Source: an uncultured Planctomycetales bacterium | Lineage (GTDB): Bacteria; Omnitrophota; Gorgyraeia; Gygaellales; Profunditerraquicolaceae | Assembly (NCBI GenBank): GCA_964427405.1 | Contig: CAYRUB010000006.1 | Location: forward strand, 15,558 to 79,557 | DNA: 64,000 bases | Reading direction: 5' to 3' | Part shown: positions 1 through 64,000 of the stretch, in pieces | Numbering within the stretch: the first letter of the stretch is position 1 | How the letters are laid out: the number at the start of each line of letters is the position of its first letter | Notes under the pieces: model-generated | What the model was told of the DNA's origin: nothing | What the model saw: the letters and a program-made list of their open reading frames with translations, nothing else | Database searches by the model: none | Program-made: the position numbers and the translations under genes

Positions 1-381
1 ATTCCGGATGTGGATTTTAATAAACTTAAAAATGACCAGAAGGTCACTAATATTCTAGCTAAAATCCAGCATTTGGATTTGAGAGTTTATTCAGCTTTGG
101 ATGATCAGGATTTTAGTTTGGCTTTGGAAGCTATCTGGGAATTGATTGCTATGGCTAATAAGCATGTTGAAGAAATCAAACCCTGGAATCTTGCCAAAGA
201 GAATAAGCAGGAAGAGTTGAAAGAATTTATTCGTTTATTAATTGATGTTATCAGAGCAGTATCCAGAGAGCTGGAGATTTTTATTCCTCAGACTGCCCTA
301 TCGATTCAGGAACAGTTTGGTGAGGACAGAATAAAAAAAGGCAATCCTTTATTTCCTCGTATTGAAACCAATAAGAAGTAA
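1..381 (+). CDS. metG: Methionyl-tRNA synthetase, C-terminal fragment; gene starts upstream of the window
   Basis: ORF open to the window start. The KPWNLAKE-containing tail resembles the MetRS anticodon-binding/C-terminal helical region. Confidence 0.55.
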   Translation: MPDVDFNKLKNDQKVTNILAKIQHLDLRVYSALDDQDFSLALEAIWELIAMANKHVEEIKPWNLAKENKQEELKEFIRLLIDVIRAVSRELEIFIPQTALSIQEQFGEDRIKKGNPLFPRIETNKK

Positions 382-392
382 TTCCATATCCT

Positions 393-1154
393 ATGTTAGT
401 TGATACCCACTGCCATCTTGATTTTTCACAGTTTGATCCGGACCGCGATGCAGTTATACAGCGCGCCGGAGAGGCAGGGATTAGCTACTTTGTAAATATC
501 GGAGCAACTTTAGATTCTTCAAGCGCCGCTTGTGATTTGGCCGCAAAATATGCGCAAGTTTATGCCGGTGTGGGTGTGCACCCGCATGACGCGGATAGCT
601 TTAATCAGGAAGCAGAAGATAAGCTAAGGGAATTGGCTTTAAGGAATAAAGTTGTGGCTATTGGAGAAACTGGCCTTGATTATTACCGTAATTTATCCTC
701 CGAAGAACATCAATTACATGCCTTTAGCAGGCAGATCAAGTTAGCTAAAGATTTAAATCTGCCCCTGGTAATACATAGCCGTCAGGCAGACGAACAGGTT
801 ATACAGGTTTTAAAAGACGCTATGCCTATCCGGGCGGTAATACACTGTTTTTCCGGTGACGAAAGCTTCTTAAAGGAATGTTTAGGTTCAGGTTTTTTTA
901 TTTCTTTTACCTGCAATATTACCTATAAAAATGCTCAGGGCTTAAGGGATATGATTAAGCTTACCCCGCTTGATAAATTAATGCTTGAAACTGACGCGCC
1001 TTATTTATCTCCCGATGGATTTCGCGGAAAACGTAATGAGCCGATGCAGATAAAATTGTTGGCTGAAGCAGTTAGTTTGATAAAAGGAGCCAGTGTTGAG
1101 GAGATCGCGGATAAAACAACCAAAAACGCCAAAGAGTTTTTTAATTTAAGATGA
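393..1154 (+). CDS. tatD: TatD family metal-dependent hydrolase/DNase
   Basis: N-terminal VDTHCHLD motif; about 253 aa with conserved His/Asp/Glu metal-ligand spacing typical of TatD/YcfH. Confidence 0.85.
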   Translation: MLVDTHCHLDFSQFDPDRDAVIQRAGEAGISYFVNIGATLDSSSAACDLAAKYAQVYAGVGVHPHDADSFNQEAEDKLRELALRNKVVAIGETGLDYYRNLSSEEHQLHAFSRQIKLAKDLNLPLVIHSRQADEQVIQVLKDAMPIRAVIHCFSGDESFLKECLGSGFFISFTCNITYKNAQGLRDMIKLTPLDKLMLETDAPYLSPDGFRGKRNEPMQIKLLAEAVSLIKGASVEEIADKTTKNAKEFFNLR

Positions 1155-2269
1155 ACGCGAAGATTTCCGTAGTTAAGTGTAATAGTTATGAGCCGCATGC
1201 CGTAGAACAGGCAGTCAGGAAGACAGTTGATCTTTTAGGCGGGATAACCTGTTTTGTTAAGCCAGGCTCCCGCGTGTTGGTTAAGCCGAACTTGTTAATG
1301 TCTAAAGAACCCGAATACGCGATTACTACACACCCGCAGGTGGTTCGTTCGGTGATCCGTATTTTGAAGGAGATTAATTGCCGGGTTATTATCGGAGACG
1401 GCCCGAGCGTCTGGGATAGGTATATAGATAATCTGGATGAGGTTTATGAGATTACTGGTATAAAAAAGATTGCGTTTGATGAAGGGGCTAAGCTGGTTAA
1501 ATTTGATAAGCGTAGAATGCGCGATAAGTTCCCGCTTACTACCTGGCTGGATGAATGCGATTATTTGGTTAATCTGCCTAAATTTAAGACTCACGAGCTT
1601 ACTTTAATTACGGGGGCGATTAAAAATCTTTTTGGTTTGGTTTCAGGCACCTATAAAACCGAGTTGCATAAAAATTATTTTAAGCCGTCTGAATTTTCAA
1701 AGATACTTGTGGATATCTATCAGGAGGCAAAGCCCGCATTAACGATTATTGACGGGATATTGGCTATGGAAGGTGACGGTCCGGGGACTAGCGGGAAGAC
1801 CCGTCAACTTAATCTTTTGTTAGGCGGTTCTGATTGTGTGGCATTAGATACGGTTATGGCTAAGATAATGGGGATTAAGCATCAGGAGGTTTTGTCTACC
1901 AGGGAAGCGGCGCTGCGCGGTTTAGGAGAAGGAAAGCTTAGCAGGATTAAAATAGAGGGAGAGGATATTGATAAGTTGAATATCCGTCCGTTCATTATAC
2001 CGCAGGTCTCAAAAATGGAGAATCTGCCGGATGCCTTTAAAATAATCCTTAAGTCGTTAATTAAGTATTATCCTTATTGCCTGTGCCTGAAATGCACGCG
2101 TTGTGGGCATTGTGTGGATATTTGTCCGAAAAAATGTATCACACTTAGTAAGAAGGGTATAGTTTTTAATTATAAAGAATGCATCGCCTGTTTCTGTTGC
2201 CAAGAGGCTTGTCCGTCGGCAGCAATATCAGTAAAGAAAAGTTTGTTGGCCAAGCTTATAGGATTATAA
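1151..2269 (+). CDS. DUF362 domain protein with C-terminal 2x[4Fe-4S] ferredoxin domain
   Basis: DUF362-like N-terminal region. C-terminus carries two CxxCxxCxxxCP motifs (CTRCGHCVDICP, CIACFCCQEACP). Confidence 0.7.
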   Translation: MNAKISVVKCNSYEPHAVEQAVRKTVDLLGGITCFVKPGSRVLVKPNLLMSKEPEYAITTHPQVVRSVIRILKEINCRVIIGDGPSVWDRYIDNLDEVYEITGIKKIAFDEGAKLVKFDKRRMRDKFPLTTWLDECDYLVNLPKFKTHELTLITGAIKNLFGLVSGTYKTELHKNYFKPSEFSKILVDIYQEAKPALTIIDGILAMEGDGPGTSGKTRQLNLLLGGSDCVALDTVMAKIMGIKHQEVLSTREAALRGLGEGKLSRIKIEGEDIDKLNIRPFIIPQVSKMENLPDAFKIILKSLIKYYPYCLCLKCTRCGHCVDICPKKCITLSKKGIVFNYKECIACFCCQEACPSAAISVKKSLLAKLIGL

Positions 2270-2452
2270 GATTAGCGTATGGCTTGGCTTGTTTCTAAGC
2301 AGGGCGTTTGCAGGCCGAGCGGGCAAGGTTACCCTGCTATATGCGAAGTAGGTAGAGCGAGGCCGAAACCCGAGCGAAGTTTGACACGCCGGGTCAAACG
2401 AGCGTCCCTGCGGGAAACAAGACAAGGCAGACGCGTTAATACTATTAATAAG
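2270..2452 (+). ncRNA. GC-rich structured leader or candidate riboswitch upstream of mtnA
   Basis: About 180-nt GC-rich island in an AT-rich genome. The 5' and 3' ends are complementary (GGCTTGGCTTGTTTC / GAAACAAGACAAGGCAG). Several internal hairpins; GCAGGG can pair with either of two downstream CCCTGC copies. Confidence 0.3.
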
Positions 2453-3508
2453 ATGAATATTCGCACAATAGACTGGAAGAATAATAAGGTTAGGATAATT
2501 GATCAGACTAAATTACCGCAGAAATTAGTTTATCTGAACATTGATAAGATAGGGGATTTGAGCAGGGCGATTAAGATAATGCAGGTGCGCGGAGCTCCGG
2601 CTTTGGGTGCTGCCGCTGCTTTGGGGATGTATTTAGGAGTAAAGGATTATTCAGGTTCTGATTGGCCGGGATTCAACCGTAAGTTAAATACGGCGGCAAA
2701 ATATATTGCCAGCTCCCGTCCGACAGCAAGGAATCTTTTTTGGGGGATTGAAAGGGTTACTACTGCGGCTTTAAAGAATAATAGAAAACCTGTTTTTAAA
2801 ATCAAAAAGGCTATTCTCGAAGAGGCAGAGAAGATCATGCAGGAGGATAGTTTATCTTGCCGCAAGATTGGTTCTTACGGAGCCAAGTTGCTTAAGCGCG
2901 ACAGCAAGGTTTTGACAATCTGCAATGCCGGAATATTGGCGACGATTGATTACGGCACTGCCTTGGGAGTTATTTATTCTGCCTGTGACCAGGGTAAGAA
3001 AGTTAAAGTATTTTCTTGTGAAACCCGGCCTTTGCTGCAGGGTAGCAGGTTATCTTCTTGGGAGCTTTATAAACAAGGTGTGGATGTTACGATGATCGCA
3101 GATAATACAGCGGCTTCGCTTATGGCTGAAAGAAAAGTGGATTTAGTAATTACCGGAGCAGACCGTATTGCCGCTAATGGCGATTCAGCGAATAAGATCG
3201 GGACATTAAATTTGGCAATTTTATGTAAATATCATAAAATACCTTTTTATATCGCAGCCCCAAAGAGCACATTTGATTTTAAGATAAAAAGCGGCCAAGG
3301 CATTAAGATTGAAATGCGTAATCCGGGTGAAGTTACCAGTATTTTACTTAAGAAAAGTATCGCGCCTGCCGGAGCTAAGGTAATCAACCCTGCTTTTGAT
3401 GTTACTCCTCATGAGTTAATCAGCGCGATAATTACGGATAAGGGTGTTATCCGTCCGCCTTACATTAAGAATATCAGGAGAGTTCTTAGGGGGAATAAAT
3501 GCATTTAA
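2453..3508 (+). CDS. mtnA: Methylthioribose-1-phosphate isomerase (eIF-2B alpha/beta/delta family)
   Basis: MNIRTIDW...RIIDQTKLP N-terminus, GAPALG and TGADRIAANGD motifs. The track's extended N-terminus (from 2279) is GC-rich leader, not coding. Confidence 0.8.
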   Translation: MNIRTIDWKNNKVRIIDQTKLPQKLVYLNIDKIGDLSRAIKIMQVRGAPALGAAAALGMYLGVKDYSGSDWPGFNRKLNTAAKYIASSRPTARNLFWGIERVTTAALKNNRKPVFKIKKAILEEAEKIMQEDSLSCRKIGSYGAKLLKRDSKVLTICNAGILATIDYGTALGVIYSACDQGKKVKVFSCETRPLLQGSRLSSWELYKQGVDVTMIADNTAASLMAERKVDLVITGADRIAANGDSANKIGTLNLAILCKYHKIPFYIAAPKSTFDFKIKSGQGIKIEMRNPGEVTSILLKKSIAPAGAKVINPAFDVTPHELISAIITDKGVIRPPYIKNIRRVLRGNKCI

Positions 3509-4440
3509 GAGAGATCGGTGAATTTGGTTTAATCAAAAGGTTTCAGAAACAAATCAAGACTGACTTTTCAGTTTTTAGGGGCAGCGGAGATGACTGCGCG
3601 GTTTTGCGCCTGAATAGCTACAGTTATCAATTATTTACCTGTGATATGATTATCGAGGGGGTAGATTTCAGGAAGGTTGATAATCTGGAAGCGGTGGGCA
3701 GAAAGGCCCTGGCCATATCTATAAGTGATATTGCCGCCTGCGGAGGCCTTCCTAGGCATGCGCTAGTATCGTTGGGCCTGCCAAAAAATATGCGAGTTCA
3801 TCAAGTAGATCTTTTAGCTAAAGGGATATTCGGTTTGGCGAAAAAATATAAAATAAATATCGTTGGAGGTGATATTAGCGCTTCTACTAAATTAATTATT
3901 GATGTGAGTATGCTGGGAGAAGTACAGAAACATAAACTTTGCCTGCGCCGGGGAGCAAAATCCGGTGATATTATCATGGTAACAGGCAGCTTTGGCGGGT
4001 CAATTAAAGGTAAACATTTAAAATTTACCCCTCGATTAAAAGAAGCGCGTTTTTTAGTGGATAATTTTAAGATCAATTCTATGATCGATGTTTCCGACGG
4101 CCTGATACAGGATCTGGGGCATATATTAGAACAAAGCTCTGCGGGGGCTGTTTTATATGAAAGCCTTATTCCTTTAAGCAAGGAAGCCAGGGGGATAGAA
4201 GAGGCGCTTTGTTCAGGTGAGGAATTTGAGCTGCTTTTTACTGCTTCAAGAGACCAGGCCAGCAAGATTATCAGATGTTCAAAATACCGTTTTAAGGTAA
4301 TCGGGGAGATCATGCCAGCATCATTCGGCTTAAGGTCGATTAACCAAAAGAATAATTATTCCCGGCTTAATTTTAAGTCCGGGTACAGCGCAGAGGCGCG
4401 TACCGCCCGGTCCAGTAAGGGCGGGTATAGACATTTTTAA
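3499..4440 (+). CDS. thiL: Thiamine-monophosphate kinase
   Basis: GEFGLI N-terminus and AIR-synthase-related fold motifs (GDDCAV, GGDIS). Confidence 0.75.
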   Translation: MHLREIGEFGLIKRFQKQIKTDFSVFRGSGDDCAVLRLNSYSYQLFTCDMIIEGVDFRKVDNLEAVGRKALAISISDIAACGGLPRHALVSLGLPKNMRVHQVDLLAKGIFGLAKKYKINIVGGDISASTKLIIDVSMLGEVQKHKLCLRRGAKSGDIIMVTGSFGGSIKGKHLKFTPRLKEARFLVDNFKINSMIDVSDGLIQDLGHILEQSSAGAVLYESLIPLSKEARGIEEALCSGEEFELLFTASRDQASKIIRCSKYRFKVIGEIMPASFGLRSINQKNNYSRLNFKSGYSAEARTARSSKGGYRHF

Positions 4441-4907
4441 TGAAAAAACTATCTACATCGGTCAAGCAAACACTAAAAATAGGTAAGTTGCTTGCGCAAA
4501 AACTTTGCGGAGGAGAAATCATCCTTTTATCCGGCTCACTTGGCGCAGGCAAGACTGTTCTGGCTAAGGGGATAGCTCAGGGGCTGGGTATTGATAAAGA
4601 TAATGTAGTCAGTCCTACATTTGTTTTTTTGCGCGTATATAAAGGGAAACATTTCTTAAACCACTTTGATTTTTACCGGGTCAGGAACCATAAGGAAATT
4701 CTGGCTTTAGGGTATGAAGAGTATTTTTACTCTGATTCCATAACGGTTATTGAATGGCCGGAGCGGTTAAAATTCCTCTTGCCAAAGGAATTCTTAAAGA
4801 TTAAGCTATCTAATAAGTCCAGAAATCAGAGGATGCTTGAATTTATTGGCAGGGGACCCAGGTATAAACAGCTAGTAAAGATAATTTATGAAAATATTAG
4901 GGATTGA
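4440..4907 (+). CDS. tsaE: tRNA t6A biosynthesis ATPase TsaE (YjeE)
   Basis: P-loop GSLGAGKT; about 155 aa; directly followed by tsaB. Confidence 0.8.
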   Translation: MKKLSTSVKQTLKIGKLLAQKLCGGEIILLSGSLGAGKTVLAKGIAQGLGIDKDNVVSPTFVFLRVYKGKHFLNHFDFYRVRNHKEILALGYEEYFYSDSITVIEWPERLKFLLPKEFLKIKLSNKSRNQRMLEFIGRGPRYKQLVKIIYENIRD

Positions 4908-5562
4908 TACTACTACTAAGTTTTTGTGCCTTGGGTTGTATGTAGACGGCAAGTTCTATGAATACAACCTTGAGACAGGCAGAAGCCTTTCTGTTTTATT
5001 GGTTCCGACTATACAGAGGGTTATCGCTGCGGCGGGATTGAAAATAGCGGATATTGATTATTTTGCCTGTGGTTTAGGGCCGGGATCTTTTACCGGCATG
5101 CGCATAGGCCTGGCTACGATAAAAGGATTAAGTGTTGTTAGAAATAAACCAGTGGTCGGAGTATCTACACTGGACATCCTGGCAGAAAATGTCCTGGTTA
5201 ATAATAATTTGATTGTCCCTGCGATAGATGCCAGGAGGGGGCTTATTTACTGCAGCTCTTATAAAAGAGAACGGGGCCTATTGAAGCGTAAAAGCGAGTA
5301 CCTGCTTTTAAACTTGGATGAATTTGTTAAGAAGTTTGCTAGTAACCCGATAGTTATAGGAGATGCTGCAGTCTTATATGGCGATAAGATACCTGTGCGG
5401 ATAAAAGGCGCAAGTATATTGGATAAGGATTACTGGTTCCCTAAGGCGCATAATCTTATTAAACTTGCTTTAGCCAAAATAAAATCCAGACAATTTAGCT
5501 CGGCGCAAACCATCAAGCCAATTTATTTATACCCTCAAGAATGCCAGATAAAAACAAAATAG
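4888..5562 (+). CDS. tsaB: tRNA t6A biosynthesis protein TsaB (YeaZ)
   Basis: MKILGIDTTT N-terminus; ASKHA/YeaZ-like; synteny with tsaE. Confidence 0.8.
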   Translation: MKILGIDTTTKFLCLGLYVDGKFYEYNLETGRSLSVLLVPTIQRVIAAAGLKIADIDYFACGLGPGSFTGMRIGLATIKGLSVVRNKPVVGVSTLDILAENVLVNNNLIVPAIDARRGLIYCSSYKRERGLLKRKSEYLLLNLDEFVKKFASNPIVIGDAAVLYGDKIPVRIKGASILDKDYWFPKAHNLIKLALAKIKSRQFSSAQTIKPIYLYPQECQIKTK

Positions 5563-6668
5563 GTTACCGGCCCACCTGGGCAGAGGTTAATCTTAATAAC
5601 TTAGAGCATAATTTTAAGCAAGTGAAGTCGCGCCTGCGGACACAGGTAAAAGTTTTAGTTACTGTGAAAGCCGATGCTTATGGCCATGGGTTAATTCCTG
5701 TATCTCACAGATTAGCTGTTTGCGGCGTGGATTATCTGGGGGTCGCTTCTATTGACGAAGGGATAAAATTAAGAAAAGCGCATATAAAAACGCCTATCCT
5801 TGTACTGGGATTAATTTTTAAGCGGGATATTCATTCGCTTTTTACTTTTAAGCTTACTCCTACTATTTGCGATTACGCATTAGCCAGTTCCTTAAACAGA
5901 AAAGCCAGCGCGTTAAAGAAGCCGATACGTATACATATTAAAGTAGATACCGGAATGGGCAGGATCGGAGTCGCGCATCAGGATGCCCTTGAGTTAGTGA
6001 AGAAAATCCATAAGCTTAAATCTATCATTATTGAAGGTATTTTTACGCATTTCCCCTTTGCTGACTCCGAACGTAAATTTACCGCTTTCCAGATCGGATT
6101 ATTTTATAAACTGGCTGATGATTTAAAGAAAAACGGGATAACTATTCCGTTAGTGCATGCCGCTAATAGCGCTGGTTTGATTAACCATCAGGACAGCCAT
6201 TTTACCATGGTTAGGCCGGGGCTGGTTATTTATGGCTTGCATCCGGTTAAACCGGACTTGAGGATAAATCTAAAACCCGTATTAAGTCTTAAGACACGTG
6301 TAGTTTTTATTAAGCAGGTCCCCGCCGGTTACGGGATAAGCTATGGCCACGCCTACGTAACTAAGCGTCCGGCTTATATTGTTACCCTGCCTGTCGGTTA
6401 TGGAGACGGCTATCCGCGTAATCTTTCTAATCTCGGCCCGCTTTTAATCAGCGGAAGGAAGTTCCATATCAGCGGCAGGATTTGCATGGATCAGATCATG
6501 GTCGATGTAGGTAAATTTAAACTAAAGCTTGGCGATGAAGTAGTCCTAATAGGAAAACAGGGCAAAGAAAGAATTACCACTGAACAATTGGCAGATTTAG
6601 CCAGCACTATTCCCTATGAGATCGTCTGTGGTTTAGGCAGTCGCATCCCGCGTATTTATATCTCTTAA
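5541..6668 (+). CDS. alr: Alanine racemase
   Basis: PLP-binding VKADAYGHG motif; about 375 aa; typical Alr C-terminal beta domain. Confidence 0.9.
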   Translation: MPDKNKIGYRPTWAEVNLNNLEHNFKQVKSRLRTQVKVLVTVKADAYGHGLIPVSHRLAVCGVDYLGVASIDEGIKLRKAHIKTPILVLGLIFKRDIHSLFTFKLTPTICDYALASSLNRKASALKKPIRIHIKVDTGMGRIGVAHQDALELVKKIHKLKSIIIEGIFTHFPFADSERKFTAFQIGLFYKLADDLKKNGITIPLVHAANSAGLINHQDSHFTMVRPGLVIYGLHPVKPDLRINLKPVLSLKTRVVFIKQVPAGYGISYGHAYVTKRPAYIVTLPVGYGDGYPRNLSNLGPLLISGRKFHISGRICMDQIMVDVGKFKLKLGDEVVLIGKQGKERITTEQLADLASTIPYEIVCGLGSRIPRIYIS

Positions 6669-6675
6669 AAAATCA

Positions 6676-7776
6676 TTAAGGTAGTTTTGCGATAAGATAA
6701 AGGCTGCTGGACAAAACAATTAAATGGCTCATTGATGCGGCCAGGGAAGGCATAAGTAGTCCGGATTTTCCTATAGCCAGGAATACGGCATCAAGGATAT
6801 AATAAAGAAACCCCACGATAATCGAGATTCCGACAGAGGCCATGCCTGTAGCGCGCCTGCCCGCCATCAGAGAAAAAGGAATCCCTAAAAGTATAATTAT
6901 CAAGCTGGTAAATGGAGCAGCAAAACGCTGGTAGAGATCCACTTTTAAATTACGGATTACGGTAGTCGCCCCGCTTTTAGAAACTCTCCAGATATAATCC
7001 TGCAACTGACGGATATCCATCAGCTCAGGTTTCTGCCTGAGGTTGGCAAAATCCCGAGGAGTTTCAGGTATTGCCATAATCTCTTCCTCAAAATAAGACG
7101 GTTCATCGATCACCTGGCCGTTACGGTCAAAATCATATGTAATGCATTGGGAGAATCTCCATAACCCGTCCACGTAAGTCCCCTTGTCTGCGACAATCTT
7201 TTTGGTAAGATTCTGGTTTTCATCATGCTCTAAAATTGTAATTCCTTCCATGGTTTTGGTATGAGGAAAGAATTTACTGATAAAAAACAACCTGTTTCTT
7301 GAACCGTACATGGAAAGGTTTAAGATTACATCGAGCCTTTTGATTTTATTGCTTTTGGAACCTTCTTCCATTTGTATTTTTATTTTCTGGTTTTCAGCCA
7401 GGGCGGCAGGAACGAGCCTGTCATTTACCCAGAACACCAACAAGCTGATCAGTAAGCCAAAGATCAGGACATTTCTGGCAATTTCAAATATGCTCAAGCC
7501 GCTGGAACGCATGGCAATTATTTCATTATTGTGATTAAGCTTGCTAAATGTATATACTGTACTCAATAGGCAGGCAAAAGGGGATACCTGCACGAACATC
7601 ACCGGCAGGTATGAAAGATAATAACGCGTTAAAAGTCCCAGGGTGGCGCGGTGTTTCAATATTTCGTCTAAATTAGAAAGCAGATCAATGGTGATGTATA
7701 GAAAAAGAAAACTGAAAATACAGGAAAAGAATATATAAATAACTGATTTTAGGATATAGCGGTCTAGGATGCGCAT
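6676..7776 (-). CDS. LptF/LptG family LPS export permease (downstream member of pair)
   Basis: YjgP/YjgQ family: MRILDRYI N-terminus, six TM segments with a large periplasmic insert; adjacent to its paralog. Confidence 0.8.
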   Translation of the reverse strand: MRILDRYILKSVIYIFFSCIFSFLFLYITIDLLSNLDEILKHRATLGLLTRYYLSYLPVMFVQVSPFACLLSTVYTFSKLNHNNEIIAMRSSGLSIFEIARNVLIFGLLISLLVFWVNDRLVPAALAENQKIKIQMEEGSKSNKIKRLDVILNLSMYGSRNRLFFISKFFPHTKTMEGITILEHDENQNLTKKIVADKGTYVDGLWRFSQCITYDFDRNGQVIDEPSYFEEEIMAIPETPRDFANLRQKPELMDIRQLQDYIWRVSKSGATTVIRNLKVDLYQRFAAPFTSLIIILLGIPFSLMAGRRATGMASVGISIIVGFLYYILDAVFLAIGKSGLLMPSLAASMSHLIVLSSSLYLIAKLP

Positions 7777-8867
7777 AGTTTATGAGTTAAATAAACCCCT
7801 ATACTGGCGAATATGATATTAGGTATCCAGAGGGCAAGTGCGGCAGGAAGATGCCCTTCAATCGCCAGCGCCTCAGAGCCGATAAGCAGGGGGTAGTAAC
7901 AGATAATAATTAATACGGCTATACCGATGTTAATTGATTTTTCGCGTCTACGCGTAATAATTCCTAATGAAGAGCCCAAAAGCATAAATACAAAACAAGA
8001 AAAGGCCAGGGCTAACTTTTCATGGATTTTTGTAATCAGCGGAGCCGGGCTGATTCCTTCTTTTTTTAATTTTTCAGCTTCTTTCTTTAATTCCCGAATA
8101 GTCATTTCTTTATATTTTTTATCCACAACCTTGTCCTGCATCTGGCCCATATCCAGGTTCATGAAGTAAGTGCGAAAATTAAGTTTATAGAAGTTAGTGG
8201 GATTTTCCGGGTCAGGTTCGTCGCTTGTGCCGTCAATGAGTTTTAATTTTACGATATTTTTTTCCGGGATACTGATAAATTCACCTGCCTTAGCTACAAT
8301 CGTACGCGTGGGTTTGTCATCTCCCTGAGGTTCATAGATGCGGATGTTATTCATGCGGTTTTTCTTTTGGTCGACATGATAGATAAAAAGGATATACCTC
8401 TGGAATGAGTCGATAAATACCCCTTCTTCAAATGCCGCGGTGGGATTTTTTATCCCCATTTCTTTTAAAGTCTTGCGGTAAGCAAAATGCGCGTAAGAAG
8501 CTGCCTGGTCATTGAAGACTACAAGCCCCAAGCTTAAGATTAGGCTGATGACTAGTAAGGGCAGGATTAATTTAAACAGGCTTACACCGCTTGAACGTAT
8601 AGCAATTATTTCGTTGTCACTGGAGAGCCTGCCTAAAGCAAGTAATACTGCTATAAGCACTGATATGGGTAAGGTGTAGGTAACTATATAGGGAGTAAGG
8701 TAGATAAAAATCTGTATTACGCTGAATAAATCCACTCCTTTGTTAATTACCAGATCGGCAATACGTTTTAAATTACCGATTAAGACCATAACAAAGGTGA
8801 GTACCCCCAGCGATAGTAATAGGGGGGAGAAAAATTCTTTTAAGATATAATTACGCAGGATTTTCAT
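7764..8867 (-). CDS. LptF/LptG family LPS export permease (upstream member of pair)
   Basis: MKILRNYILKEF N-terminus; YjgP/YjgQ topology; overlaps the paralog by 13 nt. Confidence 0.8.
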   Translation of the reverse strand: MKILRNYILKEFFSPLLLSLGVLTFVMVLIGNLKRIADLVINKGVDLFSVIQIFIYLTPYIVTYTLPISVLIAVLLALGRLSSDNEIIAIRSSGVSLFKLILPLLVISLILSLGLVVFNDQAASYAHFAYRKTLKEMGIKNPTAAFEEGVFIDSFQRYILFIYHVDQKKNRMNNIRIYEPQGDDKPTRTIVAKAGEFISIPEKNIVKLKLIDGTSDEPDPENPTNFYKLNFRTYFMNLDMGQMQDKVVDKKYKEMTIRELKKEAEKLKKEGISPAPLITKIHEKLALAFSCFVFMLLGSSLGIITRRREKSINIGIAVLIIICYYPLLIGSEALAIEGHLPAALALWIPNIIFASIGVYLTHKLCAS

Positions 8868-8869
8868 TA

Positions 8870-9595
8870 TTAGTTGGCCAGGGTCATCACGAGAATTATT
8901 CTTGCCCCGGAGTCTTTCAAAGCTTTGGCCGCCTCGCTTGAGGTGGCTCCCGTAGTCAGCACGTCGTCAATGAGCAATAGGTTTGTATCTTTAATTAATT
9001 CAGGATTATTAACCGTAAAACTCCTTTCAACATTTTTACGCCGTTCTTCAAAGGTTAATTCGGTTTGGGTCCTGGTCGGCCTGCTGCGTACTAAAACATC
9101 AGGGAGAACCTTTTTATTAAACTCTTTAGCTACCTGTTCGCTCAAGACCTGGGCCTGGTTGAATTCTCTTTCTCTCAGCCGGATTTTATGCAGTGGTACA
9201 GGGATGATAAAATCAAGATATTCAATAGGCAGGCGGTAATCTTTAATGAATTTATTCATCAGCCTGCCAAAAGGTTCCCCTAAATAGTCTTTGCCGGAAT
9301 ATTTAAACTCGTGAATTAGTTTTTTTATTGTCCCTGTATATGTGCAGGGGCTAAAGGCCCGGTCAAAATGAAACCTAAACTTTAAACAACTTGAGCATAT
9401 GTTTTTGGCCACGCTTAATTTATCCAGGCGTCTGCCGCATGAGGCGCAGAAAGGGGGAAGGTTCTTTTCGATCTTCTCCCAACACTGGCTGCAGACTAAA
9501 TCATGAGCTTTAGCCGGGTCTATCCTGTTTTTGCAGGCCAGGCAGCAATTTGGATAAATTAAATCCTTTATGCCCTTAAAGAAGCTGCGCAACAT
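8870..9595 (-). CDS. comF: ComF family protein (phosphoribosyltransferase domain)
   Basis: N-terminal Cys-rich zinc finger (CxxC...CxxC) plus C-terminal PRTase motif LIDDVLTTGAT. Confidence 0.75.
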   Translation of the reverse strand: MLRSFFKGIKDLIYPNCCLACKNRIDPAKAHDLVCSQCWEKIEKNLPPFCASCGRRLDKLSVAKNICSSCLKFRFHFDRAFSPCTYTGTIKKLIHEFKYSGKDYLGEPFGRLMNKFIKDYRLPIEYLDFIIPVPLHKIRLREREFNQAQVLSEQVAKEFNKKVLPDVLVRSRPTRTQTELTFEERRKNVERSFTVNNPELIKDTNLLLIDDVLTTGATSSEAAKALKDSGARIILVMTLAN

Positions 9596-9672
9596 AAAGA
9601 TATAATAACAATGAAAATCTGGTTTGTCAAAGTAATTGACAGTCGGGCCTATCGATAGTAAAATAATTAATC

Positions 9673-10233
9673 ATGGAAAGCCAAACTCGAGCGCAACTCA
9701 AAGCAAGATTGCTGGATTTATTGAATAAGGAGGCCTTAAAAAGAGGTAAATTTGTGCTTTCTTCAGGCAAAGAAAGCAATTATTATCTTGATGGCCGTGT
9801 AATTACCTTAACTCCGGAAGGCGCGTATCTGGTTGCCGGTATAATATTGGATATGATTAAGCATGAGGTCTTGGATGCCATTGGCGGGCCAACCCTGGGG
9901 GCTGATCCTATCGTCGGCGCCCTGGCAGCCTTAAGTTATATTAACAAGTGCCCAATTAAGACCTTTATCGTGCGTAAACAGGCTAAAGAGCATGGGACAC
10001 AAAAGCAGGTAGAAGGCCCGGCGCTTAAAAAAGGTGCGCGGGTAATTCTTGTGGATGATGTGGCGACCAGCGGCAAGGCGATCATGGAAGCTAAGCTGGC
10101 ATTAGATAAGATCGGGGTAATAGCTGAGAAGGCGATTGTGATTGTTGACCGCAGCGAAGGCGCGGTTGATAACTTGGCTAAAGCGGGCTTGAAATTGGAG
10201 TCAATCTTTAAGTTAGCGGACTTCGGTCTCTAG
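9673..10233 (+). CDS. pyrE: Orotate phosphoribosyltransferase
   Basis: GKFVLSSGKESNYYLD and PRPP-binding ILVDDVATSG motifs. Confidence 0.85.
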   Translation: MESQTRAQLKARLLDLLNKEALKRGKFVLSSGKESNYYLDGRVITLTPEGAYLVAGIILDMIKHEVLDAIGGPTLGADPIVGALAALSYINKCPIKTFIVRKQAKEHGTQKQVEGPALKKGARVILVDDVATSGKAIMEAKLALDKIGVIAEKAIVIVDRSEGAVDNLAKAGLKLESIFKLADFGL

Positions 10234-10242
10234 GTAAACTTT

Positions 10243-11487
10243 GTGCAAAAGATAAAGATTGTAGTAATCGGCGGTGGGCCATCGGGTATGATGGCAGCGA
10301 TCCGGGCTGCAGGCCTTGGCCAGGATGTAACTCTTCTTGAAAAGAAAGACTCTCTCGGTAACAAACTCCTTTTAAGCGGCAAGGGCCGCTGCAACCTTAC
10401 AAATACAGAAGACCTCGAATATTTTCTGAAGCGATTCTCTAAAAACGGCGATTTTCTAAGGGATGCCTTTAAGAAATTTTTTAATCGTGAGCTTATTGAT
10501 TTTTTTGAGCAGCGCGGTTTAAAAATGAAAATAGAGCGTCAGATGCGTGTTTTCCCTCAGAGCGATCGTTCTGCGAGTATTCTTGATATCCTGAAGAAAG
10601 AGCTTGTAAAATCAGGGGTACAGGTTATTTATAAAGCCAAGGTAGTTAATTTACTCTTATCTGCTGGCAAAGTTAAAGCTGTGCGCTTAGAGAATGGTGT
10701 GAATATTGCTTGTGATCGGATAATCTTTGCTTCGGGAGGAGCCAGCTATAGCTTTACCGGCTCTGACGCTTCGGGGATAAATATTGTTCGCAGGCTTGGG
10801 CATGAAATTGTACCTTTGCGGCCAGGATTAATTCCGCTTGATGTAAAGCAGGGTTATCCTAGGAAACTAGAAGGCCTGACCTTGCGTAATATCAGGCTTA
10901 AGTTTTCCGACGGCAAGGTACAAATTGTCTCTGAAATAGGCGAGTTGATTTTTACTGCCTACGGGATATCCGGGCCGCTGGTGATTACTTTAAGCGGTAG
11001 AGTGGTGGATATGTTTTCACAAAATAAAAATGTTTTTGTTGAAATAGATTTAAAGCCGGCCTTATCTATCGAGCAGCTAGACGGCCGTCTACTTAGAGAG
11101 TTCAAGGCAAATGCCAAGAAAAGCATTAAGAACGCGCTTAAGGAATTATTGCCTTTAAGGTTAATCAAGGTTTTTATAGAGGCATCTGCGATTGACTTGC
11201 TTAAGAAATGCAGCCAGATTACGCAAGGAGAAAGAGAAAGAATAATTTCTCTGCTTAAAGGGTTTCGCATGGATATCTCCGGGGCCAGGCCTATTGAAGA
11301 GGGTATGGTTACCCGCGGTGGGGTAAGTTTAAAAGAAATAAATCCACGCACCATGGAGTCACGCCTGATTAAGGGTTTGTATTTTTGCGGAGAGATGATT
11401 GATGTGGATGCGGATACCGGAGGTTTTAACCTTCAGGCGGCATTCTCGACGGGTTATTTGGCAGGCGAAAGCGCTACGATAAGTTAA
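10243..11487 (+). CDS. NAD(P)/FAD-dependent oxidoreductase, HI0933/BaiN-like flavoprotein (GTG start)
   Basis: Rossmann GGGPSGMMAA N-terminus; about 414 aa; HI0933-family C-terminal GGFNLQAAFSTG. Confidence 0.75.
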   Translation: MQKIKIVVIGGGPSGMMAAIRAAGLGQDVTLLEKKDSLGNKLLLSGKGRCNLTNTEDLEYFLKRFSKNGDFLRDAFKKFFNRELIDFFEQRGLKMKIERQMRVFPQSDRSASILDILKKELVKSGVQVIYKAKVVNLLLSAGKVKAVRLENGVNIACDRIIFASGGASYSFTGSDASGINIVRRLGHEIVPLRPGLIPLDVKQGYPRKLEGLTLRNIRLKFSDGKVQIVSEIGELIFTAYGISGPLVITLSGRVVDMFSQNKNVFVEIDLKPALSIEQLDGRLLREFKANAKKSIKNALKELLPLRLIKVFIEASAIDLLKKCSQITQGERERIISLLKGFRMDISGARPIEEGMVTRGGVSLKEINPRTMESRLIKGLYFCGEMIDVDADTGGFNLQAAFSTGYLAGESATIS

Positions 11488-11587
11488 CGGGTCCTGCCAC
11501 GGCGCCACCCTGTTGTCCTCGCTATTCGCTGCGGTCAGCAGGGGACTCGTCGCCGTGTCACCCGTTAATTAAAATCGAGGCATATAT

Positions 11588-12934
11588 ATGAAACAGATAC
11601 AAATATATTTAGCGTCCCACTCTAAGGCCCGCCGGAAGTTATTAAAAGATATGGGTCTGAAGTTTAAAGTCCTCCCGGGCAAAGTTAAAGAGGAAAGGAA
11701 AACCAGGAGAATTTCTTATATCGAGTTGGTAAAGTTGAATGCACTGAGGAAGGCTAAAGATGTTGCCTCAAGAGTAAAGAGCGGAGTTATTATTGCTGCG
11801 GATACTATTTGCGTGCAGGGTGGTAAAATATTCGGCAAGCCGAGAAATATGCAGGATGCCCGTAGCATGCTTAAAAAATTATCAAGCCGTCAGCAGCGTC
11901 TATATACCGGCTTGGCAGTTATAAAAAAAGGCAGAGAAGGAGAAAGGCTTTTACTTGACCATGAAGAAACTAAAGTTTATATGGATAAGTTAAGCGATGC
12001 TGAGATCGCTAATTATTTTAAACAGGTTTCTCCAATGGACAAGGCGGGAAGTTTTGATATCCAGGGCAAAGGGGCTTTTTTTATTAAGAGGATAGATGGG
12101 TGTTTTTATAATGTCGTAGGGCTGCCTTTAAGAAAACTTTACCGGATTTTTCGAAAACTGGGGTTGTTTTTGATGGCCGGGGCATTTTTTGTTATAAGCG
12201 GCTGCTCAACTGAATACAACCTGGCTACCAAGCAAGAAGAAAAATATTATTACAGCACGGATAAAGAAGTACAGATGGGCCGGTCAATTGACCGGCAAGT
12301 GGAAAAACAATATAAATTTTCAGCTGACCCACTGCAGCAAAAACGCGTTGAGGATATAGGTAAAAAAATAGCCGCGGTAAGCGACCGGAAAGAAATTGAT
12401 TATCATTTTCGGGTTTTGGAGGATGACCAGGTGAATGCCGTTTCTCTTCCCGGCGGTTATATTTATGTAAACAGCGGGCTATTGGAGAAGGTTTCAAATA
12501 ATGATGAACTTGCCTGTGTTTTGGCGCATGAAGTAGGGCATATCGTAGCCCGGCATAGCATTAAGAAGCTACAGGCAATGCAAAGCTATACTGTTTTAAG
12601 ATTATTAGTAGCGGTAGCTCCGGGTACAGGAGAAGTGGGGACTGCCGCAGATGTTGCTTTTACCCAGTTTCTTCTTGGCTATAGCCGCGAGGATGAATTG
12701 CTCGCCGATCAATTGGGGGCGCGTTATGCTAAGCTTGCAGGTTATGATCCACATGGCATGATTACTTTTTTAACCAAGCTGCAAGATATAAACCGCAGGA
12801 TGCCGATTCAGGAGAAGTCTTATTATAAAACTCATCCCTATGTTCCTGACAGGATTAGGGTGGTTAAGCAGGAGATGGGGGAAGGAATAGATTTCGGTGA
12901 TTACATCAATATTGAACAAAAGCCTCACGAATAA
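11588..12934 (+). CDS. Maf-like NTP pyrophosphatase (res 1-195) in frame with an M48-family Zn-metallopeptidase lipoprotein (res 196-448)
   Basis: Maf N-terminus (LASHSKARRKLL...AADTIC) and C-terminal VVGLPL. Then an internal Met at nt 12173 followed by lipobox LMAGAFFVISGC and an HEVGHIVARH (HExxH) M48 domain. No stop codon separates the two parts. Confidence 0.6.
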   Translation: MKQIQIYLASHSKARRKLLKDMGLKFKVLPGKVKEERKTRRISYIELVKLNALRKAKDVASRVKSGVIIAADTICVQGGKIFGKPRNMQDARSMLKKLSSRQQRLYTGLAVIKKGREGERLLLDHEETKVYMDKLSDAEIANYFKQVSPMDKAGSFDIQGKGAFFIKRIDGCFYNVVGLPLRKLYRIFRKLGLFLMAGAFFVISGCSTEYNLATKQEEKYYYSTDKEVQMGRSIDRQVEKQYKFSADPLQQKRVEDIGKKIAAVSDRKEIDYHFRVLEDDQVNAVSLPGGYIYVNSGLLEKVSNNDELACVLAHEVGHIVARHSIKKLQAMQSYTVLRLLVAVAPGTGEVGTAADVAFTQFLLGYSREDELLADQLGARYAKLAGYDPHGMITFLTKLQDINRRMPIQEKSYYKTHPYVPDRIRVVKQEMGEGIDFGDYINIEQKPHE

Positions 12935-14057
12935 GATAATTTGGTTTATAGTTTTAGTTTTGTTGATCTTCTCTGGTATTTACGCCGGAGAGTCTTTACT
13001 AAAGTCAAATATGAAAAATGATACGGTTATTTTAAGCAAAGAAAATCTTAATAATCCTTTCGGGGTCTTGGAATTTTTACATTGGAATCACTCCTGGAAT
13101 AATTATAAATATTCATCTAAGCGGGATCTGGAAAAAACCGCCTCTTTGATGCAGGAGGCAGGAGTAGGCTGGGTAAGAGTTGATTTTTTATGGAGTGATA
13201 TAGAGCCTCAGGAAGGCAAGTTTGATTTTGCCAAATATGATGGCATTGTCCAGTTGCTTAAGGATAAGGGGATGCATATTCTAGGAATTTTACATTATAG
13301 TACTGATTGGGCGTCCGCGTGCGGAAAATGGAACTGCCCGCCAAAAGAAAATAAGTTTTTTATTAAGTACGCCAGCCGGGTTATCCAGCGCTATAAGGAT
13401 CAGGTTAAATACTGGGAGCTTTGGAATGAGCCGGATTCTCCTACTTACTGGAAAGAGCAGGATGGCCTAAAATCTTATTGTGCTTTATTGAAGGAAGTTT
13501 ATGTTGCTGCTAAACAGATTGACCCTGAATGTAAAATTTTAAACGGCGGAGTTGCCAATGGCGCCTCCAGCGTTAATCATTTATATGATAATGGGGCAAA
13601 AGATTATTTCGATATACTAAACATCCATTTCTTCCAAAACCCCCTGCATCCCGGGGCAATTAAGGCAGTGGTAAGTTATCCGAAATTAGTCTATAAGATA
13701 ATGCAGCGTAATGGCGACGGGGATAAAAAGATATGGATTACCGAGATCGGCTGCCCCGGAGTAAAGAGATGGTTAAGTGTCGGTAACTGGTGGTTGGGCA
13801 AGAATCCTAGTGAGAGCAAACAAGCCAAATGGCTTAAGGATGTGTATACAGAATTATTGAAAGATGCTCATGTTGAAAAAGTATTTTGGGCTTTTTTCAG
13901 GGATACAAAAAACCACTGGAATAACGGAGTAGACTATTTCGGCCTGGTACGCTGGGGTTTTTCCCGTAAACCTTCTTTTTACGCGTATCAGGAGTGTTTC
14001 CGCAAATGGTTTTTTGAATACAGGAAAAATAGTGGTATACTTAATCCAGGGGGGTGA
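12897..14057 (+). CDS. Glycoside hydrolase, clan GH-A (GH5/GH39-like), N-terminal membrane anchor
   Basis: Acid/base ELWNEPD and nucleophile IWITEIG motifs at typical spacing; N-terminal TM helix. Start is uncertain because it overlaps the upstream gene by 38 nt. Confidence 0.55.
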   Translation: MITSILNKSLTNKIIWFIVLVLLIFSGIYAGESLLKSNMKNDTVILSKENLNNPFGVLEFLHWNHSWNNYKYSSKRDLEKTASLMQEAGVGWVRVDFLWSDIEPQEGKFDFAKYDGIVQLLKDKGMHILGILHYSTDWASACGKWNCPPKENKFFIKYASRVIQRYKDQVKYWELWNEPDSPTYWKEQDGLKSYCALLKEVYVAAKQIDPECKILNGGVANGASSVNHLYDNGAKDYFDILNIHFFQNPLHPGAIKAVVSYPKLVYKIMQRNGDGDKKIWITEIGCPGVKRWLSVGNWWLGKNPSESKQAKWLKDVYTELLKDAHVEKVFWAFFRDTKNHWNNGVDYFGLVRWGFSRKPSFYAYQECFRKWFFEYRKNSGILNPGG

Positions 14058-14449
14058 TGCTCTTGAAGAAGAAAATAATGATTATTGACGACGAAGAGAG
14101 TTTTGCCTCAATGCTTAAGATGCGAATTGAGAACTCCGGAGATTATGAAGTTACGGTTTCCCCGGAAGCAAAAGATATAATCAGCCGCATACATGAGATC
14201 AGGCCGGATGTTATCTTATTGGATCTGCTTATGCCCGGTATTGGCGGACTGGATATTGGTGATATGCTGAATCATGACCCTATCGGCCTGACTATCCCGG
14301 TAATAGTAGTTTCAGGCCTGGATAATCCTATGGACAAGATTAAGGCTTATAAGCTTGGGATTAGCGATTACTTGGTTAAGCCTGTTGATGATCTAAAGCT
14401 GATCAAGGCAATAGAAAAAGCCATTGAATTGAAATCAGGACAATCCTGA
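14054..14449 (+). CDS. Single-domain response regulator receiver (CheY-like)
   Basis: IMIIDDEE...ILLDLLMPG...VVSG...K; 131 aa REC domain. Confidence 0.75.
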   Translation: MMLLKKKIMIIDDEESFASMLKMRIENSGDYEVTVSPEAKDIISRIHEIRPDVILLDLLMPGIGGLDIGDMLNHDPIGLTIPVIVVSGLDNPMDKIKAYKLGISDYLVKPVDDLKLIKAIEKAIELKSGQS

Positions 14450-14477
14450 AGTGGGAGTCCTTCTCCGTACAATTTAG

Positions 14478-14558
14478 TGCGGGGAGAGGGAGTTGAACCC
14501 TCAAGGGTTACCCCACACGCTTCTGAGACGTGCGCGTATGCCATTCCGCCACCCCCGC
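14478..14558 (-). tRNA. tRNA-Leu(CAG), class II with long variable arm
   Basis: Minus-strand fold: acceptor GCGGGGG/TCCCCGC, 3-bp D-stem, anticodon loop CUCAGAA (anticodon CAG), 13-nt variable arm, T-loop GGGTTCAACTCCC, discriminator A. CCA not encoded. Confidence 0.7.
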
Positions 14559-14702
14559 AATGCAATTAAGTATATATTAGCCTCTTTATCCTGTCAATTA
14601 GTTTAGTGTTTTGCCTTGATATAAAGGGATTGCGGCAAGGTTTTTTTGCTGTTATAATACTCCTTTCTTAGAACCTAAGCTATTGTCATACAGGGAGAAA
14701 TA

Positions 14703-15659
14703 ATGTTTTTAACTTATTTTAGGATTACTGGTATAGCCATGGCCCAGATATTTTCTTTGGGCGCATTAGGGTATATTTTTGTAAAGAAAAATATACTTTC
14801 CCACGCAGGCCTGGATGCTTTAAGCCGGCTGGTTATACAGGTCATTTTTCCGGCCTTAATCTTTACCCAGCTACTTGAGAATTTTAGTTTTAACCTTTAT
14901 CCTGACTGGTGGATTTTTCCGCTCGTCAGTTTGTTAATTACTATTGCCGGTTTGATAGTGGGTTGGTTATTGCTTAAACTTTTGAAATTAAAGACGCATA
15001 AACTGCAGTTTTTAAGTTTGGTCGGTTTTCAGAACTCCGGGTATCTTCCTTTGGCAATTGTTGCGGCGATATTCTCTGGCCAGGATGCCGCCAATATGTT
15101 TATTTTTATAATATTATTTCTTTTGGGTTTTGATCTGGTGGCCTGGTCCTGCGGTATCTATATGCTTACTTATGAAAAACAGGCAAAATTCAGGATGCGC
15201 AGTATTTTTAGCCCTCCGGTGATCGCGAATTTAGCAACCCTTGCGCTTATATCGTTAGGCCTGAATAAATTTATCCCGGCTAGTGTGTTTAAGCCAATTG
15301 AAATGATCGGTAATTGTACTCTGCCATTGGCTATGTTTGTAGTCGGTGGCAATATTGCCATGGTGCAGTTAAAGAATATTGATAAAAGAGCAGTTTTTTT
15401 TCTTCTTCTGGGCAAGTTAATTATTCTTCCGGCGCTTGGAATAGCCGTAGTGCTAAGACTCGGGCTTTCTCATCTGTTGGGTTTCTTGATTATTATGCAG
15501 TTGGCTATGCCTTCGGCAACTTCCTTGTCGGTAATTATCCGGCATTACAAAAAAGAGGATGCCTTGATTAGCCAGGGGGTGTTCTTCAGTCATATTGTCA
15601 GCCTCTTGACTATCCCCTTATTTTTGAGTTTGTATTTATCTATGGCTGTGCTAAAATGA
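14703..15659 (+). CDS. AEC (auxin efflux carrier) family transporter
   Basis: About 10-TM protein of 318 aa with the two-repeat AEC/malate-permease-like architecture. Confidence 0.75.
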   Translation: MFLTYFRITGIAMAQIFSLGALGYIFVKKNILSHAGLDALSRLVIQVIFPALIFTQLLENFSFNLYPDWWIFPLVSLLITIAGLIVGWLLLKLLKLKTHKLQFLSLVGFQNSGYLPLAIVAAIFSGQDAANMFIFIILFLLGFDLVAWSCGIYMLTYEKQAKFRMRSIFSPPVIANLATLALISLGLNKFIPASVFKPIEMIGNCTLPLAMFVVGGNIAMVQLKNIDKRAVFFLLLGKLIILPALGIAVVLRLGLSHLLGFLIIMQLAMPSATSLSVIIRHYKKEDALISQGVFFSHIVSLLTIPLFLSLYLSMAVLK

Positions 15660-16108
15660 GTAAATCTATCCTTACTAACCGCAAAGCTTACAGGGATTAT
15701 GAAGTTCTTGAGACTTTAGAGTGTGGTATTGAACTAAAGGGCTCTGAAGTAAAATCTTTACGCGCGGGGAAGATTAATTTAAACGATAGTTTTGCCCGTA
15801 TTGAGAAACTAGAGGCTTTTTTATATAACGCACACATCAGCCATTATACAGAAGCCAGCTATCTGAATGTCGACACGGATAGGATACGCAGGCTTCTTCT
15901 ACACAAGAAGCAGATTGAAAGGATTGCCGGTAAACTTGCCCAGAAAGGCCTGACCTTAATACCGCTTAAGGTTTATTTCAATGACCGGGGTTTTGTAAAG
16001 CTGGAGCTTGGGCTTTGTAAGGGTAAAAAACTTTACGATAAACGAGAAAGTATCAAGCGCAGAGAAACAGATCTTGAGATGCGCCGTGCAGTGAAGAACA
16101 GAAGATAG
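15656..16108 (+). CDS. smpB: SsrA-binding protein
   Basis: KAYRDYEVLETLECGIEL...GSEVKSLR; directly upstream of tmRNA. Confidence 0.9.
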   Translation: MSKSILTNRKAYRDYEVLETLECGIELKGSEVKSLRAGKINLNDSFARIEKLEAFLYNAHISHYTEASYLNVDTDRIRRLLLHKKQIERIAGKLAQKGLTLIPLKVYFNDRGFVKLELGLCKGKKLYDKRESIKRRETDLEMRRAVKNRR

Positions 16109-16110
16109 CA

Positions 16111-16517
16111 GGGGGTGAAAGGGTTCGACTTAAGATATGTCGGATAAAAGCAGCATGCCGCGGAGGTAAGGTTAGCCGCGTTAACAACTCCTTACACAAT
16201 TTAAACGCAAACACGCAAGTGTCACGTTTAGGAACATTTGTCACGCCGTCATTTACGGCAAGACCTATGTTCGTACCAGCCTTCGGGCTTAATTAAGTCC
16301 GAAGCCTCTAACCGTCCTGCCTACGGGATGGATTAGGGCCTAAGTAGGCTAGTTCCGGCGGTTAGCCTTTGAAGCCGGGGCGAAATTAAAAAGGCTGCGC
16401 TTTGCAAATCCTGCCCCGCGGGAGTTGCAAAGGTAAGTTTAAAATGCGGGGCTAAGCATGTAGCGGCTTCTATGCGATTACTTAAGGACGGCGGTTCAAT
16501 TCCGCCCACCTCCACCA
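16111..16517 (+). ncRNA. ssrA: tmRNA (SsrA), standard one-piece form
   Basis: 5' GGGGGUGAAAGGGUUCGAC and 3' GGACGGCGGUUCAAUUCCGCCCACCUCCACCA tRNA-like ends; about 407 nt; immediately after smpB. Confidence 0.85.
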
Positions 16518-16525
16518 TATAACTT

Positions 16526-17614
16526 ATGTTTACTAGAAAAATATATATTTCATATTTTATTTTGTTAGTCTTATTGCTTTCCGGTTGCGCTACTGTTGCG
16601 CCCCAGGTTACTATTCCGGCTTATTCTATAAATGGCGTGACTTATTATCCGCTGGTTAGTTTATGCGATTTGCGCGGAGTAGATATAAAATATGATACGC
16701 TTATACGTACTGCTTATTTAAGCAAGGATTCTAAATATGTAAATTTGCGCGCCGGGGATGCTCTGGTTTTAGTTAACGATAGCATTATGCATCTAAAATC
16801 ACCCATAGATATCTATCAAGGCACGCTTGTCGTTCCTAAGCAATTTAAGGAACAGATATTTGATATACTGTTCCCGCAAGTTATTTCAACGCATCGCCGC
16901 CAGAGCCGGGGGAAAATAAATTTAAATAAGGTGGTCATTGATGCAGGGCATGGAGGCAACGATCCCGGGGCCATAGGAAAAAATAGTTTAAGGGAGAAGG
17001 ATGTAAATCTTGATATAGCCCGGAGATTAAGCGATCTTTTAAGGGCGGAAGGGGTGCGTACGGTGCTCACCCGTTCAAATGACAGGTTTATTCCCCTTTC
17101 CACACGGGTAAATATTGCAAATAAATCAGGCGCGGATTTGTTTATTAGCCTTCATTCTAATGCTAACCGTTCGCGCTCTTTGAGCGGTTTTGAAGTTTAT
17201 TATGTCGCTCCCAGTATAAGTGATTCCAAGCGCGCATCTATGACAGCAAGGAGCGCATCGTTGCATTTAAAGAACGCTGTGTTTGCCAGCAACTCCCAGG
17301 ATTTACAGGCGATTATCTGGGATATGATTTATACAAACAGCCGGGCGGAATCAATAGGATTGGCTCATTCTTTATGCAAGGTTATGGATGCCAGTATTGA
17401 TGCCAATATACTGGGGGTAAAAGGCGCGCGTTTTCAGGTACTGAAAGGGGTAAGGACCCCGGGGATATTAATTGAAGTTGGTTTTGTCTCCAATCTAAGC
17501 GAAGAAAGATTATTAAGGAGCAGCACCTACCGTCAGAGATTAGCCGAAGGTATATTAGAGGGGATCAGGGAATATTCGCAGGATATGGCTTTAGTGGAGG
17601 TATCGTCGAGATGA
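16526..17614 (+). CDS. N-acetylmuramoyl-L-alanine amidase (Amidase_3, AmiC-like) lipoprotein
   Basis: Lipobox LLSGCAT; VVIDAGHGGNDPGA and FISLHSNA amidase_3 motifs. Confidence 0.8.
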   Translation: MFTRKIYISYFILLVLLLSGCATVAPQVTIPAYSINGVTYYPLVSLCDLRGVDIKYDTLIRTAYLSKDSKYVNLRAGDALVLVNDSIMHLKSPIDIYQGTLVVPKQFKEQIFDILFPQVISTHRRQSRGKINLNKVVIDAGHGGNDPGAIGKNSLREKDVNLDIARRLSDLLRAEGVRTVLTRSNDRFIPLSTRVNIANKSGADLFISLHSNANRSRSLSGFEVYYVAPSISDSKRASMTARSASLHLKNAVFASNSQDLQAIIWDMIYTNSRAESIGLAHSLCKVMDASIDANILGVKGARFQVLKGVRTPGILIEVGFVSNLSEERLLRSSTYRQRLAEGILEGIREYSQDMALVEVSSR

Positions 17615-18402
17615 AATCTATCGGTGTTTTTGATTCCGGTGTCGGGGGCCTGACAGTAGTTAAGGAATTGATCCGCCAGCTGCCCAATGAAAACATAGTT
17701 TATTTCGGCGATACGGCCCGCGTCCCTTACGGGATTAAATCGCGTGAAACAGTCATCCGTTTTTCCATTGAGAATATTTTATTTTTATTAAAACAGGATG
17801 TTAAGCTTATTTGCGTTGCCTGTAATACCGCTTCCAGCTTTGCCCTTCCGGTAATAAAGAATTATTTCCGCGCCCCGATTATCGGCGTGATTACTCCCGG
17901 CGTAAGGGAGGCGGTTTATGCTTCGCAAAACAGGCGCATTGGCGTAATTGGAACCAAGGGGACGATTAAAAGCCGCACATATGAAATAGAGATTAAGCAA
18001 CTTGATCCTAAAGCTAAAGTGATTACAGCTTCTTGTCCTTTATTTGTCCCTTTTGTTGAAGAGGGTTGGCTTTCCGGAGAGGTTGTCTTAAATGTGGTAA
18101 GGAGTTATTTAAAACCGCTTAAAGCCGCAGGTGTGGATACGGTAATTTTAGGTTGTACGCATTATCCTTTACTTAAGCCGGTAATTCAGCAGGTCTTGGG
18201 CAAAGATGTTATTTTAATTGATTCCGCCAAACAGGTAGCTTGTGAAGTGAAAAAGATTTTAGCCAGCGAAGACTTGCTTAACCGCGGTAAAGGCGGCACA
18301 CATAAGTTTTATGTTAGCGATAATCCGGAGTGGTTTAGCGGTTTAGCGCAGAGATTCCTGGGCAGGCAATTAAGGAACGTGAAGAAGGTGAACAATGTAT
18401 AG
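17611..18402 (+). CDS. murI: Glutamate racemase
   Basis: GVFDSGVGGLTV...CNTAS...GCTHYP motifs. Confidence 0.9.
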   Translation: MKSIGVFDSGVGGLTVVKELIRQLPNENIVYFGDTARVPYGIKSRETVIRFSIENILFLLKQDVKLICVACNTASSFALPVIKNYFRAPIIGVITPGVREAVYASQNRRIGVIGTKGTIKSRTYEIEIKQLDPKAKVITASCPLFVPFVEEGWLSGEVVLNVVRSYLKPLKAAGVDTVILGCTHYPLLKPVIQQVLGKDVILIDSAKQVACEVKKILASEDLLNRGKGGTHKFYVSDNPEWFSGLAQRFLGRQLRNVKKVNNV

Positions 18403-18751
18403 TCTAAAAGTAGAAGGCACATTTAGCTCCGCGCATAATTTGAGAGGCTACAAAGGCAAGTGCGAGGATCTCCACGGCCATAATTGGCGCGTTGAGATTT
18501 CTGTAAAATCGAAAGATTTGGATCATATCGGAATGGTTTTAGATTTTAAATATCTGAAAAATAAATTAAACGTTGTGCTTGAAAAGATGGACCATAAATA
18601 TTTAAATAAACTGATTTTTTTTAAAAAGATAAACCCGACCTCCGAGAATATCGCAAAATATATTTATAATGAACTTAAAACCCGGATCGCTTTGCTTAAG
18701 AGCGTAACTGTCTGGGAGAACAGTACGAGCAGCGCTACATATGAAGAGTAG
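18395..18751 (+). CDS. queD: 6-carboxy-5,6,7,8-tetrahydropterin synthase
   Basis: CEDLHGHNWRVE zinc/catalytic motif; 118 aa; first gene of a queDCEF run. Confidence 0.85.
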   Translation: MYSLKVEGTFSSAHNLRGYKGKCEDLHGHNWRVEISVKSKDLDHIGMVLDFKYLKNKLNVVLEKMDHKYLNKLIFFKKINPTSENIAKYIYNELKTRIALLKSVTVWENSTSSATYEE

Positions 18752-19397
18752 AGGAGTTAAGCAGGCGGTAGTTCTTTTGTCCGGAGGCCTTGATTCAGCA
18801 ACAGTTCTGTATCTTGCTAAAGCAAGAGGATATCTTTGCCGTTGTTTGATCTTTGATTACGGCCAACTGCATAAAAAAGAGATCAATCAAGCTGTGAAAA
18901 TAGCTAAGGCAGCCGGGTGCGCTTATAAAATTTTAAAGATAGATTTTCCTTGGAAAGGGTCTGCTCTTTTAGATCAGAAAATAAAGGTTCCTGAAAAAAT
19001 TAGCGGGGGCATCCCGGCTACTTATGTGCCGTCGCGCAATATTATTTTCTTGAGTTTTGCCGCTTCGTTTGCCGAGACAATAAAGGCACAGGCGATTTTT
19101 ATCGGAGCGCATGCCCAGGATTATTCCGGTTATCCGGATTGCCGGCCGGAGTTTTTCACAGCTTTTAGCAAAATGGTCAAGGCTGGTACCTACGGAGGTT
19201 TTAAAATTCTTTCGCCGTTGTTGCGTAAGAATAAATCGCAGATTATTCTTTTGGGTCAGAAGTTTGGTGTGCCGTTTGAATTAACCTGGTCATGTTACCG
19301 CGGGGCAAAAACTCCTTGCGCAAAATGCGACAGTTGTTATTACCGCGCCAAAGGTTTTAAAGAGGCGGGCTTGGTTGACCCGTTGATTAAGAAATGA
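18741..19397 (+). CDS. queC: 7-cyano-7-deazaguanine synthase
   Basis: PP-loop VLLSGGLDS; C-terminal zinc cysteines CxxC...C. Confidence 0.9.
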   Translation: MKSRGVKQAVVLLSGGLDSATVLYLAKARGYLCRCLIFDYGQLHKKEINQAVKIAKAAGCAYKILKIDFPWKGSALLDQKIKVPEKISGGIPATYVPSRNIIFLSFAASFAETIKAQAIFIGAHAQDYSGYPDCRPEFFTAFSKMVKAGTYGGFKILSPLLRKNKSQIILLGQKFGVPFELTWSCYRGAKTPCAKCDSCYYRAKGFKEAGLVDPLIKK

Positions 19398-20065
19398 AAG
19401 CAAAAATTGTGGAAGTTTTTGACAGTGTGCAGGGAGAAGGCCTGTATTTGGGCGAGAAGCAGATCTTTGTGCGTTTTCATGACTGCAATTTAAAATGCAG
19501 TTTCTGCGATACCAAGCCGGATAGATTTATGGAGTATGAACCTCAAGAATTGTTTGCCGAGATCAAGCTTTACCGCGATAAGTATCATTCCATTTCTTTT
19601 ACCGGCGGGGAGCCGCTTTTATGCAAAGATTTCTTAAAAGAAATATTGCAACTTACTGCCAAGCATGGCCATAGGCATTACCTGGAGACAAACGGTACCC
19701 TGGCTTCTGAACTGGAAGAACTTATTGAGCATATAGATATAGTGGCGATGGATTTAAAGTTTCCCAGCTCAACCGGTATGGGAGAGCTCTGGGATAAGCA
19801 CAAGAATTTCTTAAAAGTTGCCCGTCGGAAAGAGGTGTTTTTAAAAGCGATTATTTGTCAGGGGACTAGTGAAGAGGATTTAAGGCAGGCGCTTGAGCTG
19901 ATTAAAGAGGTAAATCCGGTGAGTATTTTAATTTTACAGCCGAATAGTAATGAGAATCATGGGGCTTTGAATGAAAAATTGTCTAAATTTAAAAAGATTT
20001 GCAGTCAGGAAAGGGTTACTGCCTGCGTTATACCGCAGATACATAAAATAGTAGGAGTAAGATGA
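19394..20065 (+). CDS. queE: 7-carboxy-7-deazaguanine synthase (radical SAM)
   Basis: CNLKCSFCDT cluster motif; 223 aa. Confidence 0.85.
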   Translation: MKAKIVEVFDSVQGEGLYLGEKQIFVRFHDCNLKCSFCDTKPDRFMEYEPQELFAEIKLYRDKYHSISFTGGEPLLCKDFLKEILQLTAKHGHRHYLETNGTLASELEELIEHIDIVAMDLKFPSSTGMGELWDKHKNFLKVARRKEVFLKAIICQGTSEEDLRQALELIKEVNPVSILILQPNSNENHGALNEKLSKFKKICSQERVTACVIPQIHKIVGVR

Positions 20066-20457
20066 TGAAGAAGTCCAGCTACGAAGGCCTGCAAAAGAAT
20101 GTCAGGGCATTAAAGACTCCTGAAATCGAGGTTTGGCAGAATCAGTATGCGGATAAAGTTTATACGATTAACCTGGATATACCGGAGTTTACCTGTATTT
20201 GCCCAAAAACAGGCTTGCCGGATTTTGCAGTTATCCGTCTTGAGTATTCTCCGTCTAAATTCTGCGTGGAGCTAAAATCTTTTAAGATGTATACGATAGC
20301 TTATCGCAATGTCGGGATATTCCATGAGCATTTGATTAATAAGATGCTTGAGGATTTTGTAAAATCAGTCAAGCCGCGCTGGGCCAGAATTCAAGGTATT
20401 TTTAATCCCCGCGGAGGTATTACAACAACCGTATCCCGGGAGTACAAGACTAAATGA
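20062..20457 (+). CDS. queF: NADPH-dependent 7-cyano-7-deazaguanine reductase (unimodular YkvM type)
   Basis: EFTCICPKTGLPDF catalytic Cys motif; 131 aa. Confidence 0.85.
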   Translation: MMKKSSYEGLQKNVRALKTPEIEVWQNQYADKVYTINLDIPEFTCICPKTGLPDFAVIRLEYSPSKFCVELKSFKMYTIAYRNVGIFHEHLINKMLEDFVKSVKPRWARIQGIFNPRGGITTTVSREYKTK

Positions 20458-21278
20458 TGAGAAGAATAGAGGCAGCAAAAATAACCCAGGTTGTCAGGAG
20501 GCTAGTTAAGCGAGCCAGTTTTTTCTTGCGCAGTGATGTTTTATCTGCCCTACGCAACTCTTATATAACTGAGAAGAATAGGCGGGCAAAGAAAATTCTT
20601 AAGGCAATACTGGATAACGCTGCTTATGCCAGAAAACAAAAGCTGGCTATTTGTCAGGATACTGGCCTGCCGGTTGTGTTCATTCAAATTGGACAAGATG
20701 TTGTAGTTCGCGGAGATTTAAAGGCAGCAATAAATAAAGGCGTGGAACAAGGATATAAAGGATATTACCTGAGAAATTCTATTGTTAGTGACCCGTTAAA
20801 AAGAGGAAAGTCGAAATTTTCTCCTTGTATAATGCATATGGATATAGTAAGGGGAGATAAAATTAAACTAATCCTGTTACCCAAAGGTTTTGGCTGTGAA
20901 AATAAATCGCAATTAAAGATGTTTAAGCCTACGGCAAGTATTGAAGAGATCAAGGAGTTTATTGTTAACGTAGTAAGGGACGCCGGGCCTGATGCTTGTC
21001 CGCCGTATGTTATAGGCGTAGGTATTGGAGGGACAGCAGATTATTCCGGCATCATGGCAAAAAAAGCTTTACTGCGCAAGATTTCGTCTAAGAATTCGAA
21101 ACTGGAAAATGATTTATTGAGACAAATAAATAAAACCGGAATCGGGCCGATGGGCTTAGGTGGTATAAATACTGCTTTGGCAGTTCATCTTCAAACACAT
21201 CCTACGCATATTGCAGGACTGCCGGTTAGCGTAAATATCAGTTGTCATGCCTTAAGAAGCGCGTCAGTAACCTTATGA
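20454..21278 (+). CDS. Fe-S hydro-lyase alpha subunit (class I fumarate hydratase / L(+)-tartrate dehydratase alpha)
   Basis: About 274 aa with Fe-S-ligand Cys residues; paired with an overlapping beta subunit. Confidence 0.7.
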   Translation: MMRRIEAAKITQVVRRLVKRASFFLRSDVLSALRNSYITEKNRRAKKILKAILDNAAYARKQKLAICQDTGLPVVFIQIGQDVVVRGDLKAAINKGVEQGYKGYYLRNSIVSDPLKRGKSKFSPCIMHMDIVRGDKIKLILLPKGFGCENKSQLKMFKPTASIEEIKEFIVNVVRDAGPDACPPYVIGVGIGGTADYSGIMAKKALLRKISSKNSKLENDLLRQINKTGIGPMGLGGINTALAVHLQTHPTHIAGLPVSVNISCHALRSASVTL

Positions 21279-21796
21279 AGAAAATAAATACCCCTTTAGG
21301 TTTAAATGTAATTAAATCCTTGAGAGCTGGCCAGGAGTTTCTTTTAAACGGGACAATTTATACTGCCCGGGATCAGGCGCATAAAAGATTTACTCAAGCG
21401 ATTAAGGCCGGCAAGATTCTGCCCATTGAACTTAAGGGCGCGGTTATCTATTATTGCGGGCCGACACAAACCCCGAAGGCCCAAATAATTGGTTCTTGCG
21501 GCCCGACTACCAGCTCGCGTATGGATGTATTTACTCCTTTGTTGCTTGCTAAAGGATTAAAAGTGATGATTGGTAAGGGAGCCAGGTCTCAAGAAGTAAA
21601 AGCGGCGATTAAAAAATATAAGGGAATTTATTTTGTTACTTATGCCGGATGCGGAGCGCTTTTAGCCAAGTGCGTCAAGAAAGCAAAGATAGTTGCTTAT
21701 GGTGATTTAGGACCGGAGGCAATTCTAAAGTTAGAAGTTGAAGATTTTCCGTTGATTGTCGCAATTGACGCTAATGGGAGGAGTATCTATGGTTAG
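21275..21796 (+). CDS. Fe-S hydro-lyase beta subunit (fumarate hydratase class I beta domain)
   Basis: TTSSRMD...GKG motifs of the FumA C-terminal domain. ATGA overlap with the alpha subunit; start chosen at MKKINTPL. Confidence 0.7.
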
Positions 21797-22508
21797 GCTT
21801 GATGGACGCGGGCTGGATAAAATTAGAAAAGTTACTATAACCAGGAATTATATTAAATACCCCGAAGGGTCTTGCCTTATTGAATTAGGCAGCACCAAGG
21901 TAATTTGCACTGCGTCAGTTGAAGAAACTGTTCCGCCATTTTTAAGAGGCTCAGGTACAGGATGGGTTACTGCTGAGTACGGTATGCTTCCGCGTTCCTG
22001 CGGTAGCCGTATCCCACGCGGCAAGGATTCCGGCCGTACTTATGAAATCCAGCGCCTGATTGGCAGGTCACTTAGATCAGTTACTGAGATGAAATATTTA
22101 GGGGAGCGCAGTATCTGGGTTGATTGTGATGTTATCCAGGGCGACGGAGGCACGCGCACTGCTTCTATTACCGGAAGTTTTGTTGCTTTGGTGGACGCTT
22201 TACAGAAGCTTAAAAAAGAAGGGAAGATTGACCGGATACCGATTCAGGATTATATTGCCGCTACCAGCGTAGGTATCTTAAACGACAATATGATTTTGGA
22301 TTTATGTTATGAGGAGGATTCTAAGGCCGAAGTAGATATGAATGTGATCATGACGGGTAAAGGCGAGTTTATCGAGGTCCAGGGAACTGCCGAGCGCAAA
22401 CCTTTTTCCAAAGAAAAGATGGATGTTATGCTTGATTTAGCCAAAAAAGGAATAGAGGAGCTTTTTAGTATTCAGAGAAAACTTGTAGGGGATATCTTAT
22501 CTAAATGA
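21789..22508 (+). CDS. rph: Ribonuclease PH
   Basis: [11 protein letters not shown]...[12 protein letters not shown]...[18 protein letters not shown] motifs; start chosen at MVRLDGR. Confidence 0.9.
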
Positions 22509-23134
22509 TACAGTTGGTAGTTGCAACCCGTAATAAAAAGAAATTATCCGAAATAAAAGAGATTTTAAGAGGAATAAATTTAGATCTGTTTTCTCTTGAT
22601 AGCTATAAAGATGCCCCGCAGGTATTAGAGAACGGCAGGAGTTTTCAAGAGAATGCTGTAAAGAAGGCGGTAAAGTTAGCGCGCTTTACAGGTAAATTTT
22701 GTCTGGGTGAGGATTCAGGTTTGTGTGTTGATGCCTTAGATGGCGCGCCGGGAATTTATTCTGCGCGTTTTTCAGGTCCTACTTGCCGGGTAGGCAGGGA
22801 TAAAAGCGATCTGAAAAATAATCTTAAACTTTTGAATTTGCTCAAAAGTTTACCTCTTGCAAAAAGAAAGGCGCATTATGTTTGCGCTGTTGCGTTAGCT
22901 GACAAGAACGGTTTGTTGGCGGCATTAGAGGGAAGTTGTTCCGGCTTGATTGCTCTTGAGGCCAAAGGCAGCGCGGGTTTTGGTTATGATCCGTTATTTT
23001 ATATTCCGAAATATAAAAAGACATTTGCCCAGCTAGGGGAAAAGATCAAGCATAAAATGAGCCACCGTTACCATGCTTTGAAGAAAGCCCGGCGGGTTAT
23101 CGAGAAATATATTGAGAAGCAAGTAGTGAATTGA
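22505..23134 (+). CDS. rdgB: dITP/XTP pyrophosphatase (Ham1/RdgB family)
   Basis: [13 protein letters not shown]...GEDSGL...FGYDPLF motifs. Confidence 0.85.
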
Positions 23135-23208
23135 TATACTTTATAAGTTATACGGGGCGTAGTCATCCCGCACAAATCATGCGGGATTTCGCCTCGCGAA
23201 ATCTAATA

Positions 23209-23283
23209 CGGGGCGTGGCTCAGTTTGGCTAGAGCGCTTGCTTTGGGAGCAAGAGGTCACAGGTTCAAGTCCTGTCGCCCCGA
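23209..23283 (+). tRNA. tRNA-Pro(TGG)
   Basis: Cloverleaf: acceptor CGGGGCG/CGCCCCG, D-arm GCTC...GAGC, anticodon stem CTTGC/GCAAG with loop TTTGGGA (anticodon UGG), T-loop GGTTCAAGTCC, discriminator A. Confidence 0.8.
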
Positions 23284-23401
23284 CTTAAACGAGCAGATAA
23301 TTTACGGAGCCAGAGGCGACGTAAATTATAGGCCGTAAGGCCGTCTGCGAGTTTAATCCTTGCGAGTAAGGACGAGCAAGGATAGATAAATGATTATTAA
23401 T

Positions 23402-23475
23402 GCGCCTGTAGCTCAATTGGATAGAGCACCTGCCTTCTAAGCCGGTTGTTGGCCGTTCGATTCGGCCCAGGCGCA
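23402..23475 (+). tRNA. tRNA-Arg(TCT)
   Basis: Acceptor GCGCCTG/CAGGCGC, D-arm GCTCAATTGGATAGAGC, anticodon loop CTTCTAA (anticodon UCU), T-arm GGCCGTTCGATTCGGCC. One mismatch in the anticodon stem. Confidence 0.75.
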
Positions 23476-23503
23476 TAATAATCGAAGATAGATAAAGGTT
23501 TTT

Positions 23504-24712
23504 ATGAATAATTGGAAAAGAATCTTTATAGTAATAGTTATTTTGGTAATTTCCCTGAGTTGTTTTTATGCTTTTTTGATTGTTAAGGCAAAATTCATAC
23601 TTGCGGATAAACTCAGTTCTGCTTTTGGCCGTAAAGTGAAAATAGGCCAGCTCAAGCTTAGTCCGCCGCTTAATCTGGAGTTAATGGATTTAGATGTGGA
23701 GGGTTTAATTAATATAAACTATGTCTATATTTCACCCAGCATTCCGAATCTTTTAACCGGAAGACTTGCTTTAAATAAAATAAGGATTGTAAGGCCTAAG
23801 ATATCTTGCGAAAGGAGCTTGCCTCCGGCTCCTCCGGCAGCAACTGATAGCGCCGCTGTTTTAAATAAGTCAGAAGCCGAGAAACCAAAAGAAGAAACTC
23901 CCGCAGCAGCTAAAGCTAGTTTAAAGTTGGTCATCAAGAGTTTGAAAGTAAGGAGCGGGGAGATATATTTTCTTGACCACACCGCGGATTCGCGCAACGT
24001 TAAAGTAGTGATTAAAAATATAGATGTAAATTTAAATAATTTATATACCTATCCTGTCGACGTCATGGTTAATTTCAATCTAAGCGGTCGCCTGCCCTGG
24101 CAGTCAGGTGAGCCTGATGGTAAAATTTACCTTGATGGCTGGGTCAATCCTTATAAAAAGAATATGTCCGCCAATCTAAGAATTGAAGATATCGATGCTA
24201 TCGCTTTCTATCCGTATTATTCTACTTGGGTGGATTTAGAGAAAGCGCGCATTGATAAAGCTAAGCTTAATTTTAGCAGTAAAATTAAGGGAGAGAATAA
24301 TGATATATCTGCGCAGTGCCATTTGGAATTAGCAGATATTGTGCGTAAGGCGAGGCCTCCCGAAGAGCCGCAACAGAAGGCGGAAAGGCTTACTGACGCG
24401 GTGCTTGATATGTTTAAGGCGATGAATCAGGGGAAAGTAGTCTTGGATTTTACTTTGCATACAAAAATGGACCATCCGCAGTTTGGTTTTGAAAATATCA
24501 AATCGGCATTTGAAGGCAAGCTTATGCAGGCCAGAACTAACTCTGGGCTAAGGCCTCAAGATATGTTATTATGGCCGGGTAAAATGCTGCAAGGCGGGAT
24601 TAAAAGCGGATCGGATTTAACTAAAGCCGCAGTTGATGGCGTATTTGCTTTAGGTAATGGATTAAAGAAGCTTTTTGAAGATTCAATGAACAAACAGACT
24701 TCAGAAGATTAG
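23504..24712 (+). CDS. Hypothetical membrane-anchored protein (N-terminal TM, Pro/Ala-rich linker; AsmA/DUF748-like?)
   Basis: Single N-terminal TM helix, PPAPPAATDSAA linker, beta-rich remainder. No catalytic motif recognised. Confidence 0.35.
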   Translation: MNNWKRIFIVIVILVISLSCFYAFLIVKAKFILADKLSSAFGRKVKIGQLKLSPPLNLELMDLDVEGLININYVYISPSIPNLLTGRLALNKIRIVRPKISCERSLPPAPPAATDSAAVLNKSEAEKPKEETPAAAKASLKLVIKSLKVRSGEIYFLDHTADSRNVKVVIKNIDVNLNNLYTYPVDVMVNFNLSGRLPWQSGEPDGKIYLDGWVNPYKKNMSANLRIEDIDAIAFYPYYSTWVDLEKARIDKAKLNFSSKIKGENNDISAQCHLELADIVRKARPPEEPQQKAERLTDAVLDMFKAMNQGKVVLDFTLHTKMDHPQFGFENIKSAFEGKLMQARTNSGLRPQDMLLWPGKMLQGGIKSGSDLTKAAVDGVFALGNGLKKLFEDSMNKQTSED

Positions 24713-24728
24713 TTTTTATTAGATTTAT

Positions 24729-24803
24729 GGTGGCTATAGCTCAATTGGTTAGAGCGCTAGACTGTGGCTCTGGAGGTTGCGGGTTCGATCCCCGTTAGCC
24801 ACC
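24729..24803 (+). tRNA. tRNA-His(GTG) with encoded G-1
   Basis: G-1 plus acceptor GTGGCTA/TAGCCAC, anticodon loop CTGTGGC (anticodon GUG), T-loop GGGTTCGATCCCC, discriminator C. Confidence 0.85.
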
Positions 24804-24847
24804 CATAAACCTTGTATCTCATTGTAGCGCAATGAGTTACAACAACG

Positions 24848-24880
24848 CACCGACGGGGCAACCTGTCGGTGTTTTTTTAT
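24848..24880 (+). terminator. Rho-independent terminator after tRNA-His
   Basis: CACCGACGGGGCAACCTGTCGGTG hairpin followed by T7 run. Confidence 0.6.
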
Positions 24881-24905
24881 CTGGCGATGTCCCTAGGGTT
24901 TAGGG
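24874..24905. repeat. Left copy of ~32-bp direct repeat (TTTTTATCTGGCGATGTCC[C/G]TAGGG[T/C]TTAGG); candidate island boundary
   Basis: Near-identical sequence recurs at 60580-60611. Each copy starts in the T-run of a terminator. Confidence 0.5.
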
Positions 24906-25117
24906 CGTTATTCCCGTCGGAGAATTCTGTAGTATTTTAAAACAAGATCTCCGTCGAGGAAGAGGGGAAATTTTAAAGAAAATTGTTGGAAAATAGCGCA
25001 ATTCCTCTCGTAGTTTATGGGCGCTAGTTTATGCTATATTCGCGTAATAATGCGCTTATTTCTGCTTTGATTTTTGCCATAAACTAGAGGTGAGGAATAA
25101 TCTGGATAAGAGAGGCC

Positions 25118-26728
25118 TTAAGAGGTTATTTGGGTGAGTTTCTGCCACATCGCGTACTGCTTATCCCAGTCGAGCTCGTCGGTGATAGTCCGCAGTTTAT
25201 ACTCCGGGATTTCAAATAGGCATGGATCATTTTGAAGAACGATCGCTTCCTGAATGCGAGGCGAGAGGAAGAGAAAACTCATGATCTGGTTAATGCGCTG
25301 CTGGCTTAAGTTAAGCCATCCCGAAACTTCCTTAATGTCCTTGGTTTTGTTTTTATCGATTAACTCCTGTATCTGATGAGCAAGCAAGAGATTCTGGCGC
25401 AACTGTGGCTCAGATTGTATCAATCGATCCTTGGGCGTTATGGCGTGGTATTTCAGCTCTGCCTTGCTTACATTAAACTTGTGCGATTTCTGCGTACTAT
25501 TAAGAATAATTTCGAGGATTGCTGTCCCGCCGTCATATTTTATTTCTTTCACGATGTCCTTGAGGGCAGTTCTTTTTTGATCAAGAGTATAGGCTTCCCA
25601 TGATTCAGGTTTTAGCCTTTGGTCGTCAGTCAGTTTCCTGAGGTACTCCATAACCTTTGCTTCCATGAGGCCGGCATTTACAAGCCGTGTAGGGCACTCC
25701 TGGTAGCCTCGCTTCTGCGCGTTTAAGCAGACATAATGAAAATAACGCAGCTTGCCGTATTTGATGTTATGGGTAAGATACATTGATGAATTGCAGGCCC
25801 GGCACCGCAATAGCCTGCTTAATAGGCCTATATTCTTGCCGATAGGCTTACGAGTTCCGAATTTTAGAGGGTTTGTATGCAGTGCATCTTGGACTTTCAT
25901 AAAGATTCCATCATCGAGGATTCGCTCATGTTCTCCGGGATAAAGCACATCTTGGTATCTAACTTTACCAGCATAATAGGCGTTTATGAGGATTTTCTCT
26001 ATGCCGGTGCTTGAAAACTTAACGTATCCGCGTTGTTTACCTTCTGCAAGCTTACGGACTTTTGTCCTGTAGCCTTTTGAATTTGCGATTTTAGCGACCT
26101 CTAAAAGCGAACGTTCTTTTAAGTATAGGTCAAAGAGTTCTCGCACAATTTTTGCTTCCTCTGGATTTATGATGAGTTTATGGTTTTCTTTGTCAAGATC
26201 GTAGCCTAAAGGTATGCATCCGCCGACATATTTGCCTTTTTTCCTGGCAGCGCCCATTTTATCTCGGGTCCTTTCACTGATGATTTCGCGTTCAAACTGA
26301 GCGAAGGAGAGGAGTATATTCAAGGTAAGCCTGCCCATCGAGTTTTGTGTATTGAAATGCTGCGTTACAGAAACAAAGGTGACGCTATTCTGGTCAAAAA
26401 ACTCTAATAACTGGCTGAAATCAAGCAGTGAGCGCGACAATCTATCAACTTTATAGACTACAACGCAGTTAATCCTATGGGCTTTAATATCATCAATAAG
26501 CTTCTGTAAGGCAGGTCTGTCAGTATTGGCTCCTGTAAAGCCACCGTCATCGTAGCGATCTGGTAAAATGATCCAGCCTTCAGACTTTTGGCTTTGGATG
26601 TAGCTTTCAGCGGATTCTCGTTGATTATCTAGAGAAGTGAATTCCTGCTCTAACCCTTCTGTTGTAGATACACGCGTATAAATAGCGCATTTAATTGCAG
26701 GTTTTTCTTTATCTGTCTTTTTTTCCAT
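25118..26728 (-). CDS. Large serine recombinase (resolvase/invertase N-terminal domain + recombinase domain + zinc ribbon)
   Basis: N-terminal AIYTRVSTTEGLEQEFTSLDNQRE with catalytic Ser. 536 aa. C-terminal CRAC...CLNAQ...C zinc-ribbon and coiled-coil region typical of phage serine integrases. Confidence 0.9.
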   Translation of the reverse strand: MEKKTDKEKPAIKCAIYTRVSTTEGLEQEFTSLDNQRESAESYIQSQKSEGWIILPDRYDDGGFTGANTDRPALQKLIDDIKAHRINCVVVYKVDRLSRSLLDFSQLLEFFDQNSVTFVSVTQHFNTQNSMGRLTLNILLSFAQFEREIISERTRDKMGAARKKGKYVGGCIPLGYDLDKENHKLIINPEEAKIVRELFDLYLKERSLLEVAKIANSKGYRTKVRKLAEGKQRGYVKFSSTGIEKILINAYYAGKVRYQDVLYPGEHERILDDGIFMKVQDALHTNPLKFGTRKPIGKNIGLLSRLLRCRACNSSMYLTHNIKYGKLRYFHYVCLNAQKRGYQECPTRLVNAGLMEAKVMEYLRKLTDDQRLKPESWEAYTLDQKRTALKDIVKEIKYDGGTAILEIILNSTQKSHKFNVSKAELKYHAITPKDRLIQSEPQLRQNLLLAHQIQELIDKNKTKDIKEVSGWLNLSQQRINQIMSFLFLSPRIQEAIVLQNDPCLFEIPEYKLRTITDELDWDKQYAMWQKLTQITS

Positions 26729-26736
26729 GCCGTTTC

Positions 26737-27210
26737 CTATAGGTTAAAGAATGAGAATCCATTCCAATGCGCGCCTGTGAGCTCAAAAGCAACTGCTGAA
26801 AGGCTGCGGTAATATTTATCCTTATATTCAAAACCTTTATCCAATATTTTTACGTGAACATCCTGGTCTTTGTACTTTTTATAAATAACAGTACCGGGAA
26901 TAGGCAGCCGTTTATCTCGCATAAATGGGATAGAAACGACATTCTTCCCGGCAGAGATTACCTGTGGCCTGAGCGCCTTATTATTAATAGGATCGTATTT
27001 CTCAATAAGGTCGATAATCTGCATTTTGGCTTCATCTGAAAGCCCGCCTTTAGCCGCTTCTTGCAGCTTGTAAGTGATCTTTTTTATAAGATACGGCTTA
27101 TTAGCGCAGGGAGCCTCAGCAACGTTAAAGAGAGCATTGTGTCGCTCCTGGATTTCCGGTAGAGTCGCGTTTTTAAGCGCCTGTATTTCTTCTGAGATAT
27201 TCTCTTCCAT
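26737..27210 (-). CDS. Small protein adjacent to serine recombinase (DUF2924-like; possible recombination directionality/accessory factor)
   Basis: 157 aa, encoded immediately upstream of and co-directional with the recombinase, the position typical of DUF2924 genes. Assignment by context and size; weak sequence recall. Confidence 0.3.
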   Translation of the reverse strand: MEENISEEIQALKNATLPEIQERHNALFNVAEAPCANKPYLIKKITYKLQEAAKGGLSDEAKMQIIDLIEKYDPINNKALRPQVISAGKNVVSIPFMRDKRLPIPGTVIYKKYKDQDVHVKILDKGFEYKDKYYRSLSAVAFELTGAHWNGFSFFNL

Positions 27211-27313
27211 AATTTAACCTCTCGTTAGTACACATATAGCCATACAACTCGAGATATATCAAGGTAAATAGAGAGGTATTTTTGATTGTGTAAAGAACCA
27301 AAAAGCAGTATAA

Positions 27314-27343
27314 TTGACTACAAATTGCTACATTTTGTTATAT
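27314..27343 (+). promoter_or_regulatory. Candidate sigma70-type promoter for the excisionase/defence operon
   Basis: TTGACT-18 nt-TTATAT upstream of the xis-like ORF, in a divergent intergenic region. Confidence 0.3.
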
Positions 27344-27354
27344 AAGAGGAGATT

Positions 27355-27531
27355 ATGGAAACCTTTACCGTAGAAGAATTAGCAAAATATCTTAAGTTAC
27401 ATGAATTCACGGTTCGGCGTCTCGCTAGAGAGGGGAAAATACCATCTTTTAAGGCAGGCGGTCAGTGGCGATTTCGTAAGGATGAAATTAATAAATGGTC
27501 GAAAGATAATAGAGAAAAACGCGAAGGTTAA
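27355..27531 (+). CDS. xis: Excisionase-family helix-turn-helix DNA-binding protein (58 aa; below ORF-track cut-off)
   Basis: METFTVEELAKYLKLHEFTVRRLAREGKIPSFKAGGQWRFRKDEINKW matches the excisionase/MerR-like HTH_17 pattern. AGGAG RBS 7 nt upstream. Divergent from the recombinase. Confidence 0.6.
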   Translation: METFTVEELAKYLKLHEFTVRRLAREGKIPSFKAGGQWRFRKDEINKWSKDNREKREG

Positions 27532-27552
27532 TGTAATAATTTGGAGGGTCAA

Positions 27553-29682
27553 ATGAAATCAAAAGTTTATGAAAATTTAAAAGAAGATCAAATAAAATTA
27601 ATTCAACAGAAAGCACATGATTTTCTGGGAGCGCTTATCCAAGAAGATCAATATGTAGGAGAGCTCTATTCAATTAGTTATGAATATGGATTAGTTCAAA
27701 TTCATGATCGGCATAGGATGGAAGTTGGGGGGATCCCTGGGTTAAGTTTCTTGATTGCTACCCGTATTAAGCCAGGAGAATCAATTGATTATACGAAAGA
27801 AGATTCTTCAATAATTTTGTTAAGAGTCATGGATGCAGCCCCTTTACCTAACGCAAGTGAGATAGAGCGTATCCGAGTTCAAGCAGCTCAAAGAGCTACT
27901 GGTGAAGATAGTCATTGGGATGAAGCTGGACTTATGGATGGACAAACAGCTAACCTGCTTTCTTTTGCTGGAGTTAAATGCAGAGTAATTGGCACGTTCT
28001 ATCTTGAGCTTGTTGAGGGTAAAGAAAACACTGATCTCGCTATTCGTTTTGGAGGAGACTTATCCAATTACTATCCAAATAGAGGGCTGAAGGTATATAA
28101 ACCAAATGCGAAAGCGTTAGAGGAAATAGTAAATTATTCTGATCCAACAAATATTCAGGATCATTTTGAAAAGTACGGAAGCACTGAAAAAGTAAAGTTA
28201 GGACAAATACGCTATGCTTCAACCAATAGAAAATATCAGCAAATAGATAATGTTCCAGTGTATGTTCATCCTGCTGATCTTTTGTCTCAGAAGTCTGCAT
28301 TGTTTGGAATGACTCGTACTGGAAAGTCGAATACAACAAAGATTATAGCGAAGGCGATCTTTGAGTTGCGTAATCCGAAGGATAAAATTAGCAATTCGCT
28401 TCGAATTGGTCAAATAATTTTTGATCCCAATGGAGAATATGCCAATGAGAATGTTCAAGATAATAATAATGCATTGAAGAATATCTGGGAAATTAATTGT
28501 CCGGCTTCTGATGCGGATGCTAGAAAGAAACATAAAGCAAATGAAGTCGTTACCTATGGCATTTCTGCTCATCCTAATGATCCGGAAAGAAAAATGATGC
28601 TTCTAAATTTTTATGTTGATGATAATTTACAGATAGGTAAAGAAATTGTCGATAATCTTTTCTCATCAGAAGATCCGGTATATCTAAGAAATTTCTCCCA
28701 AGTAGTGTTTGAACTTCCAGATACTCAGGATTGGAGCGCAATGACTAGGTATCGTAGAAGAGTTCTTGCTTATAGAGCAATATTAAATCGAGCAGGTTTT
28801 ACCCCACCAGCAAATATTAGTCCAAATACCGATAGATTATTTAATCCGGAGTTAGTTACTGCCCTCAACAATTACACGGGCGATAATGAAGATTTGTATC
28901 ATGCTGCTGCTGGCATATTTTCAAATACAAATCCTTCATGGGGGCAAATTGCTGATGCGTTTGAATCTCTGGATAAGTTTATTAGAGATGGGCAGAGCAC
29001 CGGATACAGTAATTTTGAAAATTGGTATGTCAATACTCGTCCTAGTGCATCGGGAGAAAGATGGGCCGATGAGGATTTTAAAAAGCTGATCGGCATATTT
29101 CAATATCCAAATGGAATACGGAGAATTGGTCGAGTTGCAAATCAACATACTGCCTTGACAAGTACTGACTATGCAATCGATATTTATAATGATTTAAAGT
29201 TGGGGAGGTTAGTTATTGTTGATCAATCAAGTGGAGATTCGGAATTAAATGAAATGGCAGCGAGACGCATAATGAGGGCTATATTTGAAGAAAATAAGAA
29301 ATATTTTACTTCCGGGAAGATACCTCCTGAGATTATTGTTTTTGTAGAAGAAGCTCATAATTTGTTGCCTCCAGATAAGGAAAAAGATTATAAGGATATA
29401 TGGGTAAGAACTGCAAAAGAAGGAGCCAAGCTAAGACTCGGTTTAGTTTATGCGACACAAGAAGTTAGCAGCATACAGAAAAATATATTGAAAAATACAG
29501 CAAATTGGTTTATCGCCCATCTTAATAATACTGATGAGACAAAAGAATTGTGTAAATATTATGACTTTGCTGATTTTGAACCTTCCATAAGACGCGCCCA
29601 AGACAAAGGGTTTCTAAGAGTTAAAACCTTAAGCAATCCTTTTGTTATACCAGTTCAAATTGATAAATTTGAGGTGAAGTGA
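27553..29682 (+). CDS. HerA-like (DUF87/FtsK-HerA superfamily) ATPase
   Basis: Walker A LFGMTRTGKSNTTK, Walker B IIVFVEEAHNLLP (DEAH-like), N-terminal barrel-like region. ATG at 27553 is preceded by GGAGGG; the track's TTG at 27541 is less likely. Confidence 0.6.
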   Translation: MKSKVYENLKEDQIKLIQQKAHDFLGALIQEDQYVGELYSISYEYGLVQIHDRHRMEVGGIPGLSFLIATRIKPGESIDYTKEDSSIILLRVMDAAPLPNASEIERIRVQAAQRATGEDSHWDEAGLMDGQTANLLSFAGVKCRVIGTFYLELVEGKENTDLAIRFGGDLSNYYPNRGLKVYKPNAKALEEIVNYSDPTNIQDHFEKYGSTEKVKLGQIRYASTNRKYQQIDNVPVYVHPADLLSQKSALFGMTRTGKSNTTKIIAKAIFELRNPKDKISNSLRIGQIIFDPNGEYANENVQDNNNALKNIWEINCPASDADARKKHKANEVVTYGISAHPNDPERKMMLLNFYVDDNLQIGKEIVDNLFSSEDPVYLRNFSQVVFELPDTQDWSAMTRYRRRVLAYRAILNRAGFTPPANISPNTDRLFNPELVTALNNYTGDNEDLYHAAAGIFSNTNPSWGQIADAFESLDKFIRDGQSTGYSNFENWYVNTRPSASGERWADEDFKKLIGIFQYPNGIRRIGRVANQHTALTSTDYAIDIYNDLKLGRLVIVDQSSGDSELNEMAARRIMRAIFEENKKYFTSGKIPPEIIVFVEEAHNLLPPDKEKDYKDIWVRTAKEGAKLRLGLVYATQEVSSIQKNILKNTANWFIAHLNNTDETKELCKYYDFADFEPSIRRAQDKGFLRVKTLSNPFVIPVQIDKFEVK

Positions 29683-31034
29683 TGCCATATGAGGGAGAAT
29701 TTGCCCAGTATCGATCTATAGCTCGAATTACTGAGAGCGAGCGAGTTAAGGGATTGTTGTCAAAATGCGATGTGCGGCTACCCCAAGATGTTGCAAAAAT
29801 AGATATCTCTTCGCTTACGGCATCTATAAAAGCAAGTAACTGGTTGCCAAGATGGATTGTTGCAGTAGATGGTAGCAAGCAAGAAGTGCCTCTTAGGAGT
29901 GGTTTTCCCGGTGCGGAAATTTCGTATCTTACAGTAGCAAGCGTTATGTTAAATGTAGAAAAAATGAGAAAGCTTGACGCTGTGCGTCCTGTTGATCCTA
30001 AAGAATTCCGGAAAATAGAACAGGCCGACTCGATTGATACTGCTTTTCCAAGTTGCAATGTAATACTCAAAGGCGAAGTTTCTGCGGAGAGTTCTTTAAG
30101 GCGAGCCTTATTTGAAACATTAAATAATGTAAAAATGACCGATGATGGAGAAAACTTGCTTGATACTTTTGAAGCATTGTTAAAATATAAAAGCGGCAAA
30201 GAACAGAAATGCCCGTATGAGGATTGCCAAAAAAAAGATCAACAATATTCCAAGAGTAACGGAAGTTACATTTGTTCGTGTAGCTTGAAGAGACAACTTT
30301 ATAGCACTGATTCATTGCGTATTCATGAGGGTATGAATTCAGCTGGAAGTAATGGTGCGATGTTTGAAGAGGTGCTTCAAGTCCTTGAACGCCTCTGGGT
30401 TATCCATATTCTGAGAACAATCGAGCATAAAAAATGGATTTCAAGTCTTAAGAGACTCGCCTTCGTTCTTGATGGTCCGCTTGCTGTTTTTGGACATCCA
30501 GCGTGGCTTAGCGAAGCGATTTATCAGGAATTGACCCGTATCAATGGCATTGCCAAAAAGATTAATGGAGAAGATATTCTTTTCGTGGGAATTGAAAAAA
30601 CAGGGTTCTTCGCAAAACATCTCGAAGACCTCGATCATCATGAAGATGGCTCGACAAATAGACTGCCAAACCAAACAGTAATTTTGTTAACAGATAACTA
30701 TATAAAGGATAATGTAATATTTTCACAAAGCGAAAAATTCTATGGTGAGCAAACTTATTTTGGACGCAAGTTTTTTTATAAAACAAAATCCGGCGCTTTG
30801 ATAGTTGCCTCTTTGCCTTTTTACTGCGAAGAGGATAAAGACCTAAATGTTGCTACTCCGGATCGATTCCCACGATTATCCGATGCTTTAAATTTGTTGG
30901 ATGAATTGGCTTCAACGCGTTATCCTAATGCCTTGATTCCTATTATTTCTGCCCATGCAGAGGCAGCAATTCCTATGAATTTAGGTAGTAGGGTTCTAGA
31001 GAAATTGGCACGGGAGTTAGTGGATAAAGTATAA
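29679..31034 (+). CDS. NurA-like nuclease
   Basis: IVAVDGSKQE (NurA motif I IDGS-like), FVLDGPLAVFG (second DG motif), FVGIEKTGF (GISKTS-like). GTGATG overlap with the upstream ATPase gene implies translational coupling. Confidence 0.5.
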   Translation: MMPYEGEFAQYRSIARITESERVKGLLSKCDVRLPQDVAKIDISSLTASIKASNWLPRWIVAVDGSKQEVPLRSGFPGAEISYLTVASVMLNVEKMRKLDAVRPVDPKEFRKIEQADSIDTAFPSCNVILKGEVSAESSLRRALFETLNNVKMTDDGENLLDTFEALLKYKSGKEQKCPYEDCQKKDQQYSKSNGSYICSCSLKRQLYSTDSLRIHEGMNSAGSNGAMFEEVLQVLERLWVIHILRTIEHKKWISSLKRLAFVLDGPLAVFGHPAWLSEAIYQELTRINGIAKKINGEDILFVGIEKTGFFAKHLEDLDHHEDGSTNRLPNQTVILLTDNYIKDNVIFSQSEKFYGEQTYFGRKFFYKTKSGALIVASLPFYCEEDKDLNVATPDRFPRLSDALNLLDELASTRYPNALIPIISAHAEAAIPMNLGSRVLEKLARELVDKV

Positions 31035-32122
31035 TGTTGAAAAAACAAAAAAAATACAATCACAGGATTGACCGTTGGGCTGCTGTTGGGCCTTACTATG
31101 CTATGTTTCCCATAGATTTTATTTTCAATGTTATTGAAAAGCATTCAAAAAATGGAGATATTGTTCTTGACCCTTTTGCCGGAAGGGCTTCAAGTATTTA
31201 TGCTGCAAGTTTACTCGGTAGAAGAGGAGTTGGCATTGAAATTAATCCTGTTGGATGGATATATGGCAAGGTAAAACTTAATCCAGCTCCTAAAAGTTAT
31301 GTTTTAAAACGACTGTTAGAAATAGATGGTTTAAAAAAACGTTACAATTCTGTTCAGAGGAACTTGCCAGAATTTTTTCGCCGTTGTTATTCACCCCAAG
31401 TTCTTTCATTTTTAATATCTGCTCGACGTAACTTAAAATGGAGAAATAATGCTGTTGATAGGACTTTAACAGCCATAATTCTTATTTATTTGCATGGGAA
31501 AATCCATCAATCACTTTCTAATCAGATGCGTCAAGGTAAAGCCATGTCCCCTCAGTACTCTGTTAAATGGTGGAAAAAGAATAAACTAAGCCCTCCTAAT
31601 ATTAATCCGGTAGATTTCTTGACGAAACGAATTGATTGGCGATATGCCAAAGGGAAGCCTAACTTTACGAAGAGCAAAATTTTGTTCGGGAATAGTGTAA
31701 AAATATTGCAAGATTTAAAAAATAGGGAGAATAAGAAATTTGGCTTACTAGTGACATCGCCTCCTTATTTTAATGTAACAAACTATTATTATGATCAATG
31801 GCTCAGGCTATGGTTATTAGGAGATCAGCGCCAACAACCTGAGAAAATGTACGCAGGTAAATTCGCATCAAAGCCAAATTATGAAAATTTGTTAAAATCA
31901 GTTTTTAAGAATTCCGCCCGTCTTATGAAAAAAAATGCAGTGATATATGTAAGAACGGATGCAAGAGATTTTACTTTGAAGACAACTATAGATGCATTGC
32001 ATGCAGCATTTCCCAAGAAAGTGCTCAAAACTTATCGGAGGCCATTTAAAAAACAGACACAAACTGCTTTGTATGGAGATAAAACTAAGAAGCCCGGAGA
32101 GGTAGATGTTATACTACGATAA
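31034..32122 (+). CDS. DNA methyltransferase (N6-adenine/N4-cytosine type; motif I before motif IV)
   Basis: Motif I VLDPFAGRASS and motif IV LLVTSPPYFNV. TAATG overlap with the NurA-like gene. Confidence 0.7.
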   Translation: MLKKQKKYNHRIDRWAAVGPYYAMFPIDFIFNVIEKHSKNGDIVLDPFAGRASSIYAASLLGRRGVGIEINPVGWIYGKVKLNPAPKSYVLKRLLEIDGLKKRYNSVQRNLPEFFRRCYSPQVLSFLISARRNLKWRNNAVDRTLTAIILIYLHGKIHQSLSNQMRQGKAMSPQYSVKWWKKNKLSPPNINPVDFLTKRIDWRYAKGKPNFTKSKILFGNSVKILQDLKNRENKKFGLLVTSPPYFNVTNYYYDQWLRLWLLGDQRQQPEKMYAGKFASKPNYENLLKSVFKNSARLMKKNAVIYVRTDARDFTLKTTIDALHAAFPKKVLKTYRRPFKKQTQTALYGDKTKKPGEVDVILR

Positions 32123-32173
32123 ATTTTTTTGGTTAAGATTACTTAAAAATTTATTTTTAAATAGGGAAATAAG

Positions 32174-33214
32174 TTGAGCATAAAATTAATTACATATAAC
32201 GATGTTCTTCAGGAGCTACCACAGACAAAATATCTACTTTTAGGCAATGGTTTTAGTATCGCCTGTAGTAAGAAGTTTGAGTATCCAAACCTATTTGAAT
32301 ATGTCAGAAAAACCAGCCTTAGTACTCATGTATTAAAAGTATTTGAATATCTGGGCACAAATAATTTTGAAGGTGTAATGCGTTTGCTTGAGGATTCCAA
32401 ATGGATAGCAAAGCACTATGGATTGGAACGCGCTAAGGGTGTAAAGGCCTCTATTTCTAAAGACTTAACATCAATAAAGAAATCTCTTGTTTCTGCTATT
32501 GCTAAAACGCATCTTCCTAATCCTGGCACCATATCTGATGATCGGAAAAATAAATGTGTTGTTTTTCTTGAGCCCTATCAGAACGTCTTTACAACTAATT
32601 ATGATTTGTTACTTTATTGGGTTGCAAATCATGGACAAGATAAATTAAAAGAGCAAGATGGTTTTAGGGCATCTATCGATGATCCAAGCGCTGCATATCT
32701 GGTTTTTAGCGAGCATCTTGGTCAAAATAAAGGTATTTTATTTTTACATGGAGCATTGCATCTTTATGTTGAAGGGGGAGAAACCCGGAAACATTCCTGG
32801 ATAAGAAGCAGTAAGTCATTAATTGAGCTAATAAAAGAAGGTTTAGAAAAAGGTCAATACCCGCTTTTTGTTGCGGAAGGAAAAGCAGATAAAAAAATGG
32901 CTCAGATTCAAAGAAGTGGGTATTTATTTTATTGCTTAGGGAAGCTTGAGCGTATTGCAAGCCCATTGGTAGTTTATGGTTTGTCTTTCAGTGAGAATGA
33001 TCAACATATTATTAATGCGATTGCCGATAATCGTAATCTCGATCGTGTTTTTATAGGTTTACATGGGAAGATAGATAGTCGTACTAATAAGCAAATTATA
33101 CATATCGGTGACTGGATGATGAAAAGGCGCAAAGAATATATAACCAAAGGACGGAAAGCAAAGGAGCTCAATATTAGTTATTTCAGATCTGATACAGCTC
33201 CGGTTTGGGATTAA
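32174..33214 (+). CDS. SIR2-like (SIR2_2/DUF4917-like) protein, paralog A (TTG start)
   Basis: N-terminal LLLGNGFSIA (GxGxS Rossmann motif of SIR2_2). C-terminal VVYGLSFSENDQH, related to GYSxPDAD of the two paralogs. Confidence 0.5.
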   Translation: MSIKLITYNDVLQELPQTKYLLLGNGFSIACSKKFEYPNLFEYVRKTSLSTHVLKVFEYLGTNNFEGVMRLLEDSKWIAKHYGLERAKGVKASISKDLTSIKKSLVSAIAKTHLPNPGTISDDRKNKCVVFLEPYQNVFTTNYDLLLYWVANHGQDKLKEQDGFRASIDDPSAAYLVFSEHLGQNKGILFLHGALHLYVEGGETRKHSWIRSSKSLIELIKEGLEKGQYPLFVAEGKADKKMAQIQRSGYLFYCLGKLERIASPLVVYGLSFSENDQHIINAIADNRNLDRVFIGLHGKIDSRTNKQIIHIGDWMMKRRKEYITKGRKAKELNISYFRSDTAPVWD

Positions 33215-33220
33215 TAAAAA

Positions 33221-34303
33221 ATGGTAGAGGATATTATTTTCTTAGGAGCTGGTGCTTCAAGGGCAGAAGGCGCGCCTTTGCAGGCCGATTTATTTAAAGA
33301 ATATTTCAAATTGTGTAAACCTACTTTAGATAGCAGGCCGGGTGAGAAGACTTTATACAATCGAATGCGTAAATTTTTCTCTGATTTCTTTGGAATCAAT
33401 ATTAATATCGATAATCTGGATAAAGTTTCTTTTCCTACCTTTGAAGAAGCCCTAGGAATTTTAGAAATAGCTATAAGAAGAGAAGAACTCTTTAGGGGAT
33501 GGATATCAGCCTCAGCTAATTCAGACATAAAGATACAGCGTTATAGACAGAGTTTGATTTATCTTATTGGTACTGTTCTTGAGCGTGCCCTCCGAGGAAA
33601 AGCTACTTATCATCGAAGATTAGTGCAGCAATTACAGAACCAAAAAAGGCTTATCCAGACAGCTTTTATCAGTGTGAATTATGAAATATTAATCGACAAT
33701 GCCATAATGGAGTCTGAGCATATTGATTATGGAGTGCCTACTCTAAAAAGTCAAAATCCTTATTCAGAGCATTTGATGATACCTAACAAAGAGCCTATTT
33801 GCGTATATAAATTGCATGGTTCGCTAAATTGGCTTTACTGTCCGACTTGTATTTCATTAACTATTACTCCATTTACTAAGTCGGGAGCTGAGCTTGTTCA
33901 TGAATCTAAACTATGTGAAAAATGCATGAGTAAGGTAGTTCCGATAATTGTTCCACCCACTTTCTTTAAGGTTATGTCGAACCACTTTTTAGAGCAGATA
34001 TGGTATAAAACCGATGAGCTTTTAAGAACTGCTAGAAGAATCATTTTTTGCGGTTATTCCTTTCCAGATGCCGATATTCATATTAGATATTTGCTGAAGA
34101 GAGCAGAGCTATATCAAACTCGCGGATTAGAAATTTATGTGATTAATTATCATAACTCTAAAACCGTAGAAGAAGCTCGAAACGAAGTAAACCGATACAA
34201 ACGTTTCTTCAAAAATAAAGGGTCAGTTCATTATTTGCAAGGTTCGTTTGAGCAGTTTTGTGAATCTGGTAAGCCCGACATGCCCGAATTTGAATTCACC
34301 TAA
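33221..34303 (+). CDS. SIR2-like protein with Zn-ribbon insert, paralog B
   Basis: IIFLGAGASRAEGAP N-terminus, HGSLNWLYCPTC...CEKC zinc-ribbon, FCGYSFPDADIH C-terminal motif. Confidence 0.6.
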   Translation: MVEDIIFLGAGASRAEGAPLQADLFKEYFKLCKPTLDSRPGEKTLYNRMRKFFSDFFGININIDNLDKVSFPTFEEALGILEIAIRREELFRGWISASANSDIKIQRYRQSLIYLIGTVLERALRGKATYHRRLVQQLQNQKRLIQTAFISVNYEILIDNAIMESEHIDYGVPTLKSQNPYSEHLMIPNKEPICVYKLHGSLNWLYCPTCISLTITPFTKSGAELVHESKLCEKCMSKVVPIIVPPTFFKVMSNHFLEQIWYKTDELLRTARRIIFCGYSFPDADIHIRYLLKRAELYQTRGLEIYVINYHNSKTVEEARNEVNRYKRFFKNKGSVHYLQGSFEQFCESGKPDMPEFEFT

Positions 34304-34367
34304 ATCAGAGTCTGGTCTTGATTATATGTCCCGCAACCATAAGCCCTGTCAAAAAGAATAAATTATC

Positions 34368-34396
34368 TTGACAAAGCTAAAATGATTGTGTATACT
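34368..34396 (+). promoter_or_regulatory. Sigma70-like promoter TTGACA-17-TATACT
   Basis: Near-consensus -35/-10 pair with 17-nt spacing, 18 nt upstream of the ORF at 34414. Confidence 0.45.
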
Positions 34397-34413
34397 CTCT
34401 ATAGGTAAACATT

Positions 34414-35124
34414 ATGCAGACCACAGAATCCTTATGGAATACCTTAATACTCTATGAAGACCTTTTAGAGCACCTCCGCTTGAAGGGTAAGGACAAGAAC
34501 TGGTTTGATACGATCCGCACAAGATACGATATGCGTCATGAGCCGATCATCAAGCCATATGATAAGCTTATTGCATCTGGCAGAAAGAGTAAGCACGGCC
34601 GCCGGGTTTTTTACTTACAAGCTATTCTGCCATATCTTGATGAGATAATAGATCTGCATGATAAAGGCGACCTTACCTATCCAGAAATCAAAAAAAAGAT
34701 GCAAGATAAAACAGATGTTCTTAAAAGGCTGCGCGATGCGGATCTTAATGTTGACGAACAGATGGAACCTGAGAGCTTCTTTATCGATTTCCAGACAGCC
34801 AAGGCAAAGCTAGGCAGTTTCTATGGCTGGGGTGATGATTCGCAGGATATCAAGCTATTAAATCACGTATATCAGACTCGCTGCGAAGAGGGGAAGCGGT
34901 ATTTTGAATTGACCAAGAAAATACAGTGCTTGATCGCGGAAGGCCATAAAGCAGAGGTAGAGAGGCTAAAGGAAGAGCGGGACAAAGTCGGCGATACTCT
35001 TAATTACTGCAGGGCGATAATGCTTGCTTCAATAGAGCATTGCGCCGATCTTATAAAAAAGAAAAAGATAGAGATTAGAGAGGAGGATAAAGAGCATGCG
35101 CGATCCGCAGTATTAGAAGGATAG
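34414..35124 (+). CDS. Hypothetical protein (236 aa, charged/helical)
   Basis: Clean ORF with its own promoter; no recognisable domain. Confidence 0.4.
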   Translation: MQTTESLWNTLILYEDLLEHLRLKGKDKNWFDTIRTRYDMRHEPIIKPYDKLIASGRKSKHGRRVFYLQAILPYLDEIIDLHDKGDLTYPEIKKKMQDKTDVLKRLRDADLNVDEQMEPESFFIDFQTAKAKLGSFYGWGDDSQDIKLLNHVYQTRCEEGKRYFELTKKIQCLIAEGHKAEVERLKEERDKVGDTLNYCRAIMLASIEHCADLIKKKKIEIREEDKEHARSAVLEG

Positions 35125-35187
35125 TTTTTTTTGCCTATAAATGATTATGTAAATATAATTAGATAGACAAATAAAGGGAGGAGATAT

Positions 35188-35514
35188 ATGGAAGACAGAA
35201 TTAAAATCAGCTGGTGTAGAAGACTAGAACAATGGCTTGACGGTATGCCATTTGAAGAGAAGCTAAAAACGCTAGAACATGGAAGGCTGCTAACCTGTCT
35301 ATGTTGCGGGTTTACTGTTTTTGATAAGGAGAAGCCAGAGGACAGGATACAAAGGAAATGCGTAGCAGGTAGTCGTGATCATGCGTTCATGGAAAGCGAG
35401 TATTATATTATTCTCAAGCGAGGATTCTCGGGAATAGTTGATATGGTGAATTATAATCCTCCTGAAACATCGGAAGATGCCGTAGTTCGATATTTTAAAA
35501 GCAAAAGAAAATAG
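35188..35514 (+). CDS. Hypothetical protein (108 aa; Cys-containing)
   Basis: ORF with GGGAGG RBS; no recognisable domain. Confidence 0.35.
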   Translation: MEDRIKISWCRRLEQWLDGMPFEEKLKTLEHGRLLTCLCCGFTVFDKEKPEDRIQRKCVAGSRDHAFMESEYYIILKRGFSGIVDMVNYNPPETSEDAVVRYFKSKRK

Positions 35515-35550
35515 GAAACATATCAATTAACCATGACCATGGAGGTGTTT

Positions 35551-36825
35551 ATGGACATCAGAAAGATTAAGATTGAGGCGATTAATCCGGCGCCGTATAA
35601 TCCGCGTAAAGATCTTAAACCGGGAGACCCTGAGTATGAGAGCTTGAAGAAAAGCATACTTACGCATGGTTGTGTGCAGTTGCTTGTTTGGAATATCCGC
35701 ACAGGCAATCTTGCCGGCGGGCATCAGACATTTAAGGTGCAGCTTGAGCTTGGCGTAAAGGAAGTTCAGGTGTGCGTTGTTGATTTGTCTCTTGAGCAAG
35801 AAAAGGCGCTAAATATCGCCCTCAATAAAATTCAGGGAAGTTGGGACAATGAAAAACTCGCAGCGCTTTTAGATGAATTAACGAAAATACCGAATTTTGA
35901 TACAACCGTTACGGGCTTTAATGCCGTAGAGATTGGGCAGATTTTTGACCGCTACCAAGAACCTAAGGACGTGGATGACTATGATTTTCAATCGGCCCTG
36001 GATGATATTGTAGAACCAGTGACAAAAAGAGGCCAGGTAATTACGCTCGGCGAAAGGCATAAAGTTATGTGTGGAGATGCGACGAGTAAAGAGGATCTTA
36101 ATATACTTCTCCAAGGAGAGAAAGTTGCTCTTTTGGACATTGATTGGCCCTATAACGTAAATTATATGGGAGGAAGCTGCCCGCGTTCTGATACTCGTCC
36201 TAAGGGGTCTCGTAAATGGGACGCTATTTATTCAGACAATATGCCGCAAAATGAATATGAAGCATTCATGCTGAAGGTTCTTGTTAATATAAAACCTTAC
36301 TTAAATCCCGGCGCAGCTTTCTATCAGTGGCAAGCACATCGACAGCTTGGTCCGCTTTATCAGATTCTTACTCAACTTGATTTTCATGTTTCCTGCCTTA
36401 TCTGTTGGGCTAAAGAGTCAGCTGCAATATCTTATGCGGACTATAGTTTCCAGACAGAACAGGCGGTTTATGGATTTTTGAAAGGACAAAGTCACTATTT
36501 CGCAGGGAAGCCAGGCGAGTCGAATTTGTGGCAGGTAAATCGTGATTCTACTAAACTTTATTTGCATCCATGCCAGAAGCCAGCAATTTTAGCCGAACGC
36601 GCAATCAAAAATTCATCAAGACGTAATGATATAGTTCTCGATGTTTTTTTAGGATCAGGATCTGTTTTGATTGCTGCAGAAAACCTTGACCGGCGTTGTT
36701 TTGGGATGGAGCTTGATCCGCGCTATTGTGATGCGATTGTTAGGAGATATATTGCTTTCGTAGGCGTAGATAAGGTTTCGGAAGATTTGCGTAAGAAATA
36801 TCACAAGGAGGTTTCCAATGGATGA
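35551..36825 (+). CDS. ParB-like nuclease domain fused to beta-class DNA methyltransferase (phage-type ParB-MTase)
   Basis: N-terminal ParB/Srx-like region (KIKIEAINPAPYNPRK). MTase motif IV (DWPY-like) precedes motif I (VLDVFLGSGS). Start chosen at MDIRKI after GGAGG. Confidence 0.7.
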   Translation: MDIRKIKIEAINPAPYNPRKDLKPGDPEYESLKKSILTHGCVQLLVWNIRTGNLAGGHQTFKVQLELGVKEVQVCVVDLSLEQEKALNIALNKIQGSWDNEKLAALLDELTKIPNFDTTVTGFNAVEIGQIFDRYQEPKDVDDYDFQSALDDIVEPVTKRGQVITLGERHKVMCGDATSKEDLNILLQGEKVALLDIDWPYNVNYMGGSCPRSDTRPKGSRKWDAIYSDNMPQNEYEAFMLKVLVNIKPYLNPGAAFYQWQAHRQLGPLYQILTQLDFHVSCLICWAKESAAISYADYSFQTEQAVYGFLKGQSHYFAGKPGESNLWQVNRDSTKLYLHPCQKPAILAERAIKNSSRRNDIVLDVFLGSGSVLIAAENLDRRCFGMELDPRYCDAIVRRYIAFVGVDKVSEDLRKKYHKEVSNG

Positions 36826-37498
36826 TAGTAAATCAATATATGACGATGAAGAGCCTATTCTTTCTCTTATTCAGCAAATCAAAGATGGTACCTTAAATCC
36901 TAAAACTTTACCTAGGGAAAAAAGACAGTGGTGTGTAGAGTTTCTTTCTAGCGAAGGCTATACAGAGGCGCAGATTGCACAAGTAATAATGAGAGCCGAG
37001 AAAACTGTGTATCGTGATTTGATAGAGATACAGGATCGTAATGCCATGACGCCGGATATTAATTCGGCTAAACGCATTGTAGGAAATATGTTTCAGAAGG
37101 CTATGACACATCATAAGTATCTAATGCGACTTGCGCGCAACCCAGATGCTTCTAATGGAGAAAAAACTCAATCGGAGTTTCTGGCGTGGCGCGTTTTAAA
37201 GGAGGTGGTAGAAAAAATGCAAACATTAGGGTATCTTCCCCTGAAGCCTCAGGAGATTGTAGAAGATATTTTTCATCACGTAACAAATGGGAATGGTGAG
37301 GAAGGAATTACTGAAGCTAAAAATATGATAGGTGAGATTGAGCGCGCAGCAAAAGAAGCCGGAACGCTTGATCTAGAGACCGAAGAGAAGATTAGGGCTA
37401 TAAGGACAAAGATTGAGCAAGTAGAGATTAATCAGGAAATAAATAAACTCAAGAATAAAGAAAATAAACCAAATGACACAAAAGGAGACTCAAAATGA
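36818..37498 (+). CDS. Putative terminase small subunit / DNA-binding protein
   Basis: 226 aa; HTH-like AQIAQVIMRAEKTVYRDL; position immediately upstream of and overlapping terminase large subunit. Confidence 0.35.
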   Translation: MDDSKSIYDDEEPILSLIQQIKDGTLNPKTLPREKRQWCVEFLSSEGYTEAQIAQVIMRAEKTVYRDLIEIQDRNAMTPDINSAKRIVGNMFQKAMTHHKYLMRLARNPDASNGEKTQSEFLAWRVLKEVVEKMQTLGYLPLKPQEIVEDIFHHVTNGNGEEGITEAKNMIGEIERAAKEAGTLDLETEEKIRAIRTKIEQVEINQEINKLKNKENKPNDTKGDSK

Positions 37499-39126
37499 AA
37501 AATAATATCGTAAGTGACCTATCAAGGCTAAGAAGGCAGGAAGGCAGCAAGTCGCTGCTTGCGTTCGCAAAGTTATATATGAAGCATCATTTAGAATGCG
37601 AGCTATCCCCGGCTCATCTTGAAATATACCGTATTCTTGGTACAGCAACTACCGAGAGAGGTAAAAAGATTGCCATCGCCGCACCGCGCGATTTCGGAAA
37701 AAGCACTATGGTTACCTTAATTTACATGGTTTACAGTATTTGTTATTCGAAAGAGAAATTTATTGTGATTATTTCGAATACAGCTTCACAGGCAAACCAG
37801 ATATTAGATAACATCAAAAAGGAGCTAACGGAAAATGAATTGCTAAAGCTGGACTTTCCGGAAGTATTTGAATCAAATGGTAAATTTAAATTGTTGCGCT
37901 GGAGGCAGTCAGATATAATCACCCGCAATAAGGTTTTGGTTTTAGCATTAGGTTCAGGTCAGCAGATACGCGGACGCAGATTCGGAGTCGCCCGCCCGAC
38001 TTTAGTTGTGGCTGATGATTTGGAGGATTCCGAGAATACCTTTGGAAAAGAATCGCGAGATAAGATGCAAGACTGGTATGAAAAGTCGGTTTTAAAGGTA
38101 GGTTCGGAGGATACCAATTATATTTTCATTGGTAACCTTTATCATCCCTATAGTTTACTAAGCGAGTATGTTTGTCCGGATAAGTATCCAACGTGGATTA
38201 AGAGGGTGTATTCCGCCATTGTAGTTTGGCCTAGACGTATGGATCTTTGGGAGGATAAATGGGCTAACATATACAACCATAAGATAGAATTCAATGGGGC
38301 GAGCGGCCCTGTGGTAGCTTATCAATATTATCAAGAGAATCAAATAGCGATGGACGAAGGAACTGAGCTTCTCTGGAATGCGCGATACAGCTTGCACAAG
38401 CTAATGGGAATACGGCAAGAAAATGAGCTTAGTTTTCTCTCTGAATTTCAAAATACGCCAGTTAATCTCAGGGATTGCCTTCTTGACATAGACAATATCG
38501 TATACTGGGATACATCCGAGCGATCCGTTGATGACCTGCTAAAGTCATTAGGTGATAACGTAAGGTTTTATGGCGCATGCGATCCGAGCCTTGGGTTAAG
38601 CACGGTTAAGGGGGATTTTTCGGCTATTATCGTATTGGCAAAAGACGAAGCCTCTAAGACGCTATATATCATAGTAGCCGACATAGAGCGCCGGCCAATT
38701 GAAAAAATAGTTGATGATATTTTAGCTTATTCCCTGAGGTATAAATTTATTAAGTTTGGAATAGAGGGTAATCATTTCCAGCGAGTTCTTGTTGATTTAG
38801 TTAAGGAAAAGGGGGAGAAGGCAGGACTTTATATCCAGCTTGAGACAGTGATCAATAAGGATGACAAGATTGCGAGGATTCAGTCTTTGCGGACGTGTTT
38901 AAAAAGTGGGAACTTACAATTTAGCAAGAAACATAGACAACTTCTGGAGGAGTGCAGATATTTTCCGAAAGGCAAGCACGATGACGGATTGGATGCTTTA
39001 GAGATGGTAGTGAATCTATCTAATGATAATGGGTTTTCGTTCTGGTTTGCCGGCAGCACAAGGCCAAAGCCTTTCAGTGATGACGAAATAGGTCCCTATG
39101 GATACCGCGGATGGGGAAGAAGGTGA
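37495..39126 (+). CDS. Phage terminase large subunit
   Basis: ATPase P-loop IAIAAPRDFGKST, Walker B LVVADDLEDSEN, C-terminal RNase-H-like nuclease (YGACDPSLG...IIVLA...DDGLDALEM). Confidence 0.8.
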   Translation: MKNNIVSDLSRLRRQEGSKSLLAFAKLYMKHHLECELSPAHLEIYRILGTATTERGKKIAIAAPRDFGKSTMVTLIYMVYSICYSKEKFIVIISNTASQANQILDNIKKELTENELLKLDFPEVFESNGKFKLLRWRQSDIITRNKVLVLALGSGQQIRGRRFGVARPTLVVADDLEDSENTFGKESRDKMQDWYEKSVLKVGSEDTNYIFIGNLYHPYSLLSEYVCPDKYPTWIKRVYSAIVVWPRRMDLWEDKWANIYNHKIEFNGASGPVVAYQYYQENQIAMDEGTELLWNARYSLHKLMGIRQENELSFLSEFQNTPVNLRDCLLDIDNIVYWDTSERSVDDLLKSLGDNVRFYGACDPSLGLSTVKGDFSAIIVLAKDEASKTLYIIVADIERRPIEKIVDDILAYSLRYKFIKFGIEGNHFQRVLVDLVKEKGEKAGLYIQLETVINKDDKIARIQSLRTCLKSGNLQFSKKHRQLLEECRYFPKGKHDDGLDALEMVVNLSNDNGFSFWFAGSTRPKPFSDDEIGPYGYRGWGRR

Positions 39127-39325
39127 CATCTGCTTTTACGTAATTAATTTCTAAGATCTAGCAATTTAGAAATATTATTATTGAACGCCTTACTGAGTCT
39201 TCCCAAGTGTCAATTTTGAAGGCAGGAGATTAGGATAGGGTAATGTTAAGACAAGAAACGCCACGATTAATAATCGTGGCGTTTCTGTTTAATAAATGGC
39301 TTTGTTAATTTAGATAAGAATAAAT

Positions 39326-39613
39326 TTATTTGAAATCCAGTAATTTCGAGAGTGGGATATTAAACGCTTTCGCAAGCTTTTGAAGGGTATCTATCTTTGC
39401 GGCAGAAGGGTGTTTACTTTCTAGTAATTGGATGTGCTTGTAATCAATATTAGAAAGCTCCGAAAGCTTCTGTTGTGTATATTTATATTTCTTTCTAAGT
39501 TGCTTCAATCTAGTTGCTAATTTAAGTCTTACTTCATTCTCCATAATTAGAATTATCTCATATCTTTGTTCCCCTTTACACCGTGTGCATACGGTGATAT
39601 AATTAATTTTCAC
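39326..39613 (-). CDS. XRE-family HTH transcriptional regulator (likely true start at internal MENEVRL, ~39541)
   Basis: LKQLRKKYKYTQQKLSELSNIDYKHIQLLE HTH_3 motif. Confidence 0.65.
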   Translation of the reverse strand: MKINYITVCTRCKGEQRYEIILIMENEVRLKLATRLKQLRKKYKYTQQKLSELSNIDYKHIQLLESKHPSAAKIDTLQKLAKAFNIPLSKLLDFK

Positions 39614-39675
39614 TTGCTATTTAACATGATTTATGGCAATGATTACCATGAGAGGAACTTATACCGGAGGTGACC

Positions 39676-40725
39676 ATGGATACAGAAAAGCGCAATGTGT
39701 GGCAAGTTGGTACTGGTAGTCAGGAGCGTTCCTACGGAAATATTTTCTTAAAATATGACGTAATGGCTGTAGGGCCGGGAGATGATGGTTTTTATAACGA
39801 GAAATTATATTCTCCTTACGGTGATATTAAAAACAGTATTAGGCGTTTTTATCAAAATGCCAAGAAAGGCGATTTAGTAGTTTTACGGTTAGGCACTGGC
39901 CAGGTGCTTGCGCTTGGCGAAATAGCGGATGACGGCCCTGTTATAAATGAGGAATTCGCTGACATTGACGACTATCACTTGCAGCATGTCCGCAGAGTAA
40001 GATGGTTCCCCAATACGGCGAAGGGTTTTCCCGTAAGAACGCTTGGTGGGCAGGTAAGAACTTTTGCAGGAGTTAACGCTTCCAGTGTACTTCGTTGGAT
40101 CGGAAGGGTGAGAGTTTCTTCTAAAGTGTTGCATAGGAAATTAAAGCATCTTCCTAAGCCATCAGTTAGTCTCTCGTCTCAGGAGTTAAAAAGAGGACTT
40201 GTTGCTTCTGGATTGTCTATGGAGCGAACTAATAAGGTTGTTAATAGACTTAATTCCTTGCGAATGATAGCGCAATGGTATAAAGATGAAGAAAAGAGAC
40301 TTGGAAAACGGCCATCTGAGCATGAAACGGTTGCTTACATGGTTATTCCATTCCTTCAATCGTTAGGCTGGATGCGCGAGAATACTGCTATTGAATGGAA
40401 TGGGGTTGACGTTGCCCTGTTTGATCGACTGCCGTCTAAAGATACATTTCTTCGCTGTGTAGTGGAGGCGAAAGCTTTTGGGAGTTCAGTCTTTAAGCCA
40501 TTTGAACAGGCTGCTGATTATGCGCGAGTAAAAGGGCGGGATCATTGTAAGAAATTAATTGTTACAGATGGAATACGCTACACATATTTTAAAAAGCAAG
40601 GTGGTGAGTTTAGTCCACAATCGAGGCCGCAAGCGTATTTGAATATCATGCGCATGAGAAAGAACTATCCTCTATATGACTGTGATGGAGCTGTGGAAGC
40701 GATTAAGGGGATGGTAATGGCATAA
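39676..40725 (+). CDS. Hypothetical protein with putative PD-(D/E)xK nuclease motif
   Basis: GVDVALFD ... CVVEAKAF (D ... ExK) in the C-terminal half. GGAGG RBS before ATG at 39676. Confidence 0.35.
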   Translation: MDTEKRNVWQVGTGSQERSYGNIFLKYDVMAVGPGDDGFYNEKLYSPYGDIKNSIRRFYQNAKKGDLVVLRLGTGQVLALGEIADDGPVINEEFADIDDYHLQHVRRVRWFPNTAKGFPVRTLGGQVRTFAGVNASSVLRWIGRVRVSSKVLHRKLKHLPKPSVSLSSQELKRGLVASGLSMERTNKVVNRLNSLRMIAQWYKDEEKRLGKRPSEHETVAYMVIPFLQSLGWMRENTAIEWNGVDVALFDRLPSKDTFLRCVVEAKAFGSSVFKPFEQAADYARVKGRDHCKKLIVTDGIRYTYFKKQGGEFSPQSRPQAYLNIMRMRKNYPLYDCDGAVEAIKGMVMA

Positions 40726-40983
40726 GTGGTATAGAATACTGTTAAAATAGGAAGCGCCGCGGCTTATAACCGTGGCGCTTTTGTTTAGAGGTTGTTTTCA
40801 GAGAGTCTTTCTGACGTTCCGTATTTCTGGTCACCTTAAGGGAATTACCTCTTGTGACATGTCTTGGGAGCGTTTGTTTGGCGAATACGTAAAAATACCC
40901 ACGGATTATAGGCAAGATTTCAAGCGTAAACCGTCCTTTTTATCCCTTAAGTTTTTATTTACGTGGTATAATATGAAACAAAA

Positions 40984-43900
40984 ATGGCTATCAAATCCTG
41001 CTTTATAGGTATCGATAAATATTTAGATCCTGGTATCCGAGACTTAACGGGAGCAGTTAAGGATGCAACTGTTTTATGGTCCTTATTTTCTGATACTGTC
41101 CCTTCCATACAGGCAGACATTCTCTGCAATGAACACGCCACCTTTGATCATGTGAAAAACAGTCTTTCTTCTCTTCTTGAGTCTGCTACCCAAGAAGATA
41201 CAATTATCATTTCATTTTCCGGACATGGCACAAATCACCATCGTCTCGTAACCCATAATACGTCCAAGGCAGCTCTGGATGATACCACGGTATCAATGGA
41301 TGAGCTGGCTGGTCTCTTCAGAAAATCTAAGGCCAACGCAATTCTTTTTATCCTAGATTGCTGTTTTAGCGGAGCTGTCCCCGCAAGAGTCATTGAAGAC
41401 AGCCCTGTCCCCCGGCAAGATACTTTTTCTTTTGAAAGCTTTGCCGGTAAAGGAAGAATATTAATTGCGGCATCAAGCGCCAATGAGCCAGCCTTCGAGT
41501 TACCTGGGTGCGGTCATGGGCTTTTAACAAAGGCCTTAATTGATGCATTACAAACTACAGATGATCAGGTTAACTTAGCATCGGCAATGGACAAAATTAC
41601 TCAGATGGTGAGAGCTGAGGCTGCACGCATTGGCGTAACACAAACGCCTGTTTGGTTTGGTTTCATAGAGGGAGGTTTAACTTTCCCCTCTCTTAGGCCA
41701 GGAGCTAATTTTTATAAGGCATTTCCGGAGAGCAAAGGAATTAGGATTAGTAAAGCGATCGCAGACCTGCAGGCATTTGGGATTTCCGCACCTATTCTTA
41801 TAGAATGGGCTAGGAATTTTAAAAACGGATTGAACAATCTACAACTAGAAGCAGTCAATAAGCACAGGATATTAGATGGTCAATCTTTGCTTGTGGTGGC
41901 ACCTACAAGTTCCGGTAAAACATTTATTGGAGAAATGGCCGCAGCAAAGGCAATATCTAAAGGTGAAAAGGTAATCTTTCTTTTGCCTTACCGCGCACTA
42001 GTAAATGAGAAATATGATTCTTTTGTTCAGTTATATACTGACAATTTAGGGATTCGTGTACTTCGATGCACAGGAGATTATTCTGATGAAACTGGTCCAT
42101 TTGTCCGTGGTAAATATGAAATCGCTATATTGACATTTGAAATGTTTCTCAATTTAGTCTTAGGGAATCCAACGTTATTAAGTCAGATTGGATTAATCGT
42201 GCTTGATGAAGCTCAATTCATTACGGATCCGACAAGAGGGATAACAGTTGAGTTATTGCTTACCTTTCTTTTAGCGAATGCTGAGAAAGGTATTAGACCT
42301 CAAATAATTGCCCTCTCAGCTGTCATTGGCGGTATAAACGATTTTGATCAATGGCTCGGAGTTGAGGCTATGATTTCGTATGAGCGTCCGGTACCCCTGG
42401 AAGAGGGCGTTATGGACCGTAGCGGTAATTTTCAATTTTTAACTCCTATTGCAGAAACTAAAATAACTTCATTAATTTCTTCATATAATATTGTGCAGCG
42501 GGGAAAGAATCCAAGTCAACAAGATATGATTGTTCCATTGATGCAATTCTTAATGAAAGATCTTAAAGAGAAAGTTATTATTTTTAGGAATACTCGCGGA
42601 CCCGCTGAAGGATGCGCTGGATATCTTAGTCGTGAATTAGGATTGCTCCCGGCAAATGATGTAATAGCACAATTGCCGAATCATGATCTTTCAACCACAT
42701 CTATGCATTTACGGGAATGTTTGTCCGGAGGCGTTGCTTTTCATAATACAAACCTTAACAGAATTGAAAAAGCGATTATAGAGCGTTCGTTTCGAGACCC
42801 CGCCGGTAAGATCAGGGTATTAGTGGCCACTACAACGCTGGCCGCTGGAATAAATACGCCGGCATCAACTGTTGTTTTGGCTGAACAGGAGTTTATCGGT
42901 GAAGATAACCGGCCATTTTCCATTGCAGAGTATAAAAACATGGCTGGTAGAGCTGGCAGGTTAGGTTTTAATGAGGATGGCAAGGCAATTATATTGGCTG
43001 AACAAATGCATGAAACACAGGTTCTTTTTAAGCGATACGTACTTGGAAAACCGGAGGCATTAAGTTCTTCGTTCGATTCTGAGAATGTTGAGACTTGGAT
43101 CATTCGGTTGTTGGCTCAAATTAAAGAGGTTCCCCGACATGATATTGTGCGATTACTGGCAAATACATACGGAGGATATTTAGCGAATCGCCAGAATCCG
43201 GGATGGCGAGAAAGTATAAAACAACATCTAGAGGAATTAATGGTAAAAATGTTATCGCTAGGTCTCTTGGAGCAAGAAGGAGATCTTGTACGGCTTACCT
43301 TACTGGGTCGGGTGTGTGGTCAATCTTCGTTATCGCTTCAATCTGCCATGCGACTTGTTGAATTATTAAAGTCCTTAGGGATGATCCAGGTTAGTTCTGA
43401 GTTTCTTATGGCGATTGTCCAAGGGTTACCCGAATCAGATAATACGTATACACCACTTTTCAAAAGAGGAAGCAAGGAAAGCGGAATGCCTCGGGTAGCA
43501 TCTGCCCGGGTTGGTAATGTTGTTGTTAATTTATTACAGAAGTTTGCCGGGGGAGAGATGTTTACATATTATGCCCGATGTAAAAGAGTAGCCATTTTAT
43601 TTGACTGGATTAATGGTGTGCCTACAGAAAGAATTGAGGCTGAATACACGATGAACCCTTACCAAGGTAAAGTAGGATATGGGGATATTCGGCGTTTTGC
43701 GGATGCCACTAGGTATCATCTTAGAACAGTCGCACCTATTGCTAGTCTTATTTTAGTTGATCGTTGCCCGACCGGTGAGTCAATAGATATTTTGCTAAAA
43801 CAATTAGAAGTTGGTGTGCCGAGAGACTCTCTTGATCTACTTAAACTACCAATCGGCTTTGAAAGAGGTGAATATTTGGCACTCTACGGAAAAGGTATCA

Positions 43901-44010
43901 AGACCTATGAAGCTTTCTGGGCTGTACCGGGAGAGAATCTTATTAGAATCCTTGGCTCAGATCGCGCTGCGGAAATTGAAAAGGCTCGAAGTAAATTAGT
44001 TGTTAAATAA
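40984..44010 (+). CDS. Caspase-like (peptidase C14) domain fused to SF2 (Ski2/Hel308-like) helicase with C-terminal winged-helix region
   Basis: Caspase His-Gly (ISFSGHG) and Cys (ILDCCFSGA) dyads. Helicase motifs I APTSSGKT, II VLDEAQF, III LSAV, VI MAGRAGRLG. 1008 aa. Confidence 0.7.
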   Translation: MAIKSCFIGIDKYLDPGIRDLTGAVKDATVLWSLFSDTVPSIQADILCNEHATFDHVKNSLSSLLESATQEDTIIISFSGHGTNHHRLVTHNTSKAALDDTTVSMDELAGLFRKSKANAILFILDCCFSGAVPARVIEDSPVPRQDTFSFESFAGKGRILIAASSANEPAFELPGCGHGLLTKALIDALQTTDDQVNLASAMDKITQMVRAEAARIGVTQTPVWFGFIEGGLTFPSLRPGANFYKAFPESKGIRISKAIADLQAFGISAPILIEWARNFKNGLNNLQLEAVNKHRILDGQSLLVVAPTSSGKTFIGEMAAAKAISKGEKVIFLLPYRALVNEKYDSFVQLYTDNLGIRVLRCTGDYSDETGPFVRGKYEIAILTFEMFLNLVLGNPTLLSQIGLIVLDEAQFITDPTRGITVELLLTFLLANAEKGIRPQIIALSAVIGGINDFDQWLGVEAMISYERPVPLEEGVMDRSGNFQFLTPIAETKITSLISSYNIVQRGKNPSQQDMIVPLMQFLMKDLKEKVIIFRNTRGPAEGCAGYLSRELGLLPANDVIAQLPNHDLSTTSMHLRECLSGGVAFHNTNLNRIEKAIIERSFRDPAGKIRVLVATTTLAAGINTPASTVVLAEQEFIGEDNRPFSIAEYKNMAGRAGRLGFNEDGKAIILAEQMHETQVLFKRYVLGKPEALSSSFDSENVETWIIRLLAQIKEVPRHDIVRLLANTYGGYLANRQNPGWRESIKQHLEELMVKMLSLGLLEQEGDLVRLTLLGRVCGQSSLSLQSAMRLVELLKSLGMIQVSSEFLMAIVQGLPESDNTYTPLFKRGSKESGMPRVASARVGNVVVNLLQKFAGGEMFTYYARCKRVAILFDWINGVPTERIEAEYTMNPYQGKVGYGDIRRFADATRYHLRTVAPIASLILVDRCPTGESIDILLKQLEVGVPRDSLDLLKLPIGFERGEYLALYGKGIKTYEAFWAVPGENLIRILGSDRAAEIEKARSKLVVK

Positions 44011-44084
44011 ATTAGGGCAATAAAAGATGACGGCTGTAATTTTTTAAAATAAAACATCACCATTTTTATCGGAAGTCGAATATC

Positions 44085-45728
44085 TTGAAAAAACATAAAC
44101 GTATATGGGGTCGGTGGATTTCTTATGAACCTTCATTTGCAGAGGGAGGGCAGGCACGATTGTATTTGGTTACCGATACCACTGGAGATCTCAATGGCGA
44201 ATATGTTCTTAAGGAACTCAAGAATCCTAATCGGCTGAATCGCTTTGACGTTGAACTTAAAGCAATTACATCGTTAGCTGTACATCCAAATATTGTTTCA
44301 TTGATTGATTCTGGTATTTATCGAGATCCTGATAAGCCTTGTTTCGTAATAATGAAAGCTGATCAAAATCTCGAGAAATTTATTTGTGATAATGTGATCT
44401 CAATCGATGAATTATTATTGATTTTTGATAAGATTTGCGATGGTGCAGCATATTTACATACAAATTTAATTATTCATCGTGACCTTAAACCAGAAAACAT
44501 TTTGATGTTTAAAAATGAACCTAAGATTGCTGATTTTGGGCTTTGCCTTATAGTTGACATAACAAGGTTTACCCCTTCTTCAGAAGTTATTGGTTCGCGA
44601 TTTTATATGGCTCCAGAAATGGAAGATGGCAGGCAACTAAATGTCGGTTTTGAAGTAGACGTTTATTCTCTTGGTAAAATTCTCTATTACTTGCTTTCAG
44701 GTGGCAAAATTTTCGCTCGAGAAAAATTTAATGATAAAGATTGGAAACTTTCAAGGTCAAAAGATGATTCTCGTTTAGATCTTTTTGATCCGGTTTTTAA
44801 AAAATCAATTGTTCCTGAACAAAGGAGTCGCTATAAAGATGCTAGCGAATTGCAGAAAGGATTCCGACAAGCGCGGGATAATTTTAATAAGCATCCACTA
44901 ACCACTCTATTTAAGAAGTTCGGAAGTATGAATAATGCATTCCGGGGATCAGAAGATAAACTTCAATCTATAAATGAAAACGAAATGTGCGAAATATTCA
45001 GCCATGCAAAGAAGCATGGAGTTGTTTTACCTCAAGCTGTTTTCAACGCCGCTTTCAACTCACTAACTACAAAATTGGCGCAACCATTCGCAGAGGCACT
45101 TTTAGAAAACGAGCCAACTTTAGATGCCCATTTTATTGCTATTGCAGCAGGGCGTATATTTTGTTTACCACAAGTAGAGGCAGCGTTTATTATTTGGTGG
45201 TTGAATTCTGAGCATTTTAATCGTTTAGCATTACACGCTTTAAGCTGTGCAGATAATAAGGTGTTAAATGCAATAGGGAATTGGAGTATTTTTACTCTTC
45301 AACATTGTAATGAAGTTTTGCAAAAATTGTCGGATAACTTTCATAATCTTAATTCAAAAGCGAAACAGAATTTTCTAGTTGCATCTAGAAAATCACCCTA
45401 CGAAAAAAAAGAGCAACTCCTTCTTGAATTAAGTCAAGACACTAACCTTGACAACGTTTCTCTTAGTGCAGTTGTCGCTGGATTATGTGCTTGTGCTTCC
45501 CAGACCGCAATCGCACGAGTAATTGAATTGGCTGATAGGCAAGATATGGACGAAAAGTTGACTGCCATTGGTGGCGGTATTATTTTAGGGTCGTCTAGAG
45601 ATACAGCACTACAGTTGAGCAAGCTTAGTTATAAAAACCCAGTGTTAAAGGTTCTATTGGACACATTGGATGAAGTGGAGAGTGATAATAAGGAAGATAA
45701 GGGGTTCATTGAGCAAGATGAAAAATAA
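44085..45728 (+). CDS. Hanks-type Ser/Thr protein kinase with C-terminal helical domain (TTG start)
   Basis: VLKELKN (VAIK-like), HRDLKPENIL, ADFGLC, YMAPE motifs; about 270-aa C-terminal extension of unknown function. Confidence 0.8.
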   Translation: MKKHKRIWGRWISYEPSFAEGGQARLYLVTDTTGDLNGEYVLKELKNPNRLNRFDVELKAITSLAVHPNIVSLIDSGIYRDPDKPCFVIMKADQNLEKFICDNVISIDELLLIFDKICDGAAYLHTNLIIHRDLKPENILMFKNEPKIADFGLCLIVDITRFTPSSEVIGSRFYMAPEMEDGRQLNVGFEVDVYSLGKILYYLLSGGKIFAREKFNDKDWKLSRSKDDSRLDLFDPVFKKSIVPEQRSRYKDASELQKGFRQARDNFNKHPLTTLFKKFGSMNNAFRGSEDKLQSINENEMCEIFSHAKKHGVVLPQAVFNAAFNSLTTKLAQPFAEALLENEPTLDAHFIAIAAGRIFCLPQVEAAFIIWWLNSEHFNRLALHALSCADNKVLNAIGNWSIFTLQHCNEVLQKLSDNFHNLNSKAKQNFLVASRKSPYEKKEQLLLELSQDTNLDNVSLSAVVAGLCACASQTAIARVIELADRQDMDEKLTAIGGGIILGSSRDTALQLSKLSYKNPVLKVLLDTLDEVESDNKEDKGFIEQDEK

Positions 45729-45876
45729 ATTTTACTCACTAATGTCTGTCTTTTGAACTATTCGTTCTTTGAAGCGGTAAAATTTCCCCACACTAAATTT
45801 TACCAAAACAAAGGTGGTTTCAAAAAGGAGATTGTTACAAAAAATGATTAGGACTTTTGGTATTCTTAGTTAGTTT

Positions 45877-46488
45877 ATGAATAAAACTATAATAGTTTTT
45901 AACGAAAGAGCAAGGTTTAAGGCAGAAAATGAAATGCTTATTAATAATTTTGAAATATTGAATAGGATTTTATTTGATGCTAGAAATTTTTATGAAATTT
46001 GGTTTGGCTACCTAAGGACGAAAAGTAAAAGTAAATATTTCATCACTTTTCTAAAATATAAAGATTTCTTTGAAACCATAGGATATTCTTGCATTACGAG
46101 TTTGACTATAGATTTATTTAAACTATATGACTCAGGTCAAGAATCTTATAGTATTCTTCATTTAATTAACGATATCAACGAGAGAAGCTTACTGAGTAGT
46201 ACAGATAAGAGAAATATTCGTATAAAAAAGAAGCAAGCAATAATAATATGGGGAAAAGTAAAAGAATTAAGACATAAATTATTTGCACATAGGGATAAAA
46301 ATTTAACCCTAAAAGAAATATACGCTATTGCTAATATAACGCCAAATGATTTTCGAGATTTGACTCAATATACTCTGGAAATTCTAAATTATATTGCTCC
46401 AGTGTTGCATAAGAATAAAATAAGATTCCGTAGAGAAGTGAGAAACGATGCAGTGAATCTATTACGGATACTAATGGAAGCTCAATAG
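45877..46488 (+). CDS. Hypothetical protein (possible HEPN/Abi-like, Rx5H motif)
   Basis: 203 aa, very AT-rich; RHKLFAH fits the HEPN Rx4-6H pattern. Otherwise unrecognised. Confidence 0.3.
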   Translation: MNKTIIVFNERARFKAENEMLINNFEILNRILFDARNFYEIWFGYLRTKSKSKYFITFLKYKDFFETIGYSCITSLTIDLFKLYDSGQESYSILHLINDINERSLLSSTDKRNIRIKKKQAIIIWGKVKELRHKLFAHRDKNLTLKEIYAIANITPNDFRDLTQYTLEILNYIAPVLHKNKIRFRREVRNDAVNLLRILMEAQ

Positions 46489-46518
46489 TATCCCTTTGTT
46501 AATGGGGGGTCAATATAC

Positions 46519-47334
46519 ATGTTTAGTGAAACGTTTAAAGCCCTAAACAATGAGGCACAGTTCACCAGAGAAATACTTGGCTCAGGCGCTTCACAGATTA
46601 GAAACGCTACCTACGCAACTAAGGGCATTTACTTCCAGGCATTTATAAGTCTCTCTACTGGATTTGAAAGGATCGGAAAACTTTGTTTAATGCTTGATCA
46701 TTTTATTGATCATGATGGTGAGTTTCCTGATTACAACTATATGAAGAATGAAATTAGGCACAATATATGTGTTATCTATGAAAAATCACAATCGGTGATT
46801 ACAAAACGTTCAATATCCATGAAGTTTCTGAACAACCTAAATGATCCCATTCATCAATCAATACTGAGAATTATCTCCGAGTTCGCTCAAGGAGATCGTT
46901 ATTCTAACATTGATTTGATTGTGGGGAGGCAACATGAGAGAGATCCTATCGCGTTATGGTTTATGGAAGTAGATAAGCCATTATATGAGACTCGCGTATC
47001 AAAGAAGAAAAAGGAATCTATCAATAGTAACGCCGCTGGCATTGCTTCAATACTTGACCTCTACGTCATGGTTAGGCATACATCTGAGACTGGTAGCGAA
47101 ATCACGGACGTAGAAGATGCAAGCCGCAGAACTGGAATGCAAAAAGCTGTTGTTTCGTATCGCCAGCTATATGTGCTTCAAATCATTAGGTATTGGGTTG
47201 AACTATTATCTTCTCTACAAGACATAGCAATGCAGACTGAGAGCGAAGATATTCCTTTCTTCAATGAAGTATTCGCGCCTTTTTATAACGACGACTCTTA
47301 TATTAGAACGCGAAAAACTTGGGATACTTTTTAA
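46519..47334 (+). CDS. Hypothetical protein (271 aa)
   Basis: Clean ORF; no recognisable domain. Confidence 0.3.
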   Translation: MFSETFKALNNEAQFTREILGSGASQIRNATYATKGIYFQAFISLSTGFERIGKLCLMLDHFIDHDGEFPDYNYMKNEIRHNICVIYEKSQSVITKRSISMKFLNNLNDPIHQSILRIISEFAQGDRYSNIDLIVGRQHERDPIALWFMEVDKPLYETRVSKKKKESINSNAAGIASILDLYVMVRHTSETGSEITDVEDASRRTGMQKAVVSYRQLYVLQIIRYWVELLSSLQDIAMQTESEDIPFFNEVFAPFYNDDSYIRTRKTWDTF

Positions 47335-47788
47335 GCCATATTGTTTTAGATATTTTAGTTCAAGTTTAATTTCTGTTTCTTGAAATATCTGTTTTTGTAC
47401 TCTGAAGCGGAGAAATTTTCCCGCACCAAATTTTGCCGGAGCGAGCGTAGCTGTAGGGTGGCGTGTTCGCACCACGCCCGCCACCATGTTTTTGTTTTGA
47501 ACCACAGACTGCAAGAGGCGGGGCATCCCGCGACCCTGGGTTTCTTTGATTTTGGAAGCAGGAACGGACAACCCTGAACCTTCAATTTATATCCTACCTG
47601 CATACAGAGAGTTTTTCTGTCGCGACGTATTTCTGGTCCGCCAAGATGACTCAGAAAATGATTTACAATGGGGAAGAGGAGGTATAGAATAAACTCATCA
47701 TAAAGAGGTGGTAAATGAGGTTCAAATAGCAAAATTTTAAGGCAACTCCTAAAAATAAGGGGTTGCCTGTTTATTTTAAGGAGGCGTT

Positions 47789-48049
47789 ATGGCTAGAAAA
47801 TTAGTTGAATACGGAGTGTTTCTAAATATACACCCAAGTGGTTACGATAAAAGAGTAATGATTCATAAGCTACCTTGTGCGCATTATAAGCAGCATCTTA
47901 AGAAAGGAAGAGCGACCGGGATGTACACTTTTCATAAAGACTGTTTAACCTTTGATGAGGTAATTAAGCGAACTTCGGAATGGGCCTTAGATTGGCATGC
48001 TCAGATTAAGATTTGCAAAAGTTGTCGGGGAAATTGGAAACTTATTTAA
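47789..48049 (+). CDS. Hypothetical small Cys/His-containing protein (86 aa)
   Basis: ORF preceded by AAGGAGG RBS; CxxH...CKSC residues. Confidence 0.3.
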   Translation: MARKLVEYGVFLNIHPSGYDKRVMIHKLPCAHYKQHLKKGRATGMYTFHKDCLTFDEVIKRTSEWALDWHAQIKICKSCRGNWKLI

Positions 48050-48130
48050 TTCCAATGAAGAATGAAAATGGAGCTGCCTCTAATTTTTGAAAAATAGAAA
48101 GTTTGAATTTCGTTAAGGAGTGATTACTAA

Positions 48131-49825
48131 ATGATTAAGTGGATAAGAAAGATTATAGGTAATAAGAGACAAGAAAAACAATACAGTATATCGAAGGAAA
48201 AAATTGAGTATAGACTACAGAAAGAAGACACCAAGCATTACAAATGCTTTGTGTTAATGCCTATTGGTAAAGAGGGTACTGTAGAATACTCAAATAATAT
48301 GCTGGTATTCCATGAGATAATCAAACCCTGTGTAGTTAATAGTGGCTATGCTATTGACTGTTATTATTTAGATTTAGTCTCAGAATCTGGAGATATAGCT
48401 AAACAGGGGATACTAGCTTTAAAAGATGATACTATTGTAATAGCAGATTTAAGGCGTAGAAATCCAGCAGTAAGCTATGAATTAGGCATAAGACATACGC
48501 TTGGCAAGAGATCCATATTGGTTTGCTCAAGTCAATCCGATCATTTTTTCTATACTATCAGACATCGGGCTATTAAGTATAAAATAGATGGAACTTCTAA
48601 TCAGGAATTTTATGATAAATTATCATCTTGTATTGAGGACATATTAATTAATCCAGAAAAATCAGACAACCCTGTAAGCGATATTTTAGGGGGTATTAAT
48701 AGCATTGCTGGAGTGCAGTTATTAGAAAGGGAGGAATCCGGAGAAACAAAAGTGGTTACTTCTGATAAAGAAAAAGATTTCCACCGGTTAGTAGCGGCTG
48801 GAATACAATATGAAAATGTTAATAGACACGATTTAGCTATTGGTTGTTTTGAGGATGCTTTAAAAATAAAACCCGATGATATAGGTCTTCATATTCAGTT
48901 GAGTATTATATACGGTGAGAAGGTCGGAGATAGAAGTAGTAAAGAAAAAGCAATAGAGCATTGTAAGGACGTATTAAGGATTGATAAAAACAATATTTCA
49001 GCAAAGTTTAATTTAGCTATATATACGAATCATTTAAAGGGTTCGAAAGAAAGCTTGCCAATTTATTTAGAAGTTGAGTCTTTAATTAGAATGCAAGGGT
49101 TATTGGGTTCGGAAATAGATGGAAAGTCAAATCTTTTCATAGGACATGATTATAAGAATGCGGGAGACAAGCCAGAGGCTGAAAAACGTTATGAAAAGGC
49201 GATAGCCATATTAAAGAAACTAGTCGATCAAGGAGATAAGGGAAGCGCTTTTTGGTTAACTGATGCAAAAAAGAATTTAAGAAGTATTTTTAAAATAACT
49301 TCTATTTTGAGTGACGAAGAAACAATATTTGTTAATTCAAGTACAGTCATTTTACTTCCGACAAATATTAAATCAGTTGAAGCTTCGATTCATCCTCTAT
49401 GGAAGCAATTTGATCAGAGGCAGCCGGAATTAGAAGGCGCAAAGTGGATTGCAGATCGCCCGACAATAACTAATGAGGAAGCTTTAAAGGGGGGAATATA
49501 TACATTTACTAGAGAATTTGATTTTAACTCTGAAATTGCGCAATTGCGTTCAGCAGAGATATGTTTACTTGTTGACGATTTTTGTGAATTAATAGTAAAT
49601 AGCACACGATTGGGGAGAGTTCATGGATATGAGGAATTACATAGATTCGTTATTACGCAATACATCAAAAAAGGCAAAAATATCGTTCAGTTTATAGTAG
49701 AGAATATTGCAGCTGAAGAATTTAATGATCCCCATAAGAACCCAGAGTTTTATAAATCCACTGAGAAATATCTTTTTAATCCATATGGTTTGAAATATTC
49801 AATTATTTTAGAGTATAGATGTTAA
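48131..49825 (+). CDS. Nucleoside 2-deoxyribosyltransferase-like (TIR/SLOG-related) domain + TPR repeats + C-terminal domain
   Basis: N-terminal CFVLMPIG...NPAVSYELGIRHTLGKRSILV resembles the Nuc_deoxyrib_tr catalytic-Glu region. Central TPR-like repeats (LAIGCFEDALKIKPDD...). Confidence 0.4.
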   Translation: MIKWIRKIIGNKRQEKQYSISKEKIEYRLQKEDTKHYKCFVLMPIGKEGTVEYSNNMLVFHEIIKPCVVNSGYAIDCYYLDLVSESGDIAKQGILALKDDTIVIADLRRRNPAVSYELGIRHTLGKRSILVCSSQSDHFFYTIRHRAIKYKIDGTSNQEFYDKLSSCIEDILINPEKSDNPVSDILGGINSIAGVQLLEREESGETKVVTSDKEKDFHRLVAAGIQYENVNRHDLAIGCFEDALKIKPDDIGLHIQLSIIYGEKVGDRSSKEKAIEHCKDVLRIDKNNISAKFNLAIYTNHLKGSKESLPIYLEVESLIRMQGLLGSEIDGKSNLFIGHDYKNAGDKPEAEKRYEKAIAILKKLVDQGDKGSAFWLTDAKKNLRSIFKITSILSDEETIFVNSSTVILLPTNIKSVEASIHPLWKQFDQRQPELEGAKWIADRPTITNEEALKGGIYTFTREFDFNSEIAQLRSAEICLLVDDFCELIVNSTRLGRVHGYEELHRFVITQYIKKGKNIVQFIVENIAAEEFNDPHKNPEFYKSTEKYLFNPYGLKYSIILEYRC

Positions 49826-50245
49826 GGAGATATTCAAAAATAATCTTTTTCTCTTTCTCTAAAATCGTGGGACTTTTTTGAAAAAGACACAGCTTGGCGA
49901 GACGTGGATAAAGCAGGTTACTTCTTTTAAAAAATAGAAACACCCGTAATTTATAGTCAAACGAATGAATTAAGATTAAAATGGGATATGCAACTCCCTG
50001 GACTCCCAGTTTATCGGGGGAGCGAGGTGCTGTCGGAGCTCGACGTATCTGCGCCGAGCTCCTACTCAGGGTAACAGGCGACAGTGCCCAAACAGGTTCA
50101 CATATACAGTATACAACAATGCTAGAGGGATTCTTTGTTTCAATCATAGTACAGATATTGGATTATATCAATTCTACAGAATATTTTAACTCTTTTGCGT
50201 TAGAATAAATAAGAGCATGCTAATTCATAAGCTAATGAGGGAGCT

Positions 50246-51328
50246 ATGTCAACAGCCATAATATTAGGAGCTGGTTTTTCTAGATGTGCAGGTTTACCAA
50301 TACAGAGTGAATTCTCTAAATTCCTTTTATCTCCAGAACTTTCCCGAACAATTTTAGAGAAAACAATTACAGAGGTTATTAGTGCGTTTATTAGTGATGT
50401 TTTTGGATGGAGACGTGGCAAGCCATTTCCAAGCATGGAAGACTATTTCACTTGTTTAGATTTATCGGCTAACACCGGTCACCACTTAGGAATTCAGTAT
50501 ACTCCTAAAAAATTAAGAGCTATTAGAAGAATGACGATTTATAGAATTTTTCAAATATTGGATTATAACTATCGAAATTCTTCAGAAATAGCGCATTTTT
50601 TAAAGATGGTTTTTAATAAAGGGACTCCAGGGTTTATTGTGCTTAATTGGGATATTGTTTTGGAAAAAGCAATCCATCTTCAACCATTAAGAAATAAAAT
50701 TAACTATGGTTTTGAGTGTTATGAATGGGATACAAAACGTAGGAAAAACTTTGAAGATGACGATATTTTTGTATCAAAGATAAATGGATCTAGCAATTGG
50801 GTGTATTGTGAAAACTGCACAAGCATATTTTATGATCTTAGTACAAAAATCGCTCTTCATAAAATGATGGGTCTTATAAAAGCAGATTTTAGATTATTTA
50901 GAGAAGGATTTACCGATAGACATTTCGATGAAGCGCTGGGGACTTCTCCTCAAAGCCGAAAATGTCATTTTTGCAACAATATGTTAGCAACGCATATTGC
51001 TACCTTTAGTTTTAGAAAATCGTATAGGACATTTGCCTATCCTGCTATTTGGCATAATGCTCAAAGCATATTGTCTAAAAGCAATGAATGGATCTTTGTT
51101 GGTTATTCACTACCAGATGCTGATTTTGAATTTAAACATATATTAAAAGTTTCCGAATTAGCGTTACGGAAAAAAAAGAATCAGCCCCCTCTTAAGATTA
51201 ATGTAGTGGTAAAAAATGATAATGCTGCAAAAAATAGATACCAATCATTTTTTGGTAACCGAATAACCAAAATATGGCAGGGCGGTCTTCAGGAGTTTGT
51301 AAAGAAAAATACAATGAGCAGGAAATAA
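50246..51328 (+). CDS. SIR2-like protein with Zn-ribbon insert, paralog C
   Basis: IILGAGFSRCAGLP N-terminus, NGSSNWVYCENC...CHFC zinc-ribbon, FVGYSLPDADFE C-terminal motif. Same length (360 aa) as paralog B. Confidence 0.6.
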   Translation: MSTAIILGAGFSRCAGLPIQSEFSKFLLSPELSRTILEKTITEVISAFISDVFGWRRGKPFPSMEDYFTCLDLSANTGHHLGIQYTPKKLRAIRRMTIYRIFQILDYNYRNSSEIAHFLKMVFNKGTPGFIVLNWDIVLEKAIHLQPLRNKINYGFECYEWDTKRRKNFEDDDIFVSKINGSSNWVYCENCTSIFYDLSTKIALHKMMGLIKADFRLFREGFTDRHFDEALGTSPQSRKCHFCNNMLATHIATFSFRKSYRTFAYPAIWHNAQSILSKSNEWIFVGYSLPDADFEFKHILKVSELALRKKKNQPPLKINVVVKNDNAAKNRYQSFFGNRITKIWQGGLQEFVKKNTMSRK

Positions 51329-51480
51329 ATACCCTTCCCGTAACATTATTTACCCTGTATACAGAGAGTCTTTCTGCCGCGCCGTATTTCTGGGCGTCCT
51401 TACCGGGGATACCTCTCAAATTTGCCCATAGCTGTTTACAGAGGGGGCTTCCCCTTGTCCAATATTACTGCCCGGCTTAA

Positions 51481-51625
51481 GAAGGAATGCCTAGTGGCAT
51501 AGAAACGCGTTGACAAATCAAATAGTTATGATAAATTAACGTCGTAAGTAGATTAAATCGTCCCGAGTTGTGAAGGGGTAAATCCCGGACGTTAAAAAAA
51601 TAAAACCTTCGTTGGGCTTAATACT
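51481..51625 (+). repeat. Copy 1 of a ~145-bp duplicated promoter/leader module (IR ATGCC-N4-GGCAT, TTGACA-16-TAAATT, terminator-like leader)
   Basis: Near-identical to 52988-53132. Contains an operator-like inverted repeat, a promoter and a GC stem plus T-run just before the gene start. Confidence 0.6.
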
Positions 51626-51654
51626 CGGCGGAGGTTTTTATCTTTTCTAAACAA

Positions 51655-52878
51655 ATGAATATCGGCAATAAATATGAAGATAAATTGGCCGCGTTAGTTG
51701 CTGACCCCTTGCTCATTGATTATGTGCATTTGAGGCCGAAATATAAAAAAGCACTTATTTTGCGCGAATTATGTGATGTTCTTATAGAGTATCAGCCATT
51801 GGCGATCCCTATTCAATTGAAAGTGCAAGGCGTATTAAGGAAAAATTCGGATGATTGGCTAAAAAAAGAGACTGCTAACGCTACAAAACAAATTTTGGGG
51901 GCATTAAGAAGCTTAAATCTTAATCGTGTTGTTATTGAAAATCCTAGGACCGGTATAATTGAATTTCCCCCTAAAACATTAAAGGCAAAACATGGAATAA
52001 TTATTTTGGATTATAAGGGAGATCCTAGTGTTTTGTCGGCAGCTTGTCTTCGTAGAACAAAAGATAAAATACTGCTGCATTATCTAACGTTAGATGATTT
52101 TTCAATACTCTGCCAACATTTAATGACACTACCCGATTTAATGGATTATTTGGATAAAAGGGGAGAGATTCCAGAATGGGCCTTGCCACGTTTGAACGAT
52201 GAGCGCAATGTCTATGCTTACTACCTCACCCATGATAATTATTTCGGTCCTACGGTAAAAATAAACGATTTTGTTGGCGAGTGGGATAGGTTAACTCAAA
52301 AACATGCTAAAGAATATAAAGAAAAGCTTGAGGAGGATAACCAGGCAGAATTATTTAATTTACTTCTCAAACAAATCCACAAAGAAGATCCCGATCAATC
52401 TACTTATTCACCAGATTTTATTCAAAGAGATTCTGAAAGAGAACGTATTTTGAGAAAAGAAGTTACTAGAAAGCTTAGTAGCATAAGACGTCTTTATCGA
52501 AGAGAAATATCAAAGACATTGATAGAAAAATGTCAGAAAGCAAGCACAAGCGAGAAAGGGTTTAACTATTTTTGTTTTATGCCAGAGGGAGATAATACCG
52601 CATATGTCTTTTTGTCTTCTAGACACCCAAGAAAAGAACGCATTACTCAACTTTGTGCAATAGTAAATTGCGTGCTTAATATTCAAGATGTGGATTATGT
52701 CTTGGGTGTAGCTACAGAGAATTTAGGAGTAAAAGGCAGATCAACTGACTTTATAATGATTGACAAAACCATGAAGGATTGCGATCCAAAGGCGATTGAA
52801 GAAAGTAAGCGAATATTTAAAAATATGGAATATCGGCATATATATGATTTTCCTGCAAACAAACAAATTATTATCTAG
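51655..52878 (+). CDS. Hypothetical protein (407 aa)
   Basis: Clean ORF directly downstream of the duplicated leader; no recognisable domain. Confidence 0.35.
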   Translation: MNIGNKYEDKLAALVADPLLIDYVHLRPKYKKALILRELCDVLIEYQPLAIPIQLKVQGVLRKNSDDWLKKETANATKQILGALRSLNLNRVVIENPRTGIIEFPPKTLKAKHGIIILDYKGDPSVLSAACLRRTKDKILLHYLTLDDFSILCQHLMTLPDLMDYLDKRGEIPEWALPRLNDERNVYAYYLTHDNYFGPTVKINDFVGEWDRLTQKHAKEYKEKLEEDNQAELFNLLLKQIHKEDPDQSTYSPDFIQRDSERERILRKEVTRKLSSIRRLYRREISKTLIEKCQKASTSEKGFNYFCFMPEGDNTAYVFLSSRHPRKERITQLCAIVNCVLNIQDVDYVLGVATENLGVKGRSTDFIMIDKTMKDCDPKAIEESKRIFKNMEYRHIYDFPANKQIII

Positions 52879-52987
52879 CATAGGGTTTTAGAAGAAGTGC
52901 CCATCTTTTATGATAAACAAACGAATAGCAAAAGGATTGACCTACGGCATTCCCATAGGGACGCAGTAATATCATTCTTGGGATTGA

Positions 52988-53132
52988 GAAGGAATGCCTA
53001 GTGGCATAGAAACGCGTTGACAAATCAAATAGTTATGATAAATTAACGTCGTAAGTAGATTAAATCGTCCCGAGTTGTGAAGGGGTAAATCCCGGACGTT
53101 AAAAAAGTAAAACCTTCGTTGGCCGTAATGTG
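52988..53132 (+). repeat. Copy 2 of the ~145-bp duplicated promoter/leader module
   Basis: 120 nt essentially identical to 51481-51600, then related terminator-like GC stem + T-run. Confidence 0.6.
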
Positions 53133-53181
53133 GCCGGCGGGGGTTTTTGTTTTTAAGTTGTTTATATAATTTATAAAGAAT

Positions 53182-54426
53182 ATGTCAGATTACAGAAGAA
53201 ATCACTATGTTCCTGATAGATTTCAGCGTCGTTTTTTGCTAAATGACGGGAAAGAGAAGAAGTTTTTCTACCTGGATCTATCTCCTGAAACTGCCTACTC
53301 AAATAAAAGACAGTATGTTCGTAAGTTTTTACATCGATGGGGTCCTCCTAGTTGTTTCTGCGAAGACGATTTGTATACGACTAAGTTTGGCGACTGGGAG
53401 TCAACTGAGATAGAAGAAAGGTTTTTTGGAAAGGTTGATTCTTACGCTCCTTCGGCCATTGAATATTTCGCAAATTTCCAGCATCCTAGTGTTGATGGCA
53501 AGGCGTTTAATAATTTAGTTTCATATATGAGTATACAAAAGTTACGTACGCCTAAGGGGTTAGCTTATTTATCTGAAATATTGCCTAGGTTAGATAAAAA
53601 TCTCATATTGCTTAAGATGCAAGAATTAAGAAATATTTTTTGTGCTTTGTGGACAGAAAGCATATGGAGTATTGTTGATGCTACTAAGGCAGATACAAAG
53701 TTTATTCTTTCTGACCAACCTGTAACGGTATATAACAAGACTTGTTTACCCAATTCGAAGTGGTGTCTTGGTCACCGGGACCCTGACATAGCTCTTTCCG
53801 GTACGCATACATTATTTCCACTAAGCTTAGATAAAGCCCTTATACTTACAAACTTATCTTGGGTACGTAATCCATATGGTCACCCAAGGAAGCCCAGACC
53901 GAATTTTGATCCTTTTAGAGATACAATTTTTAACTTTCTTCACATACAAACAGGTCGATTCCTCACTGATGTAGAGGTAAATGAAATTAATTATGTGATA
54001 AAAACGAGGGCTTACAGGTATATTGCAGCCGCTAAAAAAGAGTGGCTTTATCCAGAGAATAAAATTCCCTCTCAACGTTGGGAAGAGTTAGGGCAGGGAT
54101 ATTTGTTTATGCCAGATCCTCGTTCCGTTACTTTCTCATCAAAAATATTAATCGGTTATGATAATAAAAAAGCAGATGCTTTTGATGAATACGGGAGAAA
54201 ACCCTGGCATCCAGATTATGATAATAAGCCTGAGCGTGATAAAGAATGGGACACATTTCATGCTTTTCAGGGTGAATTTGCACGGGTTTTCGGTCCAAAA
54301 AGGCGCGGTAGGTCTTTTGAGCTAGGAGAATTAAGTAAAGAGGAAGATTCTCCAGATTATCATGCATATCATCTGGGGCTCGAAAAGCATTATAAGCAAA
54401 AGATTACCGGAGAATCCGGTTCTTAA
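53182..54426 (+). CDS. DUF4238-like protein
   Basis: N-terminal RRNHYVPDRFQRRF matches the HYVPQFYLRxF signature of DUF4238. 414 aa. Confidence 0.4.
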   Translation: MSDYRRNHYVPDRFQRRFLLNDGKEKKFFYLDLSPETAYSNKRQYVRKFLHRWGPPSCFCEDDLYTTKFGDWESTEIEERFFGKVDSYAPSAIEYFANFQHPSVDGKAFNNLVSYMSIQKLRTPKGLAYLSEILPRLDKNLILLKMQELRNIFCALWTESIWSIVDATKADTKFILSDQPVTVYNKTCLPNSKWCLGHRDPDIALSGTHTLFPLSLDKALILTNLSWVRNPYGHPRKPRPNFDPFRDTIFNFLHIQTGRFLTDVEVNEINYVIKTRAYRYIAAAKKEWLYPENKIPSQRWEELGQGYLFMPDPRSVTFSSKILIGYDNKKADAFDEYGRKPWHPDYDNKPERDKEWDTFHAFQGEFARVFGPKRRGRSFELGELSKEEDSPDYHAYHLGLEKHYKQKITGESGS

Positions 54427-54430
54427 TAGA

Positions 54431-55204
54431 ATGAAAAACAGCTTAAATCTTCATCCGCTGGTAGAAGGAACAAGAAAAAGTATCGGTGCCAAACCCTATT
54501 TAGACAAGGGCTGTATTATTGGCAGGTACTCTGGCCTTGACATTCGTGTTAGTCTCAATAGCCTGGATCGAGCACTAAGTATTATGGATACTTTATTCAA
54601 GGCTTTTGAGAAGAAAGGGATTGTGGTCGGTATCAAGAAGGATGACTATAAATACATAACAAGCGTGAATGTTTTTGGAGAAACTTTCGCTATTGATATG
54701 TATGAGAAGATTAATAATATTAAGAAAGGCCAGGATCAGTATGGCTACAATCAGTATGACTATATTCCTAACGGAAACCTAGTTCTACGAATTAAAGATA
54801 CGCCTTATGGCGTTCGCAGTGAATGGAAAGATGGTGAAAGAAAAAAACTAGAGGCGTGTTTAGATAGTTTCATTAATGGACTAATTTTAGCGGCAGAAAA
54901 GCAGAAAGCAAACAGACTTAAAAGAGAGCAAGAAAAACGTGAATGGGAAGAGAATGAGCGTAGAGGAGAAGAAGAACAGAAAATAAGGCAACAGGAACAA
55001 GCGCTTATTGATATGTTGGAAAAAGAAGCAATGGGGTGGCATAAAAGCAAGATAATCCGGTCTTATATTGAAGCCGCCACTACTGCGCATATCCAAAAGA
55101 ATGGCAAGGTTGAGTCTGGAAGCGAATTTGATAAATGGAAAACATGGGCTGGCCAACAGGCAGACCGATTAGATCCTTTAAAAGAAATGTTTGTTAATTC
55201 TTAG
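54431..55204 (+). CDS. Hypothetical coiled-coil protein
   Basis: Start chosen at MKNSLNLHP to avoid overlap. Long charged helix KANRLKREQEKREWEENERRGEEEQKIRQQEQ. Confidence 0.35.
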   Translation: MKNSLNLHPLVEGTRKSIGAKPYLDKGCIIGRYSGLDIRVSLNSLDRALSIMDTLFKAFEKKGIVVGIKKDDYKYITSVNVFGETFAIDMYEKINNIKKGQDQYGYNQYDYIPNGNLVLRIKDTPYGVRSEWKDGERKKLEACLDSFINGLILAAEKQKANRLKREQEKREWEENERRGEEEQKIRQQEQALIDMLEKEAMGWHKSKIIRSYIEAATTAHIQKNGKVESGSEFDKWKTWAGQQADRLDPLKEMFVNS

Positions 55205-55209
55205 GGGGC

Positions 55210-55944
55210 ATGGTGGAAGGTGTATGTAGATTTTGTGGCCAGAGTAAAAAACTGATAAAAGCTCATGTTGTTCCTGAGAAGTTTTTCAGTTTAGACGTGC
55301 AAAATCCTCTTCTTATGATTGCCGCTGATAAGCCTTATGAAACTAGATGTCCTATAGGAATATATGATGAAAATATTCTTTGTGCGGATTGCGACAATAA
55401 ATTAGGGGTTTATGACGAGGAAGCACAAAAGCTATTTTTGACAAATATAGGCATCTACAAACATAAAGATAAGGATTTGCATGAAATACCTCCAAGCGCA
55501 TATAACTATGAAAAGCTAAGATTATTTTTTATTTCATTGATTTGGAGAGCTTCCATTTCTTCAATGAATGCTTTCAGAAATGTGAGCCTAGGGCAAAAGT
55601 TCGAAAAGATGGCATTAGATATATTAAAGGATCCAGCATTAGACAGAGAAGATCTATTTTCTGTACTCATATTTAAACTTAAAGAGAATCCAGATATTCC
55701 TTTAGAAAAAGTTTATATTGAACCGTGGTCTTTCCGCTGTGAAGGAGCCAGGATGTATTCTTTTGTATTCGCGGGCTATAATATTCATATAAAAGTAGAT
55801 AAGCGCAAATTAAACCAACCGATTGCAGATTTCTTTTTGAAATCAAATAGCAACTTATTTATATTATCTCAGAATTCAGAACAAGCACTATCCCTTATGG
55901 CTAGAATTACTACTCAACACAACCAACTGAAATCGAATAATTGA
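55210..55944 (+). CDS. Putative HNH-like endonuclease domain protein
   Basis: CRFCGQSKKLIKAHVVPE ... CADCDNKLG (CxxC...H...CxxC) at the N-terminus. Confidence 0.35.
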   Translation: MVEGVCRFCGQSKKLIKAHVVPEKFFSLDVQNPLLMIAADKPYETRCPIGIYDENILCADCDNKLGVYDEEAQKLFLTNIGIYKHKDKDLHEIPPSAYNYEKLRLFFISLIWRASISSMNAFRNVSLGQKFEKMALDILKDPALDREDLFSVLIFKLKENPDIPLEKVYIEPWSFRCEGARMYSFVFAGYNIHIKVDKRKLNQPIADFFLKSNSNLFILSQNSEQALSLMARITTQHNQLKSNN

Positions 55945-55967
55945 TTTAAAGATGTTTATTCTTCAAT

Positions 55968-56260
55968 GTCCGGGTCGAGAGAGGCGGACATTCGTATCTC
56001 TTAATGCCTCAAGAAGTTAGATAATTTCTGGTCAGAAAATACCGGACAAATAGGACAAAATTAGCGAGGAATTACCTCTCTAAATCCAGAATATTCTTGA
56101 TATATTGAGGTATTGCGCATATAATTAGGCTAATAAATTCAGAGAGGTTTCTACTCTGCTCATGAGAGTGGGACCCCATATTTTCCTACGCAATAAGCTA
56201 CAAAAAATCCTCGATGGGGTAACTTGTCGAGGATTTTTATCTTGGGGTTGCTAATGATAG
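55968..56260 (+). repeat. Copy 1 of ~250-bp repeat family: IR TGTCCG-N12-CGGACA, tandem CGGACAA direct repeats, TTGATA-17-TATAAT promoter, ~110-nt transcript ending at intrinsic terminator
   Basis: Shared with 60300-60586 and, diverged, 63040-63230. Promoter at 56097-56125; terminator hairpin ATCCTCGAT...GTCGAGGAT + T-run at 56207-56241. Confidence 0.6.
56132..56241 (+). ncRNA. Candidate ~110-nt sRNA/leader transcribed from the repeat-borne consensus promoter
   Basis: Predicted TSS 7 nt after TATAAT; conserved 5' AGAGAGGTTTC...GAGAGTGGGACCCCA; ends at intrinsic terminator. Paralogous unit at 60467-60586. Confidence 0.3.
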
Positions 56261-56269
56261 TGGTACAAT

Positions 56270-57322
56270 ATGTCTTTGGAGATATCTAGCATGCAAAAAA
56301 CAAAGATGCCGGGGAATAGAATTTACCCCTACTTAATAAGCGTAGGGTTTGTTTTAATCATGACTTTTTTGGGTGAGTTTGTTAAAAGAAAGCTTGAGCC
56401 GACAAATATCGTGATGTTTTATCTTTTGGCTGTAGTAATAGTTGCCATTCGTTGGGGGCAGGGGCCAGCGATCGTAACCTCAATATTGAGTGTTCTGGCT
56501 TTTGATTTCTTTTTAGTTCCGCCATATCTCACCCTTAATGTTCATGATTTTGAGTATCTTTTTACCTTTGGGGCTTTTCTGGTAGTTGGTCTTATTGTGA
56601 GTACGCTTACTTCAAAAGTAAGAGCACAAATTATCCAACGCCAGACTGAGAAACTTCATTGCGCGCTTTTGAACTCAATTTCCCATGATTTAAAAACACC
56701 GCTTGTATCGATCACTGGGGCATTGAGCACTATTTTGGATAATACATCAAAGCTTAGCCAACAGCAAAAGAATGGGCTTTTGGAAACGGCCCGCGGTGAA
56801 TCTGAAAGATTGAATCACATAGTAAATAATATTCTGGATATGACTAGGACAGAATCCGGCGTATTACGGATTTCTAAAAAGCCATGTGATTTAAGGGATT
56901 TTATAGGAGCTTGTTTTGAACAGCTAAAAGATAAGATAGGCAGTCGAAACATAAAAATAAATATTCCAAAGGAGATGCCTGAAGTAAACGTAGATTTTCC
57001 GTGTATGCTCAAGGCGTTCTTAAATGTTATTGATAATGCTTTAAAGTATTCCCCTGATGGTTCGGAGATTGAAATCGGAGCTTCTTGTATCGACGGAAAG
57101 GCGCGTATTTTTGTGCAAGATTATGGTTATGGAATTCCCAAGGAAGACTTGGGACGTATTTTTAACAAGTTCTACCGGGTCCAGTGCGCTCAAAATATAT
57201 TGGGAACTGGTTTGGGATTAAGTATTTCAAAAAATATTATTGAGGCTCATGGCGGCTATATTAGCGCAGAAAGTGTTCTTGGTAAAGGTACCACGTTTAT
57301 TATAGAATTTCCGCTAGAGTAA
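56270..57322 (+). CDS. Sensor histidine kinase, KdpD-like C-terminal portion (TM domain + HisKA + HATPase_c); lacks N-terminal KdpD/Usp sensor domains
   Basis: Four TM helices; H-box SISHDLKTPL; N, G1, G2 boxes (IDNALKYS, QDYGYGIP, GTGLGLSI). Confidence 0.75.
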   Translation: MSLEISSMQKTKMPGNRIYPYLISVGFVLIMTFLGEFVKRKLEPTNIVMFYLLAVVIVAIRWGQGPAIVTSILSVLAFDFFLVPPYLTLNVHDFEYLFTFGAFLVVGLIVSTLTSKVRAQIIQRQTEKLHCALLNSISHDLKTPLVSITGALSTILDNTSKLSQQQKNGLLETARGESERLNHIVNNILDMTRTESGVLRISKKPCDLRDFIGACFEQLKDKIGSRNIKINIPKEMPEVNVDFPCMLKAFLNVIDNALKYSPDGSEIEIGASCIDGKARIFVQDYGYGIPKEDLGRIFNKFYRVQCAQNILGTGLGLSISKNIIEAHGGYISAESVLGKGTTFIIEFPLE

Positions 57323-57329
57323 AAGTATA

Positions 57330-58031
57330 ATGGCAGAACAAAACAATTTAAGAATTCTGGTTGTTGACGATGAAAAATCCATACGTAGTTTTCTTAAGAC
57401 ATCTCTTTCGGCGCACGGTTACGTTGTTTTTGAAGCAGCAAAAGGTAAAGAAGCCCTAACAGAGTCGGTTAGTGTTCATCCGGATGTTATTATTCTTGAC
57501 TTAGGACTTCCTGATATGGATGGAAGAGAGGTCATTGCAAATATCCGTAAACGGACAAAAACCCCGATAATCATTTTATCAGTAAGGGATGATTCGCTGG
57601 AGAAGATCGCTGCGCTTGATGCCGGAGCGGATGACTATCTTACCAAACCTTTTTCTGTCGGAGAGTTGTTGGCCCGCTTGAAGGCGGTGATGAGGCGTCT
57701 TTTGCCTCTAGAAAAGGACCAAATCCTACGAACAGGCAAGCTTATGATGGATATTACTAGTCGTCGGGTTACTGTTGAAGATAACCAGATTGATTTATCT
57801 CCTACTGAATATGACACTCTCAAGCTTCTTCTTTTAAACTCTGGGAAGGTGCTTACTCATAAACAAATTCTGCGTGAAATTTGGGATAAAACAGAAGATT
57901 ATGAGGGTATTTTACATCTTTTACGCGTAACGATGAGTAATCTGCGCAGCAAAATTGAACCTAACCCGGATCGCCCTATGTACATTCTTACGGAGCCGGG
58001 CGTGGGCTACCGCATGAGGTCTGATGATTAA
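57330..58031 (+). CDS. OmpR/KdpE-family response regulator
   Basis: REC domain (ILVVDDE...ILDLGLPDMDG) plus winged-helix trans_reg_C (LSPTEYDTLKLL...GVGYRM). Confidence 0.85.
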   Translation: MAEQNNLRILVVDDEKSIRSFLKTSLSAHGYVVFEAAKGKEALTESVSVHPDVIILDLGLPDMDGREVIANIRKRTKTPIIILSVRDDSLEKIAALDAGADDYLTKPFSVGELLARLKAVMRRLLPLEKDQILRTGKLMMDITSRRVTVEDNQIDLSPTEYDTLKLLLLNSGKVLTHKQILREIWDKTEDYEGILHLLRVTMSNLRSKIEPNPDRPMYILTEPGVGYRMRSDD

Positions 58032-58282
58032 ATTCTCGTTTTGACCTTTTTTTGACTTGCCTTCCTTGCCCGTCAAGCGTATCGTAATCCAATAGAATAA
58101 ATACAAAAATAAGTTGATTTTACACAGTGCCAGAGTGTTTCATTCTCTGGTTTTTTGTTAAATATTATGAAGAAAATAGCTATTTTTTATACTGTTACTC
58201 TAGGAATATTCTGGGAAGCGGTGTATGTAATGGTAATTATCGGCATAGGTTGGCTATTTGTATTAGCATTTCGGTATATACG

Positions 58283-59788
58283 ATGATACTTAGACCTCAA
58301 GTAAATGATATTAAGAACATCGGTTATTATCTGGGAAGAATAATCCTCGGTATCGGCCTGACCATGTTTTTACCGTTTATTACGGGGCTGGTTTTATTTA
58401 GAGAGCCTAATCCTGCTTTGGATTTCTTGATCAGCGCTAATATTGCTATATTTATCGGTTTGGCTTTAAGTTGGCTGTGTAAAACAAATAAGGAGCTAAA
58501 TTCTGGTCAGGCAATGGTTGTTATTGCTCTTTCATGGCTGGCCGCGATGGCCCTTAGTGCTATCCCGTTATTATTAAGTGGTCACTATAAGTCATTTCTT
58601 GATGCTTGTTTTGAAACCATGTCGGGTTTTACCACCACTGGGCTGACTCTTGTGCAAGATTTGGATCACCTTTCCCAGAGCCATAATTTATGGCGTCATT
58701 TAGGGCCTTTTCTGGGAGGGCAGGGAATCGCTATTATTGCGATTTCATTCTTGGTCAAGGGCACCAGCGGGACATTTAATCTGTATCTTGGGGAAGGGCG
58801 TGATGAAAAATTAGTCCCTAATGTTATCAACACGGCGCGGTTTATTTGGGTGATTAGCATAGTGTACTTAATCCTAGGGACCATTGTGTTAGGTTTGGTA
58901 GGGATCTCTATTGGATTGAAACCTCAAAGCGCATTCTTTCACGGTGCCTGTATTTTTATGGCTGGATTTGATACCGCAGGTTTCTCCCCGCAATCACCAA
59001 ACATTCTTTATTATCACAGCCTGATCTATGAAATTGTTATAATTTTCTTTATGGTCATCGGCTCATTTAACTTTAATTTGCATTATCAAATCTGGAAGGG
59101 GAATTTTAAAGAAATTTGGAAGAATATCGAAACGCGGACTTTCTTGTTTGTGATTATGATTGTTACTTTGATTACCCTGGCTGGCTTGAGGCGCTTGGGT
59201 GTTTATTCGGATGGAATGATACTTTTTCGCAAGGGTTTTTTTCAACTTGTCTCCGGACAAACTACAACCGGTTATATGACAATATATGCTCAGCAGTTTA
59301 TTAAGGAGTGGGGAGATTTAGCGTTGAGCGGGATAATTCTTTCTATGGCGCTGGGAGGTTGCGCTTGTTCTACGGCAGGGGGAATTAAAATGTTACGCGT
59401 AGGAATTATCTATAAGGCATTCAGGCAGGATATAAAAGCAATGATGCTTTCGCCAAGTGCTATCGTGGTGCAGAAATTTCATCATATAAAAACGATGTTT
59501 ATTGAAGATAAGCAGGTACGAGCAGTTTTGATTGTTACCTTAGGGTATCTTTTTCTTTACGGATTAGGTACTTTAGTAGGGGTAGGATTGGGATATCCTT
59601 TTTTGGAATCTCTCTTTGAGTCAACTTCTGCGGCTGCCAATGTTGGGCTTTCCTGTGGGATAACTGATACAAGTATGCCGGCAATATTAAAAGTGACCTA
59701 TATAATAGAAATGTGGGCAGGAAGACTGGAGTTAATGTCGGTTTTTGCGTTATTTGGTTTTTTTGTAGCGTATGTGAAAGGTAGATAA
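58283..59788 (+). CDS. TrkH/KtrB family potassium transporter
   Basis: Multi-TM protein with repeated pore-loop signatures (MSGFTTTG, GFDTAG, QTTTGY, SAAANVGLS). Start chosen at MILRPQV; the track's extended N-terminus lies in intergenic DNA. Confidence 0.8.
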   Translation: MILRPQVNDIKNIGYYLGRIILGIGLTMFLPFITGLVLFREPNPALDFLISANIAIFIGLALSWLCKTNKELNSGQAMVVIALSWLAAMALSAIPLLLSGHYKSFLDACFETMSGFTTTGLTLVQDLDHLSQSHNLWRHLGPFLGGQGIAIIAISFLVKGTSGTFNLYLGEGRDEKLVPNVINTARFIWVISIVYLILGTIVLGLVGISIGLKPQSAFFHGACIFMAGFDTAGFSPQSPNILYYHSLIYEIVIIFFMVIGSFNFNLHYQIWKGNFKEIWKNIETRTFLFVIMIVTLITLAGLRRLGVYSDGMILFRKGFFQLVSGQTTTGYMTIYAQQFIKEWGDLALSGIILSMALGGCACSTAGGIKMLRVGIIYKAFRQDIKAMMLSPSAIVVQKFHHIKTMFIEDKQVRAVLIVTLGYLFLYGLGTLVGVGLGYPFLESLFESTSAAANVGLSCGITDTSMPAILKVTYIIEMWAGRLELMSVFALFGFFVAYVKGR

Positions 59789-59790
59789 AA

Positions 59791-60276
59791 GTGAGAAGTT
59801 TTTTCTTATTATTGGTGTTGTGCTTGGTGCCGACTGTTTCTAGTTCTAACTGCTATGCTCAGACACCCACGAGTTTAGAATTGATAAACAATGCCAAACA
59901 GTATGACGGTAAAACTGTTAACTATAGAGGAGAGGTCATAGGAGAAGTAATGGTCCGCGGAGAGTTCGCTTGGCTACATGTGAATGATGGTATTATTGCA
60001 ATCGGTATTTGGGTTCCAAAGACAATGGTTCAAGATATTCTCTATGCCGGGAATTATCATAAAAAAGGAGATATCGTAGAAGTTTTCGGGACGTTTCATC
60101 GAAGCTGTTTGGAGCATGGGGGAGATTTAGATATTCATGCCTCTGAAATAAATAAAATAACTCCGGGAAGTTTGGTTATTCAGCCCATCAGTAGAAAGAA
60201 AGTTTATATCGGAGTCTCGTCTTTAGTACTCGTTTTGTTATTCTATGCATTAAAGAAATTTTTTCAGCGCAGATAA
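59791..60276 (+). CDS. Hypothetical secreted/membrane-anchored protein (161 aa)
   Basis: N-terminal signal peptide, C-terminal hydrophobic helix; GTG start overlapping the trkH stop. Confidence 0.35.
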   Translation: MRSFFLLLVLCLVPTVSSSNCYAQTPTSLELINNAKQYDGKTVNYRGEVIGEVMVRGEFAWLHVNDGIIAIGIWVPKTMVQDILYAGNYHKKGDIVEVFGTFHRSCLEHGGDLDIHASEINKITPGSLVIQPISRKKVYIGVSSLVLVLLFYALKKFFQRR

Positions 60277-60299
60277 CGTTAATATCTGGATTTAATTAT

Positions 60300-60586
60300 A
60301 AATGTCGTCACTCAAGGGCGGACATTTTGTATTCATTTGTCTCTCTGATAGTTGCGTCATTTCTAGCCAAAAAATACCGGACAAAACGGACAAGTTGGCG
60401 AGGAATAGCCTTCTCTAAAACCAGAATATTCTTGATATATTAAGGTATTACGCATATAATTAGGCTAATAATTTTAGAGAGGTTTCCCTTTGTGGAATAC
60501 GAGAGGGACCCCAGTAATATCATTCTCCTCGCTGTATTGGAGAGTTTAAGGCCTATGATCGCAATAGCGGTTGTAGGCCTTTTTAT
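60300..60586 (+). repeat. Copy 2 of the ~250-bp IR/DR/promoter repeat family, including a predicted ~118-nt transcript (60467-60586) ending at terminator AAGGCCTA...TAGGCC+T-run
   Basis: ATGTCG-N12-GGACAT inverted repeat, CGGACAAAACGGACAAG direct repeats, TTGATA-17-TATAAT promoter at 60432-60460, terminator at 60548-60586. Confidence 0.6.
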
Positions 60587-60611
60587 CTGGCGATGTCCGT
60601 AGGGCTTAGGA
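60580..60611. repeat. Right copy of ~32-bp direct repeat; candidate island boundary
   Basis: TTTTTATCTGGCGATGTCCGTAGGGCTTAGGA versus TTTTTATCTGGCGATGTCCCTAGGGTTTAGGG at 24874. Confidence 0.5.
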
Positions 60612-60790
60612 CATTGTATTTATTAGCCATATATCGAAACCTTCCGCACTACATCAAATTCATCTATATCTGTAAACGGAGAGGTCTTCCACTTGTCGAA
60701 TATTACTGCCCTCCTTACCTGGGATACTTCTTGACAAAAAAAGTGTTTTATTATATTATTAGCATATGCCAATAACTAAAAGGAAACTAT

Positions 60791-61087
60791 ATGACTAGAC
60801 CTTGTAGATGTAGAAGAATAAGATGTAGTCCTGACACGAATTACTTTAAGCCTCGGGGCATCCCTTTGGATATGCTTGAAGAGGTTAATCTTACCCTGGA
60901 TGAATTAGAGGCGGTTAGGCTTGCGGATTTAGAAGGTTTATATCAGGAGGATGGTGCTAGGAAAATGGATATTTCCCGGCAGACATTTGGTAATATCATA
61001 AATTCAGCTCACAGGAAAATAGCGGATGTTCTTTTAAACGCTAAAGCATTAAAGATAGAAGGCGGAAAGGTTAAAAAGGTAGGCTAA
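60791..61087 (+). CDS. DUF134 (UPF0251) family predicted DNA-binding protein
   Basis: CRCRRIRCSPDTNYFKPRGIP N-terminus typical of DUF134. Promoter TTGACA-17-TATTAT upstream. Confidence 0.6.
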   Translation: MTRPCRCRRIRCSPDTNYFKPRGIPLDMLEEVNLTLDELEAVRLADLEGLYQEDGARKMDISRQTFGNIINSAHRKIADVLLNAKALKIEGGKVKKVG

Positions 61088-61684
61088 ATGAATAATCTAA
61101 TAAAACAGGATCAAGATAGGTTAAAGCTTTTCAAGAAGCATGGTTATGATATCCCTAAAGCCAGAAATTTTATTCTTGCCAAAGCTGGGCCTATTCAGGG
61201 TCGAGTTTTGGAAGTGGGTACTGGCAGAGGACATACGGCGGTAGCTCTAGCAAGAAAAGGGATAAAACTTATTTCGATTGATTTAGACAAGAAAGCTCAA
61301 AGTGCAGCCAAGTTAAACCTTAAGAAAATGAAGTTAAATAAATATGTTGTTTTTAGGGTAATGAACGCCGAAAAATTAATTTATCCGGATAATTATTTTG
61401 ATTTTGTGATTTCGGTAAATTTTATTCACCATGCTGATTATCCCGGTAAATGCATTAGGGAGATGATAAGAGTTACTAAGGAAAAACTGGTAATTGTAGA
61501 TATTAATCAAAAAGGTCAGCGTGTTATGGAAAAAGTCCATGCGTTAGATGGGCATAGTCATGCGTCGTCTAAAATGTCCATGTTGGTTGTAAAAGAATAC
61601 TTACGTAAAACCGGATTGGTGGTTAAGGTTTATAGAGATGTATGTCAGACTGTTATCGTGGCTAAGAAAGGAGTAGTAAAGTGA
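61088..61684 (+). CDS. Class I SAM-dependent methyltransferase
   Basis: Motif I VLEVGTGRGHTAV; motif II/III spacing typical of small-molecule MTases. Confidence 0.65.
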   Translation: MNNLIKQDQDRLKLFKKHGYDIPKARNFILAKAGPIQGRVLEVGTGRGHTAVALARKGIKLISIDLDKKAQSAAKLNLKKMKLNKYVVFRVMNAEKLIYPDNYFDFVISVNFIHHADYPGKCIREMIRVTKEKLVIVDINQKGQRVMEKVHALDGHSHASSKMSMLVVKEYLRKTGLVVKVYRDVCQTVIVAKKGVVK

Positions 61685-62046
61685 AAGTATGTATTCCAAC
61701 AGAAACAAATGAAGGAAAGAACGCAAAGGTTTATGGTCATTTCGGTAGCGCACCATATTTTACCATTGTTGACACAGAGAAAGACGCTGTAGAGATTATT
61801 GACAATGCGAACCAGCATCATGCGCATGGGATGTGTCAACCGATGAACGCGTTAATGGGGAAGTCGATTGATGCTGTGGTTACCGGTGGAATGGGCGCCC
61901 GGGCGGTTCAAGGACTTAATCAAGGCGGAATCAAGGCTTATCGGGCTATTCCGGGGACAGTTGCTGATATTGTTAGTCAATTTACCAAAGGTGGGCTTGA
62001 GGAAATAACCGTCGAGAATGCCTGCTCTCAACATGGATGTCATTAA
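61681..62046 (+). CDS. Dinitrogenase FeMo-cofactor-binding (NifX/NifB C-terminal-like) domain protein
   Basis: GHFGSAPYFTIVD...VVTGGMGARA pattern of pfam02579-like proteins. Confidence 0.55.
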   Translation: MKVCIPTETNEGKNAKVYGHFGSAPYFTIVDTEKDAVEIIDNANQHHAHGMCQPMNALMGKSIDAVVTGGMGARAVQGLNQGGIKAYRAIPGTVADIVSQFTKGGLEEITVENACSQHGCH

Positions 62047-62059
62047 AGAGGAGGACATA

Positions 62060-62380
62060 ATGAAGATAGGGGTTATAATCTCCAGTAATGATACCGAGAC
62101 TTGTTGGAATGCTCTACGATACGGCAATTTTTGCCTTGGGCAGAAGGATGAAGTAAAGGTATTTTTGACCGGCAAAGGCGTCGAATACCAGAATATTAGC
62201 ACGGAAAAATTCAACACGATTGAGCAGGCGGAAGAATTGCTTCAGTCTGGTGGTAAAATACTGGCTTGCGGAACGTGCATTAAATCGCGGAATCAGGAAG
62301 GTACGGAAATGTGTCCGATTAATACGATGAAGGATATGTATGAAATTATTAAAGAGAGCGACAAGGTTGTTACCTTTTAG
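62060..62380 (+). CDS. DsrE/DsrF-like family protein
   Basis: MKIGVIISSND ... ILACGTC pattern. AGGAGG RBS before ATG at 62060. Confidence 0.45.
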   Translation: MKIGVIISSNDTETCWNALRYGNFCLGQKDEVKVFLTGKGVEYQNISTEKFNTIEQAEELLQSGGKILACGTCIKSRNQEGTEMCPINTMKDMYEIIKESDKVVTF

Positions 62381-62389
62381 CAAGAGGAT

Positions 62390-62581
62390 ATGAATAAAAC
62401 AGTTTTGATCAATGAAAATCTTTGCATTGGCTGCGCAAAGTGCGTTGAATTATGTCCCAAAAATATCTTGTATGTAGATAAGACAAGCAATAAATGTAAG
62501 GTTTCAGATGAAACTAAATGCGATAAGCTTGCTGGTTGTCAACGAGTCTGCCCTGTAAAAGCAATCAACATAATCGAATAA
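62390..62581 (+). CDS. 4Fe-4S ferredoxin (63 aa)
   Basis: CIGCAKCVELCP and C...CQRVCP cluster motifs. Confidence 0.7.
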   Translation: MNKTVLINENLCIGCAKCVELCPKNILYVDKTSNKCKVSDETKCDKLAGCQRVCPVKAINIIE

Positions 62582-62617
62582 TCCCCTACAAAAATAGCAG
62601 AATGAATTCTATGGGAT

Positions 62618-63070
62618 ATGTGGGAATCATACAGAAATATTCTTAGGCGCTACCCTAAAATTCCCCTATCTGAAGAAAGACGTTTGATTCTCAAGGCTCA
62701 AAGAGGATCCAAGAAAAGCAAGGATGAACTTGTTCTCCGTCATATCAGTTTCCTAATCTTTAGAATTCGCAAAATAGCATTTTCTTCCTTGCTTTGGCCA
62801 TTTGGAGAGGATTTATTAGCAGAAGCCATTCTTATCGTTTATAAAAAAATTGAAAGTTATGACCTTAATTACTGCGATAAGAAGGGGAATCCTAACCCGG
62901 TTAAATTTACCTCTTACATTTGGAAACGAATTGATGGTTTCATAATTGATTCATTAAAGAAAGAGCTTAACGAATCAAATTATTACGATAGATACAGCGG
63001 GTATGCCATCAAAAATGGGGATTCATCGTCTATGTCCGGGTCCGGAGAGGTGGACAATTCTATCTCTTGA
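62618..63070 (+). CDS. Sigma-70 family fragment (region 1.2/2-like), apparently truncated
   Basis: LSEERRLILKAQRGSKKSKDELVLRHISFLIFRI resembles sigma70 region 1.2-2.1. Only 150 aa; the C-terminus is encoded by the repeat element. Confidence 0.35.
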   Translation: MWESYRNILRRYPKIPLSEERRLILKAQRGSKKSKDELVLRHISFLIFRIRKIAFSSLLWPFGEDLLAEAILIVYKKIESYDLNYCDKKGNPNPVKFTSYIWKRIDGFIIDSLKKELNESNYYDRYSGYAIKNGDSSSMSGSGEVDNSIS

Positions 63071-63230
63071 CTTATCAGAGAGTTATAAATTACAAGTCAA
63101 TAATGACCGGACAAGGCGGACATTCCCGCTCTAAATCCACAATATCCTTGATATATTGAGTTATCAAGCCTATAATTACTTGTATAAATAGAGAGGGGTT
63201 TCTCTTTGGTTTATACGAGTGGATTATTAT
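63040..63230 (+). repeat. Copy 3 (diverged) of the IR/DR/promoter repeat family; promoter TTGATA-17-TATAAT at 63148-63176
   Basis: TGTCCG-N14-GACAA inverted repeat, CGGACAAGGCGGACAT direct repeats, consensus promoter, conserved AGAGAGGGGTTTC leader. Confidence 0.5.
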
Positions 63231-63259
63231 TTTAATAAAAATACAAGTTATAGAAAGAG

Positions 63260-63634
63260 GTGCGAGATATGAAAAAGATACTTTTAACAGCATTCGTTTT
63301 TGTATTTACTAGCCCTTTGTGTTTTGCCCAACAGGCTTCAGCACCGGTTAGCCAAACTGCGCAAACATCAGCAGGAATCAGAACTATGACCGGCACCGGC
63401 AGGGTTGGTTCGATAATTATTGGGGACTCTACGAAGGGAATAAAATCACAACTTTCGGTTATGGATGACTATGGGAAGAATACTAGCTTTGCAGTATCAG
63501 GCGAAACCGCTATCACTGATAAAGACGGAAAGGTTGTTGCCATAAGTGATTTAAAGAAAGGCGATAAGGTTACTGTAGTTTATGCAGTAGGTAAGAAAGT
63601 TAATAGAGCGCAATCTATTAAATTAGTAGAATAA
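63260..63634 (+). CDS. Hypothetical secreted protein (124 aa)
   Basis: Signal peptide KKILLTAFVFVFTSPLCFAQ; Gly/Thr-rich beta-type mature region. Confidence 0.35.
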   Translation: MRDMKKILLTAFVFVFTSPLCFAQQASAPVSQTAQTSAGIRTMTGTGRVGSIIIGDSTKGIKSQLSVMDDYGKNTSFAVSGETAITDKDGKVVAISDLKKGDKVTVVYAVGKKVNRAQSIKLVE

Positions 63635-63835
63635 TAAGTCGTCAGTAGCGGATTACGGAAAAATTGATATATTAAGCGTCACTTGAAGGCTATTGATCGG
63701 AGACGGTCAGTAGCCTTTTTGCTCCTTTCAATTATACCTAGGTACAATTGATTCCATTTTAGATACTTCTATACTATTACAAGGCTGGAGAATTGTAACC
63801 TATGGAAATTGATTTAGAAAATGGAGGTGAATATA

Positions 63836-63988
63836 ATGGGTGAACACAATTGTTACAAAAAAGATGAAGCGGAGTGTATCAGAAAAAAGGCTTATGAATT
63901 ATGGGAGCAGGACGGACGTAAACATGGCCGTGATCTGAATTATTGGCTGCATGCTGAGAAAGCTGTAAAAATCAAGATTAAAAAATAA
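63836..63988 (+). CDS. DUF2934-like small protein (50 aa; below ORF-track cut-off)
   Basis: AYELWEQDGRKHGRDLNYWLHAE matches the DUF2934 core pattern. GGAGGTG RBS 8 nt upstream. Confidence 0.45.
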   Translation: MGEHNCYKKDEAECIRKKAYELWEQDGRKHGRDLNYWLHAEKAVKIKIKK

Positions 63989-64000
63989 TATAACAAAGGA

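Follow-up and report, generated by a model that had tools for sequence, protein, structure and literature searches.

A probable tandem array of integrative elements behind the tRNA-His gene of a Candidatus Omnitrophota genome

The window, the whole stretch of 64,000 nucleotides that we analyzed, contains a tRNA-His gene followed by an interval of about 35.7 kb (Table 1). A sequence-only reading had described this interval as an island bracketed by 32-bp direct repeats at 24874 and 60580. We found that the repeat pattern, TTTTTATCTGGCGATGTCCSTAGGGYTTAGG, had exactly two matches in the window, both on the forward strand (24874-24904 and 60580-60610), whereas 100 shuffles that preserved dinucleotides gave no match at all, not even at a tolerance of 3 mismatches. 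The repeat was upheld as one of 31 nt, with copies identical at 29 of 31 positions, and the likeness extends to 36 nt with 89% identity. Each copy begins, as had been described, inside the T-run of a predicted terminator. The stem is 11 bp on the left (24847-24872), where the terminator follows the tRNA-His gene, and 15 bp on the right (60548-60581). The right-hand terminator lies about 90 nt 3' of a near-consensus promoter (TTGATA-17-TATAAT, 60432-60460) that is part of a repeat with copies at 56077, 60412 and 63128, in agreement with the description of the right copy as following the terminator of a repeat-borne short transcript.

Table 1. Features at and behind the tRNA-His gene, in window positions, with the basis of each assignment
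Feature	Position	Strand	Basis and details
tRNA-His (GTG)	24730..24804	+	ARAGORN and Rfam
Type-A trailer	24818..24879	+	Small hairpin CTCATTG..CAATGAG 24818-24836, terminator stem 24847-24872, T-run
Left copy of conserved motif	24874..24909	+	Pattern match; nearly invariant in 49 distinct module sequences (scores within the search pattern inflated by locus collection)
Type-A flank, motif to LSR stop codon	24910..25117	+	9-mer triad inside
Large serine recombinase (LSR), 536 aa, clade A	25118..26728	-	Pfam Resolvase, Recombinase, Zn_ribbon_recom
DUF2924 protein (RAMA-like DNA-binding domain), conserved partner of LSR	26737..27210	-	Pfam E 3e-33; PMC11342252
HTH_17 protein, 58 aa, excisionase or MerR type	27355..27531	+	E 1.8e-16
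Cargo, mostly anti-phage defence	27541..55944	+	Pfam, PADLOC
Right-end unit 1	56097..56178	+	Promoter TTGATA-17-TATAAT 56097-56125, tRNA-like hairpin ending ACCCCA 56173-56178
Degenerate module copy	56179..56265	+	Stem TCCTCGA..TCGAGGA, T-run, then TTTTTATCTTGGGGTTGC
Recombinase-less cassette	56270..60276	+	Pfam
Right-end unit 2	60432..60513	+	Promoter 60432-60460, tRNA-like hairpin ending ACCCCA 60508-60513
Type-B trailer	60514..60581	+	Hairpin TTCTCCTCG..GGAGAG, terminator stem 60548-60581
Right copy of conserved motif	60580..60615	+	Assigned to older type-B module
Type-B flank	60616..60717	+	Truncated ~74 nt past motif start, then D4-type repeat 60654-60717
Further array units	60731..63222	+	DUF134 operon, sigma-like gene, third promoter unit
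Fourth terminator and motif remnant, strongly degenerate	63688..63750	+	3' of 124-aa ORF; compared with L016

The left end had been read as carrying a large serine recombinase, a DUF2924-like partner and an excisionase-family HTH protein, and all three were confirmed. The LSR gene lies inside the element at its tRNA-proximal end, with its stop codon 314 nt from the tRNA end. Its product has the domains by which serine integrases are recognized, an N-terminal resolvase catalytic domain (Pfam Resolvase, residues 15-167, E 1e-38, with a YTRVST motif in the translation) and a C-terminal recombinase domain (Recombinase, 189-285) with a zinc ribbon (Zn_ribbon_recom, 302-364). The catalytic domain matched the TP901-1 integrase (E 6e-27), with weaker matches to Bxb1-like, SPbeta, PhiC31 and A118 integrases (A118 C-terminal domain, E 1e-4). 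A copy at another locus (L069; L numbers denote the loci compared) was 88% identical. The neighbour of the LSR gene encodes the DUF2924 protein, which has no resolvase domain, and not a small serine recombinase of the DsiA or CcrA type. The HTH_17 and DUF2924 proteins are candidate accessory factors of the LSR, and the former is a candidate directionality factor or regulator. Two other identities were rejected. No ORF of the interval has a Phage_integrase domain, and the IntI with attI/attC that marks an integron was not found. For a prophage, Pfam families of capsid, terminase, portal and tail genes were absent from the 37 ORFs, and the motif was absent from viral contigs in IMG/VR.

The cargo comprises HerA/NurA, two DNA methyltransferases (one fused to ParB), PDC-S21/DUF4917, SIR2, a caspase-DEAD helicase fusion (HamB-like), a PD-T4-6-like kinase, AbiU2, TPR and DUF4238 proteins, and unknowns. 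We propose that right-end unit 1 is the right end of the LSR element. Behind it, the recombinase-less cassette encodes a KdpD-like histidine kinase (DUF4118), an OmpR-type response regulator, a TrkH-family transporter and a 161-aa protein. The units beyond the right repeat include a DUF134 operon (DUF134 / methyltransferase / FeMo-co-like / DsrE-like), a gene for a small sigma-70-r2-like protein (62618-63070) and a third right-end promoter unit (63148-63222) without ACCCCA. Junctions with ACCCCA are found at 56173 and 60508, with remnants at 63148 and 63688; in L016 an intact motif lies behind a homologue of the window's 124-aa ORF. The far-end ACCCCA is preceded by a diverged hairpin with the length of the tRNA 3' half, and ACCCCA is all that the far ends have in common with the tRNA. 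A clear T-arm remnant is retained in L017/L040, L027/L071 and L048.

We searched metagenomes and metagenome-assembled genomes (MAGs) with a degenerate 24-nt pattern of the motif. The pattern matched 63 metagenome loci, of which about 60 were true homologues in Omnitrophota metagenomes or MAGs. The 31-nt repeat was the most conserved block of a module of 110-350 nt, with conservation scores inside the 24-nt pattern inflated by the manner in which the loci were collected. The order of the module is the tRNA-His end (..ACCCCA), a hairpin, a terminator, the motif, a flank, three covarying 9-mers and the LSR stop codon. In the window, the 9-mer TAGTTTATG is present at 25011 and 25025, with an inverted copy at 25078-25086 followed by AGAGAGG; no second 9-mer site was found in the window, and the type-B flank has neither a triad nor an LSR. 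This layout was also found beside the LSR genes of L014, L019, L030, L039, L041, L059 and L069. The LSR stop codon was about 250 nt past the motif in the window and in L014, L019, L030, L039, L041, L053 and L059, and a DUF2924 gene adjoined the LSR wherever the contig extended far enough (L014, L019, L030, L039, L047, L053 and L069). Intact tRNA-His preceded 27 of the module copies, and all others, about 34, stood behind non-tRNA DNA with ..CCCCA at its end; for some 20 of these, that DNA had the same promoter and hairpin as at 60432-60513. The type-B trailer stood directly behind an intact tRNA-His in L003, L014, L022, L030, L032, L038, L039, L060 and L061. Several copies per locus were present in L008, L017, L033, L047, L063 and L069; there, as in the window, units are arrayed behind one conserved gene and bounded by repeats of the target 3' end. 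The earlier reading had allowed that the repeat might be a widespread terminator-associated motif unrelated to mobility. It is indeed widespread and associated with terminators, yet its link is to mobility.

The terminator stem covaried between loci, with compensatory changes in 7 of 8 pairs, while the motif stayed invariant, which indicates different constraints on the two. The trailer and flank subtypes were paired as A/A in 16, B/B in 26, C/C in 9, B/A in 3 and A/B in none. Module subtype matched the LSR clade in both clade A cases and in all seven clade B cases. Type A modules occurred in loci whose flanking genes had 72, 45 and 28% identity to those of the window, and type B modules in loci with 83, 70, 56, 45, 43 and 31%; L038 and L061 were 96.8% identical over the tRNA and module and only 71% identical in the flanks. 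Module subtype went with LSR clade, independently of host lineage. The left copy in the window resembled L009 on either side of the motif (unmixed type A), and the right copy resembled L003 and L008 on either side (unmixed type B). Three loci (L028, L035 and L065) combined a B-type trailer with an A-type flank, so exchange at or near the motif occurred at least once. In copies without an LSR, the flank was truncated at many different points, as decay would predict.

Comparisons between strains located the ends of inserted DNA. Similarity to the close relatives L005 and L006 ends at 24804, and the island genes are missing from relatives. The GC content is 0.36-0.41 within the interval and 0.42 to the left of the tRNA, and the tetranucleotide distance to the left core is 0.20-0.31, compared to 0.14-0.16 for the core's own 5-kb pieces. 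The composition is foreign, and the deviation extends beyond 60611, with no return to core values up to the end of the window. The interval is strain-specific foreign DNA, as proposed, but it probably represents more than one element. A second right-end unit (promoter, tRNA-like hairpin with ACCCCA at 56173-56178, degenerate terminator and motif) divides it into 31.4 kb and 4.3 kb, and remnants are present beyond 60611. The expected empty site, with tRNA-His, terminator, repeat and DUF134 operon in succession, was not found for this strain, and neither was a circular junction. Contigs of the same population (L001, L002 and L073 only) again had the occupied state, and a 30-nt k-mer overlap explains why they break at the tRNA. 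Distant relatives had analogous arrangements only, with tRNA-His followed by DUF134 in L007 and by a type-B module in at least 9 loci.

An analogous occupied and empty pair, the cleanest of the strain comparisons, came from another population. L065 differs from L035 by a precise insertion with an 8-10-bp repeat, an 8.85-kb cassette that has CCACCCCA, the tRNA 3' end, at its bounds. Because this cassette carries no recombinase of its own, the pair locates the junction and not the responsible enzyme. In L022/L051 and L038/L057, 100% identity begins exactly at ACCCCA, and the insertion junctions from strain comparisons lie at the tRNA 3' end (CCACCCCA/ACCCCA). In L069, the 9-mer region is duplicated over 100-135 bp on the two sides of a 3.65-kb insert, which points to another possible recombination site. 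We could not convincingly demonstrate an LSR-type dyad symmetry at the proposed crossover.

We think that the region behind tRNA-His is probably a tandem array of integrative elements, stacked by successive LSR insertions. The layout, its recurrence, the linkage of subtype to LSR clade and the junction positions in other strains are observations, from which we infer that the crossover likely lies at the tRNA-His 3' end, about 70 nt upstream of each repeat; this places the ends at about 24805 and 60513. The tRNA-His 3' end (..GCCACCCA) would be the integration target and the left boundary of the array, and the LSR of the window would catalyse the integration events. A complete element would begin, at its tRNA-proximal end, with a replacement trailer (hairpin, intrinsic terminator, invariant motif of about 36 nt, flank of about 110 nt and 9-mer triad), followed by the LSR and DUF2924 genes on the reverse strand and then the cargo, and would finish with an outward-facing promoter driving a tRNA-like hairpin that terminates in ACCCCA. 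The LSR would recombine the element with the stretch ..ACCCCA / first trailer bases, leaving the tRNA followed by the element's own trailer and terminator and displacing the earlier trailer, with its motif copy, to the far end. Repeated insertion would stack elements, and older ones would lose their recombinase. In the window, the left repeat would belong to a resident type-A LSR element (24805-56178) with anti-phage defence cargo, 56179-60513 would be a K+ two-component/TrkH cassette that lacks a recombinase and has a degenerate trailer of its own, and the right repeat would belong to an older, truncated type-B trailer with the DUF134 operon and more remnants behind it. The motif and 9-mers probably serve as binding sites of proteins such as the LSR, DUF2924 or HTH_17 protein. 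On this explanation the two 31-nt repeats did not arise as a target duplication but are related copies of an element under functional constraint. The earlier alternative that they are remnants of a different event is favoured by the comparisons, with the repeat inside a longer module at about 60 loci.

Other readings of the same data were weighed. The interval could be a single 35.7-kb element that recombined inside the 31-nt motif, the common core of attL and attR, in which case the repeats would directly mark this integration. The motif is indeed the sole strongly conserved stretch common to both ends, in many loci its distance from the LSR stop codon is constant at about 250 nt, L028, L035 and L065 are hybrids of B trailer and A flank, and L038 and L057, from one sample, have an exact 127-nt repeat in common that includes the motif. 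We consider this unlikely: it needs an attB with a type-A trailer and a type-B flank (..CCTGTCGGTGTTTTTTTATCTGGCGATGTCC..TTAGGACATTGTATTTATTAGCC), seen in 0 of 64 copies; the trailer type left of the motif tracks the clade of the LSR, whatever the host lineage; neither window copy is mixed; and mappable junctions lie at CCACCCCA or ACCCCA, 70 nt upstream of the motif. LSR strand exchange uses a 2-bp core, and long identity is unnecessary. It is unlikely to the same degree that the module is a reiterated regulatory unit (promoter, small RNA, terminator and operator) between operons, with no role in site-specific recombination and with variability arising from ordinary gene flux and from homologous recombination between such units. 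Its near-consensus promoter, strong terminators and conserved predicted small RNA would fit such a unit, as would copies upstream of the two-component operon, the DUF134 operon and a secreted-protein gene, the small sigma-like gene often next to it and its recurrence between short recombinase-less cassettes; homologous recombination could yield the duplication of about 100 bp in L069. Yet all copies were found in arrays that start at tRNA-His, each opening with the tRNA's last bases, with a tight, repeated linkage to LSR and DUF2924 genes, a precise insertion distinguishes L035 and L065, and subtype follows LSR clade.

We regard as very unlikely an integron-like capture platform in which the LSR inserts and excises small circular cassettes at the palindromic 9-mer site beside its own gene, a site that the cassettes would carry too. 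The two direct and one inverted 9-mers change in concert (TAGTTTATG, TATTTAATG or TATATAATG), LSR-adjacent triads are always matched, and mismatched triads occur only where no LSR follows (L055, L063, L068 and L070), but these differ by one base only, and the 9-mer word sorts imperfectly with LSR sub-clades. The 3-gene insert in L069 lies directly next to the LSR between duplicated 9-mer regions, yet it is also bounded by CCACCCCA..CCCCAGTAAT. A 108-bp indel deletes exactly the 9-mer site in L035 relative to L028, and array units often span 0.5-4 kb and hold one to four genes; against this, the window has no second site, and the site of at least 62 bp exceeds typical LSR sites, which are shorter. 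A broader form, which strikes us as decidedly unlikely, has the whole array not just as decayed islands but as an active integron-like gene-capture platform run by the LSR, with short recombinase-less cassettes, often of defence genes, inserted and excised in trans at a reiterated structured junction. That junction could be made up of the tRNA-like end ACCCCA, the terminator, the 36-nt motif and the covarying 9-mer palindrome, and a promoter-driven tRNA-like small RNA at each junction could take part in control. If true, such a platform would be to serine recombinases what integrons are to tyrosine recombinases, with a tRNA gene as its anchor. The likeness to integron cassette arrays is by analogy only: short cassettes, often promoterless or single operons, are arrayed with a recombinase gene at one end and a reiterated structured site between them. 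Here, in contrast, there is no IntI tyrosine recombinase and no attI/attC, and the junctions are tied to the tRNA 3' end.

There is hardly any documentation of serine integrases that target tRNA genes; they were unknown according to a 2014 survey, and a 2020 survey had 14 among 297 candidates and requested experimental proof. The stacked islands would represent a whole family at one tRNA gene (about 60 loci, at least 3 LSR clades) in a little-studied uncultured phylum. Because the element ends are well defined, attB and attP candidates are open to synthesis and direct testing, and with anti-phage defence systems and regulators of ion transport as their cargo, the elements are relevant to the acquisition of defence genes by Omnitrophota. 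Software that searches for islands should allow that a direct repeat near an integrase, even a long and well-conserved one, is not necessarily the crossover site, and that arrays can be split wrongly when it is taken at face value. The accessory-site needs of an LSR/RAMA-protein pair could be revealed by the motif with its invariance, by the 9-mers that change in concert and by the small tRNA-like transcript.

Among known systems, the Dehalococcoides ssrA islands and SCC elements come closest. SCC and SCCmec elements insert site-specifically at the 3' end of rlmH (orfX) by CcrAB or CcrC LSRs. SCC units have 15-18-bp direct repeats at their bounds, and serial insertion gives composite arrays that include recombinase-less units. 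The array described here is alike in its proposed LSR insertion at the 3' end of a conserved gene, in repeat-bounded units and in composite arrays with recombinase-less members; SCC differs in its protein-gene target and in usually needing two recombinases, and has no tRNA, replacement terminator module or DUF2924 partner. SCC elements are cited in a study of the Dehalococcoides ssrA islands (McMurdie et al. 2011, PMC3146451), and both systems have 15-20-bp repeats, so the earlier statement that serine integrases do not normally leave long direct repeats was too strong. Islander/TIGER-type tDNA islands (PMC4383910, PMC7192596) consist of an intact tRNA, an island and a displaced 3' fragment in direct orientation; the element restores the displaced part, and tandem arrays arise when the regenerated site is used again. 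The array here resembles them in outline. Their integrases are overwhelmingly tyrosine integrases. Here the tRNA fragment that is kept is minimal, and mainly the trailer and terminator would be restored. The Dehalococcoides islands share an LSR of about 540 aa on the reverse strand directly beside attL, integration at the 3' part of a small stable-RNA gene, units bounded by a short 3'-end repeat with additional conserved sequence next to it, several islands stacked behind the gene, units without an integration module read as cis-mobilizable remnants, and adaptive cargo. They differ in the RNA 3'-end repeat (20 nt there, about 6-8 nt here) and in the partner, a second small serine recombinase (DsiA) there and a DUF2924/RAMA-like protein here. 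In this Omnitrophota array, the ends are marked by the trailer module (terminator, 36-nt motif and 9-mer triad) and the promoter-driven tRNA-like hairpin. The target is tRNA-His and not ssrA or rlmH, and the tmRNA gene of the window (16111-16517) is untouched.

The 31-nt sequence that the sequence-only reading took to bracket an island next to tRNA-His occurs exactly twice in the window, and no match to it was found in 100 shuffles of the window, with 3 mismatches tolerated. Similarity between the left and right copies reaches 36 nt. Sequence matching, shuffles and terminator prediction confirmed every part of that description: the repeats, tRNA-His, the terminators, and the left end with a large serine recombinase (LSR), a DUF2924 protein and an HTH_17 protein. 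We found that the region is a real island array and that the 31-nt repeats, as read from their sequence context, are related parts of successive elements, not the mark of one insertion. The island noticed earlier is real; its single-unit character and its ends did not hold up, and its boundaries must shift and split.

Features of the array and neighboring sequences (window coordinates)
Feature	Coordinates	Strand	Remarks
tmRNA	16111-16517
tRNA-His	24730-24804
Left terminator	24847-24872		11-bp stem; left repeat begins inside its T-run
Left 31-nt repeat	24874-24904		motif hairpin 24887-24907
9-mers, direct	25011-25019, 25025-25033		between motif and LSR stop
9-mer, inverted	25078-25086		between motif and LSR stop
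LSR	25118-26728	reverse	left end of island
DUF2924 protein	26737-27210	reverse
HTH_17 protein	27355-27531		58 aa
Defence cargo	27.5-56 kb		HerA/NurA, two methyltransferases, PDC-S21/DUF4917, SIR2, HamB-resembling caspase-helicase fusion, PD-T4-6-like kinase, AbiU2
D3 repeats	40793-40830, 47599-47636, 51356-51393
D4 repeats	51416-51479, 60654-60717
D1 pair	51461-51622, 52968-53129		162 nt
K+ cassette genes	56.3-60.3 kb		KdpD-like kinase, OmpR-type regulator (57330-58031), TrkH transporter, 161-aa protein
Promoter plus ACCCCA-ended hairpin (tRNA-His 3'-half-like)	56097-56239, 60432-60585, 63148-63222		last is third promoter unit
GGACAA-N3/4-GGACA repeats	56039-56057, 60374-60391, 63108-63122		just 5' of -35 box
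Near-consensus promoter	60432-60460		~90 nt upstream of right terminator; part of repeat with copies at 56077, 60412, 63128
Right terminator	60548-60581		15-bp stem; right repeat begins inside its T-run
Right 31-nt repeat	60580-60610		motif hairpin 60593-60613
Sigma-like protein	62618-63070		150 aa
Fourth terminator-motif	63688-63750		degenerate

The sequence-only reading had proposed a search for the repeat in other genomes. Using the motif as a degenerate pattern of 24 positions, we recovered 63 metagenome loci, ~60 of them genuine; there was no match in IMG/VR viral contigs. The motif lies in a module that runs from the last bases of tRNA-His (..CCACCCCA) through a small hairpin, an intrinsic terminator, the motif (TTTTTATCTG.CGATGTCCCTAGGA.TTAGGGC), a flank of ~110 nt, AAAATAGGCCAATTCCTCTC, two direct 9-mers 14 nt apart, ~45 nt, an inverted 9-mer copy and AGAGAGG, to the LSR stop codon in eight cases, with DUF2924 next where the contig extends that far. 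The terminator stem had compensatory substitutions in 7 of 8 pairs, and the motif was constant. Because the search selected for the 24 pattern positions, conservation there is inflated; the next ten, free of this selection, were also conserved. We would guess that the LSR, HTH_17 or the RAMA-like DUF2924 protein (for its RAMA-like character see PMC11342252) binds DNA at the invariant motif. The motif can also fold as a small hairpin (TGTCC..8 nt..GGGCA; in the right copy, fully complementary GGACA), for which changes were one-sided only and gave no covariation support. Neither the module nor the promoter-borne transcript matched Rfam (whole window at the gathering threshold; 24600-25300 and 55900-60800 at E≤1).

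Comparisons among metagenome loci map the probable exchange to the boundary of ACCCCA with the first bases of the trailer (the hairpin and terminator), ~70 nt left of the motif. Locus L065 is L035 plus an 8.85-kb cassette (129-8977; L035 6393-6402), a precise insertion at CCACCCCA with flanks 98.7-99.2% identical to the empty allele, and CCACCCCAAT, the tRNA 3' end, is the sole overlap of the two alignments. This defence cassette encodes an AlwI-type restriction enzyme, two methyltransferases, ThsB-TIR and a STAND ATPase, without a recombinase. In the pairs L022/L051 and L038/L057, the same module is found behind tRNA-His and behind a promoter-hairpin unit, with 100% identity beginning exactly at ACCCCA. 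The tRNA of L060 is that of L038, and their modules diverge from the first base past GTAATATC. From linkage and precedent, we infer that the LSR carries out the exchange at ACCCCA. Excision of the whole interval at the tRNA end would leave GTTCGATCCCCGTTAGCCACCC[C]AGTAATATCATTCTCCTCG in the chromosome (the bracketed base depending on the side of the crossover it derives from) and ATACGAGAGGGACCCCATAAACCTTGTATCTCATTG in the circle; excision of the LSR element alone (24805-56178) would give GTTAGCCACCCATATTTTCCTACGCAATAAGC and CATGAGAGTGGGACCCCATAAACCTTGTATCTC, respectively. An LSR-style dyad around ACCCCA/GTAATATC was considered and set aside: the inverted repeat formed by CGAGAGGGAC and GTTCTCCTCG, at a spacing of 12 nt in the reconstructed attP, is imperfect (7/10 by eye).

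A crossover within the motif itself would instead produce CCTGTCGGTGTTTTTTTATCTGGCGATGTCC..TTAGGACATTGTATTTATTAGCC in the chromosome and GGTTGTAGGCCTTTTTATCTGGCGATGTCC..TTAGGGCGTTATTCCCGTCGG in the circle. Such a crossover would make hybrid ends, and neither end in the window is hybrid: type A sequence flanks the motif on either side in the left copy, as in L009, and type B sequence does so in the right copy, as in L003 and L008. Across the loci, trailer and flank types were paired as A/A (16), B/B (26), C/C (9) and B/A (3), with no A/B. Clade A LSRs (the window and L069, 88% identical) had type A modules, and clade B LSRs (n = 7; 75-88% mutual identity, 44-57% to the window) had type B modules. 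Types A and B are interspersed when loci are ordered by flanking-gene identity, and L038 and L061 are 71% identical in their flanks and 96.8% identical in tRNA plus module. By these sequence comparisons, module subtypes track the recombinase, not the host.

An integron-like reading of the array is unlikely; it is kept alive by three observations on the 9-mers. The triad copies change in concert across loci (TAGTTTATG / TATTTAATG / TATATAATG), which suggests three sites for one protein. L069 has three secreted-protein genes on a 3.65-kb insert that separates the module from an LSR with 88% identity to that of the window. The 9-mer region is duplicated over 100-135 bp on either side of this insert (496-605, 4252-4365), which is also bounded by CCACCCCA..CCCCAGTAAT. 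Exactly the 108-bp 9-mer region of L028 is absent from L035. Mismatched triads occurred only at loci with no LSR following, and the 9-mer words did not sort cleanly with LSR sub-clades (84-88% identity within word groups, 76-86% between). There was no 9-mer cluster near the right end of the island, or anywhere except 25011-25086, that could be a second half-site; 9-mers are too short for such a search.

With exchange at the tRNA end, the array would begin at 24805. Its first unit would extend to the first ACCCCA (56173-56178) and carry the LSR, DUF2924, HTH_17 and defence cargo. The next unit, a K+ sensor/transporter cassette, would be headed by a degenerate terminator and motif (56207-56265) and end at the second promoter-hairpin-ACCCCA (60508-60513). 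A type-B trailer with the right repeat would follow, its flank cut ~74 nt past the motif start. This truncated flank passes into a D4-type repeat and then the DUF134 promoter. The DUF134 operon is also found inside comparable arrays (L063, L054, L045) and so was probably acquired too.

Intact tRNA-His directly precedes 27 module copies, and the remaining copies are preceded by unrelated DNA ending in ..CCCCA. In ~20 of the latter, the module is preceded by a hairpin (AGAGAGGTTTCCCC..GAGAGGGACCCCA) with a TTGATA-17-TATAAT promoter ahead of it, as at 60432-60513. The hairpin resembles the part of tRNA-His that spans variable loop, T arm and acceptor end, and matches it in length; some loci have an obvious T-arm remnant in place of this hairpin. 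A second hairpin and terminator follow the ACCCCA-type hairpin in two of the three promoter copies in the window. The predicted small RNA of ~115 nt (60467-60585 and copies) matches nothing in Rfam and is conserved in at least 17 metagenome loci. The direct repeats found upstream of each junction promoter could serve the OmpR-type regulator as an operator. The 150-aa protein has a weak sigma-70 region-2 match. Its homologues in L008, L029, L036, L046, L048 and L027/L071 directly adjoin module or promoter units, a placement suggesting that the protein is functionally tied to the junction promoter.

The flanking genes have their relatives in Candidatus Omnitrophota MAGs. The upstream genes, tmRNA and tRNA-Pro/Arg/His cluster recur at seven MAG loci; none of the seven has the island genes, and the content 3' of tRNA-His differs in each. 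Nucleotide homology between the closest relatives and the window ends at 24804. In L008, two small ORFs and a degenerate module precede a homologue of the sigma-like gene, and L003 has an LSR C-terminus remnant 5 kb downstream of tRNA-His. L005 (83% nucleotide identity in the flank) has a different LSR at the same place (11224-12720, 489 aa), with the full domain set and 25% identity to the window LSR. The 3' end of its coding sequence extends into the tRNA-His gene, so two unrelated LSR families appear to use this tRNA end. The empty site that the sequence-only reading had looked to was not found for this strain by exact-protein look-ups of the DUF748, DUF134, histidine kinase and LSR proteins, and the same-population contigs were in the occupied state: one short contig each for DUF748 and DUF134 and a 26.7-kb contig for the LSR, all identical to the window, with no record for the histidine kinase. 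In L007, DUF134 lies 290 nt past tRNA-His; as an empty site this is suggestive only, with 52% protein identity and no other genes in common. L001 ends exactly at the tRNA 3' end and was rejected as strain variation, since it overlaps L073 by 30 nt (k-1); its break reflects a conserved tRNA k-mer common to other genomes.

Among described systems, the Dehalococcoides ssrA islands, bounded by 20-bp repeats of the ssrA 3' end, come closest (PMC3146451). In both, islands are stacked, some units lack a recombinase, and a reverse-strand LSR adjoins attL. The window elements differ in that the target is tRNA-His, the LSR partner is DUF2924 rather than a second serine recombinase, and the elements carry a long trailer module and a promoter-driven tRNA-like end. 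SCC elements follow a comparable principle. Surveys described serine integrases that use tRNA genes as unknown in 2014 and as rare and unproven in 2020.

In the composition check that the sequence-only reading had proposed, the island differed in GC and tetranucleotide content from the 24.8 kb on the left side of the tRNA; composition stays off core values beyond the right repeat. The cargo is mainly anti-phage defence, and the island has no phage structural genes and, by Pfam, no tyrosine integrase. A caspase (Peptidase_C14)-DEAD/HamB-like helicase fusion (1008 aa, 40984-44010) followed by the PD-T4-6-like Ser/Thr kinase and AbiU2 may be an uncharacterised combination of defence genes. The D3, D4 and D1 repeats lie mostly upstream of genes and have a common core (..TGTTTACAGAGAG..); L008 also has D3 and D4, with D4-like sequence directly 3' of its tRNA-His terminator. 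The tmRNA has an unusually long predicted tag (ANTQVSRLGTFVTPSFTARPMFVPAFGLN), kept with variation in L005, L006 and L009.

Follow-up and report, generated by a model that had tools for sequence, protein, structure and literature searches.

The functional unit of the locus analysed here comprises three genes, not five: those encoding a HerA-like ATPase, a NurA-like nuclease and a DNA methyltransferase (MTase), at positions 27553-32122 of the window (the whole 64,000-nt stretch of DNA that was analysed). Comparison with known systems indicates that this triad probably serves as an antiviral system based on methylation, one so far uncharacterised, and favours, with some reserve, a TdpAB-like processive restriction module in which a dedicated SPPY methylase replaces TdpC.

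Sequence and structural analysis of the three proteins

All five genes of the original prediction, with the motifs that it had named, were found at their coordinates on the plus strand, and each of its domain calls was matched by the corresponding profile (DUF87/HerA, NurA, N6_N4_Mtase, DUF4917 and SIR2_2). The first gene (27553..29682) encodes a TdpA-like member of the HerA/DUF87 family of hexameric DNA translocases (709 aa; Pfam DUF87, 5e-13; PADLOC HerA, 4e-18), the second (29682..31034) a TdpB-like NurA-family nuclease of RNase H fold (450 aa; NurA PF09376, 5e-12), and the third (31034..32122) an N6_N4 DNA methyltransferase (362 aa; Pfam PF01555, 9e-16; PADLOC MTase_II, 1e-20). The stop codon and the following ATG share one base at both junctions (TGATG between HerA and NurA, TAATG between NurA and the MTase), in agreement with the translational coupling that had been proposed for these three genes.

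The ATPase carries Walker A (GMTRTGKS, aa 252-259, 28306-28329) and Walker B (VFVEEAH, aa 596-602, 29338-29358) motifs that are unchanged in an alignment of 74 sequences, and its homologues in different phyla are 64-73% identical. Its best sequence match in the PDB was TdpA (8wet, E 3.8e-13), the HerA chains other than TdpA giving E values of 3e-7 or weaker. A Foldseek search with an AF2 model also placed TdpA first (8wfd_A, 6e-10); this model was of low confidence (pLDDT 65.6, with the ATPase core below 50), and the fold match was therefore taken as supporting evidence only. Against the repair-type HerA equivalogs, the protein scored 44 bits for NF040937 (cut-off 800) and 40 bits for NF040819 (cut-off 970).

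The nuclease scored 46.2 bits against NurA PF09376 (cut-off 21) and retains the conserved motifs VDGS (D63), LDGPL (D264) and GIEKTG (303-308); it also contains an insertion with four cysteines (C177, C182, C198 and C200; 30210-30281). Searches of PDB sequences with the protein or with a NurA profile gave no matches, so a comparison of structures was needed, and by this measure no solved protein was nearer to the nuclease than TdpB. It matched no PADLOC 2023 model, and the proposed defence role therefore has no independent curation behind it. Homologues of the nuclease are annotated at NCBI as ‘DNA double-strand break repair nuclease NurA’; for the ATPase, the label in current annotation is ‘DUF87’.

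In the MTase, motif I (LDPFAGRAS, aa 45-53, 31166-31192) precedes motif IV (SPPY, aa 242-245, 31757-31768). Compared with the Pfam model, the protein is a circular permutation, its N-terminal stretch matching PF01555 profile positions 159-213, and its relatives in the PDB are TTHA0409 (5e-7) and CcrM. The SPPY motif suggests N4-cytosine methylation, or possibly N6-adenine methylation. LDPF.G and TSPPY are unchanged across 73 sequences, and no hypervariable segment was found in the family. It is presumed to be the self-marking enzyme of the cassette. The same MTase family is found beside NurA/HerA relatives of 23-28% identity on an archaeal plasmid and on a Deferribacter plasmid, where the gene order is altered and the MTase family is kept. 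It also stands beside a more divergent HerA module in a sister island (L092), in which the 376-aa partner protein gave no significant NurA match.

Conservation of the three-gene unit

The order and strand of the HerA, NurA and MTase genes were constant in all 80 genome loci for which the contig was long enough. These loci come from 15 or more phyla, with hosts that include Cyanobacteria, Acidobacteriota, Chloroflexota, Bacteroidota, Planctomycetota, CPR and one archaeon; identities range from 45 to 69%, and the flanks are unrelated. Cultured carriers include Pseudanabaena sp. PCC 6802, Flectobacillus rivi and Mariniradius sediminis. Because the same order recurs in 80 loci, the arrangement is not a product of chance. 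Between loci, the identity values for the three proteins rise and fall together (pairwise r 0.87-0.94; 0 of 999 permutations as high), and the triad moves horizontally as one block. Of the five genes, only these three are conserved as a unit: neither DUF4917 nor SIR2_2 was found within 10 kb of the triad at any of the 80 loci.

No conserved fourth gene was found in 150 flanking ORFs (206 Pfam families, none in more than three). The neighbours include Type III REase, HNH, GajB, DRT, PtuA, dGTPase and PemK, and housekeeping genes (Hsp70, RNR) adjoin the triad at some loci. No nuclease without an MTase was found within the close family; a variant on a Tolypothrix plasmid lacks the MTase.

Two further forms of the triad were considered and rejected. 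A small circular element was suggested by the many contigs of ~5 kb that carry exactly the three genes, in which neither terminal overlap nor inverted repeats were found. A phage-borne triad had no close relative among IMG/VR viral contigs, the only relative found being a 28%-identical one in two Vibrio prophage records.

Comparison with known modification and restriction systems

TdpABC is a three-gene modification-restriction system in which tdpC alone makes the mark (PMC12914056). The window shares with it a compact three-gene layout, in which a NurA-fold nuclease is encoded next to a HerA-like hexameric translocase and accompanied by one modification enzyme, and its HerA and NurA proteins are nearer to TdpA and TdpB (PDB 8wet, 8wfd, 8y1k) than to other solved proteins. 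The third gene differs, being an N6_N4 DNA methyltransferase here and the ATP-dependent phosphorothioation enzyme TdpC there; at the loci surveyed, no further gene was found to be conserved next to the triad. The window proteins are also longer (ATPase, 709 aa versus 586; nuclease, 450 aa versus 358), the four-cysteine insertion sets the window nuclease apart, and the relationship is distant, at 14-16% identity in structural alignments. TdpABC, a phosphorothioate-based restriction-modification system (An et al., Nat Chem Biol 2025, doi 10.1038/s41589-024-01832-w), belongs to thermophiles, whereas the hosts of the triad are mesophilic and very diverse.

If the triad works as a TdpAB-like module, the HerA-like ATPase would form a ring translocase and, with NurA, would thread and degrade double-stranded DNA in an ATP-driven, processive manner. 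TdpA-TdpB reportedly degrades double-stranded DNA in just this way, and TdpA is said to read the DNA backbone. The co-encoded, dedicated MTase would mark the host’s own DNA, which would be spared, and unmethylated incoming phage or plasmid DNA would be destroyed. The cassette would then be an R-M-like defence and addiction module, with base methylation in place of the phosphorothioate mark made by TdpC. We infer that HerA and NurA of the triad form a complex, that methylation by the MTase protects self DNA and is sensed by the machine, and that the function of the triad is antiviral.

The R-M-like logic that the original prediction had assigned to the ATPase, nuclease and methylase is supported by their strict co-inheritance and by the position of TdpA and TdpB as the nearest relatives of the first two. 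Its further claim, that no such combined system had been described, stands in part: a literature search for a named HerA-NurA-methylase system found no description of the cassette as a defence system, but TdpABC, the ICETh1 operon of Thermus and MADS are partly comparable.

With classical Type I-III R-M systems the triad shares intact MTase catalytic motifs. It differs from them in its candidates for restriction, which are an ATPase of HerA type and a NurA with an RNase H fold, and in an MTase that has no hypervariable target-recognition segment, whereas classical systems diversify their specificity. MADS is a methylation-associated defence system of eight genes, including a kinase (bioRxiv 10.1101/2023.03.30.534895). 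Of the PADLOC mad models, mad8 recognises the window ATPase (5e-15) and mad2 gives the only other match in the triad, a weak one (1e-6); none matched the nuclease, and three genes are conserved rather than eight.

A broader reading, in which the triad represents a widespread, unnamed R-M class with a TdpAB-homologous shredder kept off host DNA by a dedicated permuted methylase whose specificity appears to be the same from archaea to CPR bacteria, is tentative and on balance doubtful. Were it true, self-recognition would be distinct from the site-specific cleavage of Types I-IV, and a new question would be how a motor that tracks the backbone can read a mark on a base. If the TdpAB-like reading of the triad holds, HerA-NurA ‘shredder’ restriction would extend beyond the phosphorothioate thermophiles, as a modular principle that has become linked to ordinary DNA methylation. 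This coupling would be spread over fifteen phyla or more, archaea and CPR bacteria among them, and a compact three-gene system would be added to defence catalogues. The cassette would provide a test case for a ring motor that tells marked from unmarked DNA, and the NurA/TdtA/methylase operon of ICETh1 might need to be reinterpreted.

DNA donation as a possible alternative role

The ICETh1 operon is the only experimentally studied one with the same three domains. It encodes Tth111II, the NurA-like TTC1878 (377 aa), TdtA (TTC1879) and a PF01555 methylase (TTC1880, 410 aa), and the element that carries it is integrated at a tRNA gene (PMC5365140). DNA donation by ICETh1 strictly requires the NurA-like protein and TdtA, and loss of the methylase is tolerated with only minor effects (PMC5365140, PMC7767461). 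By analogy, the triad could be a DNA-donation machine in which the NurA-like nuclease and a HerA/FtsK-type ATPase export DNA (‘transjugation’) and the methylase is accessory, in which case the cassette would serve element mobility rather than immunity. The domain content, compared by description (PMC5365140), is alike in the two cases (a NurA-like protein, a HerA/FtsK ATPase and a PF01555 methylase), and the window cassette is likewise part of an element that has integrated, with a tRNA and a recombinase next to it. The version in L092 (a 376-aa protein, DUF87 and MTase) follows an ICETh1-like order and is more similar to ICETh1 in order and sizes than the window is.

The ICETh1 operon differs from the window in its order (NurA-ATPase-MTase), in its extra Type IIG enzyme and in its demonstrated donation role. 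Tth111II, which ICETh1 requires, is absent here; no Type IIG gene was found beside the triad at the surveyed loci, and the other triad loci have no conserved recombinase or conjugation genes alongside. The nearest solved relatives of the triad are the TdpAB restriction proteins, and an MTase that is strictly present, dedicated and catalytically intact is more readily explained by self-protection than by an accessory role. DNA donation is therefore considered unlikely, and TdpAB-like restriction is preferred.

The SIR2-like genes and double-strand break repair

The two SIR2-like genes that had been reported close downstream of the MTase do lie there. A DUF4917 sirtuin-like protein is encoded at 32174..33214, after a gap of 51 nt, and a SIR2_2 protein of 360 aa at 33221..34303, after a further gap of 6 nt, both on the plus strand. 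The former matches Pfam DUF4917 (1e-50) and, over its full length, the PADLOC PDC-S21 model (PDLC04960; 5.4e-99), and sirtuin activity is known from a C. jejuni protein of the DUF4917 family (PMC10421069). The latter matches Pfam SIR2_2 (6.5e-8; 33 bits, cut-off 24.5) and PADLOC Aga_SIR2 (4e-13), and its GAGAS motif, H199 and the four cysteines of a zinc module are invariant in the family alignment.

It had been proposed that these proteins are effector arms of a single five-gene system, in which methylation-based discrimination would drive both HerA-NurA restriction and NAD+ depletion by SIR2/DUF4917. The five genes run in one direction, at most 51 nt apart, and no convincing terminator lies between them; a promoter/terminator scan of the region gave nothing above shuffled expectation, and operon boundaries are not definable from it. 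SIR2-HerA systems exist, and both the window and L092 have a HerA and MTase module directly upstream of the DUF4917-SIR2_2 pair. Nevertheless, the five-gene unit is rejected as very improbable, because the reciprocal neighbourhood surveys and the sister islands contradict it. Neither of the two SIR2-like genes accompanies the triad at its 80 loci and, conversely, none of 80 metagenome SIR2_2-family loci (41-77% identity) had a HerA, NurA, MTase or DUF4917 neighbour.

Sister islands retain the DUF4917-SIR2_2 pair with other cargo in the upstream slot. The DUF4917 copy in L092 is 88% identical to that of the window; in L179 a DUF4917 copy is present and the upstream slot holds an SMC/AAA_13 ATPase, and in L180 a Type I R-M system adjoins SIR2_2 without DUF4917. 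From one island to another, DUF4917 and SIR2_2 share 82-88% identity, against only 40-48% for the backbone genes of the same islands, which indicates that the pair moves on its own. SIR2_2 is a mostly stand-alone family, independent of the triad, and the two proteins are candidates for separate NAD-dependent defence within the island backbone.

The SIR2-HerA (Gao_Her_SIR / Nezha) and DUF4297-HerA systems resemble the locus in having a HerA-family hexamer with an effector partner, and a SIR2-like gene lies <4 kb from HerA in the window; defence finders could mis-call the locus as SIR2-HerA. The window HerA, however, lies outside the SIR2-partner families, far below the antiphage cut-offs (NCBIfam HerA_antiphage, 35.3 bits, cut-off 800; HerA_antiphage_2, 31.6 bits, cut-off 850), and it is NurA and the MTase, not the neighbouring SIR2 gene, that are conserved as its partners.

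A housekeeping role in DNA double-strand-break end resection, as performed by HerA-NurA in archaea and Deinococcus, with the methylase adjacent by chance, is scarcely credible: the two folds are the same (presumably arranged as a motor ring that passes DNA on to a dimeric nuclease), the Pfam NurA and DUF87 matches and the NCBI repair label would suit it, and a Rad50/SMC-like gene lies ~1.8 kb upstream at a single locus (L001), but Mre11/Rad50 linkage is not conserved, the triad is always found with its methylase and is horizontally mobile, patchily distributed across phyla and variable in its flanks, and its similarity to the HerA-NurA repair complex is lower than that to TdpAB.

Genomic context of the cassette

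The cassette occupies the variable slot for cargo in a defence island that is integrated, related to phages and adjacent to tRNA-His (24730-24804, just outside the island); defence genes are densely packed in this island. The serine recombinase that had been noted beside the block is a large one, encoded upstream on the minus strand (25118-26728; Pfam Resolvase, Recombinase and Zn_ribbon_recom). Together with a DUF2924 protein (26737-27210, minus strand; Pfam DUF2924), it is the integration module of the cassette-bearing island, and DUF2924 is also found at the edge of L092. A search for attL/attR from the 3' end of tRNA-His gave no second copy within the window.

A 58-aa HTH_17 (excisionase-type) protein is encoded at 27355..27531 on the plus strand (Pfam HTH_17, 1.8e-16), its gene ending 21 nt upstream of HerA. 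A role as a controller conserved along with the triad was considered and rejected, as no homologue was found just upstream of HerA in other triad loci; the protein probably belongs to the island, as an excisionase or regulator, and not to the conserved triad. A 36-nt repeat, the meaning of which is uncertain, occurs at 24874 and 60580.

Identification of a three-gene unit

The five ORFs of the original prediction were all recovered on the forward strand with unchanged coordinates, and each matched the profile expected of it: DUF87/HerA (27553-29682; Pfam 5e-13, PADLOC HerA up to 4e-18, mad8 5e-15), NurA PF09376 (29682-31034; Pfam 5e-12), N6_N4_Mtase (31034-32122; 9e-16), DUF4917 (32174-33214; 1e-50, PADLOC PDC-S21 5e-99) and SIR2_2 (33221-34303; 6.5e-8, PADLOC Aga_SIR2 4e-13). 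The motifs proposed for the first three proteins (the triad) are present and conserved among relatives, and the stop/start overlaps between their genes, TGATG and TAATG, were confirmed. The G+C content falls from about 0.42 to 0.35-0.38 over the five-gene block. A large serine recombinase was indeed located beside the block, upstream and on the opposite strand with a DUF2924 gene; a 58-aa HTH_17 gene (27355-27531) lies between these and HerA.

About 1,500 close relatives of the NurA protein were found (55-73% identity). Neighbourhoods from a cyanobacterium, a gammaproteobacterial symbiont and an acidobacterium (n=3) each contained DUF87-NurA-MTase with unrelated flanks. Taking one genome per species gave 80 triad loci, with hosts including Cyanobacteria, Acidobacteriota, Chloroflexota, Armatimonadota, Bacteroidota, Poribacteria, Latescibacterota, Planctomycetota, Deinococcota, Gammaproteobacteria, Ignavibacteria, Caldisericales, Firmicutes, one CPR bacterium and one archaeon. 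By tblastn with the window proteins, the order and strand of HerA, NurA and MTase were identical in every locus with enough sequence (45-69% identity), and homologues of DUF4917, SIR2_2, HTH_17 and the recombinase were found in none of the 80. Pairwise identities of the three proteins correlate (r 0.87-0.94 over 65 loci; 0 of 999 permutations as high), which indicates that the genes are inherited as a block. The flanks yielded 206 Pfam families in 150 ORFs, each in three loci or fewer, and there is therefore no conserved fourth gene. Among the neighbouring genes are Type III restriction enzymes, HNH, GajB, DRT reverse transcriptase, PtuA, dGTPase, PemK toxins and CAST transposition genes, as well as housekeeping genes.

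The SIR2_2 protein is itself a member of a large family; of 80 metagenome loci from this family (41-77% identity), none had DUF4917, HerA, NurA or the MTase in the vicinity. With SIR2-like genes missing from the triad loci and triad genes from the SIR2_2 loci, the proposed five-gene unit is unsupported; the functional unit is very probably the three genes. For the triad, 1.84 billion representatives were searched with a profile, which returned 812 relatives, 299 at E ≤ 1e-30, as for a distinct family of medium size. No close relative was found among IMG/VR viral contigs.

In Bacteroidota-type triad loci, the methylase stop codon is overlapped by a small ORF (about 86 aa; L054, L057, L058 12489-12749; L069 4881-5150; L075 4896-5153), perhaps a fourth gene specific to that lineage. 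Exactly the three triad genes, with flanks of 80-280 nt, make up many metagenome contigs of 4.2-6 kb (L176, L177 and L178 among them), which are neither circular nor bounded by terminal repeats. The cassette borders seem to be where assemblies break, as would be expected if the cassette occupies several contexts in one community.

Sister islands and the SIR2-like genes

Close relatives of the SIR2_2 protein led to three sister islands of the one in the window. In L092 (JGI 3300038466 contig), DUF2924, a 376-aa protein, a different DUF87 (27-35% identity) and an MTase (32%) precede DUF4917 (88%), SIR2_2 (82%), a ParB-MTase (48%), a 220-aa protein (44%) and a TerL-like protein (40%). In L179, an SMC_N/AAA_13 ATPase precedes DUF4917, SIR2_2, ParB-MTase, a 215-aa protein and, at the TerL position, a 440-aa ORF interrupted by the contig end. 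In L180, Type I R-M genes and a HATPase_c protein precede SIR2_2 alone, without DUF4917 or backbone genes, and the next ORF is HTH_Tnp_1. The pair DUF4917–SIR2_2 is therefore part of the island lineage, with a hotspot for cargo in the slot upstream.

In L092 this slot (454-4825) holds a divergent second version of the HerA-MTase system. Its 376-aa protein has NurA-like motifs (TDGGN, FDGLL, GLAKHS), with no Pfam match and no significant NurA match; its DUF87 protein (707 aa) is closer to TdpA (E 5.5e-24) than the window HerA is, and its MTase belongs to the same family as that of the window.

Within the SIR2_2 family, SIR2-like genes recur as tandem pairs. In Geobacter sulfurreducens (L094/L095, 4036-9099), the SIR2_2 homologue comes after a further SIR2-like gene and a TumE/HVO_A0114 pair and ahead of two unknown genes. 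A third SIR2-like gene of the window (50246-51328) shares 24-26% identity with the SIR2_2 family; its match to Aga_SIR2 is only weak, and it matches nothing in Pfam.

Possible function of the cassette

The best PDB sequence match of the window HerA was TdpA (8wet, 8wfd, 8y1k; E 3.8e-13), the translocase of a phosphorothioate restriction-modification system, followed by SIR2-HerA, DUF4297-HerA and Sulfolobus HerA (3e-7 to 5e-5). TdpA was again the top match of the predicted model, itself poor (pLDDT 65.6). The window NurA had no PDB match at sequence level. The evidence best fits a processive restriction module of the TdpAB kind, in which methylation would serve as protection. In work attributed to An et al. 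in 2025, DNA is reportedly degraded by the TdpA hexamer with TdpB, and phosphorothioates on self DNA are said to stop both the translocation and the nuclease activity. Among phosphorothioate R-M systems TdpABC is the third; of its three genes, tdpC alone makes the mark (PMC12914056). The balance tips modestly towards the cassette being a defence or addiction system.

The main rival is DNA donation of the Thermus ICETh1 type. In that element Tth111II shares a transcript with a NurA-like gene, TdtA and a PF01555 methylase, and donation needs NurA-like and TdtA, the effects of methylase loss being minor (PMC5365140; PMC7767461). The L092 type matches these three genes in order and sizes, a comparison made, like that with the cassette, from the published gene descriptions. 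A HerA-NurA repair role is disfavoured because the cassette is patchily distributed and equivalog scores are low. The window HerA falls far under the NCBIfam cut-offs for repair HerA and antiphage SIR2-partner HerA alike. MADS, the eight-gene methylation-associated defence system, is disfavoured because no more than two of the eight MADS models have a match in the triad.

The original prediction also recognised no described system that combines these parts. No description of a HerA-NurA-methylase defence system was found in the literature, and PADLOC 2023 has no model for the window NurA. The claim is qualified by TdpABC and ICETh1.

In the MTase, motif I (LDPFAGRAS) lies ahead of motif IV (SPPY), an order permuted relative to the Pfam model. 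N4-cytosine enzymes typically carry SPPY; among solved proteins, TTHA0409 and CcrM are nearest. The protein is evenly conserved over its whole length, with no hypervariable segment. The MTase family also travels with deep relatives (23-28% NurA identity), as DUF87-NurA-MTase on a Halorarius plasmid and as MTase-DUF87-NurA, interrupted by an IS, on a Deferribacter megaplasmid; the more divergent L092 HerA module has it too. The MTase is thus a dedicated, co-evolving component, not an interchangeable R-M module. In a Vibrio prophage, HerA-NurA is flanked by integrase and excisionase, and the Dam-like MTase encoded on the other strand is unrelated.

A Tolypothrix sp. PCC 7910 plasmid (L087, 3623-10326) encodes an HTH regulator, DUF87, NurA, a small ORF and a large exonuclease-domain protein. 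This variant has no MTase and may be a modification-independent relative.

The window NurA domain contains a four-cysteine insertion (C177, C182, C198, C200; 30210-30281), which is invariant across a 25-sequence alignment and falls in a model region with two short strands. It is probably a zinc ribbon, and could serve to read DNA or to bind a partner.

Island context

The island carries many further defence-type genes, including a ParB-MTase, a caspase-helicase fusion with a kinase after it, HEPN AbiU2, DUF4238 and the third SIR2-like gene. The ParB-MTase, a ParB_N-N6_N4 methyltransferase fusion (35533-36825), heads a run of three (35533-39126) in which a 226-aa ORF and then a 543-aa protein come next. 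The last matches phage terminase large subunit models (TIGR01630, 60 bits, over cut-off), and the trio is kept in L092 and at least partly in L179. On the strength of this trio, the island looks like a degraded prophage or phage satellite.

At 40984-46488, a caspase (Peptidase_C14) is fused to a DEAD-box helicase matching Hachiman HamB models (2e-35). Next come a Ser/Thr kinase with matches to the PD-T4-6 and mad6 models and the HEPN AbiU2 protein; this block may be a further unusual defence module.

Direct repeats of 36 nt (24874-24909 and 60580-60615, 89% identical) bracket about 35.7 kb, starting just past tRNA-His (24730-24804), and may be what is left of attachment sites or may belong to a dispersed intergenic element. 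Just within the right end of the interval are genes of housekeeping appearance (histidine kinase, TrkH). An intergenic repeat of 75 nt occurs in three copies (79-93%; 56077-56151, 60412-60486, 63128-63202), and one of 162 nt in two (93%; 51461-51622, 52968-53129). A window-matching Logan contig (SRR13007709) ends within tRNA-His and at the 162-nt repeat (about 51.5 kb). Elsewhere in the window, a tmRNA gene (16111-16517) has an unusually long predicted tag peptide, ANTQVSRLGTFVTPSFTARPMFVPAFGLN.

Follow-up and report, generated by a model that had tools for sequence, protein, structure and literature searches.

Three genes encoding SIR2-like proteins lie on one strand of a single bacterial DNA stretch, which raises the question of whether they are versions of one effector joined to different partners or separate genes collected in the same place. 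The original prediction, made from the DNA alone, took them for paralogs and proposed modular reuse of one NADase effector, paired with a HerA/NurA/methyltransferase group in one case and with an NDT-TPR protein in another. We analyzed the window (the whole stretch of 64,000 nucleotides, from an uncultured Planctomycetales bacterium) and denote the SIR2-like genes D, E, and G and the TPR gene F. The three open reading frames were confirmed on the plus strand, with E and G both encoding 360 aa.

An integrative island next to tRNA-His

The region from about 24.8 to 56.2 kb of the window is a mobile integrative island of 31 kb that adjoins a tRNA-His gene. This tRNA gene is probably the integration site, at the left edge of the island. 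The features are as follows.

24730..24804, plus strand: tRNA-His (ARAGORN and Rfam), directly followed by the recombinase gene
25118..26728, minus strand: large serine recombinase of the island (Pfam Resolvase, Recombinase, and Zn_ribbon_recom)
26737..27210, minus strand: DUF2924 protein, the companion of the recombinase (Pfam DUF2924, E-value 3e-33)
27541..29682, plus strand: HerA-like (DUF87) ATPase, 713 aa, first gene of HerA-NurA-MTase (Pfam DUF87, 50 bits)
29679..31034, plus strand: NurA-family nuclease, 451 aa, overlapping HerA by 4 bp (Pfam NurA, 46 bits against a GA of 21)
31034..32122, plus strand: N6/N4 DNA methyltransferase (MTase), 362 aa (Pfam N6_N4_Mtase, 59 bits; PADLOC MTase_II)
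32174..33214, plus strand: D, DUF4917/PDC-S21 protein with a SIR2 fold, 346 aa (Pfam, PADLOC, AF2/Foldseek)
33221..34303, plus strand: E, SIR2_2 protein with a four-Cys zinc module, 360 aa (Pfam SIR2_2), starting 6 bp after D
35533..39126, plus strand: ParB-MTase, TerS-like 226-aa protein, and large terminase (phrog_498, E-value 7e-114; phrog_38 TerL, E-value 1e-89)
48131..49825, plus strand: F, with an N domain (residues ~10-190), a TPR region (~200-388, TPR hits), and a jelly-roll-like C domain (~390-562)
50246..51328, plus strand: G, SIR2_2 protein of a sister family with a four-Cys module, 360 aa (homology to the E family)
51602..51638, plus strand: terminator-like hairpin after G with a 15 bp stem (consensus scan only)

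The pair of recombinase and DUF2924 genes also borders the related elements L004 and L144, and the ParB-MTase/TerS/TerL block is syntenic in L004, L143, and L144. This block is a conserved backbone of the island family, located downstream of the cargo slot. The same island was also found to contain a PD-T4-6-like kinase, a HEPN AbiU2 protein, a caspase-helicase, and a DUF4238 protein, which give it a defence context. The cargo region has probably gathered several independent anti-phage modules. A GC-rich stretch of 110 nt between F and G had no Rfam match and was not repeated elsewhere in the window, and its fold z-scores were only -1.4 and -2.2.

Two sister families with a zinc module, and a DUF4917 protein

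E and G are similar over their full length (BLASTP, 25% identity, E-value 3e-23), and the alignments of the two families match each other with a probability of 100% (hhalign, E-value 2e-72). The shared motifs pointed out in the original prediction stand at homologous positions. In translation they are G9AGAS13, H199GSLNWLYC207PTC210, C232EKC235, and C277GYSFPDADI286 in E, and G8AGFS12, N180GSSNWVYC188ENC191, C240HFC243, and V285GYSLPDADF294 in G. The GxGxS loop, the Asn of N(Y/W)(D/E), the four Cys (C207, C210, C232, and C235 in E), and G-Y-S-x-P-x-x-D are invariant in both families. E scored above the threshold of Pfam SIR2_2 (PF13289; 33.2 bits, GA 24.5), while G alone scored 18.4 bits, below it, and is placed through the match between the families. 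The best PADLOC model for E was Aga_SIR2 class II (47 bits, full length). E and G belong to sister families within a single SIR2_2 clade, so far uncharacterised, that keeps the canonical zinc module. Each has its own set of orthologues in other genomes (50-86% identity), and at 90% identity the families comprise at least 1,653 (E) and at least 765 (G) clusters. Given the low identity between E and G and their separate orthologues, a local duplication of the SIR2 genes, as the word paralogs had implied, was rejected.

The four-Cys element of E and G stands where canonical sirtuins bind zinc, as a CxxC…CxxC ribbon after the position of the catalytic His. In E, the first CxxC begins eight residues after this His and the second follows after approximately 22 residues. 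The element had been described as a Zn-ribbon insert. Because the ancestral sirtuin zinc module lies at this position, the element is not a novel insertion. Likewise, the GYSxPDAD motif is not special to these two proteins but is a general SIR2_2 motif (compare CGYSYKD in PsSIR2 and VGFSFTD in ThsA). SIR2_2 proteins have been stated to be without the zinc module (PMC12700824), as have the bacterial SIR2 members of two defence systems, SIR2-HerA and Thoeris (PMC11472057), and recent structural papers describe the module as arising with a shift to protein deacylation (PMC12700824, PMC11472057). The E and G families, with their four invariant Cys, do not fit this description, while D does. E and G had no match to Pfam SIR2 (PF02146), and two NCBIfam deacylase models gave 17.5 and 15.4 bits, against their respective cut-offs of 243 and 221. 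Profile searches of the PDB with the E family (A3) and the G family (A1) did not reach canonical sirtuins.

The catalytic pocket differs between the two proteins. N153, E155, and H199 of E align to the catalytic residues N163, D165, and H212 of PsSIR2 (PMC11472057), and the best PDB sequence match of E is 8w9l. In G, N134 and D136 are present, but N180 takes the place of the catalytic His. The HGS/NGS motif had been read correctly, but the implication of an Asn at this position was missed, and the idea of one NADase effector does not extend to G, which lacks the catalytic His. Asn was also found at this position in 16 of the 120 closest relatives of G. These variants are full length, 57-80% identical to G, and interleaved with His forms. 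Together with the invariant residues, this pattern indicates a functional protein under purifying selection.

As had been predicted, D is more distantly related to the other two. It is a full-length member of DUF4917 (PF16263, 173 bits, residues 21-345 on model positions 1-311) and of PADLOC PDC-S21 (330 bits), and its motifs read L23GNGFS28 and G269LSFSEND276 in translation. The pocket residues are kept (GxGxS at 24-28, N142-Y-D144, and H192); D has no Cys ribbon. BLASTP detected no similarity of D to E or G, and hhalign against the E family gave a weak match (probability 0.8%, E-value 0.068), in which GxGxS and NYD were nevertheless in register. Structure was thus needed to establish the kinship. 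The AF2 model of D (pLDDT 90.7) matched the SIR2 protein of SIR2-HerA best in a Foldseek search (E-value 1.5e-9), followed by KomC, ThsA, DSR2, and SIRT2, so that D has a SIR2 fold. All three proteins share this fold. DUF4917 genes stand alone on prophage-like contigs (25 IMG/VR loci), whereas in the present clade D often precedes E. One protein of this family has been studied, SliP of C. jejuni, which is reported to be a protein deacetylase and not an NADase (PMC10421069). SliP is described as secreted, and such a role is unlikely for D in a defence island. A literature search on PDC-S21 returned nothing.

Neighbouring genes as candidate partners

We surveyed the contexts of the E, D, and G families. 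HerA, NurA, and DUF4917 were absent from the vicinity of 82 E-family loci (41-52% identity), HerA and NurA from the 25 D loci of IMG/VR, where D stood alone, and HerA from 30 G loci. A search of IMG/VR for the E family together with HerA gave no loci. Six contexts of E and its close relatives, the window included, were arranged as follows.

With HerA: HerA-NurA-MTase-D-E in the window; HerA-MTase-D-E in L004
With another ATPase and D: LmuB-like ATPase-D-E in L143; GHKL ATPase-D-E in L149
Without D: GHKL ATPase-E in L142; ParB_N-367 aa-E-GmrSD in L150

D and E were adjacent in four of the six, with four distinct genes upstream, while HerA was present in two, so that two of the four D-E cassettes lie behind a HerA-MTase module. 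D and E of L004 share 88% and 82% identity with those of the window, while HerA is only locally similar, at 35%, and MTase reaches 32%. In L143, D and E (95% and 86% identity) are located after the LmuB-like ATPase. This survey led us to reject an obligate partnership of HerA with E or D. Modular reuse is a fair description in a loose sense, because E-family genes occur in many different contexts, but the partnerships that had been named are not conserved.

HerA and NurA form a pair in their own right. Their genes overlap, their Pfam matches exceed GA, and the pair is kept on five plasmids, where HerA homologues (31-35% identity) adjoin NurA and NurA homologues adjoin DUF87. On Halorarius and Deferribacter plasmids, the pair occurs with an MTase and without any SIR2 gene. 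HerA of the window reached at most 63 bits with PADLOC HerA models, and NurA had no match in PADLOC. The overlapping genes and the retention on plasmids resemble the archaeal and bacterial HerA-NurA end-resection complex, from which the window and these two plasmids differ by the added DNA methyltransferase and the location on mobile DNA. These two differences suggested a restriction-like role, which is absent from PADLOC descriptions. HerA-NurA-MTase is probably a self-contained module resembling restriction-modification that lies upstream of D-E by chance. A literature search for HerA, NurA, SIR2, methyltransferase, and phage in combination found nothing.

F was also rejected as a partner of G, since a tblastn search found no homologue of F beside the G-family genes of the 30 other G loci. 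No neighbour was conserved across 31 G loci, and all-versus-all clustering of the neighbours gave no shared family beyond lineage-specific synteny, namely a small GTPase in five Bacillota MAGs. G-family neighbourhoods were found to mix defence and housekeeping genes, so that a defence role for G is tentative. The modules of F turn up separately in other architectures, and its full architecture was found in only one other representative of the 50%-identity clusters. Residues 1-200 of F had no sequence match in Pfam, NCBIfam, PADLOC, or PDB, and homologues consisting of this domain alone had no Pfam match either, so that the NDT (nucleoside 2-deoxyribosyltransferase-like) label is only putative.

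Three probably independent genes and the alternatives

With moderate confidence, we interpret D, E, and G as three independent NAD-consuming defence genes collected as cargo of a serine-recombinase island, with HerA-NurA-MTase and F separate from them. Each would be a single-gene SIR2-fold module, D and E would often travel as an adjacent pair, and F would be an unrelated neighbour of G. All three proteins probably consume NAD. We infer that, when a phage infects the cell, D and E cleave NAD+ bound at the GxGxS loop and the N..D/E..H pocket, so that NAD+ depletion or ADP-ribosyl transfer would halt phage growth. The genes encode no separate trigger domain, and, judging from other SIR2 proteins in defence, activation may occur through relief of autoinhibition by the small domain or through oligomerisation. 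G, without the general-base His, may use His-independent chemistry or have weakened catalysis. ThsA (Thoeris), DSR1/DSR2, SIR2-STAND (Avs5), pAgo-associated SIR2, and the FAM118 ('SIRim'/SIR2_2) NADases are alike in the SIR2_2 fold and motifs, and we assume the same logic of NAD+ depletion. In contrast to these, E, G, and D are approximately 350 aa long, without SLOG, STAND, APAZ, a C-terminal sensor, or a conserved partner, and the zinc module of E and G is missing from the listed proteins.

The arrangement of the genes speaks for a joint system. All five genes from HerA to E point the same way, spaced by -4, -1, 51, and 6 bp, and no terminator-like site lies among them, so they could be one operon, which argues against separate modules. 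They could encode an expanded SIR2-HerA (Nezha-like) complex, in which a HerA hexamer scaffolds and activates the SIR2 NADases and NurA while the MTase marks self DNA. The HerA-MTase-D-E order in L004 fits this. So does the fact that D, E, and G match SIR2 subunits of SIR2-HerA best, by structure and by sequence; that the closest solved relatives of D and E are such subunits also counts against our interpretation. The effectors carried by HerA can moreover vary, as seen in SIR2-HerA and DUF4297-HerA (PMC11472057, PMC11291478). We nevertheless consider this complex unlikely. D-E also follows LmuB-like and GHKL ATPases, the window and L004 differ far more in HerA and MTase than in D and E, HerA-NurA(-MTase) exists without SIR2 on plasmids, and the E, G, and D families show no conserved link to HerA (0 of the 82 distant E loci). 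The system-specific NCBIfam families were not matched either (HerA_antiphage 35 bits against a cut-off of 800; SIR2_antiphage 28 against 500). The SIR2 subunit of SIR2-HerA (PDB 8w9l, 8j4u, 8sub) differs from E and G in the zinc cysteines, which PsSIR2 lacks.

These cysteines bear on another explanation, in which E and G are protein-directed sirtuins (ADP-ribosyltransferases or deacylases) whose zinc module binds a phage or host protein substrate, with D perhaps a deacetylase like SliP. The canonical position of the four invariant Cys, the link in the literature between the zinc module and deacylase or protein-substrate function (PMC12700824), and the reported activity of SliP point this way, and the interchange of His and Asn in a sub-branch of G suggests that this sub-branch can do without the general base. 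Deacylation, however, requires the His that G is missing. Canonical zinc sirtuins (Sir2-Af1 1ici, Sir2Tm, SIRT1-7) and SirTM also differ from E and G, which have no PF02146 match and fall far below the deacylase cut-offs. In E and G, a long helical insertion separates GxGxS from N-Y-D, the C-terminal motif is of the SIR2_2 type, and the genes lie in a mobile island. No macrodomain or other SirTM-type partner adjoins them, and the island context and best matches favour NADase-type defence SIR2 proteins. We regard this explanation as quite doubtful. A further alternative, which we consider very improbable, is that G has lost catalysis and is a SIR2 relic, or binds NAD as a decoy or regulator, so that the three-gene pattern would have no shared functional meaning. 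The Asn equivalent to H212 of PsSIR2 and the subthreshold SIR2_2 score would agree with a dead protein, but the remaining residues of the pocket and the zinc module are invariant, and the Asn variants are intact and dispersed among His forms.

If D, E, and G are independent genes, co-orientation within cargo hotspots is poor ground for inferring multi-gene systems, and it is preferable to handle the SIR2 genes and HerA-NurA-MTase as separate candidates. The E and G families are large and uncharacterised, and they contradict the generalisation that SIR2_2 proteins are without a zinc module. They offer a test case for distinguishing zinc-bound NADases from protein-modifying enzymes used in defence, and the natural His-to-Asn variants are a ready probe of the catalytic mechanism.

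Three SIR2-fold genes within an integrative island

The three genes, denoted D, E, and G, lie in an integrative island of ~31 kb (24730-56270) adjoining tRNA-His, and the genes from 56270 on are host genes encoding a KdpD-like kinase, a response regulator, and TrkH. The features of the island are as follows.

24730-24804: tRNA-His, left edge of the island
after tRNA-His, minus strand: large serine recombinase and DUF2924
after these: HTH_17 gene, then cargo genes
32174-33214, plus strand: D, 346-aa ORF with motifs LGNGFS and GLSFSEND
33221-34303, plus strand: E, 360-aa ORF with GAGAS (9-13), HGSLNWLYCPTC (199-210), CEKC (232-235), and CGYSFPDADI (277-286)
35533-39126, plus strand, after these cargo genes: ParB-MTase, TerS-like gene, and TerL (phrog_38, E 1e-89)
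50246-51328, plus strand: G, 360-aa ORF with GAGFS (8-12), NGSSNWVYCENC (180-191), CHFC (240-243), and VGYSLPDADF (285-294)

The island lacks genes for portal and capsid proteins. Three other loci (L004, L143, and L144) share this backbone and carry different cargo; together with the island they appear to form a family of satellite-like elements or degraded prophages whose cargo slot holds defence genes. A block of ~14 kb (39.7-53 kb) is present in the window and missing from L004; it encodes a caspase-Hel308 fusion, a Ser/Thr kinase, HEPN AbiU2, F (the neighbour of G), and G.

In the fusion protein (1008 aa, 40984-44010), a caspase of the EACC1 type (Peptidase_C14) forms the N-terminal part and is followed by a Hel308/Ski2-like helicase that is HamB-like in PADLOC. 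The gene before it (39670-40725) encodes a protein of 351 aa that matched DUF8426 weakly. Consecutive genes at 44085-47334 encode the kinase (547 aa including a long extension at the C-terminus, PD-T4-6/mad6-like), HEPN AbiU2, and a 271-aa protein. The gene for a DUF4238 protein and the next gene, encoding 280 aa (53182-55204), recur as a pair in L004 (16726-18860) with 79% and 58% identity; they seem to belong either to the island backbone or to a further cargo module. The window also contains a tmRNA gene (16111-16517, Rfam 167 bits), for which ARAGORN called an unusually long tag peptide of 29 residues without the usual Ala-Ala end; the resume codon may be mis-called.

Homology of D, E, and G

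All motifs quoted in the original prediction of three SIR2 paralogs were found in the translations. E and G aligned over their full length (BLASTP, 25% identity, E 3e-23), and the alignments of their families matched with an hhalign probability of 100% (E 2e-72). The common motifs therefore occupy homologous positions, as had been proposed, and do not match by chance. E passes the Pfam SIR2_2 threshold (33.2 bits, threshold 24.5); G by itself scores under it (18.4 bits) and is linked to E via the profile comparison.

D matched DUF4917 (173 bits) and the PADLOC candidate PDC-S21 (330 bits), and gave nothing significant against E or G by BLASTP or hhalign. Despite this, its predicted kinship with SIR2 was borne out. 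The best PDB match of its AF2 model (pLDDT 90.7) was the SIR2 subunit of E. coli SIR2-HerA (Foldseek E 1.5e-9), followed by KomC, ThsA, DSR2, and SIRT2, and both PF13289 and PF16263 were matched (precomputed) in several E-family proteins, which together place D in the SIR2 fold. The figures listed for the SIR2-fold question were 19.5 for PsSIR2 (8w9l, the SIR2 subunit of a SIR2-HerA system), 16.3 for E. coli Nezha SIR2, 16.0 for canonical Sir2-Af1, 15.0 for PfSir2A, 14.0 for SirTM, 13.2 for ThsA, and 9.9 for FAM118B.

Gene neighbourhoods

Close relatives of E (76-86% identity) were found in six contexts.

window: HerA-NurA-MTase-D-E
L004: 376 aa-HerA-MTase-D-E
L143: LmuB-like ATPase-D-E
L149: GHKL ATPase-D-E
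L142: type I RM-GHKL ATPase-E
L150: ParB_N-367 aa-E-GmrSD

D and E of the window share 88% and 82% identity with their L004 counterparts. For HerA and MTase the figures are 35% (a local match only) and 32%, and NurA has no significant counterpart in L004. D-family members are solitary on 25 IMG/VR contigs; the D gene of L144 is preceded by a type I RM system. The D-E tandem is frequent but not obligate. Geobacter sulfurreducens carries tandem E-family SIR2_2 genes of 386 and 346 aa (L005, 8761-11041), which is a second type of two-sirtuin pair.

Neighbours also varied among 82 distant E loci (41-52% identity), namely L005, L007, and 80 found in a metagenome scan; some of the 82 lie inside large multi-gene clusters. 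No homologue of D, HerA, or NurA was found at these 82 loci, and only one (L085) had an MTase match within 2 kb of E, a weak one. A recurring cluster in L067, L081, L104, and L110 has the order 1215 aa, ~1300-1430 aa, E, ~730-880 aa, and, where the contig extends that far, ~680 aa. The L110 version has 687 aa in place of ~1300-1430 aa and split ORFs for the ~730-880-aa protein, and its contig stops before the 1215-aa gene.

The neighbours of G-family loci (29 from a genome scan and two further contexts looked up) were mixed, with Pycsar, RM, and HEC-05 genes at one end of the range and housekeeping genes at the other. Clustering found no shared neighbour family except a small GTPase in five related Bacillota MAGs. 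A tblastn search with every island protein found no F homologue at G-family loci other than on the window's own contig, which speaks against F, described as an NDT-TPR protein, as a partner of G. F (48131-49825) is a mosaic of an N domain, TPR, and a jelly-roll-like C domain. Each module is found in hundreds of proteins, alone or combined differently, and the complete architecture has one further cluster representative at 50% identity. The N domain, with the motifs CFVLMPIG … NPAVSYELG, matched no family, including none in Pfam, so the NDT label is unverified. F and G are 420 bp apart, and the gap includes a GC-rich stretch of ~110 nt (49990-50100) with a perfect 8-bp hairpin, GGAGCTCG-12 nt-CGAGCTCC; the stretch had no Rfam match, a weak fold z-score, and no second copy within the window.

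Competing readings and the zinc module

The genes directly upstream of D could make the five genes a single HerA-scaffolded system, which we consider unlikely. Triads of HerA (DUF87), NurA, and MTase occur in the window (27541-32122) and, without SIR2, at two plasmid loci, L146 (6962-11738) and L147 (2880-9353). The gene order is DUF87-NurA-like-MTase on the plasmid of the archaeon Halorarius halobius and MTase-DUF87-NurA on the megaplasmid of the bacterium Deferribacter desulfuricans. HerA and NurA were both matched on three cyanobacterial plasmids (Calothrix, Tolypothrix, and Nostoc), with no SIR2 gene nearby in the Tolypothrix region, the one inspected. Given these SIR2-free copies and the varied contexts of D and E, HerA-NurA-MTase is a separate module. 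Its recurrence on the Halorarius and Deferribacter plasmids suggests a restriction-modification-like system; NurA matched no PADLOC model. The SIR2-free plasmid copies and the distant E loci argue against these genes as SIR2 partners. The observation behind the original prediction was real, but modular reuse with the named partners is mostly unsupported.

The catalytic residues of PsSIR2 are N163, D165, and H212 (PMC11472057), to which N153, E155, and H199 of E align (phmmer). D retains N142, D144, and H192; in its family alignment H192 is invariant and N142 reaches at least 90% conservation, and 112 of 120 relatives have the His motif. The expected N/D(E)/H pocket is complete in D and E, but G retains N134 and D136 with Asn180 in place of the catalytic His. 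Of the 120 best-matching relatives of G, His is found at this position in 104 and Asn in 16. All 16 fall within the 21 sequences closest to G, and in a rough NJ tree they are scattered among sequences with His. As every other invariant residue is retained, the Asn forms look functional from their conservation and would not need the general base; that G is a dead relic is highly improbable.

The GYSxPDAD motif, thought to be particular to E and G, is instead a generic SIR2_2 motif with counterparts in PsSIR2 (CGYSYKD), ThsA (VGFSFTD), and D (GLSFSEND). The unusual point is the zinc module in SIR2_2-type proteins, since it is reported to be missing from bacterial SIR2 proteins of the SIR2-HerA and Thoeris defence systems (PMC11472057) and from SIR2_2 proteins generally (PMC12700824); PsSIR2 lacks Cys at the corresponding positions. 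The module might enable protein-directed ADP-ribosyltransferase or deacylase chemistry, a rather improbable reading in favour of which the DUF4917 protein SliP is reported as a deacetylase (PMC10421069). Most likely, and with reasonable probability, D, E, and G are NAD-consuming defence genes, independent of one another, that share a cargo hotspot, with NADase activity and a defence role predicted from fold, motifs, and context. D is a candidate already catalogued. E and G, uncharacterised so far, belong to the SIR2_2 group and have a single unexpected feature, the conserved zinc module, along with a natural His-to-Asn variant.
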